Below are positions 1 through 64,000 of a stretch of 64,000 nt of DNA, piece after piece. Numbering within the stretch: position 1 is the first letter of the stretch; each line of letters begins with the position of its first letter. Source of the stretch: Evtepia sp. (GTDB lineage: Bacteria > Bacillota > Clostridia > Oscillospirales > Oscillospiraceae); assembly GCA_031553635.1 (NCBI GenBank), contig JAVBLH010000019.1, positions 2,639 through 66,638 on the forward strand. The letters run 5' to 3'. The notes beneath the pieces are model-generated. The model ran no database searches and had not been told where the DNA came from. It was given only the letters and a program-made list of their open reading frames with translations. The position numbers were made by a program, and so were the translations under genes.

Positions 1-102
1 CATAATATGGGCCGCTATTTCCTTCTCCTCGAAAATAGCGGTGAGTCGGCGCTGATATTCGGCTAAGGCTAAGGGTTCGTCGTCACAAATCGCAATACGC
101 AT
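1..102 (-). CDS. Response regulator receiver N-terminus (LytTR/AlgR-like), runs off window
   Basis: Manual translation MRIAICDDEPLALAEYQRRLTAIFEEKEIAAHIM; IAICDD receiver start; GAGGG RBS upstream. Confidence 0.75.
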   Translation of the reverse strand, partial: MRIAICDDEPLALAEYQRRLTAIFEEKEIAAHIM

Positions 103-279
103 GGTCGTCCCTCTTACTCGCTCACTCCCGCCCAGGGGCAGGAAAACGGGCCGCTTTCTCTCCTATGCTACCCCCTAGTGTACCACATGTTACCACCAAA
201 AGCAATGACACCTTATCGAATTCCATCGGAAATTTCCGCCAGGGGCAGGAGGATTCCGCCGGTTGGAAGCCCGGTTCTC

Positions 280-777
280 CTAGGGCCGTCGGCAGCCCAG
301 GATATGAATGGGCCGCAGGGCCTTGGCGGGATAGGTGGAGAGGGGTCGCCCGTAGGCATCGTCGGAGTGGGCCGCCAGGAGTATGGTGGCGGGGTCCGTG
401 GGGTCCCCTATGCTCACCACCAAGGGGCAGTGGGTGAAGGAGACCCCGTCGAAGGAGAGCTGCAAAAGGTCTGCGGGCTCCAGGGCCGCCAGGGCCGTCA
501 CGGCGCCAAAGGGGCCCTTGCCCTCATTTTTCACCAAAAAGCGGTAGAGATACTCCACCCCCGTCCAGGCGGGGCTGCGGCTGTGGAGGCTGTGGTAATA
601 CCAGCCGAAGGTGGGAGTCTCGTTCATCACCCCGCAGCCGGCGAAGAGGCATTGGGAGGCGTAGTTGGTGCAGTCGCCGCCGATGTTGTCAAAGGCGTAG
701 TAGTTGGGGTTGCGGGAAAAGGCCCAGCGTCGGGCATAGGCCAGGGCCAGGGTGCGCTCATAGGGAAGAACCTGCAT
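280..777 (-). CDS. Putative amidase-domain protein (Amidase_6/YhbB-like)
   Basis: YERTLALAYARRWA, GGDCTNYASQCL and H..LV motifs; start moved to MQVLPY after GAGGTGG RBS. Confidence 0.7.
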   Translation of the reverse strand: MQVLPYERTLALAYARRWAFSRNPNYYAFDNIGGDCTNYASQCLFAGCGVMNETPTFGWYYHSLHSRSPAWTGVEYLYRFLVKNEGKGPFGAVTALAALEPADLLQLSFDGVSFTHCPLVVSIGDPTDPATILLAAHSDDAYGRPLSTYPAKALRPIHILGCRRP

Positions 778-834
778 AAAACCACCTCGGAGAAGGGTAT
801 GCGCCAAAGGTCCCCTTCATGCCCCCGGGGGATG

Positions 835-963
835 ACCACCCCGCCCTATAGGCACCTCTCCGCGGAGGGGAATTGCGTTCTTCGCAGGGTGGAGGAAAAG
901 CCCCAGTCGCATCCCCCGTCCAATTCCCCTCCGCGGAGGGGTGGCACGCAGTGACGGGGTGGT
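835..963 (+). repeat. F1 hairpin repeat, A-spacer-B
   Basis: ACCACCCCGCCCTATAGGCAC..GGAGGGGAATT ... AATTCCCCTCCGCGGAGGGGTGGCACGCAGTGACGGGGTGGT. Confidence 0.9.
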
Positions 964-972
964 TTGATGACC

Positions 973-2220
973 CTACGCCGCCACTCGCCCCTTCACAAAG
1001 CGCTTCGCCAAAAGCCACAGCACCAAGGTACAGCCCACCGCCGGTATGGTGCTGCCCAGGGGTATCTCCAGGGTCAGGAAGAGGCGGTAGCACAAAAAGC
1101 CCAGGGCCCAAAGAAGCCCGTTGACCCACAGGCCCCGCTTAGAAAGCCGCCCCCCGGCCCCCAGAAAACCCTCCGCCGCCAAAATTACCGCCATGGGCAC
1201 GAAAACAGAGCCGATAAGGGTCAAAAAGCCCTCGTAGCGGCTGGGTGTGGCCCCCAGGGCCAAGAGGGTGCCCAAAAGGCAGCAGAAAACCCCCAGAAGC
1301 CGGGGAGAAGCCCATGGCTTCTTCCCCGCGGCTTCCCCGTCAGCCTTCCCGGTGGACGGCTCACCCGTGGGCCCGGATAATCCCAAACACAGCCGGGCGC
1401 TCTCCCCGGCGGAGTACACATCCAAAAAGGTGGTGGTCACGGTGGACAGCAAGACGATGGCCATAGCCGGAAGGCCCAGGCCCGCCGCCAATAAGATGGC
1501 CACCACGTCGCCGCTGCCGGTGTAGAGGGCAGCCACAAGACCCAGGGCATACATCAGGGCGCTGCCAAAGAGATAGGCCAGGCAGCTGCCCAGGGTCAGG
1601 GCCAGGGGCCTTTTGCTCCCCTTGGTGTAGTCCGCCAAGAGGGGCAGCCAGGAGATGGGCATGGCGATGGAAAGCTCCAGGGCCAGCCCAAAGGAGAGGC
1701 CCTCCGTGGGCAGGGCCACCGTACCGCTCCAGCCCCGAAAGATTACAAAAAACAGAGCCGCAGACAGGAGCAAAAGCCCCCCCGCCGCCAGGGCCCCCAG
1801 CTTTTCCAGCCGCCCCAGGCCCACCAGGACCCACAGCAGCACCCCGGCCCCCACCAAGAGGCACCAAAGGGCGTAAGACCCACCCCCGGCGGCGGTGCCC
1901 AGGGCCAGGCCGCCATTGGCGATCATCACCGCCGTCCAGCCCAAAAGCTGCAAAAGGTTCAGCCCCGCGAAAAACCGGGCCCCGGAAGGCCCAAAGGCCA
2001 GGGCGGCGCTCTCCATGGCCCCCAGATTCCTCTTGGCTCCCAGGTAACCCACCAAAAAGAGCCCCACCCCGCCGATGAGATGGCCCAAAAGAATCACCCA
2101 AAGGCCCAGCCAGAGGCCCAGGGGAGCCAGAAGGGCTCCCGTCCAAATTTCCGCCAGGGACACCGCCGCCCCAAACCAAAGGAGGGCGCCCCCCCGCACC
2201 GATAACCGCTGTGTTTCCAT
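973..2220 (-). CDS. cytX: NCS1/cytosine-permease family transporter, probable hydroxymethylpyrimidine transporter
   Basis: About 12 hydrophobic segments; WFGAAVSLAEIWTG and SWLPLLADY motifs; directly downstream of a TPP riboswitch; GGAGG RBS before ATG 2220. Confidence 0.7.
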   Translation of the reverse strand: METQRLSVRGGALLWFGAAVSLAEIWTGALLAPLGLWLGLWVILLGHLIGGVGLFLVGYLGAKRNLGAMESAALAFGPSGARFFAGLNLLQLLGWTAVMIANGGLALGTAAGGGSYALWCLLVGAGVLLWVLVGLGRLEKLGALAAGGLLLLSAALFFVIFRGWSGTVALPTEGLSFGLALELSIAMPISWLPLLADYTKGSKRPLALTLGSCLAYLFGSALMYALGLVAALYTGSGDVVAILLAAGLGLPAMAIVLLSTVTTTFLDVYSAGESARLCLGLSGPTGEPSTGKADGEAAGKKPWASPRLLGVFCCLLGTLLALGATPSRYEGFLTLIGSVFVPMAVILAAEGFLGAGGRLSKRGLWVNGLLWALGFLCYRLFLTLEIPLGSTIPAVGCTLVLWLLAKRFVKGRVAA

Positions 2221-2234
2221 GTTACCTCCCAATC

Positions 2235-2272
2235 AAAAAAGCCGGGCAGGCCGAAAAAAGGCCTACCCCGGC
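2235..2272 (-). terminator. Riboswitch expression-platform terminator
   Basis: Minus strand GCCGGGGTAGGCC-TTTTTTC-GGCCTGCCCGGC followed by T6. Confidence 0.7.
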
Positions 2273-2278
2273 TAAGGG

Positions 2279-2365
2279 GACTCCCTCCGTTGGCATTACC
2301 CAAATCAGGTTTCAGGGTCGAGGCAAAAAGCCTCCTCTCAGCCGAATTTCCAGCGGCTCCCCTTT
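2279..2365 (-). ncRNA. TPP (thiamine pyrophosphate) riboswitch
   Basis: Minus strand GGGGAGC..GGCTGAGAGG..GACCCTGAAACCTGATTTGGGTAATGCCAACGGAGGGAG matches THI-box hallmarks. Confidence 0.88.
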
Positions 2366-2510
2366 TTCTTGTCCCCTTCATTCTACCAGAGAAGAAACCC
2401 CGGCGCAACCACCGATTTTTCTGGTGTCGCCGGGGTTTTTGCGTTATAATAGGTGGCAAAGTACAAAACCCATGAAATAAACCCCGGCACTCAAATCAAG
2501 GAGGTTTCCC

Positions 2511-3395
2511 GTGAAAAAAACCCTCACCTTCCCCGTCCAGACGGCGGACACCCTGCTGCCCTTCCTTCTCCTGAATCTCTCGGGCAAATCCCGCAACTAT
2601 GTAAAAGGCGCCCTCACCCGGGGCCAGGTGGCGGTGGACGGCACCCCCGCCAAAAACCACGCCCAGGCCTTAAGGCCCGGCCAAACCGTGACCATACAGA
2701 TGGGCCAGGATATGAGAGAGGCCTCTTTGCCCTTTCCCATCCTCTTTGAGGACGAGAGCCTTCTGGTGATCGACAAGCCGGCGGGTCTGCTTTCCATGGG
2801 CACAGACCAGGATAAGGAAAACACCGCCTACTACCTTTTGGGCCAGTATCTGCGCCGCAAGGATAAGAGCGCCCAGGTCTTCATTGTCCACCGATTAGAC
2901 AGGGACACTTCGGGCCTTTTGCTCTTCGCCAAGAACAAGGAGACCAAAGACGCCCTACAGGAAAACTGGGAGACTTTAGTGAAGCGCCGGGGCTACCTGG
3001 CCCTGGTGGAGGGCACGGTGGAATCGACAGAAGGCCAACTGCGCTCCTGGCTCCGGGAGACCAAAACCTTTCTGGTGTACTCCAGCCCCCACGAGGGGGA
3101 CGGTAAGCTGGCCGTCACCTCCTACCGCCTTTTGAAGGCCGGGGCGCGGTACAGCCTCTTGGAGCTCTCTCTGGAAACGGGCCGCAAGAACCAAATCCGG
3201 GTTCATATGAAGGATCTAGGCCACCCCGTGGCAGGGGATAAGAAATACGGGGCCACCACCAACCCCTTAAAGCGCCTGGCCCTCCACGCCTCGGCCCTGG
3301 AGATTCAGCACCCCCACACCGGGGAGCTGATGCAGTTTAAGTCCCCCGCCCCGCCGGAATTTTCCAAGGCCTTTTCTAAAAAGCCCAGGAAATAG
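2511..3395 (+). CDS. RluA-family pseudouridine synthase
   Basis: S4-like N-terminus, VIDKPAGL, VHRLDRDTSG, LETGRKNQIRVH, GDKKYG. Confidence 0.92.
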   Translation: MKKTLTFPVQTADTLLPFLLLNLSGKSRNYVKGALTRGQVAVDGTPAKNHAQALRPGQTVTIQMGQDMREASLPFPILFEDESLLVIDKPAGLLSMGTDQDKENTAYYLLGQYLRRKDKSAQVFIVHRLDRDTSGLLLFAKNKETKDALQENWETLVKRRGYLALVEGTVESTEGQLRSWLRETKTFLVYSSPHEGDGKLAVTSYRLLKAGARYSLLELSLETGRKNQIRVHMKDLGHPVAGDKKYGATTNPLKRLALHASALEIQHPHTGELMQFKSPAPPEFSKAFSKKPRK

Positions 3396-3446
3396 GAAGT
3401 GCACCAAAAGAAGCCCCCACCAGCTCGGAATCCCACCAGTTAGGAG

Positions 3447-5108
3447 ATGCGCGCCATGACCAAGGCCCCCCCGAAGTCAGCCCCGGCCCCCGGCCCCACC
3501 CCGGAAAGCTCCGGCAAAAAGCCCAATGCCTGGCAGCGAATGCAGCTGAGCGAGCGGCTTCTTGCCATCATGCTGGCGGTGGCCATGGCGGGGGTGCTGG
3601 TTTCCACCCTCTGCTTTAGCCTCTCCTTCGCCCGCATCCTCCAGGGGGCCAAAGAGGGGGCCGATACCATGTCCCAAACCGTCCACGACATGGTGGAGAG
3701 CGGCTTTTACCAGCAGGAGACCTTCCTCTGGCAGAGCTATGTCCAAACCCAGCAGGAGGAGATTTTTCGCCAGTTGGAGGCCCTGAAAAAAGAGGGCAAC
3801 GCTCCCCACTGGCAGGCCCTGACCCAAGAGGTCTACCAACTCATCGACGATAGGGACAAGGCCCTGGGCATGGGCAACCTGGAGCAGGAATTTGCCACCC
3901 AATTTCTCATTGCCGACGAGAAGCTCTACCTCTACGGCCACCTGGACGAGACGGCCTTCCTCGCCGAAACGGAAACCTTTTTTAAGGACATCTGGGAGGC
4001 GGAATACTTTCCCAACGAGGGCTTTTGGGCCACGGTGACTAAGGATCCCTATGGCAACTACTTTTACCAGGCCCCCGACAGCTATATCATGGTCTGGTAC
4101 CCCTTAGAGGGGGGCGACAGGATAGGACTCTTCGTCTCCAACGAGACCATCGCCAGCCTCTCCTCCACCCTGGACATCGTTCTGGACGAGGCCAGCGTCT
4201 TAGCCCAAGACGCCATGGAAACCCAGGTGCAGCAGTCTCTTCTGGGTCTCTTTTTCGCCCTCTTCATCCTGGTGCTGCTGCTGCCCCCCGTGGCCCGGCG
4301 GCTGGCCCGGGTGGTGGTGACCCCCGTGGAGGCCGAGCAGGAGCGCCAGGAGGGCCTCCTCCAAGAGGCCATCGCCGAGGGGGAGATGCTGGCGGAACTG
4401 GACAGGCTGAAAACCGAGTTTTTAGCCAACATCGCCCATGAATTAAAGACCCCTCTCACCGTGGTCTCCGGCAACGCCCAGGACGCCCGCCGCCGGTTCG
4501 CCAACCTGGGAGAAGCCGCAGACCCGGAGGAGCGAGGGGCCATAGACAGCCAGCTGGGGCGCATCTCCGCCGAGGCCGAGCGCCTGGGGCTCTTGGTGTC
4601 TCAAGTGCTGGACGCCACCCAAATCCAGGAGGGCAGTATGCGCCTGGGCCTGCAAAGGCTCTCGGTGGTGGAGCTCTTAGGCCGCACGGTGGAGGATTAT
4701 TACCCCCTGGTCACCAAGAATCAAAACCGCCTGACCCTGGCCATAGACCCGGCCCTGCCCCCTGTCCGGGCCGACGGGGCCCGGGTTTCCCAAGTGCTGG
4801 TAAACCTCCTTAGCAATGCCATTCGCCACACCCAGGACGGGGAAATCACCGTCACCGCCAAGGCCCGGGGGGCTTTTGTGGAGGTGGCCGTCCGGGACAC
4901 GGGGGAGGGCATCCCGCCCGAGGTGATGGGGCTACTCTTCCAGCGGTTTCGCAGCGGCGCGGGGCCTTCTAAGGGCGGCACGGGCCTGGGGATTTACATC
5001 GCCCGGGCCATCATCGAGGCCCACGGGGGGGAGATTTTTGTGGAAAGCACCCCCGGTGTGGGGACGGTGATGACATTCACCTTGCCGGTGTGGGAGGGGG
5101 ATTGCTGA
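3447..5108 (+). CDS. Membrane sensor histidine kinase
   Basis: Two TM segments, FLANIAHELKTPL H-box, QVLVNLLSNAIRH N-box, DTGEGI and GTGLG G-boxes. Confidence 0.9.
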   Translation: MRAMTKAPPKSAPAPGPTPESSGKKPNAWQRMQLSERLLAIMLAVAMAGVLVSTLCFSLSFARILQGAKEGADTMSQTVHDMVESGFYQQETFLWQSYVQTQQEEIFRQLEALKKEGNAPHWQALTQEVYQLIDDRDKALGMGNLEQEFATQFLIADEKLYLYGHLDETAFLAETETFFKDIWEAEYFPNEGFWATVTKDPYGNYFYQAPDSYIMVWYPLEGGDRIGLFVSNETIASLSSTLDIVLDEASVLAQDAMETQVQQSLLGLFFALFILVLLLPPVARRLARVVVTPVEAEQERQEGLLQEAIAEGEMLAELDRLKTEFLANIAHELKTPLTVVSGNAQDARRRFANLGEAADPEERGAIDSQLGRISAEAERLGLLVSQVLDATQIQEGSMRLGLQRLSVVELLGRTVEDYYPLVTKNQNRLTLAIDPALPPVRADGARVSQVLVNLLSNAIRHTQDGEITVTAKARGAFVEVAVRDTGEGIPPEVMGLLFQRFRSGAGPSKGGTGLGIYIARAIIEAHGGEIFVESTPGVGTVMTFTLPVWEGDC

Positions 5109-5477
5109 TTCCCCATGGGAATGGTGATTTGGTTCTACCATACTGATAGGTGTTTGGTTTTGTACCGCCCTGGCAGGACGGGGGAGCTTGTCTTTTCAGA
5201 CGGAACACCCTTTCTCACGTGAGAAAGGGTGGAAAGAACGCCAAGGGGGCGATTCCCCCTTGGAACCCCCTATGATGAAGTGGGTGCGAGGGCGCGCCTA
5301 CTGGGTGGGTCGTACGATTTGGTGTTACCATGCTCATGTAGGATAGGGTTTTTCTCTGGTTTCTTAAGAAAACGTGGTTTTCGGTAGGAATAAGCTGGTG
5401 GGCCGCAACCGAGGCTGTTTTTGGCTCGGGGCTTTTGTTGTGGTTCACTTTAGGTTGTTTGGGTGACTGAGGTAGTC

Positions 5478-5608
5478 ACCACCCCGCCCTATGGGCACCC
5501 CTCCACGGAGGGGAATTGTGTACTACTGTGAGGCAGCGGAAAACTCAAACCGCATCCCCCGTCCTAATTCCCCTCCTGTGGAGGGGTGGCACGAAGTGAC
5601 GGGGTGGT
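5478..5608 (+). repeat. F1 hairpin repeat, A-spacer-B
   Basis: Both arms intact; spacer GTGTACTACTG..CCCCCGTCCT. Confidence 0.92.
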
Positions 5609-5794
5609 TAACCGCCAGCGCAGCGCGCCCAGGGCTTGGTGTTTCCTCACCAAAGAACCACAGAAAAAAAGGACCCCGGGACAACCAAAGACAGTGGCAC
5701 TCACTGGGTGAAAACGGGCACGCCAAGACGCACCCAAGCCAAATCCCGCCAATTCGTACGGGTGTATCAAAAAAACCTGACCGTCTGCCATCAA

Positions 5795-5931
5795 AATTCC
5801 CCTCCGTGGAGGGGTGGCACGAAGTGACGGGGTGGTTTCGCCAGGTATGGAAACACGGTGACTACAACTGGGTGGTAATTTCAACGTTGAAACCACCCCG
5901 CCCTTTGGGCACCCCTCCACGGAGGGGAATT
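5795..5931. repeat. F1 back-to-back cassette (hairpin-B-55 nt-A-hairpin)
   Basis: 21-bp inverted repeats AATTCCCCTCCGTGGAGGGGT / ACCCCTCCACGGAGGGGAATT enclosing 97 bp (counted from hairpin ends). Confidence 0.92.
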
Positions 5932-6029
5932 GGACGGGGGCGTGAAACTACATCAGAAATGCCCAGCCTTGCACCAAACCAAAAAAGGGTTCAGAAGGAT
6001 GAAAACCTTCCGAACCCTTTTTCACATTG

Positions 6030-7856
<1,827 letters not shown>

Positions 7857-7991
7857 GGAATGGCTCCTCATATTACAATATAAAAAATCGTTACAAACAC
7901 AATATTATACTTGACATCGCAAAATTTTGCAAGGGCCAAATTTTCCTTGGGAGGCCTTTCAAAATTTTTTCAAAAACTTTTCAAAAACCCC

Positions 7992-8036
7992 TTGACTTTC
8001 TCCCTGGTTGTGGTATTGTATTAATCACTTAGTACA
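7992..8036 (+). promoter_or_regulatory. Sigma-A-like promoter overlapped by a probable GntR(YtrA) operator
   Basis: TTGACT (7992) and TATTGT (8014); imperfect palindrome TGTATTAA-TCAC-TTAGTACA at 8017-8036 upstream of the GntR gene. Confidence 0.55.
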
Positions 8037-8088
8037 TTAAGGCAGCGACACAGCGGCAAGACAATAAACTAACACAGGAGGTGTTTCC

Positions 8089-8463
8089 ATGACGTGGCAA
8101 TTTCAAAGCGACCAGCCCATCTACACCCAGCTTATCGCCAAGCTGACCCTGGAGATCGTGGCGGGCCGGTTTCCCCCGGGGAGCAAGTTTCCCTCGGTGC
8201 GTGACCTCTCCCAAGATGCCGGGGTAAACCCCAACACCATGCAAAGAGCACTCACCGAGCTGGAGCGGGAGGGCCTGCTTTTCAGCCAGCGGACATCTGG
8301 AAGATTCATCACGGAGGATTTGGACATGATACAAAACGCCAAGAAAAACTTAGCAAGGGCACACATCCAGTGCTTCGTAGAGGCTATGAAGGATTTAGGC
8401 TACAGCAAGGCCGAGATCATAGACCTGCTGCGCCAAACGGAAGAGAAAGGAGAGGCATCATGA
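8089..8463 (+). CDS. GntR (YtrA subfamily) transcriptional regulator
   Basis: PIYTQL, PSVRDL, VNPNTMQRALTELE; short C-terminus; precedes ABC genes. Confidence 0.9.
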   Translation: MTWQFQSDQPIYTQLIAKLTLEIVAGRFPPGSKFPSVRDLSQDAGVNPNTMQRALTELEREGLLFSQRTSGRFITEDLDMIQNAKKNLARAHIQCFVEAMKDLGYSKAEIIDLLRQTEEKGEAS

Positions 8464-9158
8464 CTGATATTTTAACCTGTAAGGGCCTTTGTAAACGCTA
8501 TAACGCCATCGAAGCCCTAAAATCTGTGGACCTCTCCATCCAGCCCGGGCGCATTGTGGGCCTCTTGGGCCCCAACGGCAGCGGCAAAACCACCCTGATT
8601 AAATTAGCCAACGGTCTTTTAACCCCCACCGCAGGCGAGATTCTGGTGAACGGGGAAAAGCCGGGCAAAACCTCCCACAGCCTAGTCTCCTACCTCCCCG
8701 AGCGGACTAGTGTTCCCCTCTGGATGACGGTGAACCAGCTTTTAGACTTCTATCAGGATTTTTACGCCGATTTCGACCGCCCCGTGGCGGTGACCATGCT
8801 GGAAAACCTGGGCATACCCGGCAAGAGGAAGATCAAGGAGCTCTCCAAGGGCACCCGGGAAAAAGTCCAGCTGGTGATGGTCATGAGCCGCAAGGCGCGG
8901 CTCTACCTTCTCGACGAGCCCATAGGCGGCGTGGACCCGGCGGCCCGGGATTACATTCTCAATACCATCATCGGCAACTATAACCCCGAGGCCTCGGTGG
9001 TCATCTCCACCCATCTCATCGCCGACGTGGAGCCCGTGCTGGACGAGGTCATCTTCATCAACCAGGGCGCCATTATGCTCACCTCCACCGTGGACGACAT
9101 TCGGGAGGAGAAGGGCACCAGCGTAGACGCCCTCTTTAGGGAGGTATTCAAATGTTAG
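8460..9158 (+). CDS. ABC transporter ATP-binding protein
   Basis: GPNGSGKTT Walker A, LSKG signature, LLDEP Walker B; ATGA overlap with GntR stop. Confidence 0.92.
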   Translation: MTDILTCKGLCKRYNAIEALKSVDLSIQPGRIVGLLGPNGSGKTTLIKLANGLLTPTAGEILVNGEKPGKTSHSLVSYLPERTSVPLWMTVNQLLDFYQDFYADFDRPVAVTMLENLGIPGKRKIKELSKGTREKVQLVMVMSRKARLYLLDEPIGGVDPAARDYILNTIIGNYNPEASVVISTHLIADVEPVLDEVIFINQGAIMLTSTVDDIREEKGTSVDALFREVFKC

Positions 9159-9961
9159 GAAAACTGATGAAGGTAGAGTTTCGGGCCACGGCGCGCAGCA
9201 TTCTGCCTCTTTACCTGGTGATTGCCGTTCTCTCTGTGGGCGTGGCCTTTCTAAGTGACTCCCTGGATACCGAAAGCGCCGTGCTGTCGATCTTAAGTGG
9301 TCTGGTGGTCTTCGGCTACGCAATGGCTCTCCTGGCCTCCTTTGTAATGGTCTTCGTTCTCATGATCGAGCGGTTCCGCAAGAATCTCCTCTCCGACGAG
9401 GGGTATGTGATGTTCACCCTGCCTGTTTCCGTCCATCAGCTTCTGTGGTCGAAGATCATCGCCTCCTGCCTCTGGTTCTTGGCAACCCTGGCAGTTGCCT
9501 GCATTTCCACCCTGCCCCTGTTCCTGGCCTCCGGCGGTCTGGGGGATATCATGGATACCCTGCGCCAGCTCTTTTCCATGCTGCACCTGCTCACCCTGGA
9601 GCACGGCATCAATCTCACCGCCTTCCTCTTAGAGGGTCTGCTCCTGTCCTTCTCCGCCTACGCCCTGGGCTGCCTGATGATCTACTTCTCCATCGCCGCA
9701 GGTTACGGCTTCGACAGACGCAAGGGCCTTTACGCCATCCTAATCTTCTTCGGCGTCTGGATCCTGCTGCAAATGGTTCTGGGCACCGTGGCCCTGGGCA
9801 TGGACTATGGCAGCTACATGATCTACATGGAGAACAGCCTGGGTGAGCTTGGCGCCTTCCACAGCATGATGTGGCAGGCCATCGCCGTGAACGCGGTCTT
9901 AGCCGCCCTCTTCTACCTGGGGACCACTTGGATGCTGAAGCATCGATTAAATCTTGAGTAA
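9152..9961 (+). CDS. ABC-2 type permease
   Basis: Six hydrophobic segments, EGYVMFTLPV..SK motif, coupled to the ATPase. Confidence 0.8.
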   Translation: MLGKLMKVEFRATARSILPLYLVIAVLSVGVAFLSDSLDTESAVLSILSGLVVFGYAMALLASFVMVFVLMIERFRKNLLSDEGYVMFTLPVSVHQLLWSKIIASCLWFLATLAVACISTLPLFLASGGLGDIMDTLRQLFSMLHLLTLEHGINLTAFLLEGLLLSFSAYALGCLMIYFSIAAGYGFDRRKGLYAILIFFGVWILLQMVLGTVALGMDYGSYMIYMENSLGELGAFHSMMWQAIAVNAVLAALFYLGTTWMLKHRLNLE

Positions 9962-9992
9962 CTCTCCCCCTCTCTTTTCTCTCGCAGCCCAT

Positions 9993-10036
9993 AAAAGAGC
10001 GCCAGGCCGAAAAAACTCGGTCTGGCGCTTTGCTTT
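9993..10036. terminator. Intrinsic terminator hairpin after the ABC operon
   Basis: AAAAGAGCGCCAGGCCGA-AAAAC-TCGGTCTGGCGCTTTGCTTT. Confidence 0.65.
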
Positions 10037-10067
10037 GTTGTGGTACAACTGCCCTCCTGAGCGAAAA

Positions 10068-10199
10068 ACCACCCCGCCCTATGGGCACCCCTCCACAGAG
10101 GGGAATTAGGACGGGGGATGCGGACGATGGTTTTCCTCTACCTCACAGTAGAACGCAATTCCCCTCCTGTGGAGGGGTGACACGAAGTGACGGGGTGGT
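10068..10199 (+). repeat. F1 hairpin repeat, A-spacer-B
   Basis: Both arms; spacer AGGACGGGGG..GTAGAACGC. Confidence 0.9.
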
Positions 10200-10237
10200 A
10201 ATCCGGCGCAGCGTATATGCTAGGTCTGATGGATTCC

Positions 10238-11614
10238 TCAAATCCCCAAAATCATCTGCGCAAACTGGAAGTAAATTAAGAGCGACATGGCATCCACAAT
10301 GGTGGAAATAAAGGGGCTGGCCATCACCGCCGGGTCTAGGTGCAGCTTGGTGGCGATCATGGGCAGCATACAGCCTACTGTCTTGGCGCAGATCACCGTA
10401 AACACCAGGGTGATGCAGATCACCGCCGCCACCACCAAGGTCACGTCGGTATTGCCCAAGAGGAGCCGGTCCACCAGCAGGAGTTTTATAAAGTTACAGG
10501 AAGCCAAGACTATGCCGCAGATCACCGCCACCCGTATCTCCTTCCAGATCACTTGCAGGGTGTCCTTCAGCTCGATCTCCTGGAGGGAGAGGCTGCGGAT
10601 GACAGCCACGGAGGCCTGGGTGCCGCTGTTGCCCCCTGTGCCCGAGAGCATGGGGATGAAGGCCGTCAGCACCGCGCAGGCTAAGAGGGAATTTTCAAAG
10701 CCGGTGATAATCATCCCCGTAAAGGTGGCCGAAAGCATCAAAATCATCAGCCAGGGGGTACGGGCCCGCACGGTTTCCCAAACCCCGGTGCGCAGATAGG
10801 GCTTGTCGGTGGGGGTAATGCCCGCCATCAGCTCAAAGTCTTCCGTGGCCTCTTCCTGCAAAACGTCCATGGCGTCGTCGATGGTGACGATGCCCACCAG
10901 CCTATCTTCCGTGTCCACCACGGGCAGGGCGATGAAGCTGTACTTGGCGAACATCTGGGCCACGGTTTCCTGGTCCTCCAGGGTGTGAACAGAGACCACA
11001 TTCTGCTCCATGATATCCGCCAGCACCGCCTCTTCGTCGGCCAACAGCAGGCTGCGGATGGAGAGAAAGCCCACCAGGCGGCGGTTATTTTCGGTGATGT
11101 AGCAGGTGTAAATGGTCTCCTTGTCTATCCCCGTTCTGCGGATGCGCTTAAAGGCCTCGGCCACGGTCATATGGGGCCGCAAGCTCACGTATTCCGTGGT
11201 CATGATAGACCCGGCGCAGTCGTCGGGGTAGCGCAGGATTTCGTTAATCATCTTGCGCATTTCGGGGTCTGCTTGCTTTAAGATGCGCTTCACCACGTTG
11301 GCGGGCATCTCCTCCACCAGGTCAACGGCGTCGTCCACGTAAAGCTCGTCCACAACTTCCTTCAGCTCGTTGTCGGAAAAGCCTTGGATGAGTAGCTCCT
11401 GGGCCTCGGGCTCCATTTCCACAAAGGTCTCCGCCGCCAATTCCTTGGGCAAGAGGCGGAAGAGCCGGGGCAATAGCTCCTTGGGCAGCTCCTCAAAGGT
11501 GGCTGCGATGTCCGGCGCGTTCATGGTGACTAAAATTTCCCGGAGGGTTTTGTATTTCCGCTCCTCTAAGAGGACGGAAAGGGTGTTCTCCAGGGGGGAT
11601 AAGCGCTCTGCCAT
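10238..11614 (-). CDS. mgtE: Magnesium transporter MgtE
   Basis: MgtE N-domain, AGSIMTTEY, CBS pair, GNSGTQA, DPAVMASPFISTIVD; GGAGG RBS before ATG 11614. Confidence 0.95.
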   Translation of the reverse strand: MAERLSPLENTLSVLLEERKYKTLREILVTMNAPDIAATFEELPKELLPRLFRLLPKELAAETFVEMEPEAQELLIQGFSDNELKEVVDELYVDDAVDLVEEMPANVVKRILKQADPEMRKMINEILRYPDDCAGSIMTTEYVSLRPHMTVAEAFKRIRRTGIDKETIYTCYITENNRRLVGFLSIRSLLLADEEAVLADIMEQNVVSVHTLEDQETVAQMFAKYSFIALPVVDTEDRLVGIVTIDDAMDVLQEEATEDFELMAGITPTDKPYLRTGVWETVRARTPWLMILMLSATFTGMIITGFENSLLACAVLTAFIPMLSGTGGNSGTQASVAVIRSLSLQEIELKDTLQVIWKEIRVAVICGIVLASCNFIKLLLVDRLLLGNTDVTLVVAAVICITLVFTVICAKTVGCMLPMIATKLHLDPAVMASPFISTIVDAMSLLIYFQFAQMILGI

Positions 11615-11701
11615 TGGTATCTCCTCCCAGCTTTTGATGTTGACGAGGGGGGCGTCGCCCGCCCCCGCCAGCAGGAAGTAAGACACAAAGCGGCCACGGG
11701 G

Positions 11702-11785
11702 TTAAGGGGTGAAAACCAGGCAAGCAGCCGGGTTTTTCCCTCTACTTCGGCCGTCCCATGTGCCGCTACTACCGCCTGCGTCCAT
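11702..11785 (-). other. Candidate leader uORF (MDAGGSSGTWDGRSRGKNPAACLVFTP) upstream of mgtE
   Basis: GAGGTG RBS 7 nt before ATG; 28 codons including stop; lies between promoter and mgtE. Confidence 0.4.
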
Positions 11786-11834
11786 TGGTTCTCACCTCAC
11801 TTGTTGTGATTTTAGTGCCCAAGGCACCTCTTGT

Positions 11835-11863
11835 ATTATACGTCCTCGGACATCTTCGCGCAA
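11835..11863 (-). promoter_or_regulatory. Sigma-A promoter for mgtE
   Basis: TTGCGC-17 nt-TATAAT on the minus strand. Confidence 0.6.
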
Positions 11864-11949
11864 GGGGGAATTTAAGGGCGAAACGGGGCAAAAAAGAGCG
11901 GAGCCACGAAGGCCCCGCTCTTGGGATAAGTTTCTGTAGTTGCAGATTA

Positions 11950-13569
11950 CTAGGGGGATGTGGGGCTGCCTGTTTCGCCTGTTTCGCCGCCCGTGCCGCC
12001 GCCGCCTAAGTAGTCGCAGGCGATGAGGTTGCCCTGGCCGTCCAGGAAGAAGGTGTGCTGGGTCTTTAGGGGAATGCCGGCTGTGGGCGCCTTTAGGGTT
12101 TCTAAGGCAACGCTGCCGGCGGAGAGCTGATACTTTTGGCTCTCCGCGGCCCCGGTGGTGAGAATTTCAAAGACCTTACCGCCCTCCACAGCCGTCACCT
12201 TACCGGTAAAGCTCTGGGCGGGGGCCAGGGCATGGCCCGTCAGGAGCACGTACTGGTCCTTGGCCATGGCCATATCCCTGGGGATGGTCAGCTTGTCTCT
12301 TGCCACCTGGCCTGCCCCTACAAAGGTGACGCTCTCGGCATTGAAGCTGCTGATTCTGTCCAGGCTGGGGGCATAGGCCAGGGCGCAGAACTGGGTAAAG
12401 CCCGCCTCACCCTTCTGGCCGATGATCTCCAGGGTATAGCCATAGGGAACAACCCCCGCCCCGCTCTTACAGAAGGCCGCGGCGTCCAGGGGCTTTGCCA
12501 CGTTTTGATTCACCAGGAAGTAGGCGGGGGCTTTGGCCCAGCCGCTGCCGAAGGTAACGGGCACATAGTCACCCGCCTGCGCCGCAGGGAAGAGGGTGTC
12601 CCCCAGGGTCTCGCCGCCCTTTAAGGTCACACTGGTGGAGAGCACCTCTTTCACGGCAAGAATTTTGTCATTCCTGGTATACAGCTTCACCGTGTGGCCG
12701 AAATACGGGGACATATCTATGCTGGTATCCATGGTGGTTTCCGCATAGGGGAGGGGCTTTACCTCTTGGGTGGGGCCGGGCTTAGATTCCGCCGCCCAGG
12801 TGTAGGCCCGCAGCACGGCCTTACCCGCCTCGGCGCTCTTGTTAGAAACGATGCTGTCCTTTTCCGTGGCCACCACGGTAAAGGGGCCCACCTCTGTGGC
12901 GCCCAAGAGGGCGAACATGGTGTTCTTCCCTGTGTTTTCCTTCCAAGTGCCGCTTTGATCGGTGGTGCCGACCTTCTGATCCAGGCTTTGGTAGAGCAGG
13001 ATGGCAATGTCGCCCCGGGTCGCATTGCCCCCCGTAATGACAAGGCCGTTGCTGATTCCCAGGTTCTGGGCCTTAACGACAAACTTGTTGGGCCAGGCGC
13101 CCTGGAGGGACTGGTCATTATAACCCAGGGACTTGATAATCATGGCCAGGGCTTCGTAATACGTCACGTTACTATCGGGCTTGAAGGTGCCGTCGGAATA
13201 GCCGTTGATCAACCCCTTTTCTTTCGCATAATCAATATAAGGGGCCGCCCAGTGGTTCCTTGTATCCGAAAAGGTGCCCGAAGGGCTACCGCCTGGCATT
13301 CCCTCAGAAATGCCCAAGGCTCTCATGATTATGACGGCCATCTCCGCCCGGGTGACGTCTTTTTCCCCGCCGAATTTGCCGTCCCCGTAGCCTGTGATGA
13401 CACCCAGTTCAACGAGGGTCTTCGCCGCATTTTCATAGCCCTTACCCTTCAAGTCCGCCAGGCCCGAAGACTCATCCGCTGCCATAGCCCCAAAGGGCAA
13501 AAGGCTGCAGAGGAGGGCCAAGCTGGTAACTAGGGCCAGGAGTTTTTTGCCAAAACGATGTCTTCTCAT
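11950..13569 (-). CDS. Secreted S-layer homology (SLH) domain protein
   Basis: Signal peptide; SLH motifs GVITGYGDGKF..VTRAE, FSDTRNHWA..GLINGYSDGTFKPD, ATRGD. Confidence 0.85.
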   Translation of the reverse strand: MRRHRFGKKLLALVTSLALLCSLLPFGAMAADESSGLADLKGKGYENAAKTLVELGVITGYGDGKFGGEKDVTRAEMAVIIMRALGISEGMPGGSPSGTFSDTRNHWAAPYIDYAKEKGLINGYSDGTFKPDSNVTYYEALAMIIKSLGYNDQSLQGAWPNKFVVKAQNLGISNGLVITGGNATRGDIAILLYQSLDQKVGTTDQSGTWKENTGKNTMFALLGATEVGPFTVVATEKDSIVSNKSAEAGKAVLRAYTWAAESKPGPTQEVKPLPYAETTMDTSIDMSPYFGHTVKLYTRNDKILAVKEVLSTSVTLKGGETLGDTLFPAAQAGDYVPVTFGSGWAKAPAYFLVNQNVAKPLDAAAFCKSGAGVVPYGYTLEIIGQKGEAGFTQFCALAYAPSLDRISSFNAESVTFVGAGQVARDKLTIPRDMAMAKDQYVLLTGHALAPAQSFTGKVTAVEGGKVFEILTTGAAESQKYQLSAGSVALETLKAPTAGIPLKTQHTFFLDGQGNLIACDYLGGGGTGGETGETGSPTSP

Positions 13570-13667
13570 AAAATTTCTCCTTCCATAAATCGGCGGCGAT
13601 AAAGTCGCCGGCTGTGGGCTCTCTTTCCGGGGAGGGGGACTGCGCCGCCCCTTCGCGCTTCAATAAA

Positions 13668-13694
13668 AAAAAGGAAGCCTTATGCTTCCTTTTT
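13668..13694. terminator. Terminator between the LuxR-type gene and the SLH gene
   Basis: A-run, AGGAAGC-CTTAT-GCTTCCT, T-run. Confidence 0.6.
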
Positions 13695-13756
13695 AACATA
13701 TTCTAACGGGTTTTCCTATCATTGCCGCCAATGATTTTCCCCAAAACTCCTTGGTT

Positions 13757-15268
13757 TTAGGGCTTTTCCCCCTCTTCCTCCCGCAAAACCAAGAGACGCA
13801 GCAGGTCGGACACCCCGCCGCAGCCGGTTTTCTGATAGATCCTGGCGCAGTGGGTGTTCACCGTTCCCATGCTGATGGAAAGAACCTGGGCGATCTCCAG
13901 GCGGCTCTTCCCGTCGATGAGCAGATAGGCCACGTCCAGCTCCCGCTTACTCAGGCCAAAATCCGAAAGCCGGGCCGTCGGCGATTCCTGCCTGGGAATT
14001 TTGGCCAAGAGGGCCTCGTATCGCTCCTCGGCCTGGGCGACCTTCTCCTCGGCCTCCCGGGCCCGGCGATGACTATCCACATAGCCATAGGCCAGGGCAG
14101 CCAGGGAGAGGCCCCCCGCCCCCATGACCTCCAGGCGCAAAAAGTCGGCCAGCTGGTAGAGATGGGGGGCCAGGGTGTAGGACAAAATCTGCAAGAGGAT
14201 ACCCCCCACAAAAACCAGCCCCGCCAAAAAGAGCAGCAGGGTTTCTGGCCGGGGCTCTCGGGCGGCGCGGCCCAAAACATAGAGGATGTGCAAACCCATG
14301 AGGCTGATGACCAGCTGATAGGGCGGCATAAGGGCGGTGAACACCGGGGGCGGCGTGATCAGGGCCAACAGGGCAAAGGCCACCGTGGCGCCGTAAAAGC
14401 CCCGCACCGCCCAGGGGTGCAGCAGGTTTGGCAAGAGGCTGTGGAGAAAGAGCAAAAAACCCGCCGCCATCAGGGCGATGCACAGATACTCCGTTTTCAT
14501 GGCCACCTGCCAACTCAGGGCGGGGAAGAGGTCGGGAATTACCTTGCTCTCCATAAAGAGGGCCCGCAGCCCCACCCCCAGGGCGCAGAGGCCGAAGCCC
14601 AGGAAATACAGCCGCCTGCCCCCTAAAAGGAAGAAGGCCAGGCAGGCCAGGGCAATGGCAAAGAGCCCTCCCGCCATGGTGGCCTCCCGGAAGAGGGCCT
14701 GGGCGTTATGCCTTTGCAGGTTTTCCGGGCTGCCCAAAAAGATGGGGTAGGGGTTCGTCTCCCCCTTCTGGCCAAAGTTGGCGTACTGGATCAGCATCTC
14801 CACCTGCGCTTCCCGGGGGGTGAAGACGTAGCTGTAATGCCTGGCCTGGGGGACGGTGGTTTCGGGGCTATCGCCGGGCTGCCCCACGGAGCCCGCCAAG
14901 TCCCCCTGGATGTACATGGTTTGGGCATAGTGGAGGGAAAGGCCCGAGAGCCCGTAGGTCACCCCCGGCTCCAATTGCAAAAACAGCCGCAGGGTGCCAA
15001 AGGGAGCCCCGCGCCAGCTCTCGTCTCCGGCGGGCCGGGGGGCCCCGCCCGAGGCAAAGTCCTGGGGGGTTAACAGCAGGCCGGGGTAGGCCTCTCTGGG
15101 CCCTGTGATCTGATAGATGGTTTGGGAAATCTCCAGGTCCCGCAGGTCGGCGGCAGCGTTTTGGAGGGGAACCTCCAGAATGCGCCCCTCCTGCAACAGG
15201 CCCAGGGCAAAAAAGAGCAGCAGCACAAAGGCCACAAAGGCCAGGGCCAGGGTCATCTGCTTTTTCAT
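13757..15268 (-). CDS. Membrane-integral one-component regulator: extracellular domain + 7TM + C-terminal LuxR HTH
   Basis: N-terminal TM, seven hydrophobic helices, C-terminal FGLSKRELDVAYLLIDGKSRLEIAQVLSISMGTVNTHCARIYQK. Confidence 0.75.
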   Translation of the reverse strand: MKKQMTLALAFVAFVLLLFFALGLLQEGRILEVPLQNAAADLRDLEISQTIYQITGPREAYPGLLLTPQDFASGGAPRPAGDESWRGAPFGTLRLFLQLEPGVTYGLSGLSLHYAQTMYIQGDLAGSVGQPGDSPETTVPQARHYSYVFTPREAQVEMLIQYANFGQKGETNPYPIFLGSPENLQRHNAQALFREATMAGGLFAIALACLAFFLLGGRRLYFLGFGLCALGVGLRALFMESKVIPDLFPALSWQVAMKTEYLCIALMAAGFLLFLHSLLPNLLHPWAVRGFYGATVAFALLALITPPPVFTALMPPYQLVISLMGLHILYVLGRAAREPRPETLLLFLAGLVFVGGILLQILSYTLAPHLYQLADFLRLEVMGAGGLSLAALAYGYVDSHRRAREAEEKVAQAEERYEALLAKIPRQESPTARLSDFGLSKRELDVAYLLIDGKSRLEIAQVLSISMGTVNTHCARIYQKTGCGGVSDLLRLLVLREEEGEKP

Positions 15269-15364
15269 GGACCGCTCTGCCCCCTTTGTGCTTTTATTAC
15301 CGCGATCCGGTCTAATTTCCGCCCACCGGGGCCTTCGCGCTTCTGTGTCACCCTACAGCACTAA

Positions 15365-15493
15365 ACCACCCCGTCACTGCGTGCCCCCCCTCCAAGGAGG
15401 GGAATTTGGGCGGTTGATAGCCGAAAGGTTTGCCTCTCTCCATTCCGTTATCCCATTCCCCTCCGGGGAGGGGTGCCCATAGGGCGGGGTGGT
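15365..15493 (-). repeat. F1 hairpin repeat (B-spacer-A on plus)
   Basis: ACCACCCCGTCACTGCGTGCC.. and ..GGAGGGGTGCCCATAGGGCGGGGTGGT. Confidence 0.88.
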
Positions 15494-15521
15494 TCTCCCT
15501 GCCAATACGCGCTTCCCTTCG

Positions 15522-16964
15522 TCAATACGCCACGCCCCAATAAATCATATCCTTGGCCTTACCGCCGCAGATGGCGCAGCAGTCGCCCACCTGCTCCTGG
15601 ACCATGGGGATGCAGCGGGAGGTCATCCCCGCCTCTTCCTTCATGCGGATTTCACAGGCTTCCTCCCCGCACCACATGGTCTTGATAAAGCCCCCGTGCT
15701 CCGCCTGAATGGCTTTCGCCTCCTCCAGAGTCTTGGCGGCGTAAGTATGCTCCTCTAAGTTGCGCTTGGCCTTCTGGTAAAGGCCGGCATGGACGGCGTC
15801 CAGGGCGGCAGAAACGGCGGCCTCCACCTGGTCTAAGGAGACAAACTGCTTCTCCCCGGTATCCCGGCGGACGATGACGCACTGGTTATTTTCAATGTCC
15901 TTGGGCCCCAGTTCCACCCGTAGGGGCACGCCCTTCATCTCATACTCCGCAAACTTCCAGCCGGGGCTCTGGTCGGAAACGTCGGTCTTTGTGCGGAATC
16001 CCGCGGCCTTTAAGCGGGCGGCCAAAGCCCCCGTGGCCTCGATGACCCCCTCCTTATGCTGGGCGATGGGCAGCACCATCACCTGGGTGGGGGCGATGCG
16101 AGGGGGCAGCACTAAGCCGCTGTTGTCCCCGTGGGTCATGATAATGCCGCCGATGATGCGGGTAGAAAGGCCCCAGGAGGTCTGGTGGGGGTAGCTCAGC
16201 TTATTCTCCTTATCGGCGAAGGTGATATCAAAGGCCCTGGCGAAGCCGTCGCCAAAGTAATGGCTGGTGCCGGACTGGAGGGCCTTCCTGTCGTGCATCA
16301 TGCACTCGATGGTGTAGGTGTTCTCCGCCCCGGAAAACTTTTCCTTATCTGTCTTCACGCCCTTCACCACGGGCATGGCCAGGATATTCTCGCAGAAGTC
16401 GGCATAGACCTCCAGCATCTGTAAGGTTTCCTCTATGGCCTCCTGGGCGGTCTCGTGCATGGTGTGGCCTTCCTGCCATAAAAACTCCCGGTGCCGCAGG
16501 AAGGGGCGGGAGGTTTTTTCCCAGCGCAACACGCTGCACCACTGGTTATAGAGTTTGGGCAGGTCCCGCCAGGATTTGATCACATTGGCGTAATGGTCGC
16601 AGAAGAGGGTCTCCGAGGTGGGGCGGATGCACAGCCGCTCCTCCAAGTCCTCGCTGCCCCCCACGGTAACCCAGGCGCACTCCGGGGCAAAGCCCTCCAC
16701 GTGGTCCTTCTCCTTTTGAAGGAGGGACTCGGGGATGAGAAGGGGCAGGTACACGTTTTCATGGCCCGTCTCCTTAAAGCGTCTGTCCAATTCTCCCTGG
16801 ATATTCTCCCACAAAGCGTAGCCATAGGGCCGCAGGATGAACATGCCCTTCACCCGGGAGTAGTCGATGAGCTCCGCCTTGGTGCAAACGTCTGTATACC
16901 ATTGGGCAAAGTCCTGCTCCATATCGGTAATGGCGCTAACCTGCTTCTTACTTTCTTTTGCCAT
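15522..16964 (-). CDS. proS: Proline--tRNA ligase (archaeal/eukaryotic type)
   Basis: [39 protein letters not shown]-terminal Zn Cys cluster and GVAY end. Confidence 0.96.
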
Positions 16965-16998
16965 GGTTCTCAACCTCTTTTACTGTGATTTTTCGTCA

Positions 16999-19347
16999 TC
17001 AATACACCACAACGGTGGTGCCTTGGGGAATGTTATCATAAATCCACTGTACGTCTTCATCGTACATTCTGATACAACCGTGGCTGACGGGGAAGCCGAT
17101 GGAGGCATCGGTGATGCGGGTAAAGCTGGTGTTGTAGATACGGGAGTGGAAGGCCAGGCCGCTGCCCTCCTTAAAGCGGACCACGGGCCGGACGATGTAG
17201 GTGGGCGTCACCCAGCCCCGCTCGGAGCGGGTGCCCACGGTGTACACCCCCACGGGGGTGTCTGTCCCTCTGGCCCCGGTACCCACGATGTGGCTGCGCA
17301 GAAGGCTCCAGTTGCCCTGGCTGCCCGTGAAGATATTCACCCGCTGGCAGGCGATGTTAATCCAGATGAGATAGTCCGTCTTGCTCTTGTGGCCCTTGGC
17401 GTTGACCCAGATTTCCTTGGTCAATTGGTCGTAGTCGTTCTGTTCGGCCCAGGCTAGGGTGTAGTTGCCCTTGTAGCCTGTGGTAACGGTTTGTAATACC
17501 ACGGCCTCGTCATAGCGCTTGTAATAGTCCTCCCCGTAGTTTTCCAGGGTGATGGTTTTTTCCGCCTTCTGCTCCTCGGTGCGATACTCACTGGCGTTTT
17601 TGTAATAGAGCTTAAATTCCAGGGTGGCGGTGAGGGCCATATCCTTAGTGTAAGTAAAAGGGTGGGTGAGGGTGGAGGCGACCCCTTCCGGGGTTACCGT
17701 CAGCATCTCCCAAGCCACTTCCTGGCCGTTCACCAGCCAAACCCCGTAGCAATACTTCTCCTCGGGATTTTGGATGGTAACGGTAGCGGTGAGGGCCTCT
17801 CCCGCGGGCAGAATCTCCGGGGCGCTGATGGCCATGGTGGCCTTTTGGATGCCGTAGTCGATGTGATCAACGGTCTGGGCAGCGGGGATGCGAATGTCGT
17901 TGAGGCTGGTATAAAGGGTGAGGGTCTGGGCGCTGCCCTTGCCCTCCACCCAGGAGCCGCCGCCCCCCTGGGAGGTCAGGTTTTGTACCTTACCGTCAGC
18001 GGTGATGCCGTTGTGGCTGCCGTTGACCACCAGGTTCTCCACCGGGCCGGGCACCGTTACAAGGGTAAAATTGGCATGGGGGCAGAGGCGAATGGTTTTG
18101 GCTTTCACGGCTTTCCCCAGGGTAATCTCCCCGTTGCGCCCGGCCAGCACCAGCTCCTCCAGATCAGTATGCACGGTGAGGATATGCTGGTCGCCCTGGA
18201 GCTCCACCCGCTTCACATTGCCGGACACGGAAACGAAGCTGCTGCCCCCGGGGGCATAGGGGGCCAGGGCCCTGTTGCCGCTGCGGTCGCCGATGGCTAA
18301 CGTGCCTATCTTCACGTTCAGGGTGGGGTTCAGGCTCCAGGTGGTTTTCTCCCCCTGGGTACCCCCGGCCAGCACCAGACGGCCTATCTCCGTTTTACCC
18401 TTCAGGGTAAGCTCATCGGTCTCCTGGGAGCGGAAGACCAAGAGGGGGGCCTTTACGTTCTCCAGGGTGAGGCTCTTCACCCGGCAGTCGAAGAAAAGGG
18501 GGCGGGTGAAGGTTTTATCCTTCAGGACAATGTCCTCCCCGCTGACCAAAACGCCCCCGGTGGGGCTTGCCTCTTGGAGCTCCGCCCCCGTCATCGCTTC
18601 GGGGATGACCCGGTGCAAAATGGTGACGAACTCCGCTCGGGTGAGGGCCTTGTCGGGATAGGCCAGGCCCTCGTAGCCCCGGATGCAGCCGCTGTAAGCC
18701 AAGGCCGCCAATACCTGACGGGCCTCGCCAGACAGGTCTTCGCAGTCAGTAAAGGGGAAGCCCGCCTGGGCCTCGGAAGACAGGTCCAAAAGCCCAAAGG
18801 CCTCCGCCAGCATGGAAAAGGCAAAGCTCCGGGGCAGGTGGGTCCCGGCGGGGTTCTCATTTTGGGCGGGCAGGCCCAGATATTCTGCCCGGGCTAAATC
18901 CAGGGCGAACCAATCCTCGCTGCGGGCGTTTTCCTCGCCCCCCTGGGGTTTTAAGAGACGAGAGACGATGGTCACCACCTGGGCCTCGGAAAGAGGGGCG
19001 TCGGGCCGCAGGGTTCCGTCCTCGTAGCCCGTGAGAATCCCGCCATCCCAGGCCCATAACAGGGCGCCCTCCGCCCAGTGGCCCACCATGTCTAGGGGGA
19101 TCACCTTTACCGTGGGCTGGGGCTCCGGGTCGGGAGTGGGCTCCTCCGGGTTAACAGGCACGGGGGGCAGGGTCTGTGAAGGCTCCTCGGGCTCCTGGGC
19201 CTGGGGGGGCGTGGACGCATCCCCGGTTTGGGTGGTGTTGGGGTCAGGATTCGTCTCCTCCACCGCCAGGGCCGAGGTTACCCCCAGGGACAGCAGCAGG
19301 CAAAGGGCACAGGCCAAGGACAGGATGCGGCGGACATACTCTCTCAT
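16999..19347 (-). CDS. SLH-domain protein with C-terminal L,D-transpeptidase (YkuD) domain
   Basis: Signal peptide, Pro-rich linker, SLH motifs, TPVGVY, FHSR..SHGCIRM catalytic motif. Confidence 0.85.
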   Translation of the reverse strand: MREYVRRILSLACALCLLLSLGVTSALAVEETNPDPNTTQTGDASTPPQAQEPEEPSQTLPPVPVNPEEPTPDPEPQPTVKVIPLDMVGHWAEGALLWAWDGGILTGYEDGTLRPDAPLSEAQVVTIVSRLLKPQGGEENARSEDWFALDLARAEYLGLPAQNENPAGTHLPRSFAFSMLAEAFGLLDLSSEAQAGFPFTDCEDLSGEARQVLAALAYSGCIRGYEGLAYPDKALTRAEFVTILHRVIPEAMTGAELQEASPTGGVLVSGEDIVLKDKTFTRPLFFDCRVKSLTLENVKAPLLVFRSQETDELTLKGKTEIGRLVLAGGTQGEKTTWSLNPTLNVKIGTLAIGDRSGNRALAPYAPGGSSFVSVSGNVKRVELQGDQHILTVHTDLEELVLAGRNGEITLGKAVKAKTIRLCPHANFTLVTVPGPVENLVVNGSHNGITADGKVQNLTSQGGGGSWVEGKGSAQTLTLYTSLNDIRIPAAQTVDHIDYGIQKATMAISAPEILPAGEALTATVTIQNPEEKYCYGVWLVNGQEVAWEMLTVTPEGVASTLTHPFTYTKDMALTATLEFKLYYKNASEYRTEEQKAEKTITLENYGEDYYKRYDEAVVLQTVTTGYKGNYTLAWAEQNDYDQLTKEIWVNAKGHKSKTDYLIWINIACQRVNIFTGSQGNWSLLRSHIVGTGARGTDTPVGVYTVGTRSERGWVTPTYIVRPVVRFKEGSGLAFHSRIYNTSFTRITDASIGFPVSHGCIRMYDEDVQWIYDNIPQGTTVVVY

Positions 19348-19422
19348 AGGTTCGTCTCTCCTTTATTTCATACCTCGCAGGCAGTGTTAGTCACCACCGG
19401 CGAAGAAGGCGCGAGGGGGATC

Positions 19423-19543
19423 ACCACCCCGCCCTATGGGCACCCCTCCAGGGAGGGGAATGGGACGGGGTTGGAAGTGCCCTTCCGCGATCTACTACCC
19501 AAATTCCCCTCCTTGGAGGGGTGGCACGCAGTGACGGGGTGGT
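19423..19543 (+). repeat. F1 hairpin repeat, A-spacer(type 2)-B
   Basis: Both arms intact. Confidence 0.9.
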
Positions 19544-19586
19544 TTCTCAGACATAATACTGCGTCACAAAAGCTTCTGCACAACGA

Positions 19587-21395
19587 TTATTCTTCCGTCT
19601 TCTTCTCCAAAACGGCCAAATTCAGGGCCAGGCCCAGCTCGTCCAGCTGCTTCTGATCCACCACGTCGGGGCAGGCGGTCATGGGCTCCGAGGCGTTCTG
19701 GACTTTGGGGAAGGCGATCACGTCACGGATGGACTCCGCCCCGGCCATGAGCATACACAGTCTGTCCAGGCCGTAGGCAATGCCGCCGTGGGGGGGCGCG
19801 CCATACTGGAAGGCATTGATGAGGTGCCCGAAGCGCTCCTGGGCCTCCTCGGCACTAAAGCCCAGGGCCTTAAACATGGTCTCCTGCATCTGGGGGGTGT
19901 TGATGCGGATAGACCCGCCGCCCAACTCCGTCCCGTTGAGGACGATGTCATAGGCCTTAGCCCGGCAGCCTAACTTATCCGTTTCCAGCTTCTCCACATC
20001 CTCATCCAGGGGCGCGGTGAAGGGGTGGTGCATGGCCACAAAGCGGCCGTCCTCCTCGGAATACTCGAACATGGGGAATTCCTTCACCCAGAGGAAGTGG
20101 AAGACCTTGGGGTCCAGCAGGTTCAGCTCCTTGGCGCAGTGGACGCGAAGAGCCCCCAGGGCGGCGAAGACCACCTCGTCTTTCGCGTCGCCCACGATCA
20201 AAACCACGTCCCCGTCCGAGGCCCCGGCCCTTTCTAAAATAGCGGCGTTTTCCCCCTCGGTTAAAAACTTCTGGTAGGAGGAGGTGACCCCCCCGTCTAT
20301 GAGCCGGGCCCAGGCCAGGCCCTTGGCCCGATAGGTTTTCACGAAGTCCACCAGCTTGTCGATCTTCTTCCGGGGAAAATCCGCGGCAAAGCCCTTTAAG
20401 TTAATGAGCCGCACGGAGCCGCCCTCGGACACAGGCCCGGAGAAGACCCCGAAGCCGCAATCCTTCACCAAATCGGAGATATCGCACAGCTCGAAGCCGA
20501 AGCGGGTGTCGGGCTTGTCGGACCCGTAGCGCGCCATGGCCTCGCTGTAGGGCATACGGGGGAAGGGAGTCTGCACGTCTACGTCCAAAATCTCCTTAAA
20601 GACCCGCTTGAGAAAGCCCTCCTGGATTTCCATCACGTCATCGGCGGTGACGAAGGACATTTCCAGGTCGATCTGGGTGAATTCCGGCTGTCTGTCGGCG
20701 CGCAAATCCTCGTCACGGAAGCAGCGGACGATCTGCATATAGCGGTCGAAGCCCGAGAGCATGAGAAGCTGCTTATACTGCTGGGGGGACTGGGGCAGGG
20801 CGTAAAACTTCCCGGGATGGGTGCGGGAGGGGACCAGGTAGTCTCTCGCCCCCTCGGGGGTGGATTTGGTCAGCATAGGGGTTTCGATCTCGAAGAAGCC
20901 CTGCTCGTCGAAGTAGTCCCGGACAACTTTAGTGACCCGGTGACGGGTCTGGATGGCCTTTTGCATGTTGGGCCGTCTCAAATCCAGGTAGCGGTATTTC
21001 AGGCGCAGCATGTCGTTGGCCTGCAAGTCCTCCAGGATTTCAAAAGGAGGCGTCTCCGAGGCGGCCAAAAGGCGCAACTCGGTCACCTCCAGCTCCACGT
21101 CGCCGGTGGCCAGGTCGGGGTTTTTGGACTCCCGCTCCCGCAAAATCCCCGTGGCGGCCACCACATACTCGCTGTGGAGCCCGGCGGCTTTTTCAAAGAC
21201 CTCACGAGGGGTGTCGGGGTTAAAGGAGAGCTGCAAGATACCCGTTCTGTCCCGCAGGTCCACGAAGATCAGGGCGCCCTTGTTGCGCTGCCGCTGGACC
21301 CAGCCGCAAACGGAGATGGTTTCGCCCACGTTTTTCATGGTATAGGTGCCGCAGTAGCCGCTGCGACGGAAGTTTTGTAGGGTTTCGGTTGTCAT
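19587..21395 (-). CDS. aspS: Aspartate--tRNA ligase
   Basis: FVDLRDRTG, LKYRYLDLRRP, TPEGARDYLVPSR, FRDEDLRADRQPEFTQ, GAPPHGGIAYGLDR. Confidence 0.97.
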   Translation of the reverse strand: MTTETLQNFRRSGYCGTYTMKNVGETISVCGWVQRQRNKGALIFVDLRDRTGILQLSFNPDTPREVFEKAAGLHSEYVVAATGILRERESKNPDLATGDVELEVTELRLLAASETPPFEILEDLQANDMLRLKYRYLDLRRPNMQKAIQTRHRVTKVVRDYFDEQGFFEIETPMLTKSTPEGARDYLVPSRTHPGKFYALPQSPQQYKQLLMLSGFDRYMQIVRCFRDEDLRADRQPEFTQIDLEMSFVTADDVMEIQEGFLKRVFKEILDVDVQTPFPRMPYSEAMARYGSDKPDTRFGFELCDISDLVKDCGFGVFSGPVSEGGSVRLINLKGFAADFPRKKIDKLVDFVKTYRAKGLAWARLIDGGVTSSYQKFLTEGENAAILERAGASDGDVVLIVGDAKDEVVFAALGALRVHCAKELNLLDPKVFHFLWVKEFPMFEYSEEDGRFVAMHHPFTAPLDEDVEKLETDKLGCRAKAYDIVLNGTELGGGSIRINTPQMQETMFKALGFSAEEAQERFGHLINAFQYGAPPHGGIAYGLDRLCMLMAGAESIRDVIAFPKVQNASEPMTACPDVVDQKQLDELGLALNLAVLEKKTEE

Positions 21396-21491
21396 GACTA
21401 TCAACTCCATTGAATGGGTTTATTTTTTGAGCCTAAACAGGCTGGGGGGTTTGGTTGTTCTCTCTTGGGTTTCCGGCTAACTGACGTAGTC

Positions 21492-21708
21492 ACCACCCCG
21501 CCCTTTGGGCACCCCTCCACAGGAGGGGAATTAGGACGGGGGATGCGGGTTGGGGTGTGCGGCTAACTGACGTAGTCACCACCCCGCCCTTTGGGCACCC
21601 CTCCAAGGAGGGGAATTAGGACGGGGGATGCGGGTTGAGTTTTCCGCTGCCTTACAGTAGTACACAATTCCCCTCCTGCGGAGGGGTGGCACGCAGTGAC
21701 GGGGTGGT
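21492..21708 (+). repeat. F1 repeat with duplicated arm A (A-A-spacer-B, 86-bp period)
   Basis: Arm A at 21492 and 21578, arm B ends 21708. Confidence 0.92.
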
Positions 21709-21799
21709 TAACCGCCAACGCAGCGCGCCCGGGGCTTGGTGTTTCCTTGCCCAAGACCCACAGAAAAAATGCACAAGGCCCGGCCTTGCAAAGCCAACC

Positions 21800-23155
21800 C
21801 TACTTCTCCCTAATGGGTGCCCCATTCCTGGCCCCCACCACCAGGCCCATCACCCGGTAGGGGGCCTGACGGAGGGGCATCGCCTCTTGCAGTCCGGAGC
21901 GCATATCCTTCACGGAAACCATGCCCTTTGCCACCTCGTCCTCCCCCAAAATGGCGAGGAAGGGGACTTTCATCCGATCGGCATAGGCCATGCGCGCCTT
22001 AAATTTTTTCGCCTCGGTGTAGATCTGTGTCCGCAGCCCGGCCTTTCTCATCTCCGTGGCCAGTGAGATGGCAAGGGAGGTGTCCTCCGTCATGGGCAGC
22101 ACCAGCACATCGCAGGGGGCGGTGAGAAGGCCCTCGTTGAGATAGCCCTGCTCCCCCAACACGTAAAACAGCCGGGTGAGGCCGATGGAGATGCCCACCC
22201 CGGGCAGCTTCCTGTCGGTATAGTAGCCCGCCAAGTCGTCGTAGCGCCCGCCGGAGCAGATGGAGCCTATCTCCGGGTGGTCTGTCATCTCCGTTTCATA
22301 CACGGTCCCGGTGTAGTAATCCAAGCCCCGGGCGATGGTCAAATCCACGGCAAAGTGGCGCTCAGGCACCCCGAAGCCCGAGAGGGCGGCGGTGACAGCC
22401 CGCAGCTCCGCAAGGCCCAGGTCGAAGATTTCACTACGGCCTGTATATTTATCCAGGGCGCTCAGCACCTCTTCATTACTCCCGGTAATCTGAGTAAAGG
22501 CCAGGATGGTGTCGGCGGCTTCTGTCGAGACCCCCTCATCTGTCAGCAGGGTCTTCACTTTTTCCGGGCCTATCTTGTCCAGCTTGTCCACAATACGCAT
22601 AATATCCCCGGATTTTTCACCCAGGGACAGGGTCTCGTAAAACCCGGTTAAGATCTTGCGGTTATTCACCCGAATGCGAAAGCGTGAAAGGCCCAGGGCG
22701 GTGAAGGCCTGGTAGATGATGGCGGGAATCTCCGCCTCGTTCATCACGTCTAAGGACCCGTCGCCAATCACGTCGATATCCGCCTGGTAAAACTCCCGAA
22801 AGCGGCCCCGCTGGGCCCGCTCGCCGCGATAGACCTTGCCGATCTGGTAGCGGCGGAAGGGGAAGCTCAGGTCGTTATAGTGGAGGGCCACATATTTGGC
22901 CAGGGGCACGGTGAGGTCAAAGCGCAAAGAGAGGTCGGCGTCGCCCTTAGTAAATCTGTAAATCTGCTTTTCCGTCTCCCCGCCGCCCTTGGCAAGTAAA
23001 ACTTCCGAGGCCTCGATGAGGGGGGTGTCCAGGGGGGTGAAGCCGTAGAGGGCGTAGGTTTCCTTGAGAAGGTCCACCATACGGTCGAAGAGGACTTGGC
23101 TTGGGGGCAACAGTTCCATAAACCCGGAGAGGGTCCGGGGCTTTAAGCGTTCCAT
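21800..23155 (-). CDS. hisS: Histidine--tRNA ligase
   Basis: LRFDLTVPLA, YRGERAQRGRFREFYQ, IARGLDYYTG, GGRYD; start at MERLKP. Confidence 0.96.
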   Translation of the reverse strand: MERLKPRTLSGFMELLPPSQVLFDRMVDLLKETYALYGFTPLDTPLIEASEVLLAKGGGETEKQIYRFTKGDADLSLRFDLTVPLAKYVALHYNDLSFPFRRYQIGKVYRGERAQRGRFREFYQADIDVIGDGSLDVMNEAEIPAIIYQAFTALGLSRFRIRVNNRKILTGFYETLSLGEKSGDIMRIVDKLDKIGPEKVKTLLTDEGVSTEAADTILAFTQITGSNEEVLSALDKYTGRSEIFDLGLAELRAVTAALSGFGVPERHFAVDLTIARGLDYYTGTVYETEMTDHPEIGSICSGGRYDDLAGYYTDRKLPGVGISIGLTRLFYVLGEQGYLNEGLLTAPCDVLVLPMTEDTSLAISLATEMRKAGLRTQIYTEAKKFKARMAYADRMKVPFLAILGEDEVAKGMVSVKDMRSGLQEAMPLRQAPYRVMGLVVGARNGAPIREK

Positions 23156-23226
23156 GGGGTTGGCTCCTTTCGGTTTTGTGCGCTGGGCCGCGCGTTCTTT
23201 GTGACACACCGGAAGACTGCAGCGAA

Positions 23227-23266
23227 ACCACCCCGCCCTATGGGCACCCCTCCACGGAGGGGAATT
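23227..23266 (+). repeat. Solo F1 arm A
   Basis: ACCACCCCGCCCTATGGGCACCCCTCCACGGAGGGGAATT. Confidence 0.88.
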
Positions 23267-23372
23267 TGCGTGGTGGCCGCCCACCGCCCTCTTTGCGCTT
23301 CGTACAAAGAACACGCCCTCGCCCAACACTGATGCAGGACGAAGGCGCGTGTCATCACACGGGGATCATTCG

Positions 23373-23789
23373 TCACACGGTAACGGGCTTCAGGGATGGG
23401 TTGACGATCTCCCGCCAATCCAGGTCACCCCGCTCTAAGCCGTGGATGAGAATTTCCGCTGTGGCCGCGTTGGTGGCGAAGGGGATGTTATATTGGTCGC
23501 ACATCTGGTTGATGTACTTCAGCTCCGCGTCCAGGTCGCTGGACTGGGGGTCAGAGAAGAAAAAGACCATGTCGATTTCGTTATAGGCGATTCTTGCGCC
23601 GATCTGCTGGCTGCCCCCGTGGGCATGGGAGAGGAAGAGCCGCACAGGCAGCCCCGTGGCCTCCGCCACCAAGCGGCCCGTGGTATTGGTGGCGCAAACG
23701 GTATGCTTGGAGAGCACCCCGCAGTAGGCAATGCAAAACTGCACCATCAATTCTTTCTTACGGTCGTGGCTCATCAGTGCTATGTTCAT
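23373..23789 (-). CDS. mgsA: Methylglyoxal synthase (family)
   Basis: MNIALMSHD.KK, ATNTTG, GGSQQIGA, IPFATN.ATAE. Confidence 0.88.
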   Translation of the reverse strand: MNIALMSHDRKKELMVQFCIAYCGVLSKHTVCATNTTGRLVAEATGLPVRLFLSHAHGGSQQIGARIAYNEIDMVFFFSDPQSSDLDAELKYINQMCDQYNIPFATNAATAEILIHGLERGDLDWREIVNPSLKPVTV

Positions 23790-23884
23790 ACAAAAATCAA
23801 CCCTCTCTCATCTTACTCTGCTGTGCTTGTGCGGTGTGAAGACTCTCTTACCATTTCTACTTACTGACTCACAAAATTGTTCCA

Positions 23885-24619
23885 TCAAAGTTTTAATAGG
23901 GGCACTCTCTCCCCCACAAGGCGCCGCGCGATATTCTCAAAGGCCAAAGCCGCGCCCGCGTGGTTATAAAGGCCCAGGGCGCTGCCGCCGCTGGCCGTCA
24001 GCAAAACCTGGGGGTCTTCGGGCACCAGGCCCAAAAGGGGACAGCCCACAAAGTCCATCACCTCATCCACCGTGATGCCAAGGCGGGAAAAAAGCTTCGC
24101 CGTGACACGGTTCACCACCAGCTGCACCAGGGGAATATGCCCCAAGTGGGTCACCACCCGCTGGGCGTCTCGCTGGGCTGAGGGGTCCCCCAAGAGCACC
24201 ACCACAGCCCTGTCCGCCCCGCAGACGGAAAGCTGAAATCCCGCCCCCAGCCCCGCCGGGGAGTCCATGAGGATGTAGTCATACGAGGCCTTGGCCTCTT
24301 CTAAAAGGGCACGAAAGGCCTCCATGGGGGGCGGCCCCTCCTCTAAGTGCAGGGGCGCGGTAAGTAGGGACAGCCGAGGGATAGAAGGATGGGAAACGGC
24401 GGCCTTTTCCAGGGAGCAGTTCCCCTCCAGCACGTCCATAAAATCCATCAGCACCGCGTCTGCCATGCCCAGGGAGATATCTAAGTTGCGCAGGCCCACA
24501 TCCCCGTCGATACAGAGGGTTTTGTGACCCAGCTTGGAAAGGGCCACACCCACGCCGCCGGTGAGGGAGGTTTTTCCAGTTCCGCCCTTTCCCGAGGTAA
24601 AGACAATTACAGTACCCAT
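23885..24619 (-). CDS. minD: Septum site-determining protein MinD (MinD/ParA ATPase)
   Basis: SGKGGTGKTS, DGDVGLRNLD, DSPAG. Confidence 0.85.
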   Translation of the reverse strand: MGTVIVFTSGKGGTGKTSLTGGVGVALSKLGHKTLCIDGDVGLRNLDISLGMADAVLMDFMDVLEGNCSLEKAAVSHPSIPRLSLLTAPLHLEEGPPPMEAFRALLEEAKASYDYILMDSPAGLGAGFQLSVCGADRAVVVLLGDPSAQRDAQRVVTHLGHIPLVQLVVNRVTAKLFSRLGITVDEVMDFVGCPLLGLVPEDPQVLLTASGGSALGLYNHAGAALAFENIARRLVGERVPLLKL

Positions 24620-24694
24620 GCGGAGCCTCCTGTCAGTTCTTGCCCATCATATCATAAACCAACAAAAGAATCAAGCCCATTTTGTGCAAAGCTA

Positions 24695-25417
24695 CTAAAT
24701 TTTTGCCCCCTTGATTTTCGCCCACTTTCGCGGATAGCCCTCCGGGGTAGGAGAAATTTTGGAAACCCACACCAGCCGCCGGGCCGCTCCCGAGAGGGGA
24801 AGCGCATAGTCCCTGGCCTGGGGGGCTCCGCCGCCGAGCTTCTCTATCATGGCCCCGGCGGCCTCCAGCTCCTGGGTGTCCCCCCCGGCCTTCATGGCCA
24901 AAAAGACCCCCCCGGGCTTCACGTAGGGAAGGCACAGCTCCGCCAGCTGCGGCAGCGAGGCCACCGCCCGGGCCGTGGCCACATCGAAGGCGTCCCGCAG
25001 GCCCTCTTCCCGGCCCCCTTCCTCCGCCCGTCTGTGGAGGAGGGTGACGCCCTCCAGCTCCAAGGCCCCGCAGACCGTCTCCAGCCAAAAAAGGCGCTTT
25101 TGCAGGCTGTCTAAGAGGGTGAGCTGAAGGGTAGGCTCCAGGATTTTCAGGACAATCCCCGGAAAGCCCGCCCCGGTGCCCACGTCGATGAGGCTTTTCC
25201 CCGCCAGGGGCTCCATGGATAACAGGGCGGCAGAGTCGATAAAGTGGAGCTTTGCCACCTCCAGGGGCTGGGTAATGGCCGTGAGGTTCATCACCCGGTT
25301 TTGGGCCAGGAGCAGCTCCCCGTAGGTTAAAAGCTGCTCTGTTTGCCGGGGGGTGACCGCAAGGCCCAGGGCGGAGAAGCCCGCCTCTAGGGCCATTCGC
25401 ACTTCCGCGCTTCTCAT
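24695..25417 (-). CDS. rsmG: 16S rRNA m7G527 methyltransferase RsmG
   Basis: NLTAI, HFIDS, DVGTGAGFPG, RAEE, ARAVA. Confidence 0.95.
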   Translation of the reverse strand: MRSAEVRMALEAGFSALGLAVTPRQTEQLLTYGELLLAQNRVMNLTAITQPLEVAKLHFIDSAALLSMEPLAGKSLIDVGTGAGFPGIVLKILEPTLQLTLLDSLQKRLFWLETVCGALELEGVTLLHRRAEEGGREEGLRDAFDVATARAVASLPQLAELCLPYVKPGGVFLAMKAGGDTQELEAAGAMIEKLGGGAPQARDYALPLSGAARRLVWVSKISPTPEGYPRKWAKIKGAKI

Positions 25418-25421
25418 GGCC

Positions 25422-25709
25422 TCACCACGCGAAAATCTTGCCCGTGGCGATGGAGTAGGCGTACACCAGGGTGAGTATCACCATGGCGATGACTCCCACC
25501 CAGGCCCAGAGGCGCTTGGAGGGGGGGGTGTCGCTTTGGTAAGGGGTTTTGGGGTCGTAGGGCAGGCCCTTCCGGTTTCCCAGGGCCCCTTCCGGCAGGC
25601 TTTCCTGGTTCAGGCCGCCCAGGGCTTCGTCCAGGGTCTGGTTCTCCTCCTGGGTCTTTTCCGGGGGTTCCCACTGGGGCGGCAGCATGCCCTTTTCTTT
25701 CTTATCCAT
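25422..25709 (-). CDS. Hypothetical small protein with C-terminal TM helix
   Basis: ORF tightly packed between mscL and rsmG; hydrophobic WAWVGVIAMVILTLVYAY. Confidence 0.6.
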   Translation of the reverse strand: MDKKEKGMLPPQWEPPEKTQEENQTLDEALGGLNQESLPEGALGNRKGLPYDPKTPYQSDTPPSKRLWAWVGVIAMVILTLVYAYSIATGKIFAW

Positions 25710-26196
25710 GCTTTCCATCCTTTAACAGGTCGCGGATTTCCGTCAGGAGGAGGATGTCCGCGGCGGGGGCTTCGGGGGCCGCTTCTTGGGCTGCGGCTTC
25801 CTCCACTGCCTTGGCCTTTTTCAAAGCCTCGGCCTTCTCCCTGGCCCGGTTCATAAACTTCACCACCAGGAACACGGCAAATGCGATGAGGATAAAGTCC
25901 ACAATGGCGGCTAAAAAGCTGCCTATGCCCATGGTGACGGCGGGGGTGATGGTGTTCACCGTGCCGTCGGCCAGCACCTCGGTAACCGCCTGGCGCAGGG
26001 TGATATTCAGCTTGGCAAAGTCCATGGAGCCGAAGATGAAGCCGAAAAGGGGCATGAACACATCGTTCACCAGGGAGGTGGTGATCTTGCCAAAGGCCGT
26101 GGCGATGATGACGCCCACAGCCATGTCCATCACGTTACCGCGGGAGGCAAACTCCTGAAATTCCTTCAAAAATCCTTTTTTCTTACCATCTGACAT
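25702..26196 (-). CDS. mscL: Large-conductance mechanosensitive channel
   Basis: EFQEFASRGNVMDMAVGVIIATAF, LLTEIRDLL. Confidence 0.95.
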   Translation of the reverse strand: MSDGKKKGFLKEFQEFASRGNVMDMAVGVIIATAFGKITTSLVNDVFMPLFGFIFGSMDFAKLNITLRQAVTEVLADGTVNTITPAVTMGIGSFLAAIVDFILIAFAVFLVVKFMNRAREKAEALKKAKAVEEAAAQEAAPEAPAADILLLTEIRDLLKDGKHG

Positions 26197-26237
26197 GAGA
26201 CAGCTTCCTTTCGTATCAATAAGTTATGGGTAGCGCC

Positions 26238-26561
26238 TTAGTCCCCTTGGGTATTTTGAGGGTCTTCCTGGGCCGAGGATGGGGCCTGGGGCGGGGTTCC
26301 TGTATCCGAAAACTTTGAAATCCATGCCAGGGCCAGCCAGACGCCCAGGAGGAAAACCGCCTCGGCAATCAGCAGCCGCAGCATGAACATAAAGGCATAA
26401 AAGCCCACGGTAAACAGGTAAAACAGGAAGTAGCAGACAAAGGCTATGGCGGAAAGACAGGCGGCGGCTACCAGGATGCCCGCGGCCACCTCCAGGGCCA
26501 CGCCCCGGGCGAGGAAGGCCCTGATTCGGGCCATTCCGGTTAAATTGTTACTGGTATTCAT
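26238..26561 (-). CDS. Hypothetical membrane protein
   Basis: GAGGTG RBS before MNTSNN; long hydrophobic stretch. Confidence 0.55.
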   Translation of the reverse strand: MNTSNNLTGMARIRAFLARGVALEVAAGILVAAACLSAIAFVCYFLFYLFTVGFYAFMFMLRLLIAEAVFLLGVWLALAWISKFSDTGTPPQAPSSAQEDPQNTQGD

Positions 26562-26612
26562 GGGATGCACCTCTTTCTTTAGGAGGGGGGTGGAAGGAAC
26601 ATTGCGGGGGAA

Positions 26613-26734
26613 ACCACCCCGCCCTTTGGGCACCCCTCCATAGAGGGGAATTGGGGTGGGGGGGAGCCAAAGCGCTCTCCCTTCTCTCGTACCATTCCCC
26701 TCCGTGGAGGGGTGGCACGCAGTGACGGGGTGGT
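26613..26734 (+). repeat. F1 hairpin repeat with a divergent spacer
   Basis: Both arms intact. Confidence 0.88.
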
Positions 26735-26890
26735 TCCGCTTTCCCAGGCGGCTTCTAGAGGCCTTACAGCTTTCCGGGGGTTGTCACGCGCCGGCCCCTC
26801 CTTGACCGGATAATTAGCCCTGCCACATCGCGCCAAACAGAAAAACCCTGTTTTTCTTGGTTTGTCACGCTGCTCTGGTCTAATTTCCGG

Positions 26891-28189
26891 TCACCGGGGC
26901 CTCTGCGCTTCGATAATTTCCAGCCCACCTAAATACTTGCGCAAAACCTCAGGGATGACCACGCTGCCGTCTTTTCTCTGGTTCTGCTCCACCATGGCGG
27001 GGAAGATGCGGCTGGTGGCAAGGCCCGAGCCGTTGAGGGTGTGGAGGAGCTCGGGCCTTCCCGTCTCCTCACGTCTAAAGCGGATGTTGCCCCTTCTGGC
27101 CTGGTAGTCCCGGGCGTTGGACACCGAGGAGACCTCTTTATAGCCGTTCATGGAGGGGATGAGGATCTCGATGTCATAGGTTCTGGCCATGGAGGCGGAG
27201 CAGTCCCCGGCGGCTAATTTCACGGTTCTAAAGTGGAAGCCCAGGTCACGAACTAAGGCCTCGGCCTTGCCTACCAGCTCATGGAAGGCGGCGTCGGAGT
27301 CCTCGGGTTTGGTGTACTGCACCATTTCCACCTTGTTAAACTGATGGCCTCTTACCATGCCCCGCTCGTCGGAACGATAGGACCCGGCCTCGCGACGGAA
27401 GCAGGGGGTGTAGCTGATATATTTTCTGGGCAGGTCGGCTTCCGTTAAGATCTCGTCCCGATGGAGGGACACCAGAGCCGTCTCCGCCGTGGGCAGCATG
27501 AAGTGCATCCTATCGTCGGTGGGATTGGCGATTTTATACACCTCGTCGGCAAATTTAGGGAACTGGCCCGCCGTTTCGCCGCACTGGTACTCCAGCATGT
27601 GGGGCAGCAGCACCAATTCGTAACCGTCCCCCAAGTGGGTGTCGATGAAGTAGTTCAGAAGCGCCCACTCCAGCCGGGAGCCCAGGCCGCGGTAGACCCA
27701 GAAGCCGGAGCCCGCCAGTTTCGTCCCCCGGCTGTAGTCGATGAGGCCCAGGTCGGTGCAGAGGTCCACGTGGTGCTTGGGCGCAAAGTCGAAGACTCTG
27801 GCCTCGCCGTGGTAGCGGATGGCCTCGTTTGCCTCCTTGCCGCCGGGCTTTAGGTCCTCATCTGGCAGGTTGGGCAGGGAGAGCATCAGGTTGCGGTATT
27901 CCGCCTCGATCTCCCGGAGCTTTTCGTCGTTTTGGGCGATGGCGGCTTTTAACTGGGTCATTTTTTCAAAGATGGCGGTGGTGTCCTGGCCGGCCTTCTT
28001 CATCTGGGGGATTTCTTTCGAAACCTTGTTCTGCTCGGCCTTTTGGGTCTCCGTTTCGAAGATCAGGTCCCGGCGAAGGGCGTCCAGCTCCAGGACGCGA
28101 GCAAGCTCCTCCTGGCAGTGGATTTCCTTGGCCAGAAAGCCTTCCTTCACCTTTTCGGGGTTTTCTTTGATGCGTTTGATGTCTAACAT
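26891..28189 (-). CDS. serS: Serine--tRNA ligase
   Basis: MLDIKRI, LPTAET, FRREAGS, RGHQFNKVEMV, EVSSVSN, HTLNGSGLA. Confidence 0.97.
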   Translation of the reverse strand: MLDIKRIKENPEKVKEGFLAKEIHCQEELARVLELDALRRDLIFETETQKAEQNKVSKEIPQMKKAGQDTTAIFEKMTQLKAAIAQNDEKLREIEAEYRNLMLSLPNLPDEDLKPGGKEANEAIRYHGEARVFDFAPKHHVDLCTDLGLIDYSRGTKLAGSGFWVYRGLGSRLEWALLNYFIDTHLGDGYELVLLPHMLEYQCGETAGQFPKFADEVYKIANPTDDRMHFMLPTAETALVSLHRDEILTEADLPRKYISYTPCFRREAGSYRSDERGMVRGHQFNKVEMVQYTKPEDSDAAFHELVGKAEALVRDLGFHFRTVKLAAGDCSASMARTYDIEILIPSMNGYKEVSSVSNARDYQARRGNIRFRREETGRPELLHTLNGSGLATSRIFPAMVEQNQRKDGSVVIPEVLRKYLGGLEIIEAQRPR

Positions 28190-28408
28190 GTTATTTTTCA
28201 CCTCTAAAGTGGATTTTTTATGATTTTACCATCATGGTAGATGGGGTTTTTGTTCTGCCATGCTGGTAGGCGTTTGGTTTGTACCGTCCTGGCAGGACGG
28301 GCGAGCTTGTCTCTTCAGACGGAACGATGTGTCACTTTCTCTTTCGGACAGAGTGTCCGGGGCTTTTGTTGTGGTTCTCTTTTTGGTGTATGGGTGACTG
28401 AGGTAGTC

Positions 28409-28540
28409 ACCACCCCGCCCTTTGGGCACCCCTCCACAGGAGGGGAATTAGGACGGGGGCTTCGGGTTGGGGTTTCCACAGCCTCACAGTAGTACACAAT
28501 TCCCCTCCTGTGGAGGGGTGGCACGCAGTGACGGGGTGGT
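28409..28540 (+). repeat. F1 hairpin repeat, A-spacer-B
   Basis: Both arms intact. Confidence 0.92.
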
Positions 28541-28692
28541 TATCCAGGCAACGCAGCGCGCCCAGGGCTTGGTGTTTCTTTGCCCGAGAACCACAAAAAC
28601 AAAAGGACCACCCACCAAAGTGTAAGAAAGTGGGCGCTGGAAACAACGGGGCCCCACACGTTTAGGCGGAGCGAAGCGCAGCCTTTCACCCC

Positions 28693-28840
28693 GGGGTCCA
28701 GAGGCCGAGGCCCTTGGCGCTCTTTCCTCCATTTCTCGCGGGAGAAATGGAGTCCTATCCGGATAGGATGCCCCTTCTTCAAGGTGGCTTCGCATCATCT
28801 GATCAAACTGTCCACTGGACAGTTTGACGGCGAGGACAAA
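28693..28840. repeat. ~150-bp dispersed module containing the 53-bp F3 hairpin; inverted copy at ~43084-43230
   Basis: Reverse-complement alignment by eye (CTCCATTTCTC..GAGAAATGGAG and TCAAACTGTCCA-N-TGGACAGTTTGA). Confidence 0.85.
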
Positions 28841-28895
28841 AAGGCAGCAGGCCCTTTGCCTGTAAAGCCAGAAAGGAACAAGGCCCGGCCTTAAC

Positions 28896-29666
28896 CTACC
28901 CAAGCGCTGCCTTCAGCACATCATACAGCGCCCTGGGCGGCGTACCCCCCGGTATCGCCGACTTCTCCGGCAGGCTCTGCCCCAGCCCCGTGGCCTCAAA
29001 GGTCTTGAACATGGCCCTGGCCTCGGTGGCCCGGCCGGAGGTGTAGAGTATCCGTATCTCCACCAGCCACTCCATGGCTTGGAGGGTATCCTTTGTCCCC
29101 TTGGCCTCAGCTGCCGACTTTTCCTTCTCCTCTATGGCCTTGTCCCGGGCGGCTTCGGTGACGGCGAGCTGCCCCTTAACCGCCTCCAATTCCTTTTGCA
29201 GGTCCTCCACCTGGAAGGTCAGCTCCACCATTTTCTGGGTGGTGAGGGCCGAGGTGGATATCCCCGCCATTAAATCGTCGTGGTTGCGCTGCTGCATGAT
29301 GGCGGAGAAGAGGAGCAACACAATGGCCACTGCGAAAAGCACCACCAAATACCGGGCCGCCCCCTGGCCCACCGCCTGGCGCTTGCCCTGGGGCGGGGTG
29401 GGGGGGATGACGGCCTTCACCGCCTGGGCGGCCTGCTTCACCGTCTCTTTCGCGCCCTGGTGGGGCTTCTCCTCTGTTGCGAGGGGCTTCTCCTCCGCAG
29501 AGCTTGCCTCCGCCGCCGTCGGGGCAGGGGCCTGGTCTTGGGCCTGGTCTTCCCCCAAAGCCTGGGGTGGTTCCGGGACCTGCTCCTGGTCTGTCAGGGG
29601 GGCTGTCTCTTCCAAAATCTCTTGAATTTCAACGGGTTCCCCGCCGAACTCCTTCTCCGTATTCAC
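28896..29666 (-). CDS. Hypothetical membrane-anchored coiled-coil protein
   Basis: Acidic/Pro-rich N-terminus, one TM, heptad-like region; GTG start overlaps parB stop. Confidence 0.7.
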   Translation of the reverse strand: MNTEKEFGGEPVEIQEILEETAPLTDQEQVPEPPQALGEDQAQDQAPAPTAAEASSAEEKPLATEEKPHQGAKETVKQAAQAVKAVIPPTPPQGKRQAVGQGAARYLVVLFAVAIVLLLFSAIMQQRNHDDLMAGISTSALTTQKMVELTFQVEDLQKELEAVKGQLAVTEAARDKAIEEKEKSAAEAKGTKDTLQAMEWLVEIRILYTSGRATEARAMFKTFEATGLGQSLPEKSAIPGGTPPRALYDVLKAALG

Positions 29667-30553
29667 GAGCCCCGCCTCCTTTCCTCCACCCGTTCCAGGG
29701 CGGCGAGGAGGGCGTCTAGGTCGTCCTGACCGTAGTATTCCAGCTCGATTTTCCCCCGTCTGCGGCCATGGGCGATCTTCACCCGGCGGCCTAAGCGGGA
29801 ACCCAAGTTCTCCTCCGCCTCCCGCAGATAGAGCCCCAGGGGTGATTCTTCGGTCTTCTTGGCCTCCTTAGGCTCCGCCAAAAGGGCCTTCACCTGGGCC
29901 TCGGTCTCCCGGACGGAGAGCTCTAAGCGGAGAATTTTTTCCGAAAGGCTCAGCTGTAGGGCGGCAGGGAGGGGTAAGAGCGCCCGGCCGTGGCCCGCCG
30001 AAAGCGTCCCCTGCTCTAAGAGCCACTGAATCTCCTGGGGCAGGGAAAGCAGGCGCATGGTGTTGGCGATGGCGGGGCGGGACTTGCCCACCCGGGTGGC
30101 CGCCTCCTCCTGGGTGAGGCCGAACTCCTCCACCAGGGTGCGAAAGCCCGCCGCCTCCTCCATGGGGTTTAAGTCCTCCCGCTGGAGGTTTTCGATGAGG
30201 CCGATCTCCATCACCTGCTTGTCGTCGGCCTCGATGACGTTGACGGGGATCTGCGAGAGGCCCGCCATGCGGGAGGCCCGCCAGCGCCGCTCTCCGGCGA
30301 TGATCTGGTAATAGCCCGAGGGCAGCCGCCGCACGGTGATGGGCTGGAGAAGGCCGTGGATGCGGATGGAGCCCGCCAATTCCTCCAGGGCCTCTTGGTC
30401 AAAGTGTTTTCTGGGCTGATTCAGGCCCGGCTCCACCTGGGAGATGGGCAGCAAAACGGCACCGGTTTCGGCGCTGTCGTCCCTGGTGGCGGCGTCGCCC
30501 AGGAGGGCGCCCAGGCCTTTCCCCAGGCCGCGTTGTGAGCGATCAGAGGGCAT
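29663..30553 (-). CDS. parB: Chromosome partitioning protein ParB/Spo0J
   Basis: QPRKHF, GLLQPITVR, IIAGERRWRA, ENLQREDLNPMEEA, KSRPAIANTMRLL. Confidence 0.95.
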   Translation of the reverse strand: MPSDRSQRGLGKGLGALLGDAATRDDSAETGAVLLPISQVEPGLNQPRKHFDQEALEELAGSIRIHGLLQPITVRRLPSGYYQIIAGERRWRASRMAGLSQIPVNVIEADDKQVMEIGLIENLQREDLNPMEEAAGFRTLVEEFGLTQEEAATRVGKSRPAIANTMRLLSLPQEIQWLLEQGTLSAGHGRALLPLPAALQLSLSEKILRLELSVRETEAQVKALLAEPKEAKKTEESPLGLYLREAEENLGSRLGRRVKIAHGRRRGKIELEYYGQDDLDALLAALERVEERRRGS

Positions 30554-31355
30554 GTTCTAACTTCCTTTCTTGTGGGCTGCACTGGCCCAAGGGGTTCAGG
30601 GCCAACACTTCTGCCGCCAGGCGGCGGTAGGCCTCTGCCCCACGGGAGGCGGAATCGTACCGAGTCACGGGCTTTCCGTGGCTGGGGGCCTCGGCCAGGC
30701 GGATGTTGCGGGGAATCACAGAGGCAAAGACTTTTCCGGGGAAGTGCCGCTTCACCTCGTCGGCCACCTGGAGGGAAAAATTGGTGCGTCCGTCGTACAT
30801 GGTGAGGCAAACCCCCTCCAACACCAGGGCGGGGTTTAGGCTGCGCTTGACGATGCGCACGGTGGTGAGTAGGTCCGAAAGCCCCTCCAGGGCAAAGTAT
30901 TCGCACTGGACGGGAATCAGCAGGCTATCCGCCGCGCAGAGGCAGTTGAGGGTTAAGAGCTCCAGGGAGGGGGGGCAGTCGATGAGGATAAAGTCGTAGT
31001 CCCCCCGCAGCTTTTGCAGCACGTGCTTTAATAAGTACTCCCGTTCCGCCATGGCGATGAGCTCCACCGTGGCCCCCGCCAGGCTCTTGTTGGAGGGCAG
31101 CAGGTCGCCGTCGGGGGTGTGGATTACGGCCTTTTGGGGGTCTTCGTCCCCGGTAATCAGGTCGTACACGCTCCTTGGCACCTCCTGCTTGGAAACCCCC
31201 AGGCCCGAGGTGGCGTTGCCTTGGGGGTCAAAGTCGCAGACCAGCACCTTTGCGCCCAGCTCGGTGAGGCAGGCGGCGAGGTTCACGCAGGTGGTGGTTT
31301 TGCCCACCCCGCCTTTCTGGTTCACCAGGGCGATGATTTTAGCCAAAAGCGGCAC
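30543..31355 (-). CDS. parA: ParA/Soj ATPase
   Basis: NQKGGVGKTTT, DPQGNATSG, DCPPSL, QCEYFALEGL; start may be TTG at 31346. Confidence 0.95.
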   Translation of the reverse strand: MPLLAKIIALVNQKGGVGKTTTCVNLAACLTELGAKVLVCDFDPQGNATSGLGVSKQEVPRSVYDLITGDEDPQKAVIHTPDGDLLPSNKSLAGATVELIAMAEREYLLKHVLQKLRGDYDFILIDCPPSLELLTLNCLCAADSLLIPVQCEYFALEGLSDLLTTVRIVKRSLNPALVLEGVCLTMYDGRTNFSLQVADEVKRHFPGKVFASVIPRNIRLAEAPSHGKPVTRYDSASRGAEAYRRLAAEVLALNPLGQCSPQERKLEHAL

Positions 31356-31526
31356 CTTCTTTCTGATAAGGGCTTTGCTTACACCCTATGATATCATAAA
31401 CGCGAATCGCGTTGATATCATTGCCCTGTGCCGCAGCCTTGCGGCAGGGCTAAGATGATTCTAATATAATGGCCCTAGGGCTATTATATCCTATCAATGA
31501 GGTTTTGAAAACCCTTTCGCGGGAAT

Positions 31527-31542
31527 TGTTTCACGTGAAACA
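31527..31542. promoter_or_regulatory. parS site
   Basis: Perfect TGTTTCACGTGAAACA. Confidence 0.93.
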
Positions 31543-31667
31543 TTGAGAATTTTTATGGGTTGCCATCCTGGTGGGCCTCTATGATTGACCGCCTCCCAGG
31601 ACGGCACAAAAACCAAATGCCTCCTACCAGGATAGCCGCCCATAAAAAACCCCCACTCAATGGGAGT

Positions 31668-31683
31668 TGTTTCACGTGAAACA
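31668..31683. promoter_or_regulatory. parS site
   Basis: Perfect TGTTTCACGTGAAACA. Confidence 0.93.
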
Positions 31684-31714
31684 TTCCCATCAAGCGGGGC
31701 TTATTCAAAACCTC

Positions 31715-32587
31715 CTAGGAGGACTTCTTCGGTATCCGTATCGTAAGCAAAATGCTGTCCCCCTCCTCCGCCTGGGAGCACTGGGCGTCCACCCCCGCCG
31801 ACTGCATGAGAGATACCCCGTGCTGCACCGTGTTCAGAAAGAAGCGCACGTCCCGGATGACATAGGAGGTCCGCCGGGGGAAGCGGCGCTCCGGGGTCTT
31901 TTCCACCGGCGGCGGGGCAGGGGGGGCCTCCGGCTTGGGCGGGGCATAGAGGGCCTCCAGGGTCTCCTCCACCAGGGCCTCGGTGCGGGAGACGTTGAGC
32001 CCTTCTGTCACAATCCGCCGGGCCACCACCCCCAGGGCTTCGGTGCCGTGGAGCCGCAAAAGAGCCCGGGCATGGCGCTCTGTGTAGCCGTTTTTCCGCA
32101 GCAGCTCCAGCACTTCCCGGGGCAGGCGCAACAGCCGCAGCTTGTTGGCCACGGCAGACTGGCTTTTACCCACCTGGATGGCCGCCTCCTCCTGGGAGAG
32201 GCCGAAGGTGGAGATGAGCCGTTCTAGGGCCGTGGCCTCCTCCAAAAAGTCCAAGTCTCGCCGCTGAAGGTTCTCAATGAGGGACAGGACGGAAGAGCGC
32301 TCCCGGGTGATGTCCAGGACCAAGCAGGGCACCTCCGTCAGGCCGCAGAGCACCGCCGCCCGCAGACGCCGCTCCCCGGCCACCAATTCAAAGCGCCCAT
32401 CCTCCCGGCGGCGGACGGTGAGGGGCTGGAGTATCCCGTGGATGCGGACAGAATCCGCCAGCTCCGTGAGGCCCTGGGGGTCAAAGGTTTGCCGGGGCTG
32501 GTCGGGATTGGGGGCGATGAGATCCGGGGCCAGGAGAATCACCCGGTTGGTGTCCTGGTCTTTTTTTCGTTGCAAAATCGGCAGCAT
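31715..32587 (-). CDS. noc: ParB-like protein, probable nucleoid occlusion protein Noc
   Basis: IAPNPDQPRQTF, LVAGERRLRAA, KSQSAVANKLRLL; upstream of parA; GGAGG RBS before MLPILQ. Confidence 0.75.
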   Translation of the reverse strand: MLPILQRKKDQDTNRVILLAPDLIAPNPDQPRQTFDPQGLTELADSVRIHGILQPLTVRRREDGRFELVAGERRLRAAVLCGLTEVPCLVLDITRERSSVLSLIENLQRRDLDFLEEATALERLISTFGLSQEEAAIQVGKSQSAVANKLRLLRLPREVLELLRKNGYTERHARALLRLHGTEALGVVARRIVTEGLNVSRTEALVEETLEALYAPPKPEAPPAPPPVEKTPERRFPRRTSYVIRDVRFFLNTVQHGVSLMQSAGVDAQCSQAEEGDSILLTIRIPKKSS

Positions 32588-32985
32588 AAAATCGCCCTCC
32601 CTTGTGTCGGCACAAGATGGCCTGTCCCTCTTTTGTGGCATCACGCAGTGGGGGACTGCGCGCTTCGATACCATATAATGGTATATTATCACGGGCTTTG
32701 TTCCGCTTATGAGGGTTTTTTGTCGGCCAATAGGCACTTCTTTTGGGGGTTTCGGTCGAAAGTTCCACAATAGACCACAATGGAGGGTATATTAGGGGGC
32801 TTTACTCCACAAACTGGTGGGGTGGGCTGGTATTACAATGCCTTTGCGGGGGGGTTGGTTTTACCATCCTGGCAGCACCAAACACCAAGAGTCCCTGTGC
32901 CTGTCACATCAAAAAAACAACAATCCGCAACTTAATTATAAGCCGATATAACATATAGTAATAAAACCCAAAAGGAGGACTCCTA

Positions 32986-33486
32986 TTGGACACCATCGCC
33001 ATCCTGGAGGGGGCATTCCCCCTCTACCGCCACCTCACCGCCAGCCTGGCCGGGGACTATCCTCTCCCCCCCCTGCTCTTTGGCCAATCCCCGGCGGAGC
33101 TGCTGCCCCACGGCCCCCTGGCCCTTTTGGTCCTGTCCCCGGACGGGGCCGTCACCCCAGAGGACGACCTGCCCCCCTGCCGCCTGTTGCTGCTGCCGGG
33201 GGAGGGGGCGGGTCTGGTGACCCAGGTTCGGGCCAGCTGCGCCATGAGCTACGGGACTTCACCCAAGGACAGCATCACCTTCTCCGGCACCGGCGGGGCG
33301 GGGCTGAGCCTTTCCATCCAGCGGGAGCTGATCACCCTGGGGGGCGGGACAGTGGAGCGCCAGGAGCTGATTCTCCCCACCCCGGCCCACTTCACCCCGG
33401 CCTTCACCCTGGCCTGGGCGGGGACGCTGCTGATTATGGGGGTCTCTCCCGAGGAACTGCCTGGTTTGGCCGGGGCCCTGCGGTAG
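32986..33486 (+). CDS. Hypothetical protein (weak resemblance to part of a Mur-ligase central domain)
   Basis: AGGAGG RBS + TTG start; SYGTSPKDSIT and IQRELITLGG..ERQEL segments. Confidence 0.6.
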   Translation: MDTIAILEGAFPLYRHLTASLAGDYPLPPLLFGQSPAELLPHGPLALLVLSPDGAVTPEDDLPPCRLLLLPGEGAGLVTQVRASCAMSYGTSPKDSITFSGTGGAGLSLSIQRELITLGGGTVERQELILPTPAHFTPAFTLAWAGTLLIMGVSPEELPGLAGALR

Positions 33487-33513
33487 GGAAGGAAGCGCAC
33501 AGAGGGCGGAGCA

Positions 33514-33596
33514 GGTCAATAAGGCAGTCCGCAGAGGGTGAACGGGGAAAGTCGCAGACTTTTGCCGGGCAGCCGCGGAGGGCAGACTTATTGACC
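33514..33596 (+). repeat. F2 83-bp repeat (GGTCAATAAG...CTTATTGACC)
   Basis: 10-bp terminal inverted repeats; homologous copies at 41847, 55456, 55894. Confidence 0.88.
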
Positions 33597-33738
33597 GTCG
33601 CGCAGTCCCTCGGAGCGTGACAGGGAAGCGCCCAGGCCCCGGAGCGTGACAGGGCTTGAATTACAAGGAAATAAATGCTATACTCATCCCAACAGATTCC
33701 CCGGGAAAACCGGGGCATTTCCACTGGGAGGACTTGTC

Positions 33739-34236
33739 ATGGAACAAAAACGCCCCTTAAACCCCGCCCATTTGGCGGAGATCAAAGCCCGCATCATCAC
33801 CGCCGCCCCCTACATGCAGCTTCTGAACATGCAGGCCAAAGACCTAGACTACGGCCTTTGTACCCTGGAAGTCCCCCTGGAAGGCAAGCACCTCCACAAC
33901 TACGGCAGCATACACGGGGGCGTTTACGCCTCCATTATCGACACCGCCGCCTACTGGGCCTGCTATTGCGAAATGGCCGAGGACCAGGGCTTTGCCTCCA
34001 TCGACCTTGCGGTGAGTAACCTGGCCCCGGTGAAGGGCGGGGTCTTATTTGTGGAGGCCAAGTCCATAGACATAGGCCGCAGCGTCCTCCTGGCCGAGGC
34101 CAAGGTCTTTAGCGACACGGGTAAACTCCTGGCCCACGGGACTTCTAAGCTCATTACGAAACCCAATCTCAAGGCCGCCACCCAGGTGGTGCTGGACATG
34201 GGCTGGGAACCTCTGCCTCCCAAGTTCTTGGATTAG
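33739..34236 (+). CDS. PaaI-family (hotdog) thioesterase
   Basis: HNYGSIHGGVYASIIDTA motif; GGAGG RBS. Confidence 0.9.
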   Translation: MEQKRPLNPAHLAEIKARIITAAPYMQLLNMQAKDLDYGLCTLEVPLEGKHLHNYGSIHGGVYASIIDTAAYWACYCEMAEDQGFASIDLAVSNLAPVKGGVLFVEAKSIDIGRSVLLAEAKVFSDTGKLLAHGTSKLITKPNLKAATQVVLDMGWEPLPPKFLD

Positions 34237-34239
34237 GAT

Positions 34240-34665
34240 ATGGGCAAATTTGGCAAATACGCCCTCCTGCCCGTCCCCGCCATCCTGGTGGCCCTCTTCC
34301 TTCTCAGCGAGGAGAGAAAGCCCCAGGCCCCGGTGGTGGAGCCCAGCCTGTCCTTTTTCATGGTGATGGTGGTCATGAGCCTCTTCTATCTTTTCTATTA
34401 CCTCCGGCTTTATCCCAAAAACCGGGGGCTTTTATTCCTCTCCTTCGCCCTCTCCTTGATTCCCGCCGGGCTTTACGACACACTGCCCGTCAATGTCGCC
34501 ATCAAGGGCACCGCCACGGCCCTGGTTTTTTACTTCTACGTCCTGCCCCTGTCTGTCCTGACCTTTCTGCTGCCCCTGGTGGCGGCAGAGTGGAAAAAAA
34601 ACCAGACCAAGAAGGGCAAAACCAAAAAAACCTTTTACCAGCGGAAGTATGGAAAGAAGAAGTAG
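34240..34665 (+). CDS. Hypothetical multi-TM protein (paralog 1 of 3)
   Basis: About four hydrophobic segments, Lys-rich tail. Confidence 0.65.
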   Translation: MGKFGKYALLPVPAILVALFLLSEERKPQAPVVEPSLSFFMVMVVMSLFYLFYYLRLYPKNRGLLFLSFALSLIPAGLYDTLPVNVAIKGTATALVFYFYVLPLSVLTFLLPLVAAEWKKNQTKKGKTKKTFYQRKYGKKK

Positions 34666-34678
34666 GGGAGGGGTTTGT

Positions 34679-35065
34679 GTGAAAAAGTACGGCAAATACC
34701 TGACCCTGCTCCTGCCCTTCCTCTTTCCCTACGCCTTTTTGGGGCTGGGGCTTTTGGGCACGGTTCCCCAGGGCGTGGTGGCCCTCGGCGTTTCCTTCTG
34801 CGGCTGGGGGCTGCCCACCCTGTACCTTTTCTGGTACACAAAGGGCAAGCCCTACTCCCCCTGGCTCCTCTTTGCCGCCGTTGCCCTCAGCATCCTGCCC
34901 ATTGCCATCGCCGCCGCCCAAAATCTCTTTCAGCCAATGAGCGGGTTTCTCCTTGGCGCGGCAGGGTTTTGCTATACCCTCCCCTTCTCCCTCATCACCC
35001 TGGGCTTGGCCATTGGGTATGCGGCGAGAGGGCGCCATGGGGTAAGAAAGGACGACGTCATATGA
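34679..35065 (+). CDS. Hypothetical multi-TM protein (paralog 2 of 3)
   Basis: GGGGAGG RBS + GTG; about four hydrophobic segments. Confidence 0.65.
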   Translation: MKKYGKYLTLLLPFLFPYAFLGLGLLGTVPQGVVALGVSFCGWGLPTLYLFWYTKGKPYSPWLLFAAVALSILPIAIAAAQNLFQPMSGFLLGAAGFCYTLPFSLITLGLAIGYAARGRHGVRKDDVI

Positions 35066-35403
35066 AAAACCCCGCTCCGGCTATCCTGGCCTTCCTCCTG
35101 CCCAGCGGCCTTCTTTATATTGCCTTTCTTCTTTTAAGCCCAGCCTCTTTTTTGGTTTATCTGCCTTCCTTGGCTTGGCTCCTGCTCTACCCCCGGGTCC
35201 GTCCCATTCCTCCCCTGCTGTTTTTCCTCAGCTTTCTTCTCTCCCCCTTGGTGCTGGCCCTCCTACATCTCTCCTCATGGCCCGCTGTGGTTTTGTATTT
35301 CTCCTTCCTCTTATATGGTCTGCCCTTTTCGGCTTTCTCGCTGCTGGTGGTTGTCCTCCTGCCCGGGCAGAAAAACCACCAGGCGCAGAAACCCGAAGAA
35401 TAA
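35062..35403 (+). CDS. Hypothetical multi-TM protein (paralog 3 of 3)
   Basis: ATGA overlap with the previous stop; about four hydrophobic segments. Confidence 0.6.
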   Translation: MKNPAPAILAFLLPSGLLYIAFLLLSPASFLVYLPSLAWLLLYPRVRPIPPLLFFLSFLLSPLVLALLHLSSWPAVVLYFSFLLYGLPFSAFSLLVVVLLPGQKNHQAQKPEE

Positions 35404-35440
35404 AAAAGACGCCGAGACTGTAACGTCTTAGCGTCTTTTT
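35402..35440. terminator. Bidirectional-type terminator
   Basis: AAAAAAGACGCCGAGAC-TGTAAC-GTCTTAGCGTCTTTTT. Confidence 0.65.
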
Positions 35441-35479
35441 GATTTGTGATGTCAGGCTCTGGGGGACTGGGGCGAAGCT

Positions 35480-35653
35480 ACCACCCCGCCCTTTGGGCAC
35501 CCCTCCACGGAGGGGAATTTTGGTAGTCGTTTGCCGAAGGGATTGCCGTTTCCCTCGTCCAATTCCCCTCTGTGGAGGTCAAATTGACCAGTGGACAATT
35601 TGATAAGATCATGGGAAGCCACATTGAAGAAGGGCACGAAGTGCCGGGGTGGT
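35480..35653 (+). repeat. F1 repeat whose arm B is interrupted by the 53-bp F3 module (35579-35631)
   Basis: A arm intact; B arm split after GGAGG. Confidence 0.88.
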
Positions 35654-35679
35654 TTCCCGTCCACCTGGCCTCCGTCCTT

Positions 35680-37899
35680 CTAAAATATCGGCGGCGGCGG
35701 GTCTTTCTTCTTCTCCTCCGGCTTACCCCGCTCCTGGGGCTGGCGGAACGGCCCACGGAACCCGTCCTCCTCCGGCATCTCCGGGGGCAGGGTCCGCTGG
35801 TAGGTTCTCCGGGGCGGCGCTTCCGTCCCGTTCCCCCTTTCCTCCGAAGGCTCCAGGCCCTCCAGGGCGTCCAAATCCCCGGCCTGGCTCATGCGCTCCC
35901 GGGGGGACACCCAGGGTTTTTCCACGATGACCTCCACAGGCTCCGCCACGGCGTTGGGGTCTCGGCCCTCTAAAATGGCCATGAGCTCCGTGCCGGTGAT
36001 GGTCTCCTTCTCCAGGAGGTAGGCCGCCACCTTTTCCAGCATCTCCCTGTCTTCCACCAGGATCTTCATGGCCTCGTCGTGGGCCTCCTGGATGATGCTC
36101 TTGATCTCGGCGTCAATCTGGGCGGCGGTGTCGTCGGCGCAGGTGAGGCCCATGTTCCCTTCCAGATATTGGCTCTGGACCGTAGCCAGGGCCATCATGC
36201 CGAACTTATCGCTCATGCCGTACATGGTCACCATGCGCCTTGCCAAATCCGTGGCTCTTTCGATATCGTTGGCGGCCCCCGTGGTCTGGGTGCCGAAGAC
36301 CAGCTCCTCGGCGCAGCGGCCGCCTAGGAGTATGCGTATCTCCCCGTGGATATATTCTCTATCCATGAGGAAGCGCTCCTCCTCGGGGGTCTGCATGGTA
36401 AAGCCCAGGGCACCCTTGGTTCTGGGGACGATGGTAATTTTGGTGACGGGCTCCGCGTCCTTCTGCCGGACGGCGACCAGAGCGTGGCCCACCTCGTGGT
36501 AGGCGATAAGGCCCTTCTCCCGCTCGGTGAGAACGGTCCCCTTCTTCTCCGCCCCGGCGATGACCTGCTCGAAGGAGGCCAAAAGATCTCGCTGATTTAC
36601 GGCCTTGCGCTCCATGCGCACGGCACGGAGAGCGGCTTCGTTCACTAAGTTGGCCAGATCGGCCCCCACGCAGCCCGCCGTGGCCTGGGCTAATTTGTTC
36701 AGGTCCACGTCCTCCGCCAGACGAATTTTCCGGGTGTGGACTTGCAGGGTGGCCAAACGGCCCGCCAGGTTGGGCCTATCCACGGTGATGCGTCTGTCAA
36801 AGCGCCCGGGCCGCAGGAGAGCCTTGTCCAAGACCTCGGGTCTGTTGGTGGCCGCCAGAACGATGACCCCCTTGGTGGGGTCAAAGCCGTCCAGTTCCGC
36901 CAAAAGCTGGTTTAAGGTCTGGTCCCTCTCGTCGTTGCCCCCGCCGAAGCGGTTATCCCGGCTTTTGCCTATGGTGTCGATCTCGTCGATGAAGACGATA
37001 CAGGGGGCCACTTTGGCGGCCTCCTTAAAGAGGTCACGAACCCGGGAAGCGCCCACGCCCACGAACATCTCTACAAAGTCTGAGCCGGAGATGGAGAAAA
37101 AGGGCACCCCGGCCTCCCCCGCCACGGCCTTGGCCATAAGGGTCTTACCGGTACCCGGGGAGCCGACGAGCAAGGCCCCCTTGGGCAATTTCGCGCCGAT
37201 CTCCGTGTATTTCTTGGGGCTGTGGAGGAAGTCGATGATCTCCTGGAGGGACTCCTTGGCCTCGTCCTGGCCCGCCACGTCTTGGAAGGTGATCCCCGTG
37301 GAGCGTTCCATATAAACCTTGGCGTTGGCCTTACCCACGCCGCCGAGACCGCCCATGCCCCCCATGCGCCGGGAGATGAAGTAGAAGGCGCCCACCAGGA
37401 TGAGAAGGGGCAGCACATAGACCACTAGCATACTAAGAAGGGCGGAGGATTCCTTCTTCTTCTCAAAGACCAGCTCCACCCCGTGCTCCTCTAGGCGGGG
37501 CTCCACGCTGGTGGCGAAGAGGAAGTTGTCTACCGAGGTGGTGGCCAGGGTTTCCGGCTGGGCCGCGGCCTGCTCCTGGCTGGCCTGGGCGTTTTCCAGC
37601 ACCTCCTGAAGGCTTTGGGGCTCCTCATTGGGCAGGGTCACTGCCGGGCCCTCTTCCGACTTGGGGGTGATGAGATACAGGTTGGGCTTTACCTCCACCT
37701 TCTCTACCTTGTCCTCCTCCACCATTTGGATGAAGGCGGAGTAGGGCAAAAGGTCATCTTGGCCCTGGGTGAGGCGGCTGTAAAAAAAGTGGCTGGTCAT
37801 CACCAGAATGGCGACCAGGAGGAGGATGTTCAGCATCCCACCTCGGCCTTTTTGGGGCGGCCCCTCGGGTTTTTTGTTGTTATTTTGATTGGGCGGCAC
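35680..37899 (-). CDS. ftsH: ATP-dependent zinc metalloprotease FtsH
   Basis: Two TM, FQDVAGQDEAKE, GSPGTGKT, RPGRFDR, HEVGH. Confidence 0.97.
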   Translation of the reverse strand: MPPNQNNNKKPEGPPQKGRGGMLNILLLVAILVMTSHFFYSRLTQGQDDLLPYSAFIQMVEEDKVEKVEVKPNLYLITPKSEEGPAVTLPNEEPQSLQEVLENAQASQEQAAAQPETLATTSVDNFLFATSVEPRLEEHGVELVFEKKKESSALLSMLVVYVLPLLILVGAFYFISRRMGGMGGLGGVGKANAKVYMERSTGITFQDVAGQDEAKESLQEIIDFLHSPKKYTEIGAKLPKGALLVGSPGTGKTLMAKAVAGEAGVPFFSISGSDFVEMFVGVGASRVRDLFKEAAKVAPCIVFIDEIDTIGKSRDNRFGGGNDERDQTLNQLLAELDGFDPTKGVIVLAATNRPEVLDKALLRPGRFDRRITVDRPNLAGRLATLQVHTRKIRLAEDVDLNKLAQATAGCVGADLANLVNEAALRAVRMERKAVNQRDLLASFEQVIAGAEKKGTVLTEREKGLIAYHEVGHALVAVRQKDAEPVTKITIVPRTKGALGFTMQTPEEERFLMDREYIHGEIRILLGGRCAEELVFGTQTTGAANDIERATDLARRMVTMYGMSDKFGMMALATVQSQYLEGNMGLTCADDTAAQIDAEIKSIIQEAHDEAMKILVEDREMLEKVAAYLLEKETITGTELMAILEGRDPNAVAEPVEVIVEKPWVSPRERMSQAGDLDALEGLEPSEERGNGTEAPPRRTYQRTLPPEMPEEDGFRGPFRQPQERGKPEEKKKDPPPPIF

Positions 37900-38224
37900 T
37901 GGCTGGCCCTCCTATTCACGCAGTAGTTCCTATTCTGTGCGATATTTCGGCCCCTTATGGCGGAAAAGCCTGGCGGGGTGAGAAATATTTTCCATATAAG
38001 CTTGGAGTAATATAACACAGTTGGCGGGTAAAAGCAAGTTGTGGTCTGTAAACAATCTATGACCGAAGGGCGGTCCCCGGTGGCGTGGCACCATATGACG
38101 TAAAGTGTCAGATCATTCACAAATATTTGTTTTTTTCTGGCCTCGCCTGTGGTATAATATCTCCAATTGTTTTCAAATCCATCCTGCCCGCCCATTCATC
38201 GGGCATTTTTATAAGGAGTATCCC

Positions 38225-39001
38225 ATGAAGGACGAAAAAAAGAAGCCCCAAACCCTGGAGGAATCCATCGCCGACGGGGTTATCGAAGGGCGCAACGCGG
38301 TTTTAGAAGCCCTCCGGGCCGAAACCCCCATAGACAAAATCTACCTGGCCAAAGGCGAGGTAGACGCGACCTTAGGCCACATCGCCTCCAAGGCCCGTGA
38401 CCTGGGAGTTGTCGTCGTGGAGACAGACAGGCGCAAGCTGGACGCCATGAGCCGCACCCACGCCCACCAGGGCGTCATCGCCATGGCGGCGGTGCGGGCC
38501 TACGTCACCCCCGACGAAATACTCGCCATCGCCCGTGAAAAAGGCGAAGCGCCCCTCATCGTGGTCTGCGACGAGATCTCCGACCCCCACAATTTAGGGG
38601 CCATCATCCGCACCGCCGAGTGCGCCGGGGCCCACGGGGTGGTGATCCCCAAGCGGCGCAGCGCGGGCCTCACCGCCATCGTGGCAAAAACCTCGGCCGG
38701 GGCGGTTTCCCACCTGCCTGTGGCCAGAGTGCCTAACATCACGGCCCTGTTGAAGGAATTGAAAGAGGCAGGCCTCTGGGTCTACGGGGCCGACGCCGCC
38801 GGACGTCAAAGCCTCTATCAGACGGACCTCCGGGGCCCCGCGGCCCTGGTGATCGGCTCCGAGGGCACAGGCATGGGCCGTCTGGTCCGGGAGAACTGCG
38901 ATGTGCTGGTGAGCATCCCCATGGCGGGGAAGATAGGGAGCTTAAATGCCAGCGCTGCAGCGGCGGTGTTGCTTTATGAGGCTGTCCGGCAGCGGCAGTA
39001 G
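38225..39001 (+). CDS. rlmB: 23S rRNA (Gm2251) 2'-O-methyltransferase RlmB/TrmH family
   Basis: EGRNAVLEAL, HQGV, DPHNLGAIIRTA, IGSEGTG, SLNAS. Confidence 0.92.
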   Translation: MKDEKKKPQTLEESIADGVIEGRNAVLEALRAETPIDKIYLAKGEVDATLGHIASKARDLGVVVVETDRRKLDAMSRTHAHQGVIAMAAVRAYVTPDEILAIAREKGEAPLIVVCDEISDPHNLGAIIRTAECAGAHGVVIPKRRSAGLTAIVAKTSAGAVSHLPVARVPNITALLKELKEAGLWVYGADAAGRQSLYQTDLRGPAALVIGSEGTGMGRLVRENCDVLVSIPMAGKIGSLNASAAAAVLLYEAVRQRQ

Positions 39002-39087
39002 AGCTTCGCAAGGCCGGGCCTTGTTCCGTTTTCACTGTGGTTCTCGGGCGAAGAAACACCAAGCCCTGGGCGCTGCGTTGGCGGTTA

Positions 39088-39410
39088 ACCACCCCGTCAC
39101 TGCGTGCCACCCCTCCGCAGGAGGGGAATTGTGTACTACTGTAAGGCAGCGGAAAACTCAACCCCCATCCCCCGGCCTAATTCCCCTCCAGTGGAGGGGT
39201 GCCCATAGGGCGGGGTGGTGACTACCTCAGTCACCCGCAAACCTCAACCCGCATCCCCGTCCTAATTCCCCTCCTGTGGAGGGGTGCCCAAAGGGCGGGG
39301 TGGTGACTACCTCAGTCACCCGCACACCCCAACCCCCATCCCCCGGCCTAATTCCCCTCCTGTGGAGGGGTGCCCAAAGGGCGGGGTGGTGACTACCTCA
39401 GTCACCCGCA
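39088..39410 (-). repeat. F1 array B-spacer-A-A-A (85-86-bp period)
   Basis: AATTCCCCTCC of arm A at 39179, 39264, 39350. Confidence 0.92.
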
Positions 39411-39513
39411 AACCCCAAAGAGAACCACAACAAAAGCCCTGCGCAGAAAAAAGCCCCGGTTGCGCCCCACCACCATGGTAAACCCAAAATAACCAAAAAA
39501 GGAGGTGACCTCC

Positions 39514-41694
39514 ATGTCCCCAAACCAACCCCAAAAAGACCTCGAAGAAATCGAAGTCAGCAACGAAGGCGAAGAACTCTTCACCCTAGAAGACATCATC
39601 CAAGAATTCTCCCAGGAGGCCACCCCTGAAGAACCCCAGGAGGAAATCCAGGAGGAACCCCAGGAGATCCTCCCGGAGGAAGTCCTGGAATCCCCTGAAC
39701 AACCCCAGGAGGAGCCTCCCGAGGATTCCACGGAGGAACCCACGGAGGATTCCACTGGGGAGCCCCCCGAAGATTCTGCCGAGGACTCCCCCCAGGAGCC
39801 CACGGAGGACTCTGCCCAGGCGCCCGGCGAGGAAGCCACCGCGGATGGCGAGACCCCTCCCGATAACCTCATCCCCCTCTACCCCCCGGCGCCGGAACCG
39901 GAAACCGTGAAGGAATTCTTCCAGCACACCTGGAACAGGGCCCGGACAGGGGTGAAAACCCTCCGGGCCAATGGCCTGCCTCTCCCCAAGCTCTCAAACC
40001 TCCGCATTACCCTGCCCCGGTTCGAGCTGCCGGAGCCGGAGCCGCCCCCGGATATTCCCCCCCGTGAGCTGGCCGCCCGTTACCTGCGGGGCATCTCCGC
40101 CCTGCGTTTAGAGTGCGCCGGGGCACTTCTCTTATCCCTGGGCCTCTTCCTCCTGTCCATGCTGGCCACGGTTTGGGACCTGCCCGGCCCCGTGATCTTC
40201 CGGACAGGACAGGAGCCCTACTTCATCGCCTTGGGCGGCTTCCTCCTCACGGTGTTACTCTGCCTGCGGGTGCTGAAAACGGGCCTTGGCAGCCTCTTTT
40301 CCGGCAGTCCGGGGATGGAAACCGTGGCTCTTTTCGCCACCCTCTTCACCCTCACCGACGCCCTCACCATGAAATTTATGGACCTGCGGCCCGAGAGCCT
40401 GCCTCTCTTCGCCCCCTGCGCCCTGGTCCTCTCCTTCCAGCTTTGGGGCACCTATTGGAAGCGGCGGCAAAACCGCCAGGCCTGCCGCACCGCCGCCTCC
40501 GCCGCCCAGCCCGACTGCATGACCGTGGAGCCCGCCCAGTGGAACGGCCGGGCCGTCTACCGCCGCCGGGAGGGTACCGCCCTGGGCTTCGGCAGCCAGA
40601 TTCAGCAGGAAGACGGGGCCCAGCGGCTTTTCCGGTATTACACGCCCCTGCTCCTCCTCCTGGCCCTGGCCCTTTCCGCCCTGGCCACCCTGGCCATCAA
40701 ACGGCAGCCCGAGCTGTTTTTCTGGTCCTTTTCCGCCACCCTCATCGCCGGGGCCACCCTTTCGGGGACCCTCTGCGTCAGTATGCCCTTCCGGGGCCTC
40801 TCCCGCCGCCTCTCCAAGCTGGGTGTCGCCCTGGCTGGCTGGCCCGCAGTGCAAAAGGCCTGGGGCGGCAGCGGCCTCTTGGTGGAGGACGGCGACCTCT
40901 TCCCCCCCGGCTCCGTGGAGCTGACGGGCTTTCAGTTTTTCGGCAATCGTCCCCCGGAGGAGATCATCTCCGTCACCGCCTCGGTGATTCGGGAGGCCAA
41001 AAGCGGCCTCACCTCCCTTTTCTGGAACCTTTTGCGCCTGGAGGACGGGGCCTATGTGGAGGTAGAGGACCTGAAGCAGCAGAACGACGGCATCTCCGCC
41101 ACCGCCCTGGGCCGCAACGTGATGGTGGGCACCCCGGACTATTTAGAGCGCTACGGCGTGGCGCTGCCCCCGGATGTCCGAGTCCCCATGGGGGTGTTCA
41201 CCGCCATAGACGGGCAGTTTTCCGGGCAGTTCGTCCTGGACTATCTCATGCACCGCCACTCGGGCCCCGCCATGGAGTCCCTCCTCCACAGCCGCATCAC
41301 CCCCATCTCCGTAGCCATGGATTTTAACCTTTTGCCCCAAACCCTGAAAAAGCTCTTCCGCTTCCCCTGGGAGCGCATGGCCTTCCCCGAGGTGGGCCAG
41401 CGGGAGAAGCTCTTAAACTCCCCTGTGCCCCGGGGCAGCCGCCTCTTTGCGGTCCTCTGCCGAGACGGGCTCCTGCCTCCCGCCACAGCGGCGGTGGGGG
41501 CCCAGCGTCTGCGGGGGGCGGTGGGACTGGCGACCCGCTTCACCTGCATCGCCTCGGTCTGCGGCATGGCCCTGGTGTGCTACCTCTCCGCCGCCGCCGC
41601 CCTCTCGGCCCTGTCGGCAGGGAGCCTGTGTCTCTTCCTGCTGCTGTGGTTTTTGCCTGTGGCGCTGATCTCGGGGTGGGTGAATCAATTTTAG
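39514..41694 (+). CDS. Membrane protein with acidic repeat N-terminus and degenerate P1B-type ATPase-like C-terminus
   Basis: EEP/EDS repeats; PGMETV, GVALAG..LLVEDGDLF in place of GILIKG..FDKTGT; VMVG segment. Confidence 0.6.
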   Translation: MSPNQPQKDLEEIEVSNEGEELFTLEDIIQEFSQEATPEEPQEEIQEEPQEILPEEVLESPEQPQEEPPEDSTEEPTEDSTGEPPEDSAEDSPQEPTEDSAQAPGEEATADGETPPDNLIPLYPPAPEPETVKEFFQHTWNRARTGVKTLRANGLPLPKLSNLRITLPRFELPEPEPPPDIPPRELAARYLRGISALRLECAGALLLSLGLFLLSMLATVWDLPGPVIFRTGQEPYFIALGGFLLTVLLCLRVLKTGLGSLFSGSPGMETVALFATLFTLTDALTMKFMDLRPESLPLFAPCALVLSFQLWGTYWKRRQNRQACRTAASAAQPDCMTVEPAQWNGRAVYRRREGTALGFGSQIQQEDGAQRLFRYYTPLLLLLALALSALATLAIKRQPELFFWSFSATLIAGATLSGTLCVSMPFRGLSRRLSKLGVALAGWPAVQKAWGGSGLLVEDGDLFPPGSVELTGFQFFGNRPPEEIISVTASVIREAKSGLTSLFWNLLRLEDGAYVEVEDLKQQNDGISATALGRNVMVGTPDYLERYGVALPPDVRVPMGVFTAIDGQFSGQFVLDYLMHRHSGPAMESLLHSRITPISVAMDFNLLPQTLKKLFRFPWERMAFPEVGQREKLLNSPVPRGSRLFAVLCRDGLLPPATAAVGAQRLRGAVGLATRFTCIASVCGMALVCYLSAAAALSALSAGSLCLFLLLWFLPVALISGWVNQF

Positions 41695-41846
41695 AAGGGC
41701 GAAGGCCCCGGTGGGCGGAAATTAGACCAGAGCAGCAGGGCAAAAGGGAAAAACACCGTTTTTCTGTTTGGCATGATGCGGCAGGGCTAATTATCCGCCC
41801 AAGGAGGGGCCGGAGCCTGACAGGGAAGGGCGAAGAGGGCGGAGCA

Positions 41847-41929
41847 GGTCAATAAGGCAGTCCGCAGAGGGTGGGCAGAAAAAGTTGCAAACTTTTGCTG
41901 CACGGCCGCGGAGGGCAGACTTATTGACC
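41847..41929 (+). repeat. F2 83-bp repeat
   Basis: GGTCAATAAG...CTTATTGACC; flanked by CTGACAGGGAAG repeats. Confidence 0.88.
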
Positions 41930-41999
41930 GTCGCGCAGTCCCTTGGAGCCTGACAGGGAAGGGCGAAGAGGGCAGAGCCTGACAGGGAAGCGCGAAGAA

Positions 42000-42128
42000 A
42001 CCACCCCGCCCTTTGGGCACCCCTCCACGGAGGGGAATTGTGTTCCACTGCCAGGCGCCGGAAACCCTCACCGCAGCCCCCGTCCTAATTCCCCTCCATG
42101 GAGGGGTGGCGCGAAGCGACGGGGTGGT
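42000..42128 (+). repeat. F1 hairpin repeat, A-spacer-B
   Basis: Both arms. Confidence 0.9.
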
Positions 42129-42192
42129 AATCCCGCCGGAACCGCAGCCTTGTGACAGGGGGACGCCCAGTCACAAAATAATCAAACAATTT

Positions 42193-42235
42193 AGAACAAA
42201 TGTTTGACTTTATGCAAAAACTATGCTACTATAAT
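42193..42235 (+). promoter_or_regulatory. LexA (Cheo/SOS) box overlapping the lexA promoter
   Basis: GAAC-AAAT-GTTT at 42194-42205 overlapping TTGACT; TACTAT/TATAAT downstream. Confidence 0.7.
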
Positions 42236-42293
42236 GACAACACCACAACAAATGCGGGTGTTTGCAACCAAGAAAGCCTTGGGAGGTGTCATT

Positions 42294-42887
42294 ATGGGAA
42301 AGCTCTCGGCCAAGCAGATGCAGATCTACGAATACATCCTTTCCTACTCCGAGGAGTGCGGGTTTCCCCCCACCTTTCGGGAGATTGGCGACTACATGGG
42401 CCTCAAGTCGCCCTCCACCGTCCACTTTCATCTGAAAGCCCTCACCGCCGCGGGCCTGATTCAGCAGGCCGAGGGGAAAACCCGATCCATCACCGTTACC
42501 GACGAGGGCATGAACCGCCACGGTAAAATCCCCGTGGTGGGCCACGTGGCAGCCGGCGCGCCCATCCTGGCCCAGGAGTGCATCGAGGACTATATCACCT
42601 TCCAGGTGGATAACCCCCGAGACCAGCACTTTGCCCTCCGGGTCCGGGGCGAATCCATGAAGGACGCGGGTATCCTGCCCGACGACCTGGTGGTGGTGCA
42701 TCCCCAAGACTCCGTGCGTAACGGGGACATCGTGGTGGCTATGTTTGAAGACGAGGCCACGGTAAAGACCTACCGCCGCCTAGACGGCAAGGTTTGGCTC
42801 CTGCCGGAAAATGAAGACTTTGAACCCATCGACGGGGAATTTGCCCAAATTATCGGGAGAGTGGTTGCCGTCATCCGGCGGTACTGA
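42294..42887 (+). CDS. lexA: SOS repressor LexA
   Basis: PPTFREIG, SPSTVHFHL, VAAGAP cleavage site, GESM, EATVK. Confidence 0.96.
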   Translation: MGKLSAKQMQIYEYILSYSEECGFPPTFREIGDYMGLKSPSTVHFHLKALTAAGLIQQAEGKTRSITVTDEGMNRHGKIPVVGHVAAGAPILAQECIEDYITFQVDNPRDQHFALRVRGESMKDAGILPDDLVVVHPQDSVRNGDIVVAMFEDEATVKTYRRLDGKVWLLPENEDFEPIDGEFAQIIGRVVAVIRRY

Positions 42888-43376
42888 GAAATGAAAAAGT
42901 CGGAAAGCGATGCTTTCCGGCTTTTGTGTTTTTTGGTTGGGTTACCATCCTGGTGACGTGTTTTTTGGGTTCTACCATGCTGGTAGGCCAGTGTTCTCAT
43001 CATGCTTAGAAGCATGGAGAACTTTGTCCTCCCCGGACGGGGCGCTGTGGCACTTTGTCTTTCGGACAGAGTGTCCGGGGCTCTTGTCCTCGCCGTCAAA
43101 CTGTCCATTGGACAGTTTGATAAGATCAAGCGAAGCCACCTTGAAGAAGGGGCCACTTACCCAGCGGGGGCTCCATTTCTCACGCGAGAAATGGAGGAAA
43201 GAGCGCCAAGGGCCTCGGCCCCTGGACCCCGGGGTCATGACTCCCCATGGCGTGCCCGTTTTCACCCAGTGAGTGCCACTGTCTTTGGTGGTCCCGTGTT
43301 CCTTTTTTTCTGTGGTTCTTTGGCGAAGAAACACCAAGCCCTGGGCGCGCTGCGCTGGCCGGGGGCGTGGTGGGTG

Positions 43377-43586
43377 CTATGGGTTTTTGTTCTCCAGGCC
43401 GCAGATGTAGTCCATGGAGACCTTGTAGTATTTTGCCAGGACGATCACGCAGTCTAGGGGGATTCTTATTTTTCCGGTTTCGTAGTCGGAGTAGGTTTTT
43501 TGGCCTACGTGCAAAATGGCGGCGATTTGCGCTTGGGTTAAGTCCCTATCCTCTCGAAGTCCACGAATTCTTTCTAAATAGTGCAT
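43377..43586 (-). CDS. XRE-family HTH protein
   Basis: RIRGLREDRDLTQAQIAAILHVGQKTYSDYETG..IP. Confidence 0.85.
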   Translation of the reverse strand: MHYLERIRGLREDRDLTQAQIAAILHVGQKTYSDYETGKIRIPLDCVIVLAKYYKVSMDYICGLENKNP

Positions 43587-43678
43587 ATCATCACCTCTGC
43601 CCTATCATAACAGTAGTGTAATAACCACTATTGACTTGTAGGGGAATGCACTCTACAATGGTAAGGGGAGTGATGAAG

Positions 43679-43900
43679 ATGCCAGACTATAAAGAACTTT
43701 ACTTAACCCTTATGCGGGAAACAGAAAAAGCCATCCGCACCCTTACCGCCGCGCAGCAAACCTGCGAAGAGCTCTATTTGCAGCAGTCAGAACAGGAGGA
43801 AACCGTCCTCCCCTTCCCCACGTGCGGCCCTGAACGTCAAAGTTACGAAGCACCCAAGCCAAATCCCGCCACTTCGTACAGGTGTATCAAAAAAAACTGA
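43679..43900 (+). CDS. Small hypothetical helical protein (MPDYKELY...), divergent from the XRE gene
   Basis: AAGGGGAG RBS; TTGACT/TACAAT promoter-like motifs at 43631-43659. Confidence 0.65.
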   Translation: MPDYKELYLTLMRETEKAIRTLTAAQQTCEELYLQQSEQEETVLPFPTCGPERQSYEAPKPNPATSYRCIKKN

Positions 43901-43914
43901 CCGGCCGCCACCAA

Positions 43915-44051
43915 AATTCCCCTCCGTGGAGGGGTGCCCAAAGGGCGGGGTGGTTTCAACGTTGAGATTACCACCCAGTTGTTGTCACCGTGTTTCCATA
44001 CCTGGCAAAACCACCCCGTCACTTCGTGCCACCCCTCCACGGAGGGGAATT
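43915..44051. repeat. F1 back-to-back cassette, inverted relative to 5795-5931
   Basis: Internal 97 bp is the reverse complement of 5815-5911 (3 mismatches) with co-linear flanks. Confidence 0.92.
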
Positions 44052-44138
44052 GGACGGGGGGCGCGAAACTCTGACATGCCTCGCCTTGCACCAACCACCC
44101 CCCATGTGGCAAGCATACACAAAAAAGGGAGGAGGACA

Positions 44139-44585
44139 TCAGTCCCCCTCCCTCTTATACTTTCTACTCTCCGCCACCGCCAGCTCATCACAACGATTGT
44201 TGTAAGGGTTCGAGCTATGCCCCTTCACCCAATGAAGAGACACCTGGTGTTTCTCACAAAGAGCGAGCAGCCTCTCCCACAAGTCCGGATTCAGGGCCGG
44301 GCCTGTCTTGCGCCGCCAGCCGTTTTTCTGCCAGGACTTGGCCCAGCCCTTCTCCAAGGCGTCGATGACGTACTTGGAATCGGAATAGAGGGCAACCTCG
44401 CAGGGCTCCTTCAAAAGCTCCAGGGCCGAAATCGCCCCCAAAAGCTCCATGCGGTTGTTGGTGGTGTTTGCCTCCCCGCCGGAAATCTCCCGCCGGTGGG
44501 CCCCAAACATCAGGATAGCCCCCCAGCCCCCCGGCCCGGGATTGCCGGAGCAGGCCCCGTCGGTGTAGATGGTAACGGATTTCAT
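44139..44585 (-). CDS. rnhA: Ribonuclease HI
   Basis: [34 protein letters not shown]. Confidence 0.97.
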
Positions 44586-47170
44586 TCCTCGGCGTCCTCA
44601 ACGGAATTTTCCACATTCCCTGTGCCTTCTGTGGAAGAATCCGCCGGGATTTCGCCCTCCAAGCCCTCATCCTCCAGGTCAAAGAGCTCCTCTTCCACTT
44701 CCTCGGCCTCGGCGCGGGAAACGGAGATCACCCTGGTATCCTCCCCGATGCGCATGAGCCGCACGCCCTGGGCGCCTCGGCCGTAGATATTCACGTCGGT
44801 AACAGGCATACGGATGATGGTCCCGTCGTCGGAGATGATGAGGATATCATCTGTCTCTTTGGCCACCTTGACAGCCGCCGCAGGGCCGGTTTTGTCGGTG
44901 ATGTTGTAGTTCTTCAGGCCGTAGCCGCCACGGTGCTGGGGCTCCCCCGTCCCGCGGATATACTCCTCGATGGGGGTGCGCTTGCCATAGCCCTTTTCCG
45001 TGATGGTCAGCAGCATGCTCCCGGCCCAGGCTCTTACAGCCCCGATGACCTCGTCCCCCTCCCGGAGGCGGATGCCACGAACGCCCATGGCAGTTCTGCC
45101 CATGGCCCGAACATCGTCTTCCTTAAAGCAGATGGCCATGCCCTTTTGGGTGGCCAGTAAGATGTTCATCTCCCCGTCTGTCTCCCGGACGGAGATCAGC
45201 TCGTCCCCCTCGTCCAGGGTTAAAACCCGCAGGCCGGAAGAGCGAATGTTGCGAATGGCGGACATCTCCAGCCGCTTCACAGTTCCGTTTTTCGTGGCCA
45301 TAAAGAGGAAGCCGTTCTCGTCGTTCTCCCGTCTGTGTATCATGGCGGTGACCTTCTCCCCCTGCTCCAGGGGCAGGATATTCACCAGATTCGTCCCCTT
45401 GGCGGTGCGGCTGGCCTCGGGAATCTGATAGCCCTTCTTCCGATAGAGCCGCCCGGCGCTGGTGAAGAAGAAGATATGGTCGTGGGTGGAGGCACTAAAG
45501 AGGGTGTCCACATAGTCCTCCTCCCGCAGGGTCTGGGCGGAGATCCCCTTGCCGCCCCGGCGCTGAGACTTATAGGTGGAAGCGGGCATACGCTTAATGT
45601 ACCCGGCAGAAGTCAGGGTAAAGATGCAGGCCTCCTCCTCGATGAGGTCTTCGATGTCGATATCGTCCTCCACCATGGCGATCTCCGTCCGGCGCTCATC
45701 GCCAAACTTCTCCCGTATCTCCAAAAGCTCCGTGCGGACGACTTCCCGCAGGGCTTCCTTAGAAGAAAGCAGCTCAATAAAATACGCGATCTTCGCCGCC
45801 AATTCCTCGGCCTCCTTGGTGAGCTTCTCTTTTTCAAGGCCCTGGAGAGCCCGCAAACGCATCTCCAAAATGGCCCGGGTCTGAATCTCGTCCAGGCCGA
45901 AACGCGCCATAAGGCGCTCCTGGGCATTATCATAGCTCTCCCGAATGATCTTGATGACTTCGTCAATGTTATCCTGGGCAATCAGCAGACCCCGTAAGAG
46001 ATGGGCCCGCTCCTCGGCCTTGCGCTTATCAAAAATCGTCCGCCGGGTGACGATCTCTTCCTGATAGGTGAGATAATGGTCTAAAATCTCCCGGAGGGTT
46101 AAAATCTTCGGCTGCTTCTGGTTATTCACCAGGGCCAGCATCACCACGGCAAAGGTGGTCTGCATCTGGGTCTGGGCGTAGAGGCGATTGAGTACCACCT
46201 GGGGATTGGCATCCTTCTTGATCTCGATGACGATGCGCATACCCTCCCGGTCAGACTCGTCCCGCAGGCCCGAAATCCCCTCCAAGCGCTTCTCCTTCAC
46301 CTGGTCGGCGATGGCTTCCACCAGACGGGACTTGTTCACCTGGTAGGGCAGCTCGGTGACGATAATGGCGGTTCTCCCCTGGCCAAACTCCTCAAACTCC
46401 GCACGAGCCCGGACTTTGATATGGCCCTTGCCGGTAGCGTAGGCCGCCCGTATGCCGGATTTCCCCATAATCATCCCCTTGGTGGGAAAGTCGGGGCCCT
46501 TAATGTGCTCCATGAGATCCGCCAACTCCGCCTCGGGGTTATCCAAGACGCAGATACAGGCGTCGATGACTTCGTTGAGGTTATGAGGCGGGATATTGGT
46601 GGTCATACCCACGGCGATGCCCGAAGAGCCGTTCACCAACAAATTGGGGAAACGGGAGGGGATTACCACAGGCTCCATCCGCTCCTCGTCGAAGCTAAGG
46701 CTCCAGTCCACGGTCTCCTTGTCGATATCCCTTAGCATCTCGTTGGAGAGCTTTGCCATACGGGCCTCGGTGTAACGGTAGGCCGCCGGGGGGTCCCCGT
46801 CTATGGAACCGAAGTTGCCCTTACCTTCCACTAAGGGATAGCGCATGGAAAAGTCCTGGGCAAGGCGCACCATGGCGTCGTACACGCTCTGGTCGCCGTG
46901 GGGGTGATACTTTTTCAGCACGTCGCCCACAGTGGCCACGGATTTGGAAAACTTATTGCTGGAGGTCATGCCCCCCTCGTACATGGTGTAGAGGATGCGG
47001 CGGTGAACGGGCTTTAAGCCGTCCCGGACATCAGGCAGGGCCCGGCCGACGATAACGCTCATGGCGTAGTTAATATAGGCCGTTTCCATCTCCTGCTCTA
47101 GGCTGATATTGATAATTTTCTGATCGGGGAACCGGATATCCGCCGCTTCCCGCCTCTGCTTCTTTGCCAT
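44582..47170 (-). CDS. gyrA: DNA gyrase subunit A
   Basis: [28 protein letters not shown], GyrA-box QRRGGKG. Confidence 0.97.
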
Positions 47171-47270
47171 TTGCACTAGCTCCTTTATCCCATAAAAGGG
47201 CAACCCGTGAAACCGGGCTCTATGTCACTTGCTGGATTTTTATCCCATGTCGGGGTTACTGTACCGAGTC

Positions 47271-47393
47271 ACCACCCCACCCTGCGGGCACCCCTCCACA
47301 GGAGGGGAATTTGGGTGGTAGATCGCAGAAGGTTTCTCAGCTCCCCCGTCCAATTCCCCTCCGTGGAGGGGTGGCACGCAGTGACGGGGTGGT
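47271..47393 (+). repeat. F1 hairpin repeat, A-spacer(type 2)-B
   Basis: Both arms; between gyrB and gyrA. Confidence 0.9.
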
Positions 47394-47436
47394 TTCCAAA
47401 GTCTTCCCAAGGTCTGCTTTACCCTCTGTGCCCTTC

Positions 47437-49419
<1,983 letters not shown>

Positions 49420-49434
49420 TTATTCTTTCGCCGC

Positions 49435-49510
49435 CCAAATTATCCAGTAGACAATTTGACCAGATTATGTGAAGCCACATCGAAGAAAGGCGCGAAGTAA
49501 AAGGATGATT
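49435..49510 (+). repeat. Degenerate F3 module + arm-B remnant just 3' of the DUF559 gene
   Basis: CAAATTATCCAGTAGACAATTTGA..GAAGCCACATCGAAGAA aligns gap-free to 35579-35631; followed by GGCGCGAAGTAAAAGGATGATT resembling GGCACGAAGTGACGGGGTGGTT. Confidence 0.7.
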
Positions 49511-49521
49511 CTATGTTCTTA

Positions 49522-49908
49522 TCAACCCGAATCTTCACACAAAGCAGGGTGATTATACAGCATTTCCATCACAGTATTCAGGTCATTCAAAACATCCTGA
49601 GCCTGGATGTGAATCACTGTCAGACCCAGACCCTCTAAATAGGCGTTCCGCTCACTGTCATACTCCTGCTTCTCATCATGGGACTTGCCGTCAATTTCAA
49701 TGACAACGTGACAATTTAGGCAGTAGAAATCTACAATAAAGTTGCCAATAATTTTCTGCCTGTCAAAGTCGAATTTATTAAACTTTTTTCTATTAAGCTG
49801 CTTCCAAAGGAGTACTTCACATAAGTACCCTGCTTTTCGCAGCTCTTTCGCTCGCTCTCGCAGGGTTGGATTATATGGAAGTGCGTTATATGCTTGATAG
49901 TTTCGCAT
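49522..49908 (-). CDS. DUF559 / Vsr-like PD-(D/E)XK endonuclease
   Basis: RAKELRK..E..LW..L, FDRQKIIGNFIVDFYC, VIEIDGKSH, D.ER..YL; visibly AT-rich. Confidence 0.88.
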   Translation of the reverse strand: MRNYQAYNALPYNPTLRERAKELRKAGYLCEVLLWKQLNRKKFNKFDFDRQKIIGNFIVDFYCLNCHVVIEIDGKSHDEKQEYDSERNAYLEGLGLTVIHIQAQDVLNDLNTVMEMLYNHPALCEDSG

Positions 49909-49945
49909 CGTTCACACTCTACTTCTTCGATGCTGTAACGGAGCA

Positions 49946-50075
49946 ACCACCCCGCCCTATGGGCACCCCTCCACGGAGGGGAATTGTGTCCTACTGTGAG
50001 GTAGAGAAAACCCAAACCGCATCCCCCGTCCTAATTCCCCTCCTGTGGAGGGGTGGCACGAAGTGACGGGGTGGT
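49946..50075 (+). repeat. F1 hairpin repeat immediately 5' of the DUF559 gene
   Basis: Both arms intact, 37 bp from the ATG. Confidence 0.92.
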
Positions 50076-50119
50076 TCCACTAGCTCTCCATAACGTATGC
50101 CAATCCCTTATCAGGAACA

Positions 50120-50389
50120 TCACCCAACAGAAAACCCCCCAGACTCCACCCTGCGCAGCAGGGTAGCCGAAGAAAGCTGCGACAGATACACCACCTCTTC
50201 CCCAAAGGAATCCCGGCACAAAACCATGGCCTTGGGCAGGTCCAGGGACACATCCACCACCCAGCCCTCCTCTTGGGCCCGTTTCAAAAACCCACGGGTC
50301 CGGTGGGACGTACTCACCTTATCCAGATCAAAAATCCCCACCACATCCCGGAAAGGAATCACAAAATTCTGCCCCAAATGGAGGTACAA
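50120..50389 (-). CDS. remB: DUF370 / RemB-like protein
   Basis: MYLHLG..VVGIFDLD, VYLSQLSSATLLRR; canonical position between recF and gyrB. Confidence 0.75.
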   Translation of the reverse strand: MYLHLGQNFVIPFRDVVGIFDLDKVSTSHRTRGFLKRAQEEGWVVDVSLDLPKAMVLCRDSFGEEVVYLSQLSSATLLRRVESGGFSVG

Positions 50390-50489
50390 GTCTGAAAACC
50401 CCTTTCACTTATCAACATTGGGCGAAACAATGGGGAAAGTTTCACCCTTTCGTGCAACAAAGGAAAAATTATTGTCGCGCAAAGGAGGG

Positions 50490-50621
50490 ACCACCCCGCC
50501 CTTTGGGCACCCCTCCACAGGAGGGGAATTAGGACGGAGGATGCGGTGGGGGTTTTCCTCTCCCACTCAGGAGCACACAATTCCCCTCCTGTGGAGGGGT
50601 GGCACGCAGTGACGGGGTGGT
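50490..50621 (+). repeat. F1 hairpin repeat
   Basis: Both arms; between recF and remB. Confidence 0.92.
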
Positions 50622-50648
50622 TTTCCACCCGCCGGGGCCTGTGTACTT

Positions 50649-51752
50649 CTATTCCAATAGTGTCCCATCCGCAATGGTCAAAACCCTGGCCTCGGGCCGC
50701 CGCAGCTGGGGCACCTCGCAGCCGGTGATAAACACCTGGCCACCCTGGATATGCTCCAGGACAAAATCCTGCCGCTTCTGATCCAGCTCCGAGAGCACAT
50801 CGTCCAGAAGCAAAACCGGCCACTGCTCCGTGGCTTCCCGGTGTATCATCCGCTCCGCCAGTTTTAAGGAGAGGGCCACCGTTCGGGTCTGGCCCTGGGA
50901 GGCAAACTGCCGGGCCGCCTTGCCGTCTATCTCCGCCACCATGTCGTCCTTATGGGGCCCCGAGAGGCAGCTGCGGCTGCGCAATTCCGCCTCCTCATGA
51001 AGCTTTTGGTGCTCCACCAGCTGGGGATAGATGGCCGAAGGGGCCGCCAAGGGGTCCTCCACGGTCTTCACCGTCTCGTAAATCAGGTTCAAATCCTCCC
51101 GGCCGCCGGAAAACTCCCGCTGTATCTCCCTGGAAAGGGCCAAGAGCCGCCGGATAAAGTTGGCCCGGTAGTGGATGATCAGGGCCCCGGTAACGGCCAT
51201 GGTCTGGTTAAAATCCTCCAGGACGGAAAGGAGCCCCGGCTTTTCCCAATAGTCTCGCAAAATACGGTTCTTATGGTCTAAGCAGCGCTGATACCGGGTG
51301 AGGGCATCGGCATATTTGGGCCGCAATTGAGAAATCGCCGTGTCTAAAAACCGCCGCCGCTCCGCCGCCCCCTCCCGCACTAAGGATAAATCCTCCGGGC
51401 AGAAGAGTACCGTATGGAAAAGGCCCGACAGTTCCCCGGCCTTCTTCAGCTTCACATGGTTCACGGTAATGGCCCGTCTGTGGTTTTTCCGCAGAGCGAT
51501 CTCCACGGAAAAATCCCGCCCCCGGGACTCCAATTGGGCCCGGATGAGCCCCTCGTCCCGGTGAAAGAGAATCAGGTCTCTATCCAGCCGGGTCCGGTGG
51601 GATTTTGCCCCGGAGAGGTAGCCTATGGCCTCCATGAGGTTGGTTTTCCCCTGGGCGTTCTCCCCGGTGATCACGTTCATATCCGGGGAGAAGGCAGCGG
51701 AAAAGCCCTCATAGTTGCGAAACCCGTCCAGGGCGATCTCCTTAATGTTCAT
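50649..51752 (-). CDS. recF: DNA replication/repair protein RecF
   Basis: [38 protein letters not shown]. Confidence 0.97.
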
Positions 51753-51961
51753 AGAACCTCCAGCCGCAGGCCCGGCAGGGTCACGATATCGCCGGGCCGC
51801 AGCTTCTTCCCTCTCTGGGTGCAGGTTTCGCCGTTGACCTGCACCTCTCCGTCTAAAATGGCAAGCTTCGCCACGCCCCCGGTGTCCATGACTCCGGCGA
51901 ACTTCAAAAAGGCGTCCAGCTTAATAAATTCCGTTTCTATCTTCACCTTTTGGGTCGGCAT
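51749..51961 (-). CDS. yaaA: S4-domain RNA-binding protein YaaA
   Basis: [30 protein letters not shown]; between dnaN and recF. Confidence 0.9.
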
Positions 51962-52079
51962 CTGTGTTTCTCCTTTAACGGCTGTTCACTGTGTACAGGG
52001 TGGGGGGTGATGGTGGTGCTAAACTCCGGCCTATGGGCCCTTTGCGATGTCACGCAACCAGGGACTATGCGAGGGGATT

Positions 52080-52209
52080 ACCACCCCGCCCTATGGGCAC
52101 CCCTCCAAGGAGGGGAATTAGGACGGGGGATGCGGCTTGGGGTTTCCACTGTCTCACAGGAGTACACAATTCCCCTCCGTGGAGGGGTGGCACGCAGTGA
52201 CGGGGTGGT
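52080..52209 (+). repeat. F1 hairpin repeat (partial F2 follows at ~52225-52262)
   Basis: Both arms; between dnaN and yaaA. Confidence 0.92.
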
Positions 52210-52272
52210 TTTCCCTAAGGTCACCCTCTGCGGACTGCCTGATTGACCTGCTCCGCCCTCTCCGCTCTTCGG

Positions 52273-53379
52273 TTACTCCCCGGCTCTAAGCCGCACCGGC
52301 AGCACCATGTAAATAAAGTCTACCTCTCCCTCATGGGGCTTAATGACGCAGGGAGAAACCCCGCTGGAGAGCTCTAAGCGGACCTTCTCCGCCGGAGCCG
52401 CACGCAGGGCATCCAACATATAGCGATTATTGAACCCGATCTCCAATCCGGCCCCGTCCCCTTCCACATAGCAGCAGTCCGAGGCGGTACCGATGGCGGT
52501 TTTGGTGGTGATGTCCATGGTCTGGTCCCCAAAGACGCAGCGCAGGGGGCTCTTTAATTTATCGGTGATGATCAGGGACACCCGCTCGATGGAGGAGAGT
52601 AAATTCTTGGTCTCCGAGACGATTTTCACCGGGTTCTCCTTGGGAATGGCCTTCTCCCAGGCCAAAAACTCCCCTTCCAGCCGCCGGGAGATGAGAATCA
52701 CCTCGCCGATCTCAAAAACGATGTGCTTATCCCCCAGCAGCACCGTGGCCAGATCCCCGGTGTCCTTGCAGATACGGGCCACTTCTAAGAGGGCGGCCCC
52801 GGGGGTGACAAAGTGGTAGCCCCCTTCACAGGGCTCAATCTCCTCCCGGCGCATGGCCAGGCGGAAGCCGTCTACGGAGACCATGGTGAGCTTTGTCTCC
52901 CCCACCTCGAAGAGGGAGCCGGTGTGTATGGGCCGGGAGTCGTTGTCCGACACGGCAAAGATGGTCTGCTCTATCATGGCCCGCAGGGAGGCCTCGGTGA
53001 TTTGGAAGGACTTTCTATAGTCTACCACAGGCAGCTGGGGAAAATCGTCGGGGTCCATGCCCATAAGGGTAAATTCACTCATGCCGCACTTTAGGGTAAC
53101 CATCAGCTTATGGGCCTCGAAGGACACCACATCATCAGGCATCTTGCGAATGATCTCTCCAAAGAGCCGGGCGGGGAGGATGATGGCCCCGGCCTTGTCT
53201 ATATCCACAGAAACCGCAGCTCTAATCCCCGTTTCCAGGTTATAGCCTGTCACGGTGAGCATAGTCTCGCAGGAGAGGAGGAGGCCTTCCAGGGCGGGAA
53301 TGGAGCTTTTCGGCGACACAGCCCGGGAGGCGGTGGCTATGGCGGCCTGCAGCAGGGCCTTTTCGCAAGTAAATTTCAT
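52273..53379 (-). CDS. dnaN: DNA polymerase III beta clamp
   Basis: MKFTC, VDGFRLA, GEFLAW, IGFNNRY, MVLPVR. Confidence 0.96.
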   Translation of the reverse strand: MKFTCEKALLQAAIATASRAVSPKSSIPALEGLLLSCETMLTVTGYNLETGIRAAVSVDIDKAGAIILPARLFGEIIRKMPDDVVSFEAHKLMVTLKCGMSEFTLMGMDPDDFPQLPVVDYRKSFQITEASLRAMIEQTIFAVSDNDSRPIHTGSLFEVGETKLTMVSVDGFRLAMRREEIEPCEGGYHFVTPGAALLEVARICKDTGDLATVLLGDKHIVFEIGEVILISRRLEGEFLAWEKAIPKENPVKIVSETKNLLSSIERVSLIITDKLKSPLRCVFGDQTMDITTKTAIGTASDCCYVEGDGAGLEIGFNNRYMLDALRAAPAEKVRLELSSGVSPCVIKPHEGEVDFIYMVLPVRLRAGE

Positions 53380-53450
53380 GGTAACGTTCCTTTCTGGTGT
53401 TCTCCGGAGAGAGCCCCCCCGCAGGAGGCATAGCCTCTCTCCTTAAAGGA

Positions 53451-53630
53451 GAAGATAGGATAAAGATAGTAATAATAGTACGTAGGGAAATTTTTTGTGG
53501 AAAACCCTCAAATTTCCTTGATTTGCAAGGGTTAGACCCTCCACAGGGGGTGGGGAAATATCGTACAACCTTGTGTATGATTTTTTCCACAGTGAAAATT
53601 GTCCACATGATGTTTTCAACATATCCACAA
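53451..53630. other. oriC: DnaA-box cluster and DnaA-trio/unwinding element
   Basis: DnaA-box variants at 53496-53504, 53572-53580, 53583-53591, 53599-53607, 53621-53629; minus strand TTTTCCACA..CCC-TACGTACTATTATTACTA next to the dnaN RBS. Confidence 0.8.
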
Positions 53631-53679
53631 AATCTGGGGATTTTTTTATGGGGTTACCAAGCGGTTAACTGACGTAGGC

Positions 53680-53902
53680 ACCACCCCGACCTATGGGCAC
53701 CCCTCCACAGGAGGGGAATTAGGACGGGGGTGCGGGTTGAGTTTTCCGCTGCCTCACAGGAGTACACAATTCCCCTCCTGTGGAGGGGTGGCACGCAGTG
53801 CCGGGGTGGTTTCCCCTCCTATGGAGGTCAAATTGACCAGTGGACAATTTGATAAGATCATGGGAAGCCACATGGAAGAAGGGCAGGTCGTGACGGGGTG
53901 GT
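53680..53902 (+). repeat. F1 repeat + extra B arm containing F3 (53828-53880), between dnaA and the DnaA boxes
   Basis: A-spacer-B followed by a split B arm. Confidence 0.9.
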
Positions 53903-54042
53903 CAACCGCCAACGCAGCGCGCCCAAGGCCTGGTGTTTCCTCACCCAAGAACCACAGAAAAAAAGGAACAGGTCACCACCAAAGACAGTGGCGCTCACTG
54001 ATGGTAAAAACCAAAATTGCTAAAAGATATAAAAACTATTAT

Positions 54043-55359
54043 TTATTCATACCGAGAATTAATATTCGTCTTAATATCCTTCAGCACCTCGGCAATCTCC
54101 GGGTTCTTATTCTTCATCTTCTCAATTCGATCAATGGAATGAAGTACCGTAGTATGATCTCGATTCTCAAACTCCCGGCCTATCTCCTTGAGGGACAGGG
54201 AGGTCATATTACGAATGAGATACATGGCAATCTGCCGGGCGTGGGCCGTGTCTTTGGTTCTCCCCTGGCCCCGGAGGGCGTCGTCCTCTATGCTGTAAAA
54301 TTTACAAACCTCGTCGATGATCACAGCGGCGGAGGGCAAAATGGCGCTGGGGTCCTTAAACATATCCCGCACCGCCCGGGTCACCGTCCCGGCGTCTACG
54401 CTGCTGCCCAACAAATCCCGAAAGGCCAGAATTTTATTGACAGTCCCCTCAATCTGCCGCACGTTGGCGGTGATATTCTCCGCCACGTAGGTGAGGACTT
54501 CCTCGGGCAAATCCACCCCCATGCGTATGGCCTTGTTTTTAATGATAGCCATACGGGTCTCATAGTCCGGGGCCTGGATATCCGCCAAGAGGCCCCACTC
54601 AAAGCGGGTTTTCAATCGGTCTTCCAGCCGCAGCATCTCCTTAGGCGGCCGGTCCGAGGTGAAGACAATCTGCTTCTTGGCTTCATACAGGGTGTTAAAG
54701 GTATGAAACATCTCTTCCTGGGTGGAATCTCTGCCGGCGATAAACTGGACGTCGTCCATGAGGAACACATCAGCGGAGCGATACTTTTCCCGAAACTCCT
54801 GGTTTCGCCCTTCCCGTATGGCCTGAATTAGCTCGTTGGTAAAGGCGTCACCCCGGATATAGACGATGCGAAAATCCGGGTGGGAGCGATGTATGGTATG
54901 GGCGATGGCGTAGAGGATATGGGTCTTGCCCAGGCCCGACTCGCCGTAAATAAACAGGGGGTTATAGGAGGCGGCGGGGTTCTCCGCCACGGCCACGGCG
55001 GCGGCATGGGCAAACTTATTGGAGTTGCCCACCACAAAGCGCTCAAAGGTATAGTCCTCCGTGCCGGGCAAAAACCGCCCGCCCATGGGGGTAGGGCGAA
55101 ACCGGGCCCTTTCCTCCTCCCCCAGAACTTCCACCTGGAAATCGGCGGAGAAGATCTCAAAGAGGGCCTTTTTCACCAAGGGGGCGTAGCGGTTTTCGAT
55201 GATCTCCTTCTTAAAGGCCGAGGGGGTGTAAAGGATGAGCCTGTCGTCCTCCAAGGCCAGGGCCTCGGTGTCGTCGAACCAGGTGGAAATGGTGGTGGCT
55301 GTGATCTCTCCCTCCATAAGGGTGAGAATTTTAGCCCAAATATCCGCCGCAGAATTCAT
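54043..55359 (-). CDS. dnaA: Chromosomal replication initiator DnaA
   Basis: YTFERFVVG.SN, NPLFIYGESGLGKTH, DDVQF, DHTTVLH. Confidence 0.98.
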   Translation of the reverse strand: MNSAADIWAKILTLMEGEITATTISTWFDDTEALALEDDRLILYTPSAFKKEIIENRYAPLVKKALFEIFSADFQVEVLGEEERARFRPTPMGGRFLPGTEDYTFERFVVGNSNKFAHAAAVAVAENPAASYNPLFIYGESGLGKTHILYAIAHTIHRSHPDFRIVYIRGDAFTNELIQAIREGRNQEFREKYRSADVFLMDDVQFIAGRDSTQEEMFHTFNTLYEAKKQIVFTSDRPPKEMLRLEDRLKTRFEWGLLADIQAPDYETRMAIIKNKAIRMGVDLPEEVLTYVAENITANVRQIEGTVNKILAFRDLLGSSVDAGTVTRAVRDMFKDPSAILPSAAVIIDEVCKFYSIEDDALRGQGRTKDTAHARQIAMYLIRNMTSLSLKEIGREFENRDHTTVLHSIDRIEKMKNKNPEIAEVLKDIKTNINSRYE

Positions 55360-55455
55360 AAGGGGAAAACCTCCTGAAAGGGGTGTAATTACAATGTAAA
55401 GGGAAAGGCCCGGGGCCTTTGCGCTTCTGTGTCACGCTACGGGGGACTGCGCCAA

Positions 55456-55538
55456 GGCCAATAAGTCTGCCCTCCGCGGCTGCCCGGAAAAAGTCTGCGA
55501 CTTTCCCCGTTCACCCTCTGCGGACTGCCTTATTGACC
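55456..55538 (-). repeat. F2 83-bp repeat in the dnaA leader
   Basis: GGCCAATAAG...CTTATTGACC. Confidence 0.85.
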
Positions 55539-55577
55539 TGCTCCGCCCCCTGCGCGCTTCGTTTTTTCTATCCCCCT

Positions 55578-55606
55578 ATTATATCAAATTTTCGCATCCA
55601 ACACAA
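55578..55606 (-). promoter_or_regulatory. Sigma-A promoter for dnaA
   Basis: TTGTGT-17-TATAAT with TG extension on the minus strand. Confidence 0.55.
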
Positions 55607-55765
55607 GGAGAAAAATGTTATAATATTATAATAATGTATAAAAAAAACCGGCAAGTTGCCGAAAATTTTTAGAAGGACTTGTGGACGGACGTTTTTCCGC
55701 CTACCACATATAGAGTGCGCACCGTCAAAATGGCAAAACCCAAGGTTTCCCTGGGGAATTGGCAG

Positions 55766-55795
55766 TTGACAGAGCGCAAAAATATCCGTTATAAT
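55766..55795 (+). promoter_or_regulatory. Sigma-A promoter for rpmH
   Basis: TTGACA-18-TATAAT. Confidence 0.65.
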
Positions 55796-55893
55796 ACTAT
55801 TCACGCCGAAAGGCGACTATTTGACGACCGCAGAGATAGAAGTGAGACTCTCGGCCCAGCGCCGCACTGTCACGCTCCGGGGGACTGCGCGAC

Positions 55894-55976
55894 GGTCAAT
55901 AAGTCTGCCCTCCGCGGCTGAACGATAAAAGTTTGCAACTTTTTCCGTTCACCCGCTGCGGACTGCCTTATTGCCC
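55894..55976 (-). repeat. F2 83-bp repeat in the rpmH leader
   Basis: GGTCAATAAG...CTTATTGCCC. Confidence 0.85.
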
Positions 55977-56055
55977 TGCTTCGCCCCCTGCGCGCTTCTA
56001 ACCCTGTTGTGGTGGGCGGTAAAACCGCTTCAATAAGATACAGGAGGTGTATCAC

Positions 56056-56190
56056 ATGGTTCGTACCTATCAGCCGAAAAAGCGGCAGCGCTCCAAGGAG
56101 CATGGCTTCCGCAAGCGTATGGCCACCAGAAATGGGCGTAAGGTTCTGGCTCGTCGCAGAGCACGTGGCCGCGCTCGTCTGACCCACTAA
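56056..56190 (+). CDS. rpmH: 50S ribosomal protein L34 (not in the ORF track)
   Basis: Manual translation [44 protein letters not shown]; AGGAGG RBS. Confidence 0.98.
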
Positions 56191-56280
56191 TGGGCCGGCG
56201 GCAATCATAGAAACCAACCGGGGCGGGGGAGATTTTCCACCGCCCCTGCGCAGCATGGGGAGAAAAGGGGGCCGGAAACC

Positions 56281-56637
56281 GTGAAATACACCCTGTCCTT
56301 AAAGGAAAACAGGCAGTTTCGCCGCCTTTACGCCAAGGGGCAAAAGGCCGTTTCCCCCTACCTTGCCCTCTACTGCCGCCGCAGCACCCCGGGGGAGAAT
56401 CGCCTGGGGATCACCGTATCCGGCAAGCTGGGCATTGCCGTCCGCCGCAATCTCATCCGCCGCCGCTTAAAAGAGGCCTACCGGGTTAACGAGGAAAAAT
56501 TCCTCCCCGGGCATCTCATTGTGGTGGTGGCCAGAACCCGGGCCATGGACGCGCCTTACGCCGTGCTGGAGCGGCACTTTCTCAAGCTGGCAGGAGAGCT
56601 GAAGCTCCTGAAACCCGAGAGGCGGGATGGGCCATGA
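56281..56637 (+). CDS. rnpA: Ribonuclease P protein component
   Basis: [31 protein letters not shown]. Confidence 0.95.
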
Positions 56638-56852
56638 AGGGCTTTCTTCTCCTTCTCATCCGGGGGTATCGCAAGTACATTTCCCCCCTAAAGGCACCCA
56701 GCTGCCGCTTTATCCCCTCCTGCTCCTCCTACGCCCTGGAGGCGGTGGAGAAGTACGGGGCCCTAAAAGGCGGTGCCCTGGCAGCTAGGCGGCTTTTAAA
56801 GTGTCATCCCTTCCACCGGGAGGATACCTATGTGTATGACCCTGTGCCTTAG
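56634..56852 (+). CDS. yidD: Membrane protein insertion efficiency factor
   Basis: [31 protein letters not shown]. Confidence 0.95.
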
Positions 56853-57005
56853 GGTCTATTTGTGCTACCCAGCTTTTGGGAGATTTGGGTCTACCATCCT
56901 GGTAGGCATTTGGTTTTGATGCTTACAGGCAAAGGGCCTGCTCCTTTTTTCTGTGGTTCTCGGGCATAGAAACACCAAGCCCTGGGCGCACTGCGTTGGC
57001 GGTTA

Positions 57006-57224
57006 ACCACCCCGTCACTGCGTGCCACCCCTCCACAGGAGGGGAATTGTGTAATACTGTGAGGCAGCGGAAAACTCAAACCGCATCCCCCCGTCCTAAT
57101 TCCCCTCCTGTGGAGGGGTGCCCATAGGGCGGGGTGGTGACGAGGTCAGTTAACCGCCCACCCCAAACCCCCATCCCCCGTCCTAATTCCCCTCCATGGA
57201 GGGGTGCCCAAAGGGCGGGGTGGT
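57006..57224 (-). repeat. F1 array B-spacer-A-A (87-bp period)
   Basis: Arm A AATT at 57098 and 57185. Confidence 0.92.
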
Positions 57225-57391
57225 GACGACCTCAGTTAACCGCCCACCAAAAAAGAACCACAACACCCCCCGGCCTCTCAGGACGGCACAAGACCCGGCC
57301 TTGCACAGCCAAACATTCACTTGCAGCTAGCAAAAAACTCCAACAAAAAGCCCTCGGACACCGTCCGATTTAAATGGAGGCATTATCATCT

Positions 57392-58780
57392 ATGGATTTC
57401 AGTATCATCTTACAACCCTTCGCCATGCTTTTGGGCTTCTTCTACCAACTGACCCAAAGCTACGGCCTGGCCCTGGCCCTCATCTGCGTGGTCTTTAAGA
57501 TCATCCTTTTCCCCATCTCCATGAAGGGCAGAAAGGGCATGCTGGACATGAGCCGCCTGGGGGATAAGCAAAAGGACCTCCAGGCCAAGTTCGGCAAGGA
57601 CAGGCAGCAGTACCAGATCGAGCTGCAAAAGCTCTACGAAACAGAGGGGGTCAAGCCCTCTGCCGGCTGTCTCTGGTCCTTTGCGCCCCTGCCCCTGCTG
57701 ATGGCCCTTTACTACATCGTCAGCCAGCCCTTTAAGTACCTGATGCACCTGTCCACCGAGCAGATTACCGCCCTGGTGGCCCTGTTCCAAACCGGGGACA
57801 AGAAGACTAACATGGGCCTGGCCCAATTGGGCATGGCCCAAGACGTGTACACCCAGTTCGACAAGGTCCAGGCAAGTCTGCCCGAGGTGGCCGCCCAGAT
57901 CACAGCCTCCGGCGGGCCCATCGACTTTAACTTCTTTGGCATCAACCTCTCCGAAACCCCCAACTTCTTCATGTTCCAGAGCGGCGTGCCCCTGGATTGG
58001 GCCCACATCGGCCTCTTCCTGCTGCCCATCGTCTCCGCCGCCTTTGCCCTGCTGTCCATGATGGTGAACCTCCGGATGAACAAAAAGGTTCTGGGCACCA
58101 CCACCCAGCAGGACACCACCAACAAGCAGATGATGTTCATCCAGCCCATGATCTCCCTGTTTCTGGGCTTCACCCTCCCCGCCGCCCTGGGCGTTTACTG
58201 GACAGCCAACTCCATCCTGGCCATCTTCCAGGAATTCTTCTCCCTGGGCATCCTCCGCAAGCATGTCAAGGCGATGAATGAAAAGGCCGCCATCCGTGCC
58301 GAGGAAAACCGGGAGAAGGAAAAGGAACTCAAGCGCCAGGCCGCCGAGCAGAAGAAGAAAAAGCAGGAGGAAGCCCAGCGCATTAAATTGGAGCGCAAGG
58401 TCAGCGCCGAGGGCCTCTCCATGGCCGACAGCCGTGTGGGCATGCGTGCCTACGCCAGAGGCCGCACCTTCGATAAGGACCGCTACCCCGTCACCCCCTA
58501 CCGCGACCCCGACGACATCATCCGGGAGCAGAAGGCCGCCTGGGAAAAAGCCCAGGAGGAAAAGCGCCAGGCCTATGAGAGCAAAAAGGGCAAAAAGGGC
58601 GGCAAAAACCAGGTGGAGCCCTACCTCCCCGAGAGAGATGCCCAGATGCGCTATCTGGAGGAAGATCGTTACGAAGCCCCCGCCCAGGCGCCCGATGTCT
58701 TAGACGAAGGGGATGGCTACACCCAGGCCGACCTGGAAGTGGGCGAGGGCTATGAGGAAGGAGGAAGTGACCGTGATTAA
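57392..58780 (+). CDS. yidC: Membrane protein insertase YidC/Oxa1 with long charged C-tail
   Basis: SYGLAL, ELQKLY..GV.PSAGCL, PAALGVYWTANS; canonical position. Confidence 0.93.
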   Translation: MDFSIILQPFAMLLGFFYQLTQSYGLALALICVVFKIILFPISMKGRKGMLDMSRLGDKQKDLQAKFGKDRQQYQIELQKLYETEGVKPSAGCLWSFAPLPLLMALYYIVSQPFKYLMHLSTEQITALVALFQTGDKKTNMGLAQLGMAQDVYTQFDKVQASLPEVAAQITASGGPIDFNFFGINLSETPNFFMFQSGVPLDWAHIGLFLLPIVSAAFALLSMMVNLRMNKKVLGTTTQQDTTNKQMMFIQPMISLFLGFTLPAALGVYWTANSILAIFQEFFSLGILRKHVKAMNEKAAIRAEENREKEKELKRQAAEQKKKKQEEAQRIKLERKVSAEGLSMADSRVGMRAYARGRTFDKDRYPVTPYRDPDDIIREQKAAWEKAQEEKRQAYESKKGKKGGKNQVEPYLPERDAQMRYLEEDRYEAPAQAPDVLDEGDGYTQADLEVGEGYEEGGSDRD

Positions 58781-59600
58781 ATGGATAGAGGCCACAGGGA
58801 AAAACGAGGAGGCCGCCATCGCAGCCGCCCTTTCCCAGTTAGGATTAGAGCGTGACGACGTATCCGTTGAGGTATTGGACAGAGCCAAAAGCGGCTTTTT
58901 GGGCCTAGGCTCCACCCCCGCCCGGGTGAAGGTGAGCTACGAAGGCCCCGACGAAGCCCCGGTAAAACCCGCCCCTCCTGTGAAGGAGACCCCCAGAGCC
59001 GAGGGTAAGGAGGCCCCCAAGGCCCCCCCTGTGAAGGAAGGGCCCAAGGCAGAAGCCCCCAAGGCGGCCCCCGTATCCCGCCCTGAAGCCCCCAAGGCGC
59101 CCACGGAGGAAGCCCAGGGCGAGGCAGAGCCCCAGGACACCGAAGAGCGGGCAAAAGCCTTCCTCACCGGTCTTATGGCCCAGATGGGCGTGGAGGCCAC
59201 CCCCGTGATGAAACCCCGGGCCGAGGGCGGCTTTCAGGTGACCCTGGAGGGGGAAAAGCTGGGTGCCCTCATCGGCCACAGAGGCGAGACTCTGGACGCC
59301 ATCCAGCAGCTGTGCAACTACGCGGTGAACCGAGGCAGAACCCGCCGGGTACGCATCCACATCGACGTGGAGAACTACCGCTCCAAGCGGGAGGAGGCCC
59401 TCCAGCGCCTGGCCACAAAAGTCGCGGCCAAGGTGGTAAAATACCGCCGCAACGTGACCCTAGAGCCCATGAACGCCTACGAGCGCCACGTCATCCACGA
59501 GGCCCTGCAGGAATATCCCGACGTGCTGACTTACTCCACAGGCACAGAGCCCAACCGGAGAACCGTGGTGGCCTACTCCCGCGGCAAGCATACGTATTAA
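58773..59600 (+). CDS. jag: RNA-binding protein Jag/KhpB (EloR)
   Basis: EATGKNEEAAI, GFLGLG, KH (GALIGHRGETLDAIQ), R3H (PMNAYERHVIH). Confidence 0.95.
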   Translation: MIKWIEATGKNEEAAIAAALSQLGLERDDVSVEVLDRAKSGFLGLGSTPARVKVSYEGPDEAPVKPAPPVKETPRAEGKEAPKAPPVKEGPKAEAPKAAPVSRPEAPKAPTEEAQGEAEPQDTEERAKAFLTGLMAQMGVEATPVMKPRAEGGFQVTLEGEKLGALIGHRGETLDAIQQLCNYAVNRGRTRRVRIHIDVENYRSKREEALQRLATKVAAKVVKYRRNVTLEPMNAYERHVIHEALQEYPDVLTYSTGTEPNRRTVVAYSRGKHTY

Positions 59601-59642
59601 TAGGTTCCGACTTCCTATACTATACAGAAAGCAGGAACACCA

Positions 59643-60587
59643 ATGGAACAATCCATCCGAGACAGGATAGACCCCCAGCTGCTAAGCTGGTATGACAACT
59701 CCCCCGGCTTCGATTTCGACGAGCTGGAGGCCTTTGTCCAAAAGCAGAACGCCCTGGAGCTGGAAAACCTTCGGGATGACCCTGCCGTTACCGTTTACGA
59801 GCGGCTGATCCCCGGGCCGAAAAACGCCCCCGATGTGAAGATACGCATCTACGAGCCTTACGAGCGACGGGGGCTTTTGCCCTGCGTCCTGTTTTTCCAC
59901 GGCGGCGGCTTCCTCTTCGGCAGCGTCTACCGCCAGGAGGCCCTCTGCCAGCGCTATGTGAAAAACGTGGGCTGCGTGGTGGTCTCTGTGGAATATCGCC
60001 TGGCCCCCATGTGGAAGGCCCCCGCCCCGGTGGAAGACGGGTACGCCGCCCTCACCTGGATCTACGAAAACGGGGAAGAAATCGGCGTGGATAAAGACAA
60101 GCTGGCCCTCTGCGGCCTCTCCGCCGGGGGCACCATCGTGGCCAGCCTCTCCATGATGTCGAGAGACAGAAAGGGCCCCCCCATCGCCCTCCAGCTGCCC
60201 CTTTACGGGGAGATGGACTGGCGCCTGGCCACCCATTCCAGCCGGGAGATCACCGACCCCAAGGTCTGGTGCCGGGAGAACAACCGCACCTCCTGGGATT
60301 TATACTTAGGGGAGGAAAAGGCCGTGGATTCCTACGATTCCCCCAGCCTCTCCCGTAACCTGAATCATCTGCCGCCCCTCTTCTCCTTTGTGGGGGGCTT
60401 AGACCCGGTGCGGGATGAAAACATGGCCTTTTGGACCCGACTCATGGAGGTGGGCACCCCGGTAGAGGGCCACATCTTCCCCGGGGCCTACCACTGCTTC
60501 GAGCTGGGCTCTCCCGACGCCGAAGTGAGCAAAAAGGCATTCAGTCTCACCTATGCGGCGCTAAAGCAGGCCTTTGGGCTAGAGTAA
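59643..60587 (+). CDS. Alpha/beta hydrolase, HSL-family esterase/lipase
   Basis: FHGGGF oxyanion motif, VEYRLAP, GLSAGG nucleophile, DPVRDE, GAYHCF. Confidence 0.9.
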   Translation: MEQSIRDRIDPQLLSWYDNSPGFDFDELEAFVQKQNALELENLRDDPAVTVYERLIPGPKNAPDVKIRIYEPYERRGLLPCVLFFHGGGFLFGSVYRQEALCQRYVKNVGCVVVSVEYRLAPMWKAPAPVEDGYAALTWIYENGEEIGVDKDKLALCGLSAGGTIVASLSMMSRDRKGPPIALQLPLYGEMDWRLATHSSREITDPKVWCRENNRTSWDLYLGEEKAVDSYDSPSLSRNLNHLPPLFSFVGGLDPVRDENMAFWTRLMEVGTPVEGHIFPGAYHCFELGSPDAEVSKKAFSLTYAALKQAFGLE

Positions 60588-60661
60588 GACCGAAAAATTA
60601 GGGGAAACTATCCCCAAACCGTCAAGGATTTGTGGAAAAGGGCGAAAGGGGTGCAGGGCCC

Positions 60662-61408
60662 ATGGATCTGTGGAAGGAACTCATAAGCCGCATCCAAGGC
60701 GGCCGCCCGCCCCACGCCCTGCTTCTCACTGGCCAGGGCCGGGAGGAAGCCGCCCGCACCCTTGCCGCCGCCTACCTCTGTGAGGGGGACGAAAAGCCCT
60801 GCCAGGCCTGCCTCCACTGCCGCAAGGTAAGGGAGGGCACCCACCCCGACCTGGGAGAATACGGCCGGGAGGGCCTCCCCGTGGATACGATAAGGGCCCT
60901 GCGTAAGGACGCCTGGGTGCGCCCCAATGAGGCCCAGCGGAAAGTGTATCTCCTCCACAAGGCGGAGGACATGAGCCCCCAGGGGCAAAACGCCCTGTTA
61001 AAACTGTTGGAGGAGGGCCCCCTCTTTGCGGTGTTCCTCTTCCTGGTGCGAAACCCGGAGCAATTGCTGCCCACCCTGCGCTCCCGCTGCGAGACCATAC
61101 GCCTAAACCCCGGCGGGGAGGGGGAAGCCCCCCTGGGCCCCGAGGCTCTGGCCCTGGCTTCTCTCCTTAGGGAGGAAAAGCCCGGCCTGCCCTTTGCGGA
61201 GTTTTGCGTTTCTCTGGAGAAAAAGCCCCGGGAGGAGATATCGGCCCTTCTGGATGAAACCATCCGGGGGCTTTGTCAGGGTTTGGGCATGGAGCAGGGC
61301 CAAACCCTGCGCCGGATTGAGGCCTTGCAGAATATCCGCGCTGCCTGCGAGTATAATATCAGTTCAGGGCATATCTCCGGGCTGATGCTGGCCGCATTGG
61401 CGGAGTAG
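60662..61408 (+). CDS. holB: DNA polymerase III delta' subunit (short form)
   Basis: PHALLL, C..C.HCRKV..GTHPD, QGQNALLKLLEEG, LLPTLRSRC. Confidence 0.85.
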   Translation: MDLWKELISRIQGGRPPHALLLTGQGREEAARTLAAAYLCEGDEKPCQACLHCRKVREGTHPDLGEYGREGLPVDTIRALRKDAWVRPNEAQRKVYLLHKAEDMSPQGQNALLKLLEEGPLFAVFLFLVRNPEQLLPTLRSRCETIRLNPGGEGEAPLGPEALALASLLREEKPGLPFAEFCVSLEKKPREEISALLDETIRGLCQGLGMEQGQTLRRIEALQNIRAACEYNISSGHISGLMLAALAE

Positions 61409-61481
61409 ATATTTTGGTGTTGCCATACGGGGAGGCATGTGGTTATGTACCGACCCCGTGGGCACTCTGCGTTGGCGGTTG

Positions 61482-61934
61482 ACCACCCCGTCACTGCGTG
61501 CCACCCCTCCACAGGAGGGGAATTGTGTACTCCTGTGAGGCAGAGGAACCCCACAAATCGCCTCCCCCGTCCTAATTCCCCTCCTGTGGAGGGGTGCCCA
61601 AAGGGCGGGGTGGTGACTACGCCAGTTAACCGTGTACTACTGTAGGGCAGAGGAAACCCCAAACCGCAACTCCCGTCCTAATTCCCCTCCTGTGGAGGGG
61701 TGTCCAAAGGGCGGGGTGGTGACTACGCCAGTTAACCGTGTACTCCTGTAAGACAGAGGAACCCCAAAAATCGCATCCACCGTCCTAATTCCCCTCCTGT
61801 GGAGGGGTGCCCAAAGGGCGGGGTGGTGACTACGTCAGTTAACCGTGTACTCCTGTGAGGCAGAGGAACCCCAAAAATCGCCTCCCCCGTCCTAATTCCC
61901 CTCCTGTGGAGGGGTGCCCAAAGGGCGGGGTGGT
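61482..61934 (-). repeat. F1 tandem array: one B arm + four spacer-A units (106-107-bp period)
   Basis: AATTCCCCTCCTGTGGAGGGG at 61574, 61680, 61787, 61894. Confidence 0.93.
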
Positions 61935-62087
61935 GACTACGCCAGTTAACCGCAAAACCCTATCCTACATGAGCATGTAAAAGCCCAAAACAGAAAAAAC
62001 CTCTATTTCAGCAATAGAGCCAAAATAAAATCCCACCGCCTGGGTGTAAAGGCGGTCTTTTGCCAACAGCAAAAGCGGAGCAAACTT

Positions 62088-63434
62088 ATGGCAGAAATCA
62101 TCGGCATTCGCTTCAAACGCGAAGGCAAGCAGTATTACTTCGACCCCCAGGGCCTCACGGTAAAGCCCGGCATGGGGGTGATTTTAGAGACCTCCTGGGG
62201 CATAGAATACGCCGAATGCGTCAAGGGCAACACCCAGATTCCTGATAAGGAGCTGGTGGCCCCCCTGCGGCCCATCCTGCGCATCGCCACCCCCGAGGAT
62301 GAGGAAACCGTCCGGCGCAACCGGGAAAAAGAGGCCGAGACCTTCCGGGTCTGCCAGGAAAAAATCAACGAGCACCAGCTGGAAATGAAGCTGGTGGAGG
62401 TGGAATACAGCTTCGAGGGCAATAAAATCCTCTTCTTCTTCACCTCCGAGGGCCGGGTGGATTTTCGCGGCCTGGTAAAAGACCTGGCCGCCATCTTCCA
62501 CACCCGCATCGAGCTGCGGCAGATCGGCGTCCGGGACGAGGCCAAGATGTTAGGGGGCCTGGGCATCTGCGGCAGACCCTTCTGCTGCGCGTCCTTTTTG
62601 CGAGACTTCCAGCCCGTGTCCATCAAAATGGCCAAGACCCAGAACCTGTCCCTAAACCCCACCAAAATCTCCGGGACCTGCGGGCGGCTGATGTGCTGCC
62701 TGAAATACGAGCAGGACGCCTACGAGGACCTCCTAAAGCACGCCCCCAAGGTAGACTCCTTCGTGGAAACCCCCGACGGGGTGGGCACCATCACCAGCGT
62801 CAACACCTTGCGGGAAAAAGTTCGGGTAAGGCTGGACAACGCCCCCGACACCCTGAAAATCTACCACAACACGGAAATCCGCGTCATCTCCGTGGGTAAG
62901 GGCAAGCGGCCCGAGGGTTATATTCCCCCCTCCGCCGAGGAGCTCTCCAAGCTGCGCCGGGTGAAGGAGGAAGTGGTGGCCGAGGCCAATCGCCCCGATG
63001 CAGGCCTGCTCTCCGGGACTCTGCGCCGCCAGCTCCTGGGGGCCGCGCCCCACTTAGAGGAGGCCCCCGAGGCCCCCATCCCCGCAGCGCCCCCCGCCCA
63101 TAAGGACGAGGCCCAGCGCCGCAGGAACCAGAACCGCAGCCGCAACAACAGAGGCCGCGGCGGCGAGGGCAATAAGGCCCACAGCAAGGCCGAGACCCCC
63201 ACCCCGCCCCCCGGCGTGCCCCACCAGGACCCCCGCCGTGGCAAGCGGGGCCCGGCCCTACCGGAGGGGGACAAGCGGGAAAAGCCCCTGCCCAAGGAAA
63301 AGCAGCCCGCCCCCAAGGAAAAAACCCATCCCCCCGCCGCCGCCCCGGAAGCAGGGGGAGAAAAGAAGGTACGGGGCCCCTACTGGCGCAGACGTCCCGC
63401 CAAGAAGCGCAAAGAGGGCGGAGCAGGGCAATAA
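62088..63434 (+). CDS. ricT: PSP1-domain protein (YaaT/RicT) with low-complexity C-tail
   Basis: IGIRFK..GKQYYF, RVDFRGLVKDLA, RQIGVRDEA, GICGRPFCC, ISGTCGRLMCCLKYE; follows holB. Confidence 0.88.
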   Translation: MAEIIGIRFKREGKQYYFDPQGLTVKPGMGVILETSWGIEYAECVKGNTQIPDKELVAPLRPILRIATPEDEETVRRNREKEAETFRVCQEKINEHQLEMKLVEVEYSFEGNKILFFFTSEGRVDFRGLVKDLAAIFHTRIELRQIGVRDEAKMLGGLGICGRPFCCASFLRDFQPVSIKMAKTQNLSLNPTKISGTCGRLMCCLKYEQDAYEDLLKHAPKVDSFVETPDGVGTITSVNTLREKVRVRLDNAPDTLKIYHNTEIRVISVGKGKRPEGYIPPSAEELSKLRRVKEEVVAEANRPDAGLLSGTLRRQLLGAAPHLEEAPEAPIPAAPPAHKDEAQRRRNQNRSRNNRGRGGEGNKAHSKAETPTPPPGVPHQDPRRGKRGPALPEGDKREKPLPKEKQPAPKEKTHPPAAAPEAGGEKKVRGPYWRRRPAKKRKEGGAGQ

Positions 63435-63586
63435 GGCAGGCCGCAGAGGGTGACCGGGGAAAGTCGCAGACTTTTGCCGGGCAGGCCCTCCACAGAGGGG
63501 AATTTGGGTGCTAGATTGTGGAAGCGTTCACCGTTCCCTCGTCCAATTCCCCTCCGTGGAGGGGTGGCACGAAGTGACGGGGTGGT
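63426..63586 (+). repeat. F2/F1 chimera (5' part of F2 fused into an F1 hairpin)
   Basis: GGGCAATAAGGCAG..GCCGGGCAG directly joined to CCCTCCACAGAGGGGAATT-spacer-B. Confidence 0.8.
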
Positions 63587-63647
63587 GTCCTTCAACACAC
63601 GAAAAGCCCCAAGAAAAGGGCATCTACCAGCCCCCAACCACAGCATA

Positions 63648-63684
63648 TAGAGGAGGAGCAGCTCACCTGCCCCTCCTCTTTTTT
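63648..63684 (+). terminator. Intrinsic terminator
   Basis: AGAGGAGG..CAG-CTCAC-CTG..CCTCCTCT followed by a T-run. Confidence 0.6.
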
Positions 63685-63787
63685 GTCAAATTGTCACGAA
63701 ATTCTCCTTTTTCCGACATTTCCGTCTTGAAAAAAAGGGCACCCTCATGTAAAATGAAACATCGGGAACGAGAGGGGACGGTGCTGC

Positions 63788-64000
63788 ATGGAGCTTCTAA
63801 AGGCGCGCATCCAAAAGGACGGGCAGGTCCGGGGAACAGACGTATTAAAGGTGGACAGTTTTCTCAACCACCAGATGGACGTGGCCTTTCTTTCGGAATT
63901 GGGCCGGGAGTTTCACCGCCGCTTCCAAGACGCGGGCATCACCAAAATCCTCACCATCGAGGCCTCGGGCATAGGCATCGCCTGCCTCACCGCCCAGTTT
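63788..64000 (+). CDS. xpt: Xanthine phosphoribosyltransferase, 5' part
   Basis: Manual translation MELLKARIQKDG..VLKVDSFLNHQMD..KILTIEASGIGIA. Confidence 0.93.
   Translation, partial: MELLKARIQKDGQVRGTDVLKVDSFLNHQMDVAFLSELGREFHRRFQDAGITKILTIEASGIGIACLTAQF

Follow-up and report, generated by a model that had tools for sequence, protein, structure and literature searches.

Two distinguishable arms, A and B, flank the spacer of a ~130-base hairpin-forming repeat that is dispersed in ~40 copies through the genome of an uncultured gut bacterium, Evtepia sp., and these spacers are found in either orientation. The question raised by the 64,000-nt stretch of this genome analysed here (the window) is whether spacers have been inverted many times, and by what route, or were inverted long ago and then copied. 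Our best reading of the sequence is that the loop has probably been inverted in place, repeatedly, at the inner inverted repeat.

Each unit consists of two ~45-nt arms placed head-to-head. An arm comprises, in order, ACCACCCC, a small variable hairpin (GCCCTWTGGGC in arm A, GTCACTKCGTGCC in arm B), the palindromic hairpin CCCCTCC-N2-3-GGAGGGG and AATT. The palindromic hairpin and AATT form an inner repeat of 21-23 bp on both sides of every spacer. This hairpin followed by AATT has 77 exact sites in the Evtepia sp. genome and is also found in 14 other genomes of the order. Two motifs far exceed chance expectation: AGGACGGGGG (14 occurrences versus 0.6 expected) and GGGGAATT-N35-60-AATTCCCC (16 versus 0.01).

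There are 17 complete A-spacer-B units in the window and 40 genome-wide (Table 1). The original prediction held that spacers occur in both orientations relative to distinguishable arms. This is confirmed. Every unit has one A and one B arm (40/40 genome-wide, with no A+A or B+B pair). Forward is defined for type 1 as having the AGGAC end of the spacer adjoining arm A; genome-wide, 15 of the 26 type-1 spacers are forward and 11 are reversed, while the 14 type-2 spacers divide into 5 forward and 9 reversed. All of the coordinates originally given are exact unit starts. The orientations assigned to them also stand, both for type 1 (forward at 10068, 21578, 28409, 50490, 52080 and 53680 on the plus strand and at 39088, 57006 and 61482 on the minus strand; reversed at 835, 5478, 42000 and 49946) and for type 2 (forward at 19423, reversed at 47271). 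The exact letters quoted for the spacer starts were wrong at 50490 (AGGACGGAGG), 39088 (AGGCCGGGGG) and 835 (GCGT, not GTGT), and the list of units lacked those at 15365 and 26613 and the one-arm-damaged units at 35480 and ~63497.

Table 1. Repeat units, tail-to-tail arm pairs and the DUF559 gene in the window (coordinates counted from its first base)
Feature	Coordinates	Strand	Remark
Unit, A to B, type-1 spacer reversed (spacer with AATT 871-925)	835-963	+	
Unit with long conserved flanks, type-1 spacer reversed (5514-5569)	5478-5608	+	Spacer 47/48 identical, as reverse complement, to forward copies elsewhere
Tail-to-tail arm pair (gene-less cassette): AATT, hairpin, arm B, 49 nt, arm A, hairpin, AATT	5728-5980	+	Inner 97 bp (5815-5911) inverted relative to copy 43848-44095
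Unit, type-1 spacer forward (10104-10160)	10068-10199	+	
Unit, type-2 spacer forward (15403-15457)	15365-15493	-	Absent from original list
Unit, type-2 spacer forward (19459-19505)	19423-19543	+	
Half unit (arm A + half spacer) in tandem with complete unit 21578-21708, type-1 forward	21490-21708	+	
Unit, type-2 spacer reversed (26649-26696)	26613-26734	+	Absent from original list
Unit, type-1 spacer forward	28409-28540	+	
Unit, type-2 spacer reversed; B-side hairpin interrupted after GGAGG by 53-nt palindromic insert (F3)	35480-35680	+	
Complete unit 39088-39219 (type-1 forward), then two tandem half units with arm A only	39088-39400	-	
Unit, type-1 spacer reversed	42000-42128	+	
Second tail-to-tail pair	43848-44095	+	Flanks co-linear with 5728-5980, inner 43935-44031 oppositely oriented
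Unit, type-2 spacer reversed	47271-47393	+	
DUF559 (Vsr-like nuclease) gene, 128 aa, single copy, 42% G+C	49522-49908	-	Gene start 38 nt from arm A of unit 49946
Unit, type-1 spacer reversed	49946-50075	+	
Unit, type-1 spacer forward	50490-50621	+	
Unit, type-1 spacer forward	52080-52209	+	
Unit, type-1 spacer forward; then solo arm B interrupted by F3 at 53811-53930	53680-53810	+	
Complete unit 57006-57138 (type-1 forward) + one tandem half unit	57006-57230	-	
Complete unit 61482-61614 (type-1 forward) + three 107-nt tandem units (arm A + full forward spacer, without arm B)	61482-61990	-	
Unit with damaged A side; type-2 spacer reversed, adjoining intact arm B	63497-63590	+	

The inversion can be read directly from matched copies. 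When the unit at 5478 is aligned with that at contig C8:178318, the left flank (70/93), arm A and hairpin (33/38), hairpin and arm B (36/37) and right flank (75/92) match directly, whereas the spacer matches at 22/53 positions directly and at 47/48 when reverse-complemented. Across six pairs, flanks and arms are co-linear (75-100% in direct alignment) and the spacers align solely as reverse complements (47/48, 41/48, 41/47, 42/49, 30/40 and 32/41). In the long-flank copies compared, arm A lies on the same flank for either spacer orientation, so the inversion ends with the inner stem and in no case extends to the 9-bp outer stem. That all 40 units are A+B pairs is also predicted if inversion is limited to the inner repeat, but not if arms assort freely. 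A T-to-G variant of AATT travels with the G-rich end of the spacer in both orientations, so the breakpoints must lie nearer the hairpin than that base. The breakpoints lie within the hairpin/AATT repeat.

The same hairpins also bound an inverted segment in the tail-to-tail element, where the arm B-49 nt-arm A segment has opposite orientations in the two copies (5815-5911 versus 43935-44031). Because the content of this segment is quite different, the flip is independent of what the hairpins enclose, which bears out the earlier suggestion that spacer sequence is immaterial. Tandem half units, which do not have a second hairpin, are all forward.

The number of flips was estimated from a tree of the 26 type-1 units (whole unit, with spacers re-oriented). 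Forcing the reversed copies into one clade costs 40.9 lnL (AU p=0.0027); the reversed copies are not one clade. This tree needs 7 orientation changes (6-8 in bootstraps), close to the 8.7 with shuffled labels, and a tree of the spacers alone needs 6. The two orientations thus do not form two monophyletic classes, and the recurrent flipping originally proposed is supported. When type-1 units are paired at a spacer identity of 90% or more, orientation is already random (the same in 14 pairs, opposite in 12), and spacers 1 nt apart in 48 are found in opposite orientation. Both orientations are present in type 1, type 2, both flank subfamilies and the tail-to-tail element and, within type 2, in the AATG as well as the AATT boundary sub-lineages. 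At least 4-5 separate flips are needed, one of them in the tail-to-tail element. Imperfect inner repeats are found in 9/11 reversed versus 4/15 forward type-1 units (Fisher p=0.015, post hoc), and the arms of type-1 reversed copies are slightly more diverged (p=0.096). Both features are consistent with post-insertion flips accumulating from a forward source.

As a single strand, the unit is predicted to fold into one long hairpin with the spacer as its terminal loop (DNA fold, z = -4.3 to -8.0). The parts of this fold are the 9-bp outer stem, an internal loop that holds the A and B hairpins, the inner stem of 21-23 bp and a spacer loop of 40-49 nt. No conserved fold was found inside the spacers, and no sigma-70-like promoter site was found in the spacers of 49300-54100, which fits a passive loop. 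The proposed model is as follows. The two inner inverted repeats would exchange strands and so invert the loop in place, repeatedly and independently. The most likely route would be a replication template switch at the stalled, folded repeat; this recA-independent route is known for inverted repeats that lie close together. In its tail-to-tail arrangement, this repeat pair would have inverted the segment that it encloses. We infer in-place flipping, template-switch chemistry and an orientation without function. In genome G023, a related family (same arms, 24-nt loop) shows no flip among ~27 standard units, and three near-identical contig pairs from different samples show no difference in orientation, so the architecture alone does not guarantee frequent flipping. 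The repeat is absent from the closest relatives (DnaN identity <=65%), and no second strain was found in the collections searched. Independent sequence from the same sample consists of unitig-level contigs, which break at the arms.

Similar inversions are known from plastids, where small inversions are always hairpin-bounded and flip 5-7 times per site on one tree (PMC6824564). 'Flip-flop' inversions in plastid non-coding DNA (Kelchner and Wendel 1996; Kim and Lee 2005) are likewise described in PMC6824564. In both the plastid cases and the Evtepia repeat, a stem-loop has its loop inverted, with breakpoints in the stem repeat and untouched flanks; the change is recurrent and no enzyme is known. 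Of the features of a hairpin-bounded small inversion, a stem-forming repeat on both sides, co-linearity outside it and recurrent change of orientation are found here. In plastids, the comparison is between species at single orthologous loci, and the loops measure 5-50 nt, whereas Evtepia has ~40 paralogous copies together with a tail-to-tail arrangement, and its flips are known from these copies rather than from change at one locus.

Inversion is also reported for the Correia elements (CREE/nemis) of Neisseria (Elbeyioglu et al. 2017 and Siddique et al. 2011, cited in the review PMC10969869). As portrayed there, these elements resemble the Evtepia repeat in being small (~100-150 bp) and intergenic, with terminal inverted repeats and an asymmetric core that can lie either way. 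In CREE, however, everything between the terminal repeats turns, and this core carries promoters, whereas in Evtepia the innermost loop alone turns and no promoter was seen. Each Evtepia arm keeps its place beside its flank and can be told from the other. Sequence and host are unrelated to those of CREE. The terminal hairpins of parvoviruses (AAV) exist as flip and flop isomers, in which the whole terminal palindrome inverts via hairpin transfer at a linear end. Here too there are two forms that differ by an inverted internal palindromic segment with two distinguishable small hairpins, but in Evtepia small hairpins A and B are fixed and the apical loop alone turns, within the chromosome.

The arm itself resembles the BoxC/PIT/TMECO repeats. 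In vitro, DNA polymerase is blocked by triplex repeats of the BoxC/PIT type, which are G/C-rich, intrastrand and a mark of unstable loci (Holder et al. 2015, PMC4666352). Arm and BoxC/PIT/TMECO repeats both have three blocks, namely pyrimidine, purine complement and mirror purine (CCCCTCC / GGAGGGG / GGGGTGG in the arm), and both are intergenic, abundant, present in many bacteria and associated with local rearrangement (PMC4666352). Three potential triplex blocks can be read in every arm; in the antiparallel arrangement, block 3 sets T opposite the single A. The BoxC/PIT/TMECO consensus (CCCTCNCCC-N3-6-GGGNGAGGG-N3-GGGNGAGGG) is not matched by the Evtepia arm, which has 7-nt blocks of other sequence and, as loop 2, a 12-14-nt hairpin rather than 3 nt.

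Several phyla have small gene cassettes for DUF559 (Vsr-like nuclease), and the 45-nt arm is their terminal inverted repeat. It stands on both sides of homologues of the window DUF559 (69-73% identity) in five independent contexts, namely G023, two MAGs of Oscillospiraceae and one each of Defluviitaleaceae and Armatimonadota. The cassette layout is AATT-hairpin-small hairpin-GGGGTGGT, then the gene, then ACCACCCC-small hairpin-hairpin-AAT(T). The bracketing hairpins are the sole such sites within ~10 kb, except for one adjacent head-to-head unit upstream of the gene (L136/L137). The window DUF559 gene has lost the arm at its 3' end, and the two tail-to-tail copies have the cassette layout minus the gene. 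Terminal inverted repeats are common to the units and a gene-carrying partner, as in MITEs, and since that partner is the DUF559 cassette, the units can be regarded as gene-less REPIN- or MITE-like derivatives of cassette ends. Elements have AATT or AAT at both borders, and these letters may represent a target, a duplication or some of the element's own sequence. An enzymatic route would also be compatible with the nearby nuclease gene and with the palindromic AATT found at each arm boundary.

REP/REPIN-RAYT systems, reportedly the subject of work by Nunvar in 2010 and by Bertels and Rainey in 2011, share with Evtepia a short hairpin repeat inverted around a single-copy nuclease-type gene, plus scattered inverted doublets that fold into long hairpins. 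The Evtepia genome has 40 such REPIN-like doublets (fold z -4.3 to -8.0). The gene in Evtepia encodes a DUF559/Vsr-fold nuclease, whereas RAYT is a HUH Y1 transposase. A search of the Evtepia genome for RAYT with Pfam PF01797 found solely an IS200-type fragment at a contig end, and tblastn with the RAYT-like ORFs of genomes G023 and G028 (which are not flanked by the arm) found no match in it. To our knowledge, spacer inversion is not a described feature of REPINs.

Several other explanations were weighed against in-place inversion. It is scarcely credible that the orientation of spacers between inverted repeats was an arbitrary choice of the assembler, even though this metagenome was assembled from short reads at ~10x depth and has many identical arms. 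Any usual final k exceeds the length of the inner repeat, each of the 40 units is complete with an A and a B arm, and forward and reversed copies each have their own substitutions; furthermore, a Logan contig, assembled independently from the same sample at k=31, continues with 0 mismatches from bases specific to arm A across the hairpin and on into the reversed spacer (49960-50040). Nor are the spacers at all likely to be invertons, flipped by a site-specific recombinase to control neighbouring genes, although they lie between perfect inverted repeats in a gut host and invertons are common in the gut (PMC5903667). No promoter-like site was found in the spacers of 49300-54100, spacer orientation is unrelated to gene direction (18 versus 12), and no serine or tyrosine recombinase was found among the ~40 window ORFs scanned against Pfam. 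The loop of 40-57 bp is also too short for duplex synapsis by known invertases. Somewhat less improbable is that one or two old flips produced forward and reversed masters, with proliferation and gene conversion later blurring the phylogeny. The trees are indeed star-like and unresolved (0 strongly supported branches), the nearest spacer neighbour has the same orientation in 18/26 type-1 units versus ~51% expected, a single reversed clade is not rejected within the long-flank subfamily alone (AU p=0.12), and gene conversion between copies could mimic homoplasy. This explanation is opposed by the rejection of one reversed clade for type 1 as a whole and by the near-identical spacers of opposite orientation. 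With both orientations in every type, flank subfamily, AATG/AATT sub-lineage and tail-to-tail element, at least 4-5 events are required regardless.

Because the arm is the DUF559 terminal repeat, nuclease-driven cutting and rejoining stays a live rival, albeit an unlikely one. The DUF559 nuclease or another enzyme would cleave the hairpin/AATT boundary of both arms, and the segment would be rejoined, or reinserted at AATT, either way; as the boundary is palindromic, any segment between two arms would have two equivalent ends. A single boundary cut site would account for both head-to-head and tail-to-tail flips. The five bracketed contexts, the AATT that follows the hairpin at the 77 exact sites here and in the 14 other genomes, and the overall ratio of ~50:50 (20 forward versus 20 reversed) also point this way, but the DUF559 family has no known nuclease activity, cut site or target duplication. 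In G023 the DUF559 gene is intact and perfectly bracketed, yet the standard units there are without a flip, and the window gene is without its 3'-end arm. Moreover, bacteria rejoin double-strand breaks inefficiently in the absence of a dedicated transposase-like complex. A bolder and rather doubtful version is that the flips are footprints of an undescribed mobility chemistry, in which the DUF559 (Vsr-fold) nuclease would recognise and cut the hairpin-plus-AATT boundary of its own terminal repeat. Its corollary, to be viewed with the same scepticism, is that cassette, gene-less derivatives and head-to-head spacers would all be rejoined or reinserted either way round.

If repeated in-place inversion is the correct reading, these flips belong to a known type of mutation. 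Loop inversion is known at inverted repeats, and here it is found in a repeat made from the ends of nuclease-gene cassettes. If the mobility chemistry were true, it would be the first mechanism for DUF559 and for BoxC-like repeats, and the Evtepia genome would be a natural read-out of it, with ~40 recorded outcomes.

Taken from a 2.17-Mb metagenome-assembled genome (41 contigs, invertebrate gut sample), the window is its replication-origin region. Clostridia, and possibly an Oscillospirales-like member, are suggested as the source by the gene order (dnaA-dnaN-recF-gyrB-gyrA), by the SLH proteins and by the labels of the DUF559 homologues. Its intergenic spaces are crowded with a repeat of about 130 nt, the layout of which is given in the table. 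Each of the 40 complete units in the genome contains one A arm and one B arm around a spacer, and the motifs of the unit occur far more often than expected by chance. Both spacer families occur in both orientations relative to the arms: genome-wide, type 1 (~48 nt; forward when its AGGAC end lies beside arm A) has 15 forward and 11 reversed copies, and type 2 (~40 nt) has 5 and 9. The units that the original prediction listed are placed at their exact starts and every orientation is correctly called, but two complete units (15365 and 26613) and two damaged units (35480 and ~63497) were missed. Units are strongly clustered (contigs C20, C36 and C37): 21 of the 40 complete ones lie on the 77.6-kb origin-proximal contig C20, which carries the window and makes up 3.6% of the genome, and units occupy the dnaA/dnaN, dnaN/recF, recF/gyrB and gyrB/gyrA gaps. 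C20 also has 87 of the 148 regular-expression matches to the arm, about 50 of these being spacer-end look-alikes or chance matches. An Rfam scan of the window found a TPP riboswitch alone. The summed depth of metatranscriptome contigs (run X2) is much above that of adjoining genes at three places, which only hints at units in stable RNA because copies elsewhere add to the sum.

Features of the repeat family and its surroundings (positions are those of the window unless a contig or locus is named; H, inner palindromic hairpin)
Feature	Location	Remarks
dnaA	54043-55359	Followed by dnaN, recF, gyrB, gyrA, parAB, several aminoacyl-tRNA synthetases and yidC
Unit, A side		In order: ACCACCCCG, small hairpin A (GCCCTWTGGGC), H (CCCCTCC-N2-3-GGAGGGG), AATT, spacer
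Unit, B side		In order: spacer (39-49 nt), AATT, H again, small hairpin B (GGCACGMAGTGAC), CGGGGTGGT
DUF559 (Vsr-like nuclease) gene	49522-49908	Single copy, low G+C, 38 nt from a unit
DUF559 cassette evidence	49522-49908; L008 113-555; L131-L137	L numbers are loci from other sources
Tail-to-tail pair	5728-5980; 43848-44095	Cassette layout without the gene
Polar tandem arrays	21490-21577; 39220-39400; 57139-57230; 61615-61990	
F3 module	35580-35632; 53829-53881; 28804; 43097; 49436; C8:97056; C36:5482; C37:85319	53 nt with a 24-nt palindrome (CAAATTGACCAGTGGACAATTTGA)
Long-flank subfamily	5380-5477 and 5609-5680; also 28330, 39220, 56940 and elsewhere	Left: variable hairpin, then GGGCTTTTGTTGTGGTTC...GGTTAACTGACGTAGTC; right: GGTTAACCGCCAACGCAGCGCGCCCAGGGCTTGGTGTTTC...GAACCACAGAAAAAA
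Motif GACTTATTGACCGTCGCGCAGTCCC..GGAGCGTGACA..GAAGCGC	e.g. C37:50542; C8:149595; C38:92569; ~41900-42000	Dispersed
TPP riboswitch	2265-2373 (-)	RF00059, 57.6 bits; upstream of permease-like ORF 973-2232
High X2 depth	49853-50154; 52118-52268; 53779-53900	
DUF559 gene of metagenome contig L061	7955-8500	39% identity; ~1.9 kb downstream of dnaN
IS200-type TnpA gene start	C23:172760-172843	MDKNTLAHTTWNCKYHIVFAPKYRRKVI; cut by contig end

The opposite orientations are found in otherwise matching copies. In matched pairs, flanks and arms align directly and the spacer aligns only as its reverse complement (up to 47/48). Logan contigs of the three runs that contain the sequence break at the arms. An assembly artefact is extremely unlikely because arm-A bases and a reversed spacer are joined without mismatch in a k=31 contig assembled independently from this sample.

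The original prediction held that flipping between the inner hairpins is recurrent and independent of spacer sequence, with two monophyletic orientation classes as the contrary case. When the 26 type-1 units are analysed whole, with all spacers brought into a common orientation, the maximum likelihood tree has 7 orientation changes (6-8 in bootstraps) compared with 8.7 for shuffled labels, and a spacer-only tree has 6; all trees are star-like, with zero strongly supported branches. A tree constrained to a single clade of reversed type-1 copies is rejected (delta lnL 40.9, AU p=0.0027), and the two-class division thus fails. Among type-1 pairs with spacers at least 90% identical, 14 have the same orientation and 12 the opposite. 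Both orientations are present among units whose flanks are conserved and asymmetric (~100 nt), among units of the subfamily lacking such flanks, and within each of the AATG and AATT boundary variants of type 2. The tail-to-tail pair, which differs from the others in content, is a fifth, independent case: the two copies have common left and right flanks around H, arm B, 49 nt, arm A and H, and the 97 bp enclosed in the first copy are inverted relative to the second. At least four to five separate inversion events are needed, regardless of the content between the hairpins, which supports the predicted recurrence. A few ancient inversions followed by copying are quite improbable as the source of this pattern; the long-flank subfamily by itself is compatible with a single flip (p=0.12), and conversion from copy to copy could be a source of extra apparent homoplasy.

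The breakpoints can be placed closely. In long-flank copies, arm A lies on one constant flank irrespective of spacer orientation, and therefore the inversion never reaches the 9-bp outer stem. A T-to-G variant at the last base of AATT accompanies the spacer's G-rich end in forward and reversed copies alike, which places the exchange to the hairpin side of this position. The inversion in the tail-to-tail pair is bounded by the same hairpins, with AATT outside. The common denominator is H plus AATT, an inverted repeat of 21-23 bp. A single long hairpin is the predicted single-stranded DNA fold of the units, whether forward or reversed and of either type (z = -4.3 to -8.0); it has an outer stem, an internal loop containing A and B, an inner stem of H plus AATT and the spacer as terminal loop. 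Parvovirus-like hairpin transfer, which inverts the whole palindrome, is ruled out because arms A and B never exchange relative to the long flanks. The spacers have no conserved fold of their own, and no promoter-like site was found in those of 49300-54100. With crude gene calls, neither the direction of the arms relative to neighbouring genes (20 antisense, 10 sense) nor that of the spacers (18 and 12) is significantly biased. The spacers behave as passive loops.

Inverted repeats are known sites of loop inversion, a class of mutation mostly met as isolated events, and in E. coli a recA-independent inversion process has been described for inverted repeats that lie close together. The flips are probably in-place inversions of this kind, in which the two copies of H plus AATT would exchange strands during replication and leave the loop inverted; the same process is invoked for the small inversions of plastids. 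Plastid small inversions are always hairpin-bounded and include several back-and-forth flips on one tree (PMC6824564). A bacterial precedent is the reported inversion of Neisseria Correia elements (PMC10969869). Flips may accumulate after insertion, since tandem half units lacking the second hairpin are all forward, imperfect inner repeats are commoner in type-1 reversed copies (Fisher p=0.015, post hoc) and the arms of these copies are somewhat more diverged (p=0.096). The main rival is enzymatic: a nuclease would cut at the palindromic H/AATT boundary and leave the inter-arm segment with two equivalent ends, which would account for the flips in both topologies and for the conserved AATT. However, G023, another genome with a related arm family and an intact bracketed DUF559, has ~27 standard units in one orientation, and three near-identical contig pairs from different samples have no orientation changes. 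Both observations also argue against very frequent flipping, and the enzymatic route is rather unlikely; a switch driven by a recombinase is very unlikely.

The arm was not found in 18 genomes of the same genus, and the H-AATT motif is present in 15 of 401 genomes of the same order, dispersed across six families (control pattern: 0 matches). This patchy distribution points to an arm that belongs to a mobile element. Matches to the exact DnaN sequence are confined to the same sample, a metagenome scan for relatives gave at most 65% identity and none with the arm, and the one match of a genome-contig scan for the type-1 junction, in a Paludibacteraceae MAG, is at the level of chance. The G023 homologue of the window's DUF559 protein (70% identical) is encoded by a gene that is exactly bracketed, as ATT-H-small hairpin-GGGGTGGT, gene, ACCACCCC-small hairpin-H-AATT, and its C-terminal residues (..NHPAL..) are encoded within the arm. 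Four more homologues (69-73% identity; source labels Oscillospiraceae [two], Defluviitaleaceae and Armatimonadota) have the same bracket. The bracketing hairpins are the sole H sites within ~10 kb of these four, except at L136/L137, where one adjacent head-to-head unit lies upstream of the gene. The bracketing in G023 and the four others identifies the 45-nt arm as the terminal inverted repeat of a small DUF559 nuclease-gene cassette. The A-spacer-B units are head-to-head doublets of this arm.

Cassette and doublets follow the same logic as RAYT with REP and REPIN, although the enzyme here is unrelated. A RAYT itself was rejected as driver, as it is not present in this genome, in which the IS200-type TnpA fragment on contig C23 is the sole Y1-transposase signal. 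The repeat family tied to DUF559 cassettes is apparently undescribed so far. On L061 (DnaN 57% identical), the DUF559 gene is followed by its own, different hairpin and G-rich-tail repeats (CCTTCCCC-TTGA-GGGGAAGG...GGATGAGGTGG), a hint of co-variation between nuclease and repeat. In the arm, three G/C blocks (CCCCTCC, GGAGGGG and GGGGTGG) have a mirror-type geometry like that of an intrastrand purine-motif triplex. This is reminiscent of the BoxC/PIT/TMECO repeats of E. coli, but the arm does not match the consensus of those repeats and has a hairpin as its second loop (PMC4666352). The E. coli repeats reportedly block DNA polymerase in vitro and mark loci that are unstable (PMC4666352).

Several further features of the repeats were observed. 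In polar tandem arrays, 1-3 repeats of arm A with a half or full forward spacer (period 85-87 or 107 nt) precede a single complete unit, and arm B is never multiplied. At the junctions of these arrays, slippage seems to have occurred between GGGTTG in the spacer and a run resembling it in the left flank. In several units the F3 module is inserted at a fixed point after GGAGG in the B-side hairpin, beyond which the arm resumes intact; F3 resembles another very small insertion element, with the hairpin as its target. The ~100-nt flanks of the long-flank subfamily are conserved and mutually complementary, which makes the full repeat a layered hairpin of ~280 nt. Units without long flanks are adjoined by the GAAGCGC-ending motif. 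In G023 (L018-L049) the small hairpin of the arm is modular: five or more different ones fill the same frame. Among these loci, L046 has a tandem hairpin-AATT-spacer-AATT array without outer arms, as expected for recombination between palindromic hairpins acting as direct repeats.

One repeat family in one genome thus records about twenty loop inversions (at least four to five separate events); they involve both spacer types and both arm topologies, and the arms mark the orientation from within the repeat. Mutation of this kind is known, its density here is unusual, and if purely replicative it would be a clear yet ordinary example. Flips can outpace point substitution, and alignments and trees of bacterial repeats are therefore misled. 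The family offers a natural system for measuring inversion at short inverted repeats. As the breakpoints are pinned to a conserved palindrome (CCCCTCC-N-GGAGGGG) plus AATT, the terminal repeat of widespread DUF559 cassettes, this palindrome provides a concrete, testable site for the activity of the large DUF559 family.

Follow-up and report, generated by a model that had tools for sequence, protein, structure and literature searches.

Two loci of the window (the whole 64,000-nt stretch of DNA that was analysed) carry the same interior in opposite orientations between flanks that run in the same direction. The best reading of this pair, at a probability of roughly 50%, is a historical inversion across a 22-bp perfect terminal inverted repeat that followed duplication of the surrounding block. 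The repeats that bound the interior belong to a family of putative triplex-forming units, other members of which also enclose sequences found in both orientations in this genome, and the termini of the interior are those of cassettes that carry DUF559 nuclease genes.

Two loci with a turned-round interior

Direct reading and piecewise alignment of locus A (5730-5977) and locus B (43850-44094) identified co-linear flanks around a turned-round interior, which bears out the claim of an earlier note on this DNA that 5728-5980 and ~43848-44095 share same-direction flanks. The left flank, L, runs from GCACCCAAGCC (5730 in A, 43850 in B) through AAAATT and exhibits 6 mismatches in 68 aligned nt. The right flank, R, reads AATTGGACGGGGG ... 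GCCTTGCACCAA, ends at 5977 in A and 44094 in B, and is ~80% identical over ~52 nt, a stretch that contains two indels as well as several mismatches. In locus A it opens with GGACGGGGG, the box that begins one end of the spacers of the repeat family. The features of the two loci are as follows.

5730-5798, + strand: left flank L of locus A, co-linear with 43850-43918
5795-5836, + strand: unit X(+) of locus A, composed of AATT, a hairpin (5799-5814), TG, the mini-hairpin GCACGAAGTGA and CGGGGTGGT; its first 22 nt are the terminal inverted repeat
5837-5891, no strand: 55-nt asymmetric core of locus A, the reverse complement of 43955-44009
5892-5931, - strand: unit Y(-) of locus A, composed of ACCACCCCG, the mini-hairpin CCCTTTGGG, CA, a hairpin (5912-5927) and AATT; its last 22 nt are the terminal inverted repeat
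5928-5977, + strand: right flank R of locus A, co-linear with 44048-44094
43850-43918, + strand: left flank L of locus B, from the sequence; a Logan contig links this flank to the Y-type arm
43915-43954, + strand: unit Y(+) of locus B, from the sequence
43955-44009, no strand: 55-nt core of locus B, inverted relative to locus A
44010-44051, - strand: unit X(-) of locus B, from the sequence
44048-44094, + strand: right flank R of locus B, from piecewise alignment

From hairpin to hairpin (129 nt; 5799-5927 and 43919-44047), the interiors match at 126 of 129 positions as the reverse complement only, and a same-direction alignment of these segments reaches just 71% identity and requires gaps. The 97 nt between the hairpins (5815-5911 in A and 43935-44031 in B) had been described as reverse complements with three mismatches, and both the coordinates and the description are correct; all three mismatches are held by the central 55-nt core (5837-5891 and 43955-44009). 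As had also been noted, the hairpin CCCCTCCGTGGAGGGG is the exact reverse complement of the hairpin CCCCTCCACGGAGGGG. A repeat search of the window identified the A/B pair as an inverted repeat of 137 nt that is 98% complementary, and the window contains 26 occurrences of the hairpin core, compared with 0.03 expected by chance.

Within the assembly (2.17 Mb in 41 contigs), L, R and the core are each present in exactly two copies. No further copy of the 55-nt core was found in this genome or in the genome and metagenome contig collections. A 254-nt query representing the locus matched only at the level of the unit, in members of two further families of the order; the 24 congeners yielded no match. 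A small ORF at 43673-43899 is a member of a real multi-copy family. The idea that L is the 3' end of this small gene, with a truncated copy in locus A, was rejected since the homology of the ORF stops at about residue 50, before L.

Both orientations align perfectly over 22 bp on each side, comprising AATT, the hairpin and TG (5795-5816 and 5910-5931). This AATT-CCCCTCCGTGGAGGGG-TG segment is the sole zone that fits both orientations, and any crossover that gave rise to the A/B pair must therefore fall inside it. The earlier proposal of an inversion with its crossover in the repeat palindrome is thus retained with regard to the change of orientation and to a crossover within the 22-bp inverted repeat, but the palindrome is not a free-standing hairpin and forms part of a unit of ~42 nt.

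The repeat unit and its distribution

The ~42-nt unit is composed of AATT, a hairpin of the form CCCCTCC-loop (2-4 nt)-GGAGGGG, TG, a mini-hairpin and then CGGGGTGGT. The genome contains 98 units, 57 of which are located on the 77-kb contig that includes the window (C20). Two arm types are distinguished by the mini-hairpin, which is GCACGMAGTGA in type X and CCCAWAGGG in type Y. Forty pairs have their hairpins facing, in the arrangement Y(-), spacer, X(+), with a spacer of 37-49 nt, and a few units are arranged as tandem arrays of Y. Every inverted pair consists of one X and one Y, both in these 40 pairs and in the two pairs that have their arms facing. The latter are loci A and B, the only arms-facing pairs of the genome, which read X(+) 55 nt Y(-) and Y(+) 55 nt X(-) respectively.

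The unit is not restricted to this lineage. When one genome per species was scanned for the pattern, more than 116 loci were listed, and the units among the matches listed come from Binatia, Cyanobacteria, Chlorobi, Fibrobacteres, Acidobacteria, Planctomycetes, Spirochaetes, Proteobacteria, Bacteroidota, Actinobacteria and Bacillota. All 98 units of this genome, and units from many phyla, have the hairpin CCCCTCC-N2-4-GGAGGGG. Among the matches listed, the mini-hairpin has one unconstrained base pair, which is Watson-Crick in all 88 units (G-C in 41, C-G in 33, A-T in 13 and T-A in 1), and 81 of the 88 have a GNA mini-hairpin loop. Highly stable DNA mini-hairpins, for instance d(GCGAAGC), typically have a loop of this type. 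The dimorphism of X and Y likewise extends across bacteria, with a closing position of G.A in 31 units and C-G in 56 among the matches listed, and in the same set arms-facing doublets, with interiors of 17-105 nt, are as common across phyla as hairpins-facing doublets. The hairpin is preceded by AATT or ATT in nearly all units of all phyla, solo units included, which suggests that AATT is part of the unit and is not a target duplication. No such family is present in Rfam, where only a chance miRNA match far below threshold was returned.

Kinship with triplex-motif repeats

The BoxC, PIT and TM repeats have been known since the 1990s. In their sequence, the units described here appear to be a long-loop variant of the BoxC/PIT/TMECO intrastrand-triplex motif, and as such putative triplex formers, and are not canonical TMECO elements. 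The shared architecture consists of a pyrimidine block, a loop, a purine block and a mirroring G/T-rich third block (CCCCTCC / GGAGGGG / GGGGTGG). The class II purine-motif rule is obeyed, in that CCCCTCC pairs with GGAGGGG and the 3' block GGGGTGG mirrors GGAGGGG with T opposite A. Two additional hairpin families that flank DUF559 paralogues follow the same rule (CCCTCTTT / AAAGAGGG / GGGTGTTT and CTCCCTC / GAGGGAG / GAGGGAG), and a fourth family (GGGGAAGG / GGATGAGG) fits it with one mismatch.

The kinship extends to genomic organization. The E. coli TMECO doublets always pair a type A with a type B unit, comparable to the X and Y of the present family, and their copy number is patchy (PMC4666352); heterotypic inverted doublets, a copy number that is patchy among close relatives and an association with local rearrangement are common to both. 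Triplex motifs have been tied to local genomic instability or unusual rearrangement through a mechanism that is unclear (Holder et al. 2015, PMC4666352). The differences lie in the stems, which are 7 nt here and 9 nt in TMECO, and in the second loop. The latter is composed of TG, a mini-hairpin of 11-13 nt and C, giving a total of 13-16 nt with a covarying GNA mini-hairpin in place of 3 nt, and is too long for the short-loop definition of the motif. The ITxF search admits loops of 1-6 nt (PMC4666352), and loops of 0-10 nt are attributed to Hoyne et al. 2000 as cited in that paper. A second loop of 13-16 nt means that the published search with loops of 1-6 nt would miss the unit. PMC4666352 does not describe segments between units that have changed orientation.

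Recurrent flips of spacers in this genome

The two ends of the spacers within hairpins-facing doublets are distinguishable, as one end starts with GACGGGGG. This end adjoins Y in 18 doublets and X in 18 doublets, the classifiable doublets being 36 of the 40 canonical ones. Among 28 long alpha spacers, the pairs that are at least 88% identical are in opposite states in 17 cases and in the same state in 21. The nearest-neighbour alpha spacer has the same state in 18 of 28 cases, compared with 13.8 for shuffled labels (P = 0.11). On the maximum-likelihood spacer tree, spacer orientation needs at least 8 changes, and shuffled labels give 9.3 +/- 1.3. Judged from these spacer sequences, flipping appears to be a family-wide property of the repeats in this genome and not a one-off, with no fewer than these 8 events recorded. 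A second example within the window consists of the following two segments.

5514-5569, no strand: spacer and AATTs of a Y(-)/X(+) doublet, which match 21614-21669 at 54 of 56 positions as the reverse complement only
21614-21669, no strand: partner of the second flip, a reverse-complement match to 5514-5569

Around these segments (5440-5700 compared with 21540-21800), the Y arm with ~15 nt upstream of it and the X arm with its ~85-nt tail are co-linear. The position of the crossover can be further delimited through the hairpin loops, which are always (T)GT-like when read from the AATT side and never AC or ACA. Because loop polarity is fixed with the arm, the hairpin stays with its arm in spacer flips and the crossover falls in AATT or the outer half of the stem, and the probable crossover zone of the spacer flips is thereby narrowed to ~11 nt. 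Loop length was also considered as a marker of the side with which the hairpin travels, and was set aside because it is uncorrelated with arm type or spacer end.

The same behaviour was sought in other genomes. Flipped alleles of three E. coli TMECO doublets (hrpB-mrcB, lldD-trmL and ygfF-gcvP) were constructed and searched for in 5,426 complete genomes. None was found in these genomes, where the best full-length matches were 89.5-93.8%, and the reference orientation of hrpB-mrcB was returned in 2,764 records at 99% or higher. The absence of a flipped allele at these three doublets indicates that fast in-situ flipping is not general to such doublets. In a related genome (G029), which belongs to a different family of the order and has a GyrA that is only 52% identical, five sampled doublets exhibited coupled spacer and arm orientation and no flips. 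Flipping in the present genome may depend on the high copy number of the units, on the resident DUF559 gene, or on randomisation when units are copied.

DUF559 genes and the miniature cassette

The genome encodes a single DUF559 protein, the gene for which is located in the window.

49522-49908, - strand: DUF559 gene, the sole one in the genome, Vsr-like PD-(D/E)xK (Pfam PF04480, E = 2e-30; PDB 3HRL, E = 1.5e-16)

This gene is embedded between units, with a Y-type unit just upstream of its start, and its C-terminal NHPAL is encoded by a degenerate arm. At several DUF559 loci the NHPAL C-terminus is encoded by the arm AACCACCCCGCCCT. The DUF559 gene on contig C9 of G029, the product of which is 70% identical, is enclosed exactly between a hairpin-arm(+) and an arm(-)-hairpin. 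The DUF559 gene of E. coli K-12, ycjD, ends within a BoxC-like hairpin, the loop of which contains its stop codon, and TMECO no. 9 follows 170 bp downstream.

The association was examined from both sides. From the unit outward, a DUF559 homologue is found within 250 bp at 4 of 80 loci of other phyla among the matches listed. From the protein outward, a unit is located within ~100 bp at 9 of 9 metagenome loci with a DUF559 protein that is at least 55% identical, mostly as an arms-facing bracket, and at DUF559 identities of 35-48% a unit lies beside 0 of 7 loci. Cassettes of this kind, with the hairpins outermost and the arms inside, occupy unrelated sites in many phyla and are sometimes found inside genes. 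The link between DUF559 and the unit can thus be described as a strong genomic association, which is not evidence of catalysis. In a published survey, DUF559 genes are 14-fold enriched among predicted programmed-inversion targets and are listed without comment (Milman et al. 2023, PMC9881135). A literature search identified no paper linking DUF559 to hairpin or triplex repeats.

The A/B segment shares the termini hairpin-arm(+)...arm(-)-hairpin with the DUF559 cassettes, hairpins outermost, and the flipped segment (5795-5931 and 43915-44051) is a gene-less miniature of such a cassette. Its topology, as the one line of evidence, suggests descent from a gene-bearing cassette; the 55-nt core exhibits no match to any DUF559 locus retrieved, and its reading frame is closed just before the arm.

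A direct role of the nuclease can be envisaged, in which the flips would be traces of a mobile-repeat system that has not been described before. The DUF559 protein would recognize the folded BoxC/PIT-type unit and cut at the boundary of AATT and the outer stem, after which segments lying between two inverted units would be excised and rejoined, or repaired with inverted copies as template, either way round. This proposal is speculative and is considered doubtful. If it were true, a single reaction scheme would account for the insertion of cassettes, the gene-less miniatures, tandem amplification, the flips of spacers and the instability of triplex motifs.

Origin of the inverted segment

According to the favoured reading, a block of ~250 bp (L, mini-cassette and R) would have been copied once within the chromosome, and the interior would have turned round in one copy, during or after copying, through a crossover between the two 22-bp terminal repeats. 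This would be an intramolecular inverted-repeat event in which the element adopts a highly stable hairpin or cruciform and, at the outer end of the stem, either a strand that is stalled or engaged in repair switches template or two breaks are rejoined. Such an event would preserve the stem, invert all of the asymmetric sequence within it and need no dedicated recombinase. The same process may have repeatedly flipped the spacers of the canonical doublets in this genome. The order of these steps, the choice between template switching and rejoining of breaks, and any participation of the DUF559 nuclease are deduced; the structure of the pair, the zone of the crossover, the recurrence of flips, the membership in the repeat family and the association with DUF559 are observed.

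Several observations are consistent with this reading. For the segment 5791-5935 as single-stranded DNA, the predicted folding energy is -50.7 kcal/mol (z = -8.6), and the outer stem of this fold is made up of the 22-bp repeats. The core and the left flank have diverged to a similar extent (3/55 and 6/68 respectively, a difference that is not significant), which makes a single duplication of the whole block together with one flip the most parsimonious history. An intramolecular event is favoured because it is recombinase-free, keeps the stem and fits the crossover zone indicated by loop polarity. It also fits the capacity of PIT elements to block DNA polymerase in vitro, for which earlier work is cited in PMC4666352. 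Insertion in either orientation, or gene conversion from inverted copies, could yield the same end states, and these alternatives are weighed below.

Two independent insertions, in which a mini-cassette of 129/137 bp with symmetric hairpin termini entered, or left and re-entered, the AATT of two existing L-R copies in opposite orientations and no inversion took place in situ, are a possible though unlikely origin of the pair. Mobility of this kind is in keeping with the DUF559-bearing cassettes, which have identical termini and occupy unrelated sites in many phyla, within genes as well, and with the presence of a unit beside the gene at all nine loci of at least 55% identity. AATT is found on both borders of the cassette and is readable as a 4-bp target duplication. 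However, AATT or ATT appears to belong to the unit itself, one site would have to be struck twice, and a search of this genome, 40 relatives and the contig collections found no empty L-AATT-R site. Between the two loci, the 74 nt of the units are identical and the flanks differ, and a comparison of pooled inner sequence with pooled flanks gives P = 7e-4. A younger age of the interior was nevertheless rejected as an argument, since the pooled P owes its significance to the conserved units and to the right flank, which aligns poorly; the core, as the neutral part of the interior, is about as diverged as the left flank. Insertion also fails to account for the second flip example, in which the spacer between hairpins has changed orientation and no cassette is involved.

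Ectopic gene conversion is improbable as the origin of the A/B pair. In this scenario, a quasi-palindromic doublet would pair with an oppositely oriented copy through its hairpin and AATT, and repair of a break would paste in the flipped spacer or interior; the initiating break might arise at the triplex motif or be made by the DUF559 nuclease. Inverted donors are at hand, given that the 28 alpha-type doublets are 76-98% identical and present on both strands, and conversion among them would account for the 18:18 randomisation and for the opposite state of many closest spacer relatives. It would also account for the flip-free doublets of E. coli, which are few and have unrelated spacers. Against this, the A/B core exists in two copies only, and these align far better co-linearly, as L, interior and R, than via two 22-bp blocks, and no boundaries of a conversion tract are visible. 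Gene conversion therefore explains the family-wide randomisation well and the two-copy A/B pair poorly.

An assembly artefact, in which a wrong path through the repeat graph would have reversed one locus, is very unlikely. The region is dense in repeats, and the sequence is present in one public run (an invertebrate-gut metagenome) whose Logan contigs end at every hairpin. No contig covering left flank A at 99% or higher was found among the 74% of the run covered. A Logan contig of 610 nt nonetheless joins left flank B to the Y-type arm independently of the assembly, which represents one of the four junctions; its terminal 31-mer extends from a flank base specific to B into the start of the Y arm. 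The k-mer lengths at which assemblers usually finish exceed 22 bp. A perfect inverted repeat of just 22 bp is thus shorter than the usual final k-mers, and the cores differ at three positions and were hence built from distinct reads, which together make a false inversion unlikely; nor can flips across the whole family all be artefacts. A chimeric bin, in which contig C20 with its 58% of the units would stem from an organism like G029 or G034, was also rejected, as the GyrA encoded on C20 is 71-81% identical to that of congeners and 52-53% identical to that of G029 and G034.

A programmed, recombinase-driven inverton acting as a phase-variation switch has equally little to recommend it: short inverted repeats around a segment of ~100 bp do correspond to the formal definition used by inverton finders, and serine and tyrosine recombinase genes are present elsewhere in the genome, but no serine or tyrosine recombinase was found on contig C20 or beside either locus, no promoter-like site or coding sequence was found in the flipped segment, each locus is located downstream of genes that are convergent or terminated (bipA; rnhA), and dozens of dispersed doublets have been flipped likewise, unlike dedicated switches. 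No regulatory role or consequence of the A/B pair was seen.

Relation to other systems and significance

The REP/BIME/REPIN elements and their RAYT proteins (Bertels and Rainey 2011, PMC3116915) resemble the present family in being extragenic palindromes in inverted doublets that fold as long hairpins, in forming clusters that are mosaics of alternating orientation, and in the presence of a small nuclease-type gene flanked by its own repeats. They differ in that the recurrent cargo here is a DUF559 PD-(D/E)xK nuclease and not an HUH Y1 enzyme, and in that REPs are specific to a lineage, in contrast to the present unit, the sequence of which is conserved in different phyla; spacer flips are not reported in PMC3116915. 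The only trace of a RAYT (Y1 HUH) in this genome is a 19-aa IS200-like fragment at a contig end, and RAYT-like proteins of G029 and G034 had no tblastn match in it. A RAYT was considered as the driver of the family and rejected, since the genome is without a RAYT homologue and RAYT genes are not enriched beside units in other phyla. A literature search found no report of spacer flips in REPINs or TM doublets.

Template-switch inversions at inverted repeats are represented by quasipalindrome mutagenesis in E. coli and by the 'minute inversions' of chloroplast non-coding DNA. As in the A/B pair, a short segment within a perfect inverted repeat occurs in either orientation with an unchanged stem and no dedicated recombinase. 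The stem here is distinct in being the conserved, possibly triplex-forming terminus of a mobile repeat, and at least 8 events are recorded in one genome. Small Vsr-fold nuclease genes occur as selfish DNA among the Vsr-like/EDxHD homing endonucleases, such as I-Bth0305I. The small Vsr-fold nuclease gene of the present family behaves similarly, but no intron or intein is involved and the ends of the element are structured repeats. Homing by flank homology, moreover, would not give opposite orientation relative to homologous flanks. With regard to a MITE with a target-site duplication, AATT is found on both sides of the cassette and likewise in front of almost every unit of every phylum, and no empty site was seen in the sequences searched. 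Programmed invertons (fimS, hin and hsdS shufflons; PMC9881135) likewise consist of an invertible segment between inverted repeats, and DUF559 is listed as enriched among their predicted targets, but here there is no neighbouring invertase and no promoter or coding sequence is switched.

Inversion at an inverted repeat is a known kind of event, and the long-loop variant of the repeat is new. The variant is conserved across phyla, contains a perfectly covarying GNA mini-hairpin and forms the terminal structure of DUF559 cassettes. The flips provide a countable rearrangement at triplex-motif repeats, namely a change in orientation of whatever sits between two inverted units. The combination of these features, with the recurrence of the flips and the link to DUF559, is a useful testable case and is not categorically new. 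Through it, two questions become testable on a plasmid: what effect triplex-motif repeats have on DNA, and what DUF559 proteins do.

Distribution of repeat units on contig C20

The 77-kb contig C20, on which the window lies, carries 57 of the 98 triplex-motif units in the genome, a density more than 30-fold above that of the remainder of the 2.17-Mb assembly. The genes dnaA, dnaN, gyrB and gyrA are also located on this unit-rich contig, and contamination as its source is ruled out by GyrA identity. Units within the window also form tandem arrays in which a single X unit leads two to four directly repeated Y units; the period is either 85-86 or 106-107 bp, and amplification affects the Y units only. 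A ~110-nt 'tail' repeat (…CGCAGCGCGCCCAGGGCTTGGTGTTTC…CACAGAAAAAA), separate from the unit, is nearly always preceded by an X arm; one inverted tail copy (43248-43359) has no such arm, and its complementarity to the copy adjoining locus A is 96%.

39089-39391, 57007-57225, 61483-61935: tandem arrays of units
5614-5725, 21716-21806, 28549-28617, 53910-54000: tail repeat
39029-39084, 43248-43359, 56945-57000: tail repeat, inverted copies

Loci A and B

In the single public run containing this sequence, an invertebrate-gut metagenome examined as assembled Logan contigs, the left flank of locus B is covered exactly, whereas the left flank of locus A (5740-5802) has no matching contig at ≥99% in the 74% of the run that was read. 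This missing match may be a sampling effect; locus A is less well supported than locus B. Two divergent genes are found beside locus B, and the small ORF, which has a good promoter and RBS and belongs to a family present in up to five copies per genome in the genus, extends its reading frame into the left flank.

43377-43586, minus strand: Xre-type HTH gene
43673-43899: small ORF, divergent from the HTH gene

DUF559 genes

The DUF559 gene of the window is AT-rich compared with the genome; the stretches noted at this gene are 49489-49560 and 49946-49985. Both arm types recur at its 3' end in AT-degraded form, first AATCACCCTGCTTTG, which encodes NHPAL, and then GAATCATCCTTTTACTTCGCGCC, and the place of the hairpin is occupied by another repeat module. 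In two metagenome contigs, L161 and L166 (about 1370-1900), a DNA-methylase-like gene (motif ...LDYIY..LHSP.YR.KY.EFLK.DFPRVP) is interrupted at the identical position by a DUF559 cassette with its full set of parts (hairpin - arm - DUF559 - arm - hairpin), and the encoded DUF559 proteins are 67% and 56% identical to that of the window. A second DUF559 paralogue (39% identity, one stop codon) in genome G029 (L042, C123, 1-570) takes the spacer position between hairpins; the inverted repeat on either side of it is 52 nt long and belongs to another triplex-type family (CCCTCTTT / AAAGAGGG / GGGTGTTT). In E. coli K-12 (NC_000913.3, L182, 1351159-1351479), the stop codon of the DUF559 gene ycjD falls within a hairpin loop of BoxC-like type (CCCTCGCTC-TTTC-AGGGAGAGGG), 170 bp from the published TMECO no. 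9, and 23 nt from the 3' end of ycjD are repeated about 110 bp downstream.

A type I restriction-modification operon in a Pseudomonadales MAG (L083) also contains a DUF559 gene. Its hsdS holds doublets of window-type units that are read through in frame and bracket segments of ~600-715 bp, which look like the two target-recognition domains.

OZ242051.1, 1859-7999: operon hsdM - DUF559 - hsdS - hsdR

Pairing of repeats and enzymes

RAYT-like Y1 proteins are encoded in both other unit-carrying genomes of the order (loci L027-L031), with one copy in G029 and four in G034.

G029, C57, 5786-6277: RAYT-like locus
G034, C9, C10, C2 and C1: RAYT-like loci

Because no RAYT-like Y1 protein is found in the genome of the window, and no close DUF559 homologue in G034 despite its units, the pairing of repeat and enzyme is not one-to-one.

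Follow-up and report, generated by a model that had tools for sequence, protein, structure and literature searches.

A DUF559 nuclease gene beside a replication origin and the folded F1 repeats around it: a probable evolutionary unit

The window analysed here, a stretch of 64,000 nucleotides from an Evtepia sp. genome whose source was an invertebrate-gut sample, carries one gene for a predicted nuclease of the DUF559 family, surrounded by intergenic copies of a folded repeat, F1. We find that gene and repeat very probably constitute one unit, and this conclusion is well supported: the two are physically linked, the arms of the repeat are specific to one clade of the protein, arms and gene co-occur across genomes, the arms cluster locally and share a common structure, and the predicted nuclease is intact and apparently under selection. 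A sequence-only reading of this DNA had gone further, proposing the gene as the autonomous or ancestral partner of F1. Its claim of a single evolutionary unit was borne out, while a nuclease that moves the repeats is argued against by the lack of a target duplication, the inside-out doublets and the lost downstream arm. We infer the role of the DUF559 gene as driver of F1 mobilisation, and that the nuclease itself drives the spread is a tentative proposal, to which we give somewhat less than even weight.

The gene's site is beside the replication origin, in the spacer between gyrB and a remB-like ORF whose orthologues adjoin gyrB in congeners (Table 1). The AT-rich gene was read correctly from the letters, and has a G+C content of 38–44% compared with ~58–60% in its flanks. 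It matches the PF04480 (DUF559) profile with 105.3 bits (curated cut-off 20.6; E=2e-30), the single match across the entire source genome. The 128-aa protein shows similarity to PDB 3HRL (E=1.5e-16), and its AF2 model (pLDDT 84.7) was matched by Foldseek to 3HRL (7.8e-7, TM 0.79), 3R3P (TM 0.71), the catalytic domain of I-Bth0305I (E=3.6e-4) and Vsr (1CW0, probability 0.92). Among 49 homologues, R24, W35, F48, R50, Q51, I58, D60, F61, E71 and D84 are invariant and D73 and H77 nearly so, with the window protein keeping the conserved residue at all of these columns. On this modelling, the gene product is a predicted Vsr-fold (DUF559) PD-(D/E)XK nuclease. Compared with the closest relatives, dN is 0.14–0.25 and dS is saturated; because of this saturation dN/dS is not computable, and the conclusion that stands is a qualitative one, of apparent long-term purifying selection. 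RNA contigs cover the gene weakly (depth 2.3 vs 25 for remB), and a promoter and terminator scan of its strand returned nothing useful. The remB-gyrB spacer measures 742 bp here and only 72 bp, ~40 bp and 17 bp in three congeners (G015, G007 and G017, respectively), and therefore the empty sites for which the sequence-only reading had suggested searching relatives do exist. No empty allele was seen in reads, the locus being held by only three public runs of one study, as contigs that break at repeats.

Table 1 Coordinates of the nuclease gene, its flanking genes and selected F1 elements in the window.
Feature	Position	Strand	Remarks
Type-2 cassette (arm B<, 55-nt filler, arm A>)	5808..5918		Arm orientation as in the gene-bearing cassette, gene absent
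Array, one B arm then three A arms	39088..39390		Period ~86 bp
Second type-2 cassette (A< 55 nt B>)	43928..44038		
F1 doublet, gyrA-gyrB spacer	47271..47393		
gyrB, flanking host gene	47437..49377	-	74–84% identical to congener GyrB
Weak arm-B-like remnant, between stop codon and gyrB	49489..49510	+	16/22 matches to GGCACGAAGTGACGGGGTGGTT
DUF559 / Vsr-fold gene, 128 aa (predicted)	49522..49908	-	PF04480, 3HRL, AF2 fold
Decayed inner end of downstream arm, codons NHPAL	49540..49554	-	AATCACCCTGCTTTG vs AACCACCCCGCCCTT in G041 and other homologues, full arm following
F1 doublet directly upstream of the gene	49946..50075		Arm A ~49946-49986, filler ~50 nt, arm B ~50033-50076
RemA/remB-like ORF, flanking host gene	50120..50389	-	PF04025 E=1.9e-4, under curated cut-off
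F1 doublet, recF-remB spacer	50490..50621		Filler inverted relative to the 49946 doublet
F1 doublet, between S4-like ORF and dnaN	52080..52209		
F1 doublet upstream of dnaN	53680..53810		
Array, one B arm then four A arms	61482..61934		Period ~107 bp

On its upstream side the gene faces an intact F1 doublet 37 nt from its ATG, as had been described, which folds as single-stranded DNA into a long hairpin (z=-5.8, from a folding tool that models hairpins only). The proximal arm A of this doublet serves as the left inverted repeat of a cassette. At the other end, the noted resemblance of the last codons to an arm start is matched in the homologues, which carry an intact arm, AACCACCCCGCCCTT, exactly where the window has AATCACCCTGCTTTG on its plus strand, and translate it through as NHPAL. 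The arm-B remnant proposed beyond the stop codon is the weakest element of the locus: a partial match is there, at a score that 4 of 300 shuffles also reached. The window's single-copy gene has no downstream (right) arm. The order of B-end, gene and A-start was also given correctly, and is that of the small 'B< 55 nt A>' cassettes listed in Table 1.

From outside to inside, each arm reads (A)ATT, hairpin 1 (CCCCTCC-N3-4-GGAGGGG), TG, hairpin 2 and CGGGGTGGT(T). Hairpin 2 is small and variable in sequence, with many compensatory variants, and its pairing is always possible. The inner G-block, GGGGTGG, is the mirror of the purine strand of hairpin 1, GGAGGGG, with T for A, and therefore an intrastrand triplex of the purine-motif kind is a predicted fold of each arm. 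In 94 of 139 arms the third strand is a perfect mirror, compared with 20 for a direct-repeat control, and ~17 independent stem types show this feature; the sequences of hairpin 1 and the G-block reappear from locus to locus even though the synonymous sites of the gene are saturated. With this predicted triplex, the F1 arms are assigned by their block order to the published BoxC/PIT/TM class of intrastrand-triplex repeats. Loop 1 measures 3–4 nt, and loop 2, itself hairpin-forming, measures 10–30 nt, which lies beyond the published loop rule and therefore makes F1 a variant of that class. The inner ends of the arms together form a perfect palindrome (GGGGTGGTT / AACCACCCC), the two halves of which are split by the gene. 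Rfam contained no known RNA family for F1, giving only sub-threshold miRNA-like hairpin noise.

An exact search for CCCCTCC-N4-GGAGGGG gave 0 matches because the loops are of 3–4 nt and the stems overlap, and arm-based patterns were used instead. The source genome contains the arm pattern 50 times, and the reversed pattern, used as a control, was found 0 times in 401 genomes, which shows that the arms are no product of chance. Our count of 21 clusters in the window is equal to the 22 F1 loci reported before. In the source genome, doublets make up 40 of 46 clusters, and eight contigs (604 kb) hold 104 of 109 arms, with 5 relaxed-pattern singletons in the remaining 1.57 Mb. The number of arms drops with distance from the DUF559 gene. 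The F1-rich contigs map to ~770–1085 kb of a congener chromosome that has gyrB at 910 kb (~±170 kb of gene and origin), and gene-centred and origin-centred clustering cannot be separated in this genome. Mis-binning was rejected as a source of the skew: GyrB of the F1-rich contig is 74–84% identical to that of congeners and 62–63% identical to that of other F1 carriers, so the contig is not mis-binned, and on the congener chromosome the F1 contigs fall together in a single continuous stretch.

The pairing extends across bacterial phyla, in the form of a cassette with a nuclease ORF of ~125 aa bracketed by inverted arms of ~40 bp. The cognate gene clade is patchily distributed, with identities of up to 74% across phyla. 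Relatives' cassettes, and solo arms as well, are also found within protein-coding genes, where they keep the reading frame and are translated. F1-type arms stand at fixed positions in 52 of the 99 DUF559 loci of our tree, one arm ending just before the start of the domain and the other beginning within the last 5 codons. Hairpins that covary with the protein phylogeny had been anticipated, and judged by clade counts in this tree, 52/52 armed loci fall within one clade of 74 (support 99/95), compared with 0/25 loci of the other DUF559 clade, where different hairpin inverted repeats of the same design are found. When the flanks were tested for inverted repeats, ~25 of ~85 loci scored at least 30, while nulls of shifted geometry rarely exceeded 28.

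Co-occurrence of F1 and DUF559 within the order is likewise strong (odds ratio 169, Fisher p=3e-10; 401 genomes). Of these genomes, 11 have arms, 11 have the cognate gene and 7 have both; arms abut 10 of the 11 cognate genes, and occur in 4 of the 390 genomes that lack the gene. Within the genus, F1 was absent from 36/36 congeners searched by BLAST, leaving the source genome alone positive among 37, and the cognate clade was likewise confined to the source genome among the small number of congeners that were screened for it or included in the tree. Outside the order, 43 of 57 arms in seven genomes lie no more than 10 kb from a cognate gene (8/8, 2/2 and 5/5 in genomes whose titles name a whole chromosome; 2/4, 17/20, 7/16 and 2/2 in the others), and in the three titled as whole chromosomes every arm is at or within ~5 kb of a cassette. 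That arms outside the order mostly adjoin the gene fits the idea of an ancestral partner. Because gene and repeat are found together in phylum after phylum, we regard the DUF559 family as the probable partner of a class of folded DNA repeats that has long been an orphan.

Arms without the cognate gene bear directly on this reading. F1 that is abundant in the absence of DUF559 had been named as the finding that would speak against a partnership, and it was encountered in one lineage, G323, which has 44 homogeneous arms scattered on ~28 contigs, and whose only DUF559 proteins are distant (38–39% identical) and accompanied by different repeats. Arms are also present without the cognate gene in G102 (7 arms), G305 and G046, and a second arm family of the genus occurs in G025 (10 arms) and G002 (3 arms) without a stand-alone DUF559. 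A repeat-flanked cassette of 0.5 kb could be hidden by MAG incompleteness, which we count as an excuse and not as evidence. The abundant arms of G323, G102, G046, G025 and G002 would suit a different history, in which the arms are self-folding and spread by host replication, recombination or some other factor, and DUF559 is a homing-type selfish gene that cuts, and inserts, between '<' and '>' arms; the association would then reflect target choice, not repeat mobilisation. The closest characterised fold is indeed that of a homodimeric homing endonuclease with a pseudopalindromic target (PMC3239194), the palindrome of the arm inner ends is split by the gene, '< 55 nt >' cassettes without a gene exist, an identical hsdR site is occupied at five loci from four phyla, and mobility genes were not found near E. 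coli TM repeats (PMC4666352). However, the three genomes titled as whole chromosomes hold no pre-existing population of targets, all of their arms being next to cassettes; so few of the gene-less genomes in the order have arms; cassettes within hsdR, queA and type IIG genes bring both arms along; and arm number declines away from the gene in the source genome. We consider this history unlikely, while taking it seriously.

The closest relatives of the window gene lie in frame inside hsdR, hsdS and type IIG genes, and at one locus, L031, F1 doublets are found in frame at both ends and in the middle of an hsdS with two domains, which adjoins the nuclease gene. F1 fillers are found in both orientations (15 vs 8), and 'DUF559 domain-containing protein' is 14-fold enriched among predicted targets of programmed inversion (PMC9881135). 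These observations would suit a nuclease that, with its arms, triggers local inversion or gene conversion and has its home in restriction-modification loci, where it would reshuffle specificity domains; on this view the origin copy would have strayed from that home, and F1 would have spread as a side effect. Such an account is quite improbable, as the window's copy has no adjoining restriction-modification gene, 46 dispersed intergenic insertions are left unexplained and no inversion was seen directly in the reads, which are contigs only.

A function for the host was also considered. Five spacers in a row within the dnaN-recF-remB-gyrB-gyrA cluster contain F1 while the cluster is unbroken, and F1 is confined to the origin-proximal region, with related repeats of E. 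coli K-12 likewise clustered at the origin (PMC4666352). F1 could on these grounds be a structural or regulatory element of the origin-proximal domain, acting in chromosome organisation, as a protein-binding site or in mRNA processing, with DUF559 there by coincidence. Its absence from all BLAST-searched congeners and, within the order, from 390 of 401 genomes, the scattering of arms in G323, the way arms follow the gene in other phyla and the lack of promoter or terminator activity of PIT elements in published tests (PMC4666352) make this very improbable.

Compared with the gene cassette (< gene >), the dominant F1 unit (A> filler B<) is turned inside out: 40 units have the orientation A>filler<B and only 2 that of the cassette itself, and therefore F1 is no simple 'MITE' derived from the cassette by internal deletion. 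Neither a target-site duplication nor a clean insertion boundary appeared in an alignment of 40 units, and the simple MITE model was rejected on arm orientation and the missing duplication. The proposal of a non-HUH partner fared well, in that no HUH/Y1 transposase accompanies F1 in four arm-bearing genomes, including the three richest, and an HUH/RAYT partner was rejected on the PF01797 search of these genomes. If F1 were of REP/REPIN or MITE type and moved by a conventional transposase of the HUH Y1 or DDE kind from a gene elsewhere, this would match its doublet architecture, palindromic fold and intergenic location, but the idea is hardly credible given that PF01797 is absent from G323, G151 and G102 and present in the source genome only as a 19-residue fragment at a contig end, that target-site duplications are missing, and that the DUF559 cassette is the sole longer element sharing F1 ends.

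Our preferred explanation, that a cassette landed here, that F1 consists of gene-less copies of its arms and that the predicted nuclease starts the copying, is, taken as a whole, about evenly poised between right and wrong. The cassette would have landed in the remB-gyrB spacer next to the origin, its upstream arm surviving within the doublet and its downstream arm decaying to the codons NHPAL. F1 repeats, as gene-less arm copies arranged mostly in inverted A/B doublets, would have multiplied in the source lineage only and would still be concentrated around the gene. The nuclease may recognise its own folded arm, or the palindromic arm junction, and nick or cut there; recombinational repair or template switching could then carry copies of the arms, alone or together with the gene, to sites close by, and the same copying process could invert stretches lying between inverted arms and give rise to arrays. 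The local spread would be explained if the protein acted preferentially in cis, close to where it is synthesised. A nuclease alone is incapable of strand transfer, which is a point against its being the driver. In the boldest version, DUF559 nucleases would be the missing partners of BoxC/PIT/TM-type repeats in a second, HUH-independent nuclease-repeat symbiosis, in which folded arms are nicked, repair copies, flips and arrays them, mainly in cis, and the system is in the midst of expanding around this origin; that this holds in full is possible but doubtful.

DUF559 is a very large orphan protein family, and for some thirty years neither a partner nor an origin has been known for the BoxC/PIT/TM repeats. 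What is new here is quantitative evidence that DUF559 and a triplex repeat are tightly linked, in a clade-specific manner and across phyla, including the density gradient around the sole copy of the gene. The arm adjoining each gene is an obvious candidate substrate, and therefore the problems of the orphan family and of the orphan repeat become testable. If the nuclease does act on a folded triplex or hairpin, its structure-specific recognition of DNA would be of a new kind, and so would the route that repeats take in colonising bacterial genomes, where they enter essential operons and, among relatives, reading frames as well.

Among known systems, F1 resembles MITEs and their parent insertion sequences in being short, gene-less inverted-repeat elements whose ends are common to a gene-bearing element; it differs in having neither a DDE transposase nor a target duplication, and in that most of its arms are oppositely oriented relative to the gene cassette. 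The Rickettsia palindromic elements, reportedly the subject of work by Ogata and colleagues in 2000, are comparable in that relatives of the cassette and solo arms lie in frame in genes and are translated; those elements are not known to have an associated enzyme, and F1 in this window, unlike them, is intergenic. The EDxHD homing endonuclease I-Bth0305I offers a similar catalytic fold and the precedent of selfish nuclease genes invading conserved genes (Taylor et al. 2011, PMC3239194). In contrast to it, the DUF559 cassette has no intron or intein but has its own inverted repeats and in-frame read-through, and its ORF has ~29 residues N-terminal of the 3HRL-aligned region, whereas I-Bth0305I is multidomain with a footprint of ~60 bp (PMC3239194).

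The REP/REPIN-RAYT system is similar in having a single-copy nuclease-type gene flanked by a palindromic repeat that is dispersed as spaced inverted doublets (Bertels & Rainey 2011, PMC3116915; PMC3337134), and in each protein clade having its own cognate repeat. The predicted partner of F1, however, is a PD-(D/E)XK Vsr-fold nuclease and RAYT an HUH Y1 transposase; the F1 repeat combines a hairpin with a mirror G-strand and has its copies near the gene; and the DUF559 clade is patchy, with at most 74% identity across phyla, whereas RAYT descends mostly vertically. The repeats closest to F1 are those of the BoxC/PIT/TM (TMECO) class, with which it shares pyrimidine, purine and G-rich mirror blocks in the order of a predicted class II purine-motif fold, multi-copy intergenic occurrence, often as inverted pairs of subtypes A and B, and clustering towards the origin, as reported for the E. 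coli K-12 copies (Holder et al. 2015, PMC4666352). Published loops between triplex blocks are 1–6 nt (Holder et al. 2015, PMC4666352) or 0–10 nt (Hoyne et al. 2000, as cited in PMC4666352), whereas loop 2 of F1 has 10–30 nt and a covarying hairpin. While no mobility-related gene was found near the E. coli TM repeats (Holder et al. 2015, PMC4666352), F1 is tightly linked to a DUF559 gene.

The DUF559 gene is the only one of its kind in the host genome (G000; 2.17 Mb, 41 contigs), and its G+C content is 38–44%, against ~58–60% in the surroundings. It sits in the conserved origin cluster dnaN - S4-like - recF - remB - gyrB - gyrA, where the remB-gyrB spacer measures 742 bp, compared with 72 bp, ~40 bp and 17 bp in the congeners G015, G007 and G017, respectively; these short spacers mean that the empty site for which the sequence-only reading had looked to relatives exists. 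The observation of a DUF559 gene at this junction is confirmed, as is the resemblance of its end codons to an arm start. They are a decayed arm, and an intact arm AACCACCCCGCCCTT..., translated as NHPAL, is found there in the relative G041 and many other homologues. The remnant proposed beyond the stop codon holds only in part, since an arm-B-like stretch is present (16/22 matches) but is weak, being equalled by 4/300 shuffles. In G041, where F1-like arms are abundant, and in G051, the GyrB match (C9:23582-25711 and C1:48054-50078, respectively) is interrupted at ~residue 220 by ~80 additional in-frame residues, within open frames of 753 and 682 aa.

Features of the window discussed in the text
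Feature	Position	Strand	Remark
gyrB	47437-49377	-	neighbour of the DUF559 gene
Arm-B-like stretch	49489-49510		beyond the DUF559 stop
DUF559 ORF, 128 aa	49522-49908	-	Pfam DUF559 match, E=2e-30
NHPAL end codons	49540-49554	-	decayed arm (plus-strand coordinates)
F1 unit upstream of the DUF559 gene	49946-50075		starts 37 nt from ATG; doublet, one filler orientation
RemA/remB-like ORF	50120-50389	-	other neighbour of the DUF559 gene
F1 doublet	50490-50621		opposite filler orientation
Solo A arm	23227-23253		C20:25865-25891
F1 with outer modules	5400-5660
F1 with outer modules	39050-39430
F1 with outer modules	61440-61980

Each F1 arm, a unit of ~40 bp, reads AATT - CCCCTCC-N3-4-GGAGGGG - TG - small hairpin - CGGGGTGGTT, with the small hairpin distinguishing A arms (GCCCTATGGGC) from B arms (GTCACTTCGTGC). 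In the host genome the arms, 55 of type A and 43 of type B, form 46 clusters. The main unit, present in 40 copies, is the doublet A> 65–77 nt <B (> and < giving arm direction along the strand), with ACCACCCC at the outer ends and the hairpins pointing inward; two units have the reverse layout B< 55 nt A>, and several arrays carry additional A arms with a period of 86 or 107 bp. As single-stranded DNA, the doublet gives a long hairpin fold (z about -5.7). F1 units are intergenic in every gene context, no target-site duplication was seen at them, and an Rfam search returned no RNA family at F1. Across the 40 doublets genome-wide, the main filler, of ~50 nt, can face either way with respect to arms A and B (15 vs 8), exemplified by two doublets of the window, which is what recombination between inverted arms would produce. 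In one subfamily, further conserved modules flank the doublet, with ...GGGCTTTTGTTGTGGTTCTCTTT..GGTTAACTGACGTAGTC to one side of it and TAACCGCCAACGCAGCGCGCCCAGGGCTTGGTGTTTC..GAGAACCACAGAAAAAA to the opposite side, and build a nested palindromic composite of ~330 bp, seen in the window and on other contigs. A solo A arm lies within a 521-aa minus-strand stop-to-stop frame, near its upstream end, and may either be translated or lie a short way ahead of the true start.

We compared DUF559 loci, 80 of them drawn from a genome collection and others from relatives. Alignment of the upstream flank with the reverse-complemented downstream flank scored >=30 at ~25 of ~85 loci, whereas shifted-geometry nulls rarely exceeded 28. 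An arm regex placed F1-type arms in fixed positions at 52/99 loci, one arm stopping just ahead of the domain and the other starting inside its last five codons. All 52 armed loci fall within one clade of 74 in the protein tree (support 99/95); a second clade of 25 loci, which includes every DUF559 locus recovered from congeners, has no F1 arms, and its members have different inverted repeats of the same design. The window protein clusters with Clostridia copies (66–78% identity), every one of them armed, in a group nested among Bacteroidota, Pseudomonadota, Armatimonadota and other copies. Many non-Clostridia copies, together with both arms, are inserted in frame in hsdR, hsdS, type IIG enzymes and queA, the arms being translated as NSPPLEGCPKGGVV and NHPALKGTPPKEGN; one hsdR site is occupied at five loci in four phyla (L020, L021, L022, L029, L033). 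That a cassette of the nuclease gene plus two inverted arms is the common or basal state is well supported.

The five hsdR hosts are Balneola, Calditrichia, two Bacteroidales and Cloacimonadales, and their common insertion point lies between ...AYHQYYAVN.AV.STLRA and the Walker A stretch ...GDRKGGVVWHTQGSGKS. These cassettes differ in their number of arms, the arms of L029 have decayed, and at least three of the genes (L020, L022, L029) also have a solo arm ~860–950 nt upstream. In a type I R-M locus of a Pseudomonadales chromosome (L031, 146-6352), a 668-aa hsdS has in-frame F1-type doublets at its start, middle and end, bracketing both target-recognition domains, with the DUF559 gene directly downstream and then hsdM; all 8 arms of this 3.5-Mb chromosome lie inside one 2.4-kb stretch, and the layout suggests arm-mediated reshuffling of specificity domains. 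Three arm-flanked cognate cassettes in a Fimbriimonadaceae MAG (G440; C4:101285, C11:25077, C5:31943) fit copying of the cassette itself. In sequencing runs X1-X3, a metagenome and metatranscriptomes of invertebrate gut, many contigs of other members of the community also show F1-like arms in other contexts, as loose ends and joints at the arms, so the repeat family is common in that habitat.

In the co-occurrence test that the sequence-only reading had called for, 11 of the order's 401 genomes carry the exact arm pattern (G000 50, G323 44, G151 32, G102 7, G292 7, G356 4, G171 4, G070 2, G305 2, G331 2, G046 1), with a reversed-pattern control at 0 in all. The cognate protein clade (>=60% identity) is also found in 11, and seven genomes have both, a clear co-occurrence (Fisher odds ratio 169, p=3e-10); by relaxed regex, arms abut 10 of these 11 genes. 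Of 37 genomes of the genus, G000 alone gave a BLAST match to the F1 unit, the cognate clade was absent from both of two congeners screened, and the congener DUF559 loci placed on the tree all lie in the non-cognate clade. A second arm family, CTCCCTC..GAGGGAG..TGAGGGAG, is multi-copy in 8/40 congeners (24 copies on 23 contigs in G036), with none in G000, and occurs mostly, not solely, in genomes with a DUF559 of the other clade. Its design is CTCCCTC-N-GAGGGAG-CTG-hairpin-ACTGAGGGAG, with many compensatory hairpin-2 variants, and carriers include G036, G025, G003, G016 and G444.

In the host genome, 57 of the 98 strict arms lie on the 77.6-kb gene-bearing contig, and the eight arm-bearing contigs (604 kb) all map to ~770–1085 kb of the G007 chromosome, with gyrB at 910 kb. 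F1 reaches ~3.5 clusters per 10 kb close to the gene and thins out to zero away from it, and the other 1.57 Mb has only five relaxed-pattern singletons. Gene and origin coincide here, so that clustering around one is inseparable from clustering around the other in this genome. In three genomes of other phyla, titled whole chromosomes, every arm is at or <=~5 kb from a cassette (8/8, 2/2, 5/5); four further genomes have 2/4, 17/20 (three cassettes), 7/16 (gene frameshifted) and 2/2 arms <=10 kb from the cognate gene, making 43/57 over the seven. Clustering in these other genomes points to the gene as its centre. It is well supported that the gene and F1 form a single co-inherited, co-localised unit.

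The DUF559 protein matches 3HRL in sequence (E=1.5e-16), and Foldseek with its AF2 model (pLDDT 84.7, pTM 0.80) ranks 3HRL (7.8e-7), the catalytic domain of I-Bth0305I (3.6e-4) and then Vsr (probability 0.92). The homing endonuclease I-Bth0305I is a homodimer, and its target is pseudopalindromic (PMC3239194). Among the conserved positions kept in the window protein are D60, E71, D73, H77 and D84. Relative to its closest relatives, dN is 0.14–0.25 and dS is saturated, indicating long-term purifying selection on the protein and no recent import from any sampled relative. Hairpin-1 and G-block sequences recur at the loci of these relatives, a recurrence that suggests selection at the DNA level. 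RNA contigs of the source study have low depth over the gene.

The sequence-only reading had cast the gene as the autonomous or ancestral partner driving F1 mobilisation; linkage and co-occurrence sustain the partnership, but the driver role is challenged by counter-examples. In G323, a genome 99% complete, the 44 arms are very homogeneous and scattered over ~28 contigs, and the only DUF559s are distant and accompanied by different repeats. Arms without the cognate gene also occur in G102, G305 and G046, and G025 and G002 have the second arm family without its DUF559 gene. A 0.5-kb repeat-flanked cassette is easily missed in MAGs (the G151 copy is on a 1.6-kb contig, the G041 copy at a contig end). 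Also against a driver, the arms of most F1 doublets face the opposite way to those of the cassette (A> <B against < gene >), F1 units show no target duplication, and the window's copy has lost one arm. A nuclease by itself is unable to join DNA. The best available explanation is still that the nuclease acts on the arms, which would cause their local multiplication, inversion and arraying; we infer this step only tentatively, at rather less than an even chance, and in our tally of rival explanations the preferred account taken whole is evenly balanced between right and wrong. The main rival, in which the gene is a homing element or a passenger, is to be read beside the likeness to I-Bth0305I and the counter-examples on one side and the gene-centred clustering on the other, and we consider it unlikely. 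An HUH/RAYT or conventional transposase partner of F1 is excluded on the data, which for HUH cover four arm-bearing genomes including the three richest. The only HUH trace in G000, at a contig end (C23:172785-172841) and away from every F1, is 19 residues of a Y1 transposase (IS200-type).

The inner G-block GGGGTGG mirrors the hairpin-1 purine strand GGAGGGG with A changed to T. In arms flanking the 99 DUF559 loci, a perfect mirror block follows 94/139 hairpins, against 20 for a direct-repeat control (Wilcoxon p=2e-13), and the relation is seen in ~17 independent stem sequences (e.g. AGAGGGG/GGGGTGT, AAGGGAGA/AGAGGGTT, AGGGAGGGGG/GGGGGAGGGT); in hairpin 2, the sequence is free to vary and pairing is always kept. 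Judged by its sequence, the F1 arm architecture is that of the class II purine-motif intrastrand triplex repeats (BoxC, PIT or TM/TMECO). Such repeats are abundant in bacteria, form A/B inverted pairs and, in E. coli K-12, concentrate towards the origin; no mobility gene was found near them (Holder et al. 2015, PMC4666352). Our literature search found no paper linking DUF559 to triplex-type repeats, the nearest being that study and PMC9881135, in which DUF559 is one table row among predicted inversion targets. We derived the mirror/triplex relation, the cassettes read in frame and the gene-arm linkage from the present data set; to these, the window contributes the 2x2 table for the order, the clustering around the gene and the counter-examples. 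F1 differs from BoxC, PIT and TM in its second loop, which is long and structured and places it outside the search rule of Holder et al. 2015.
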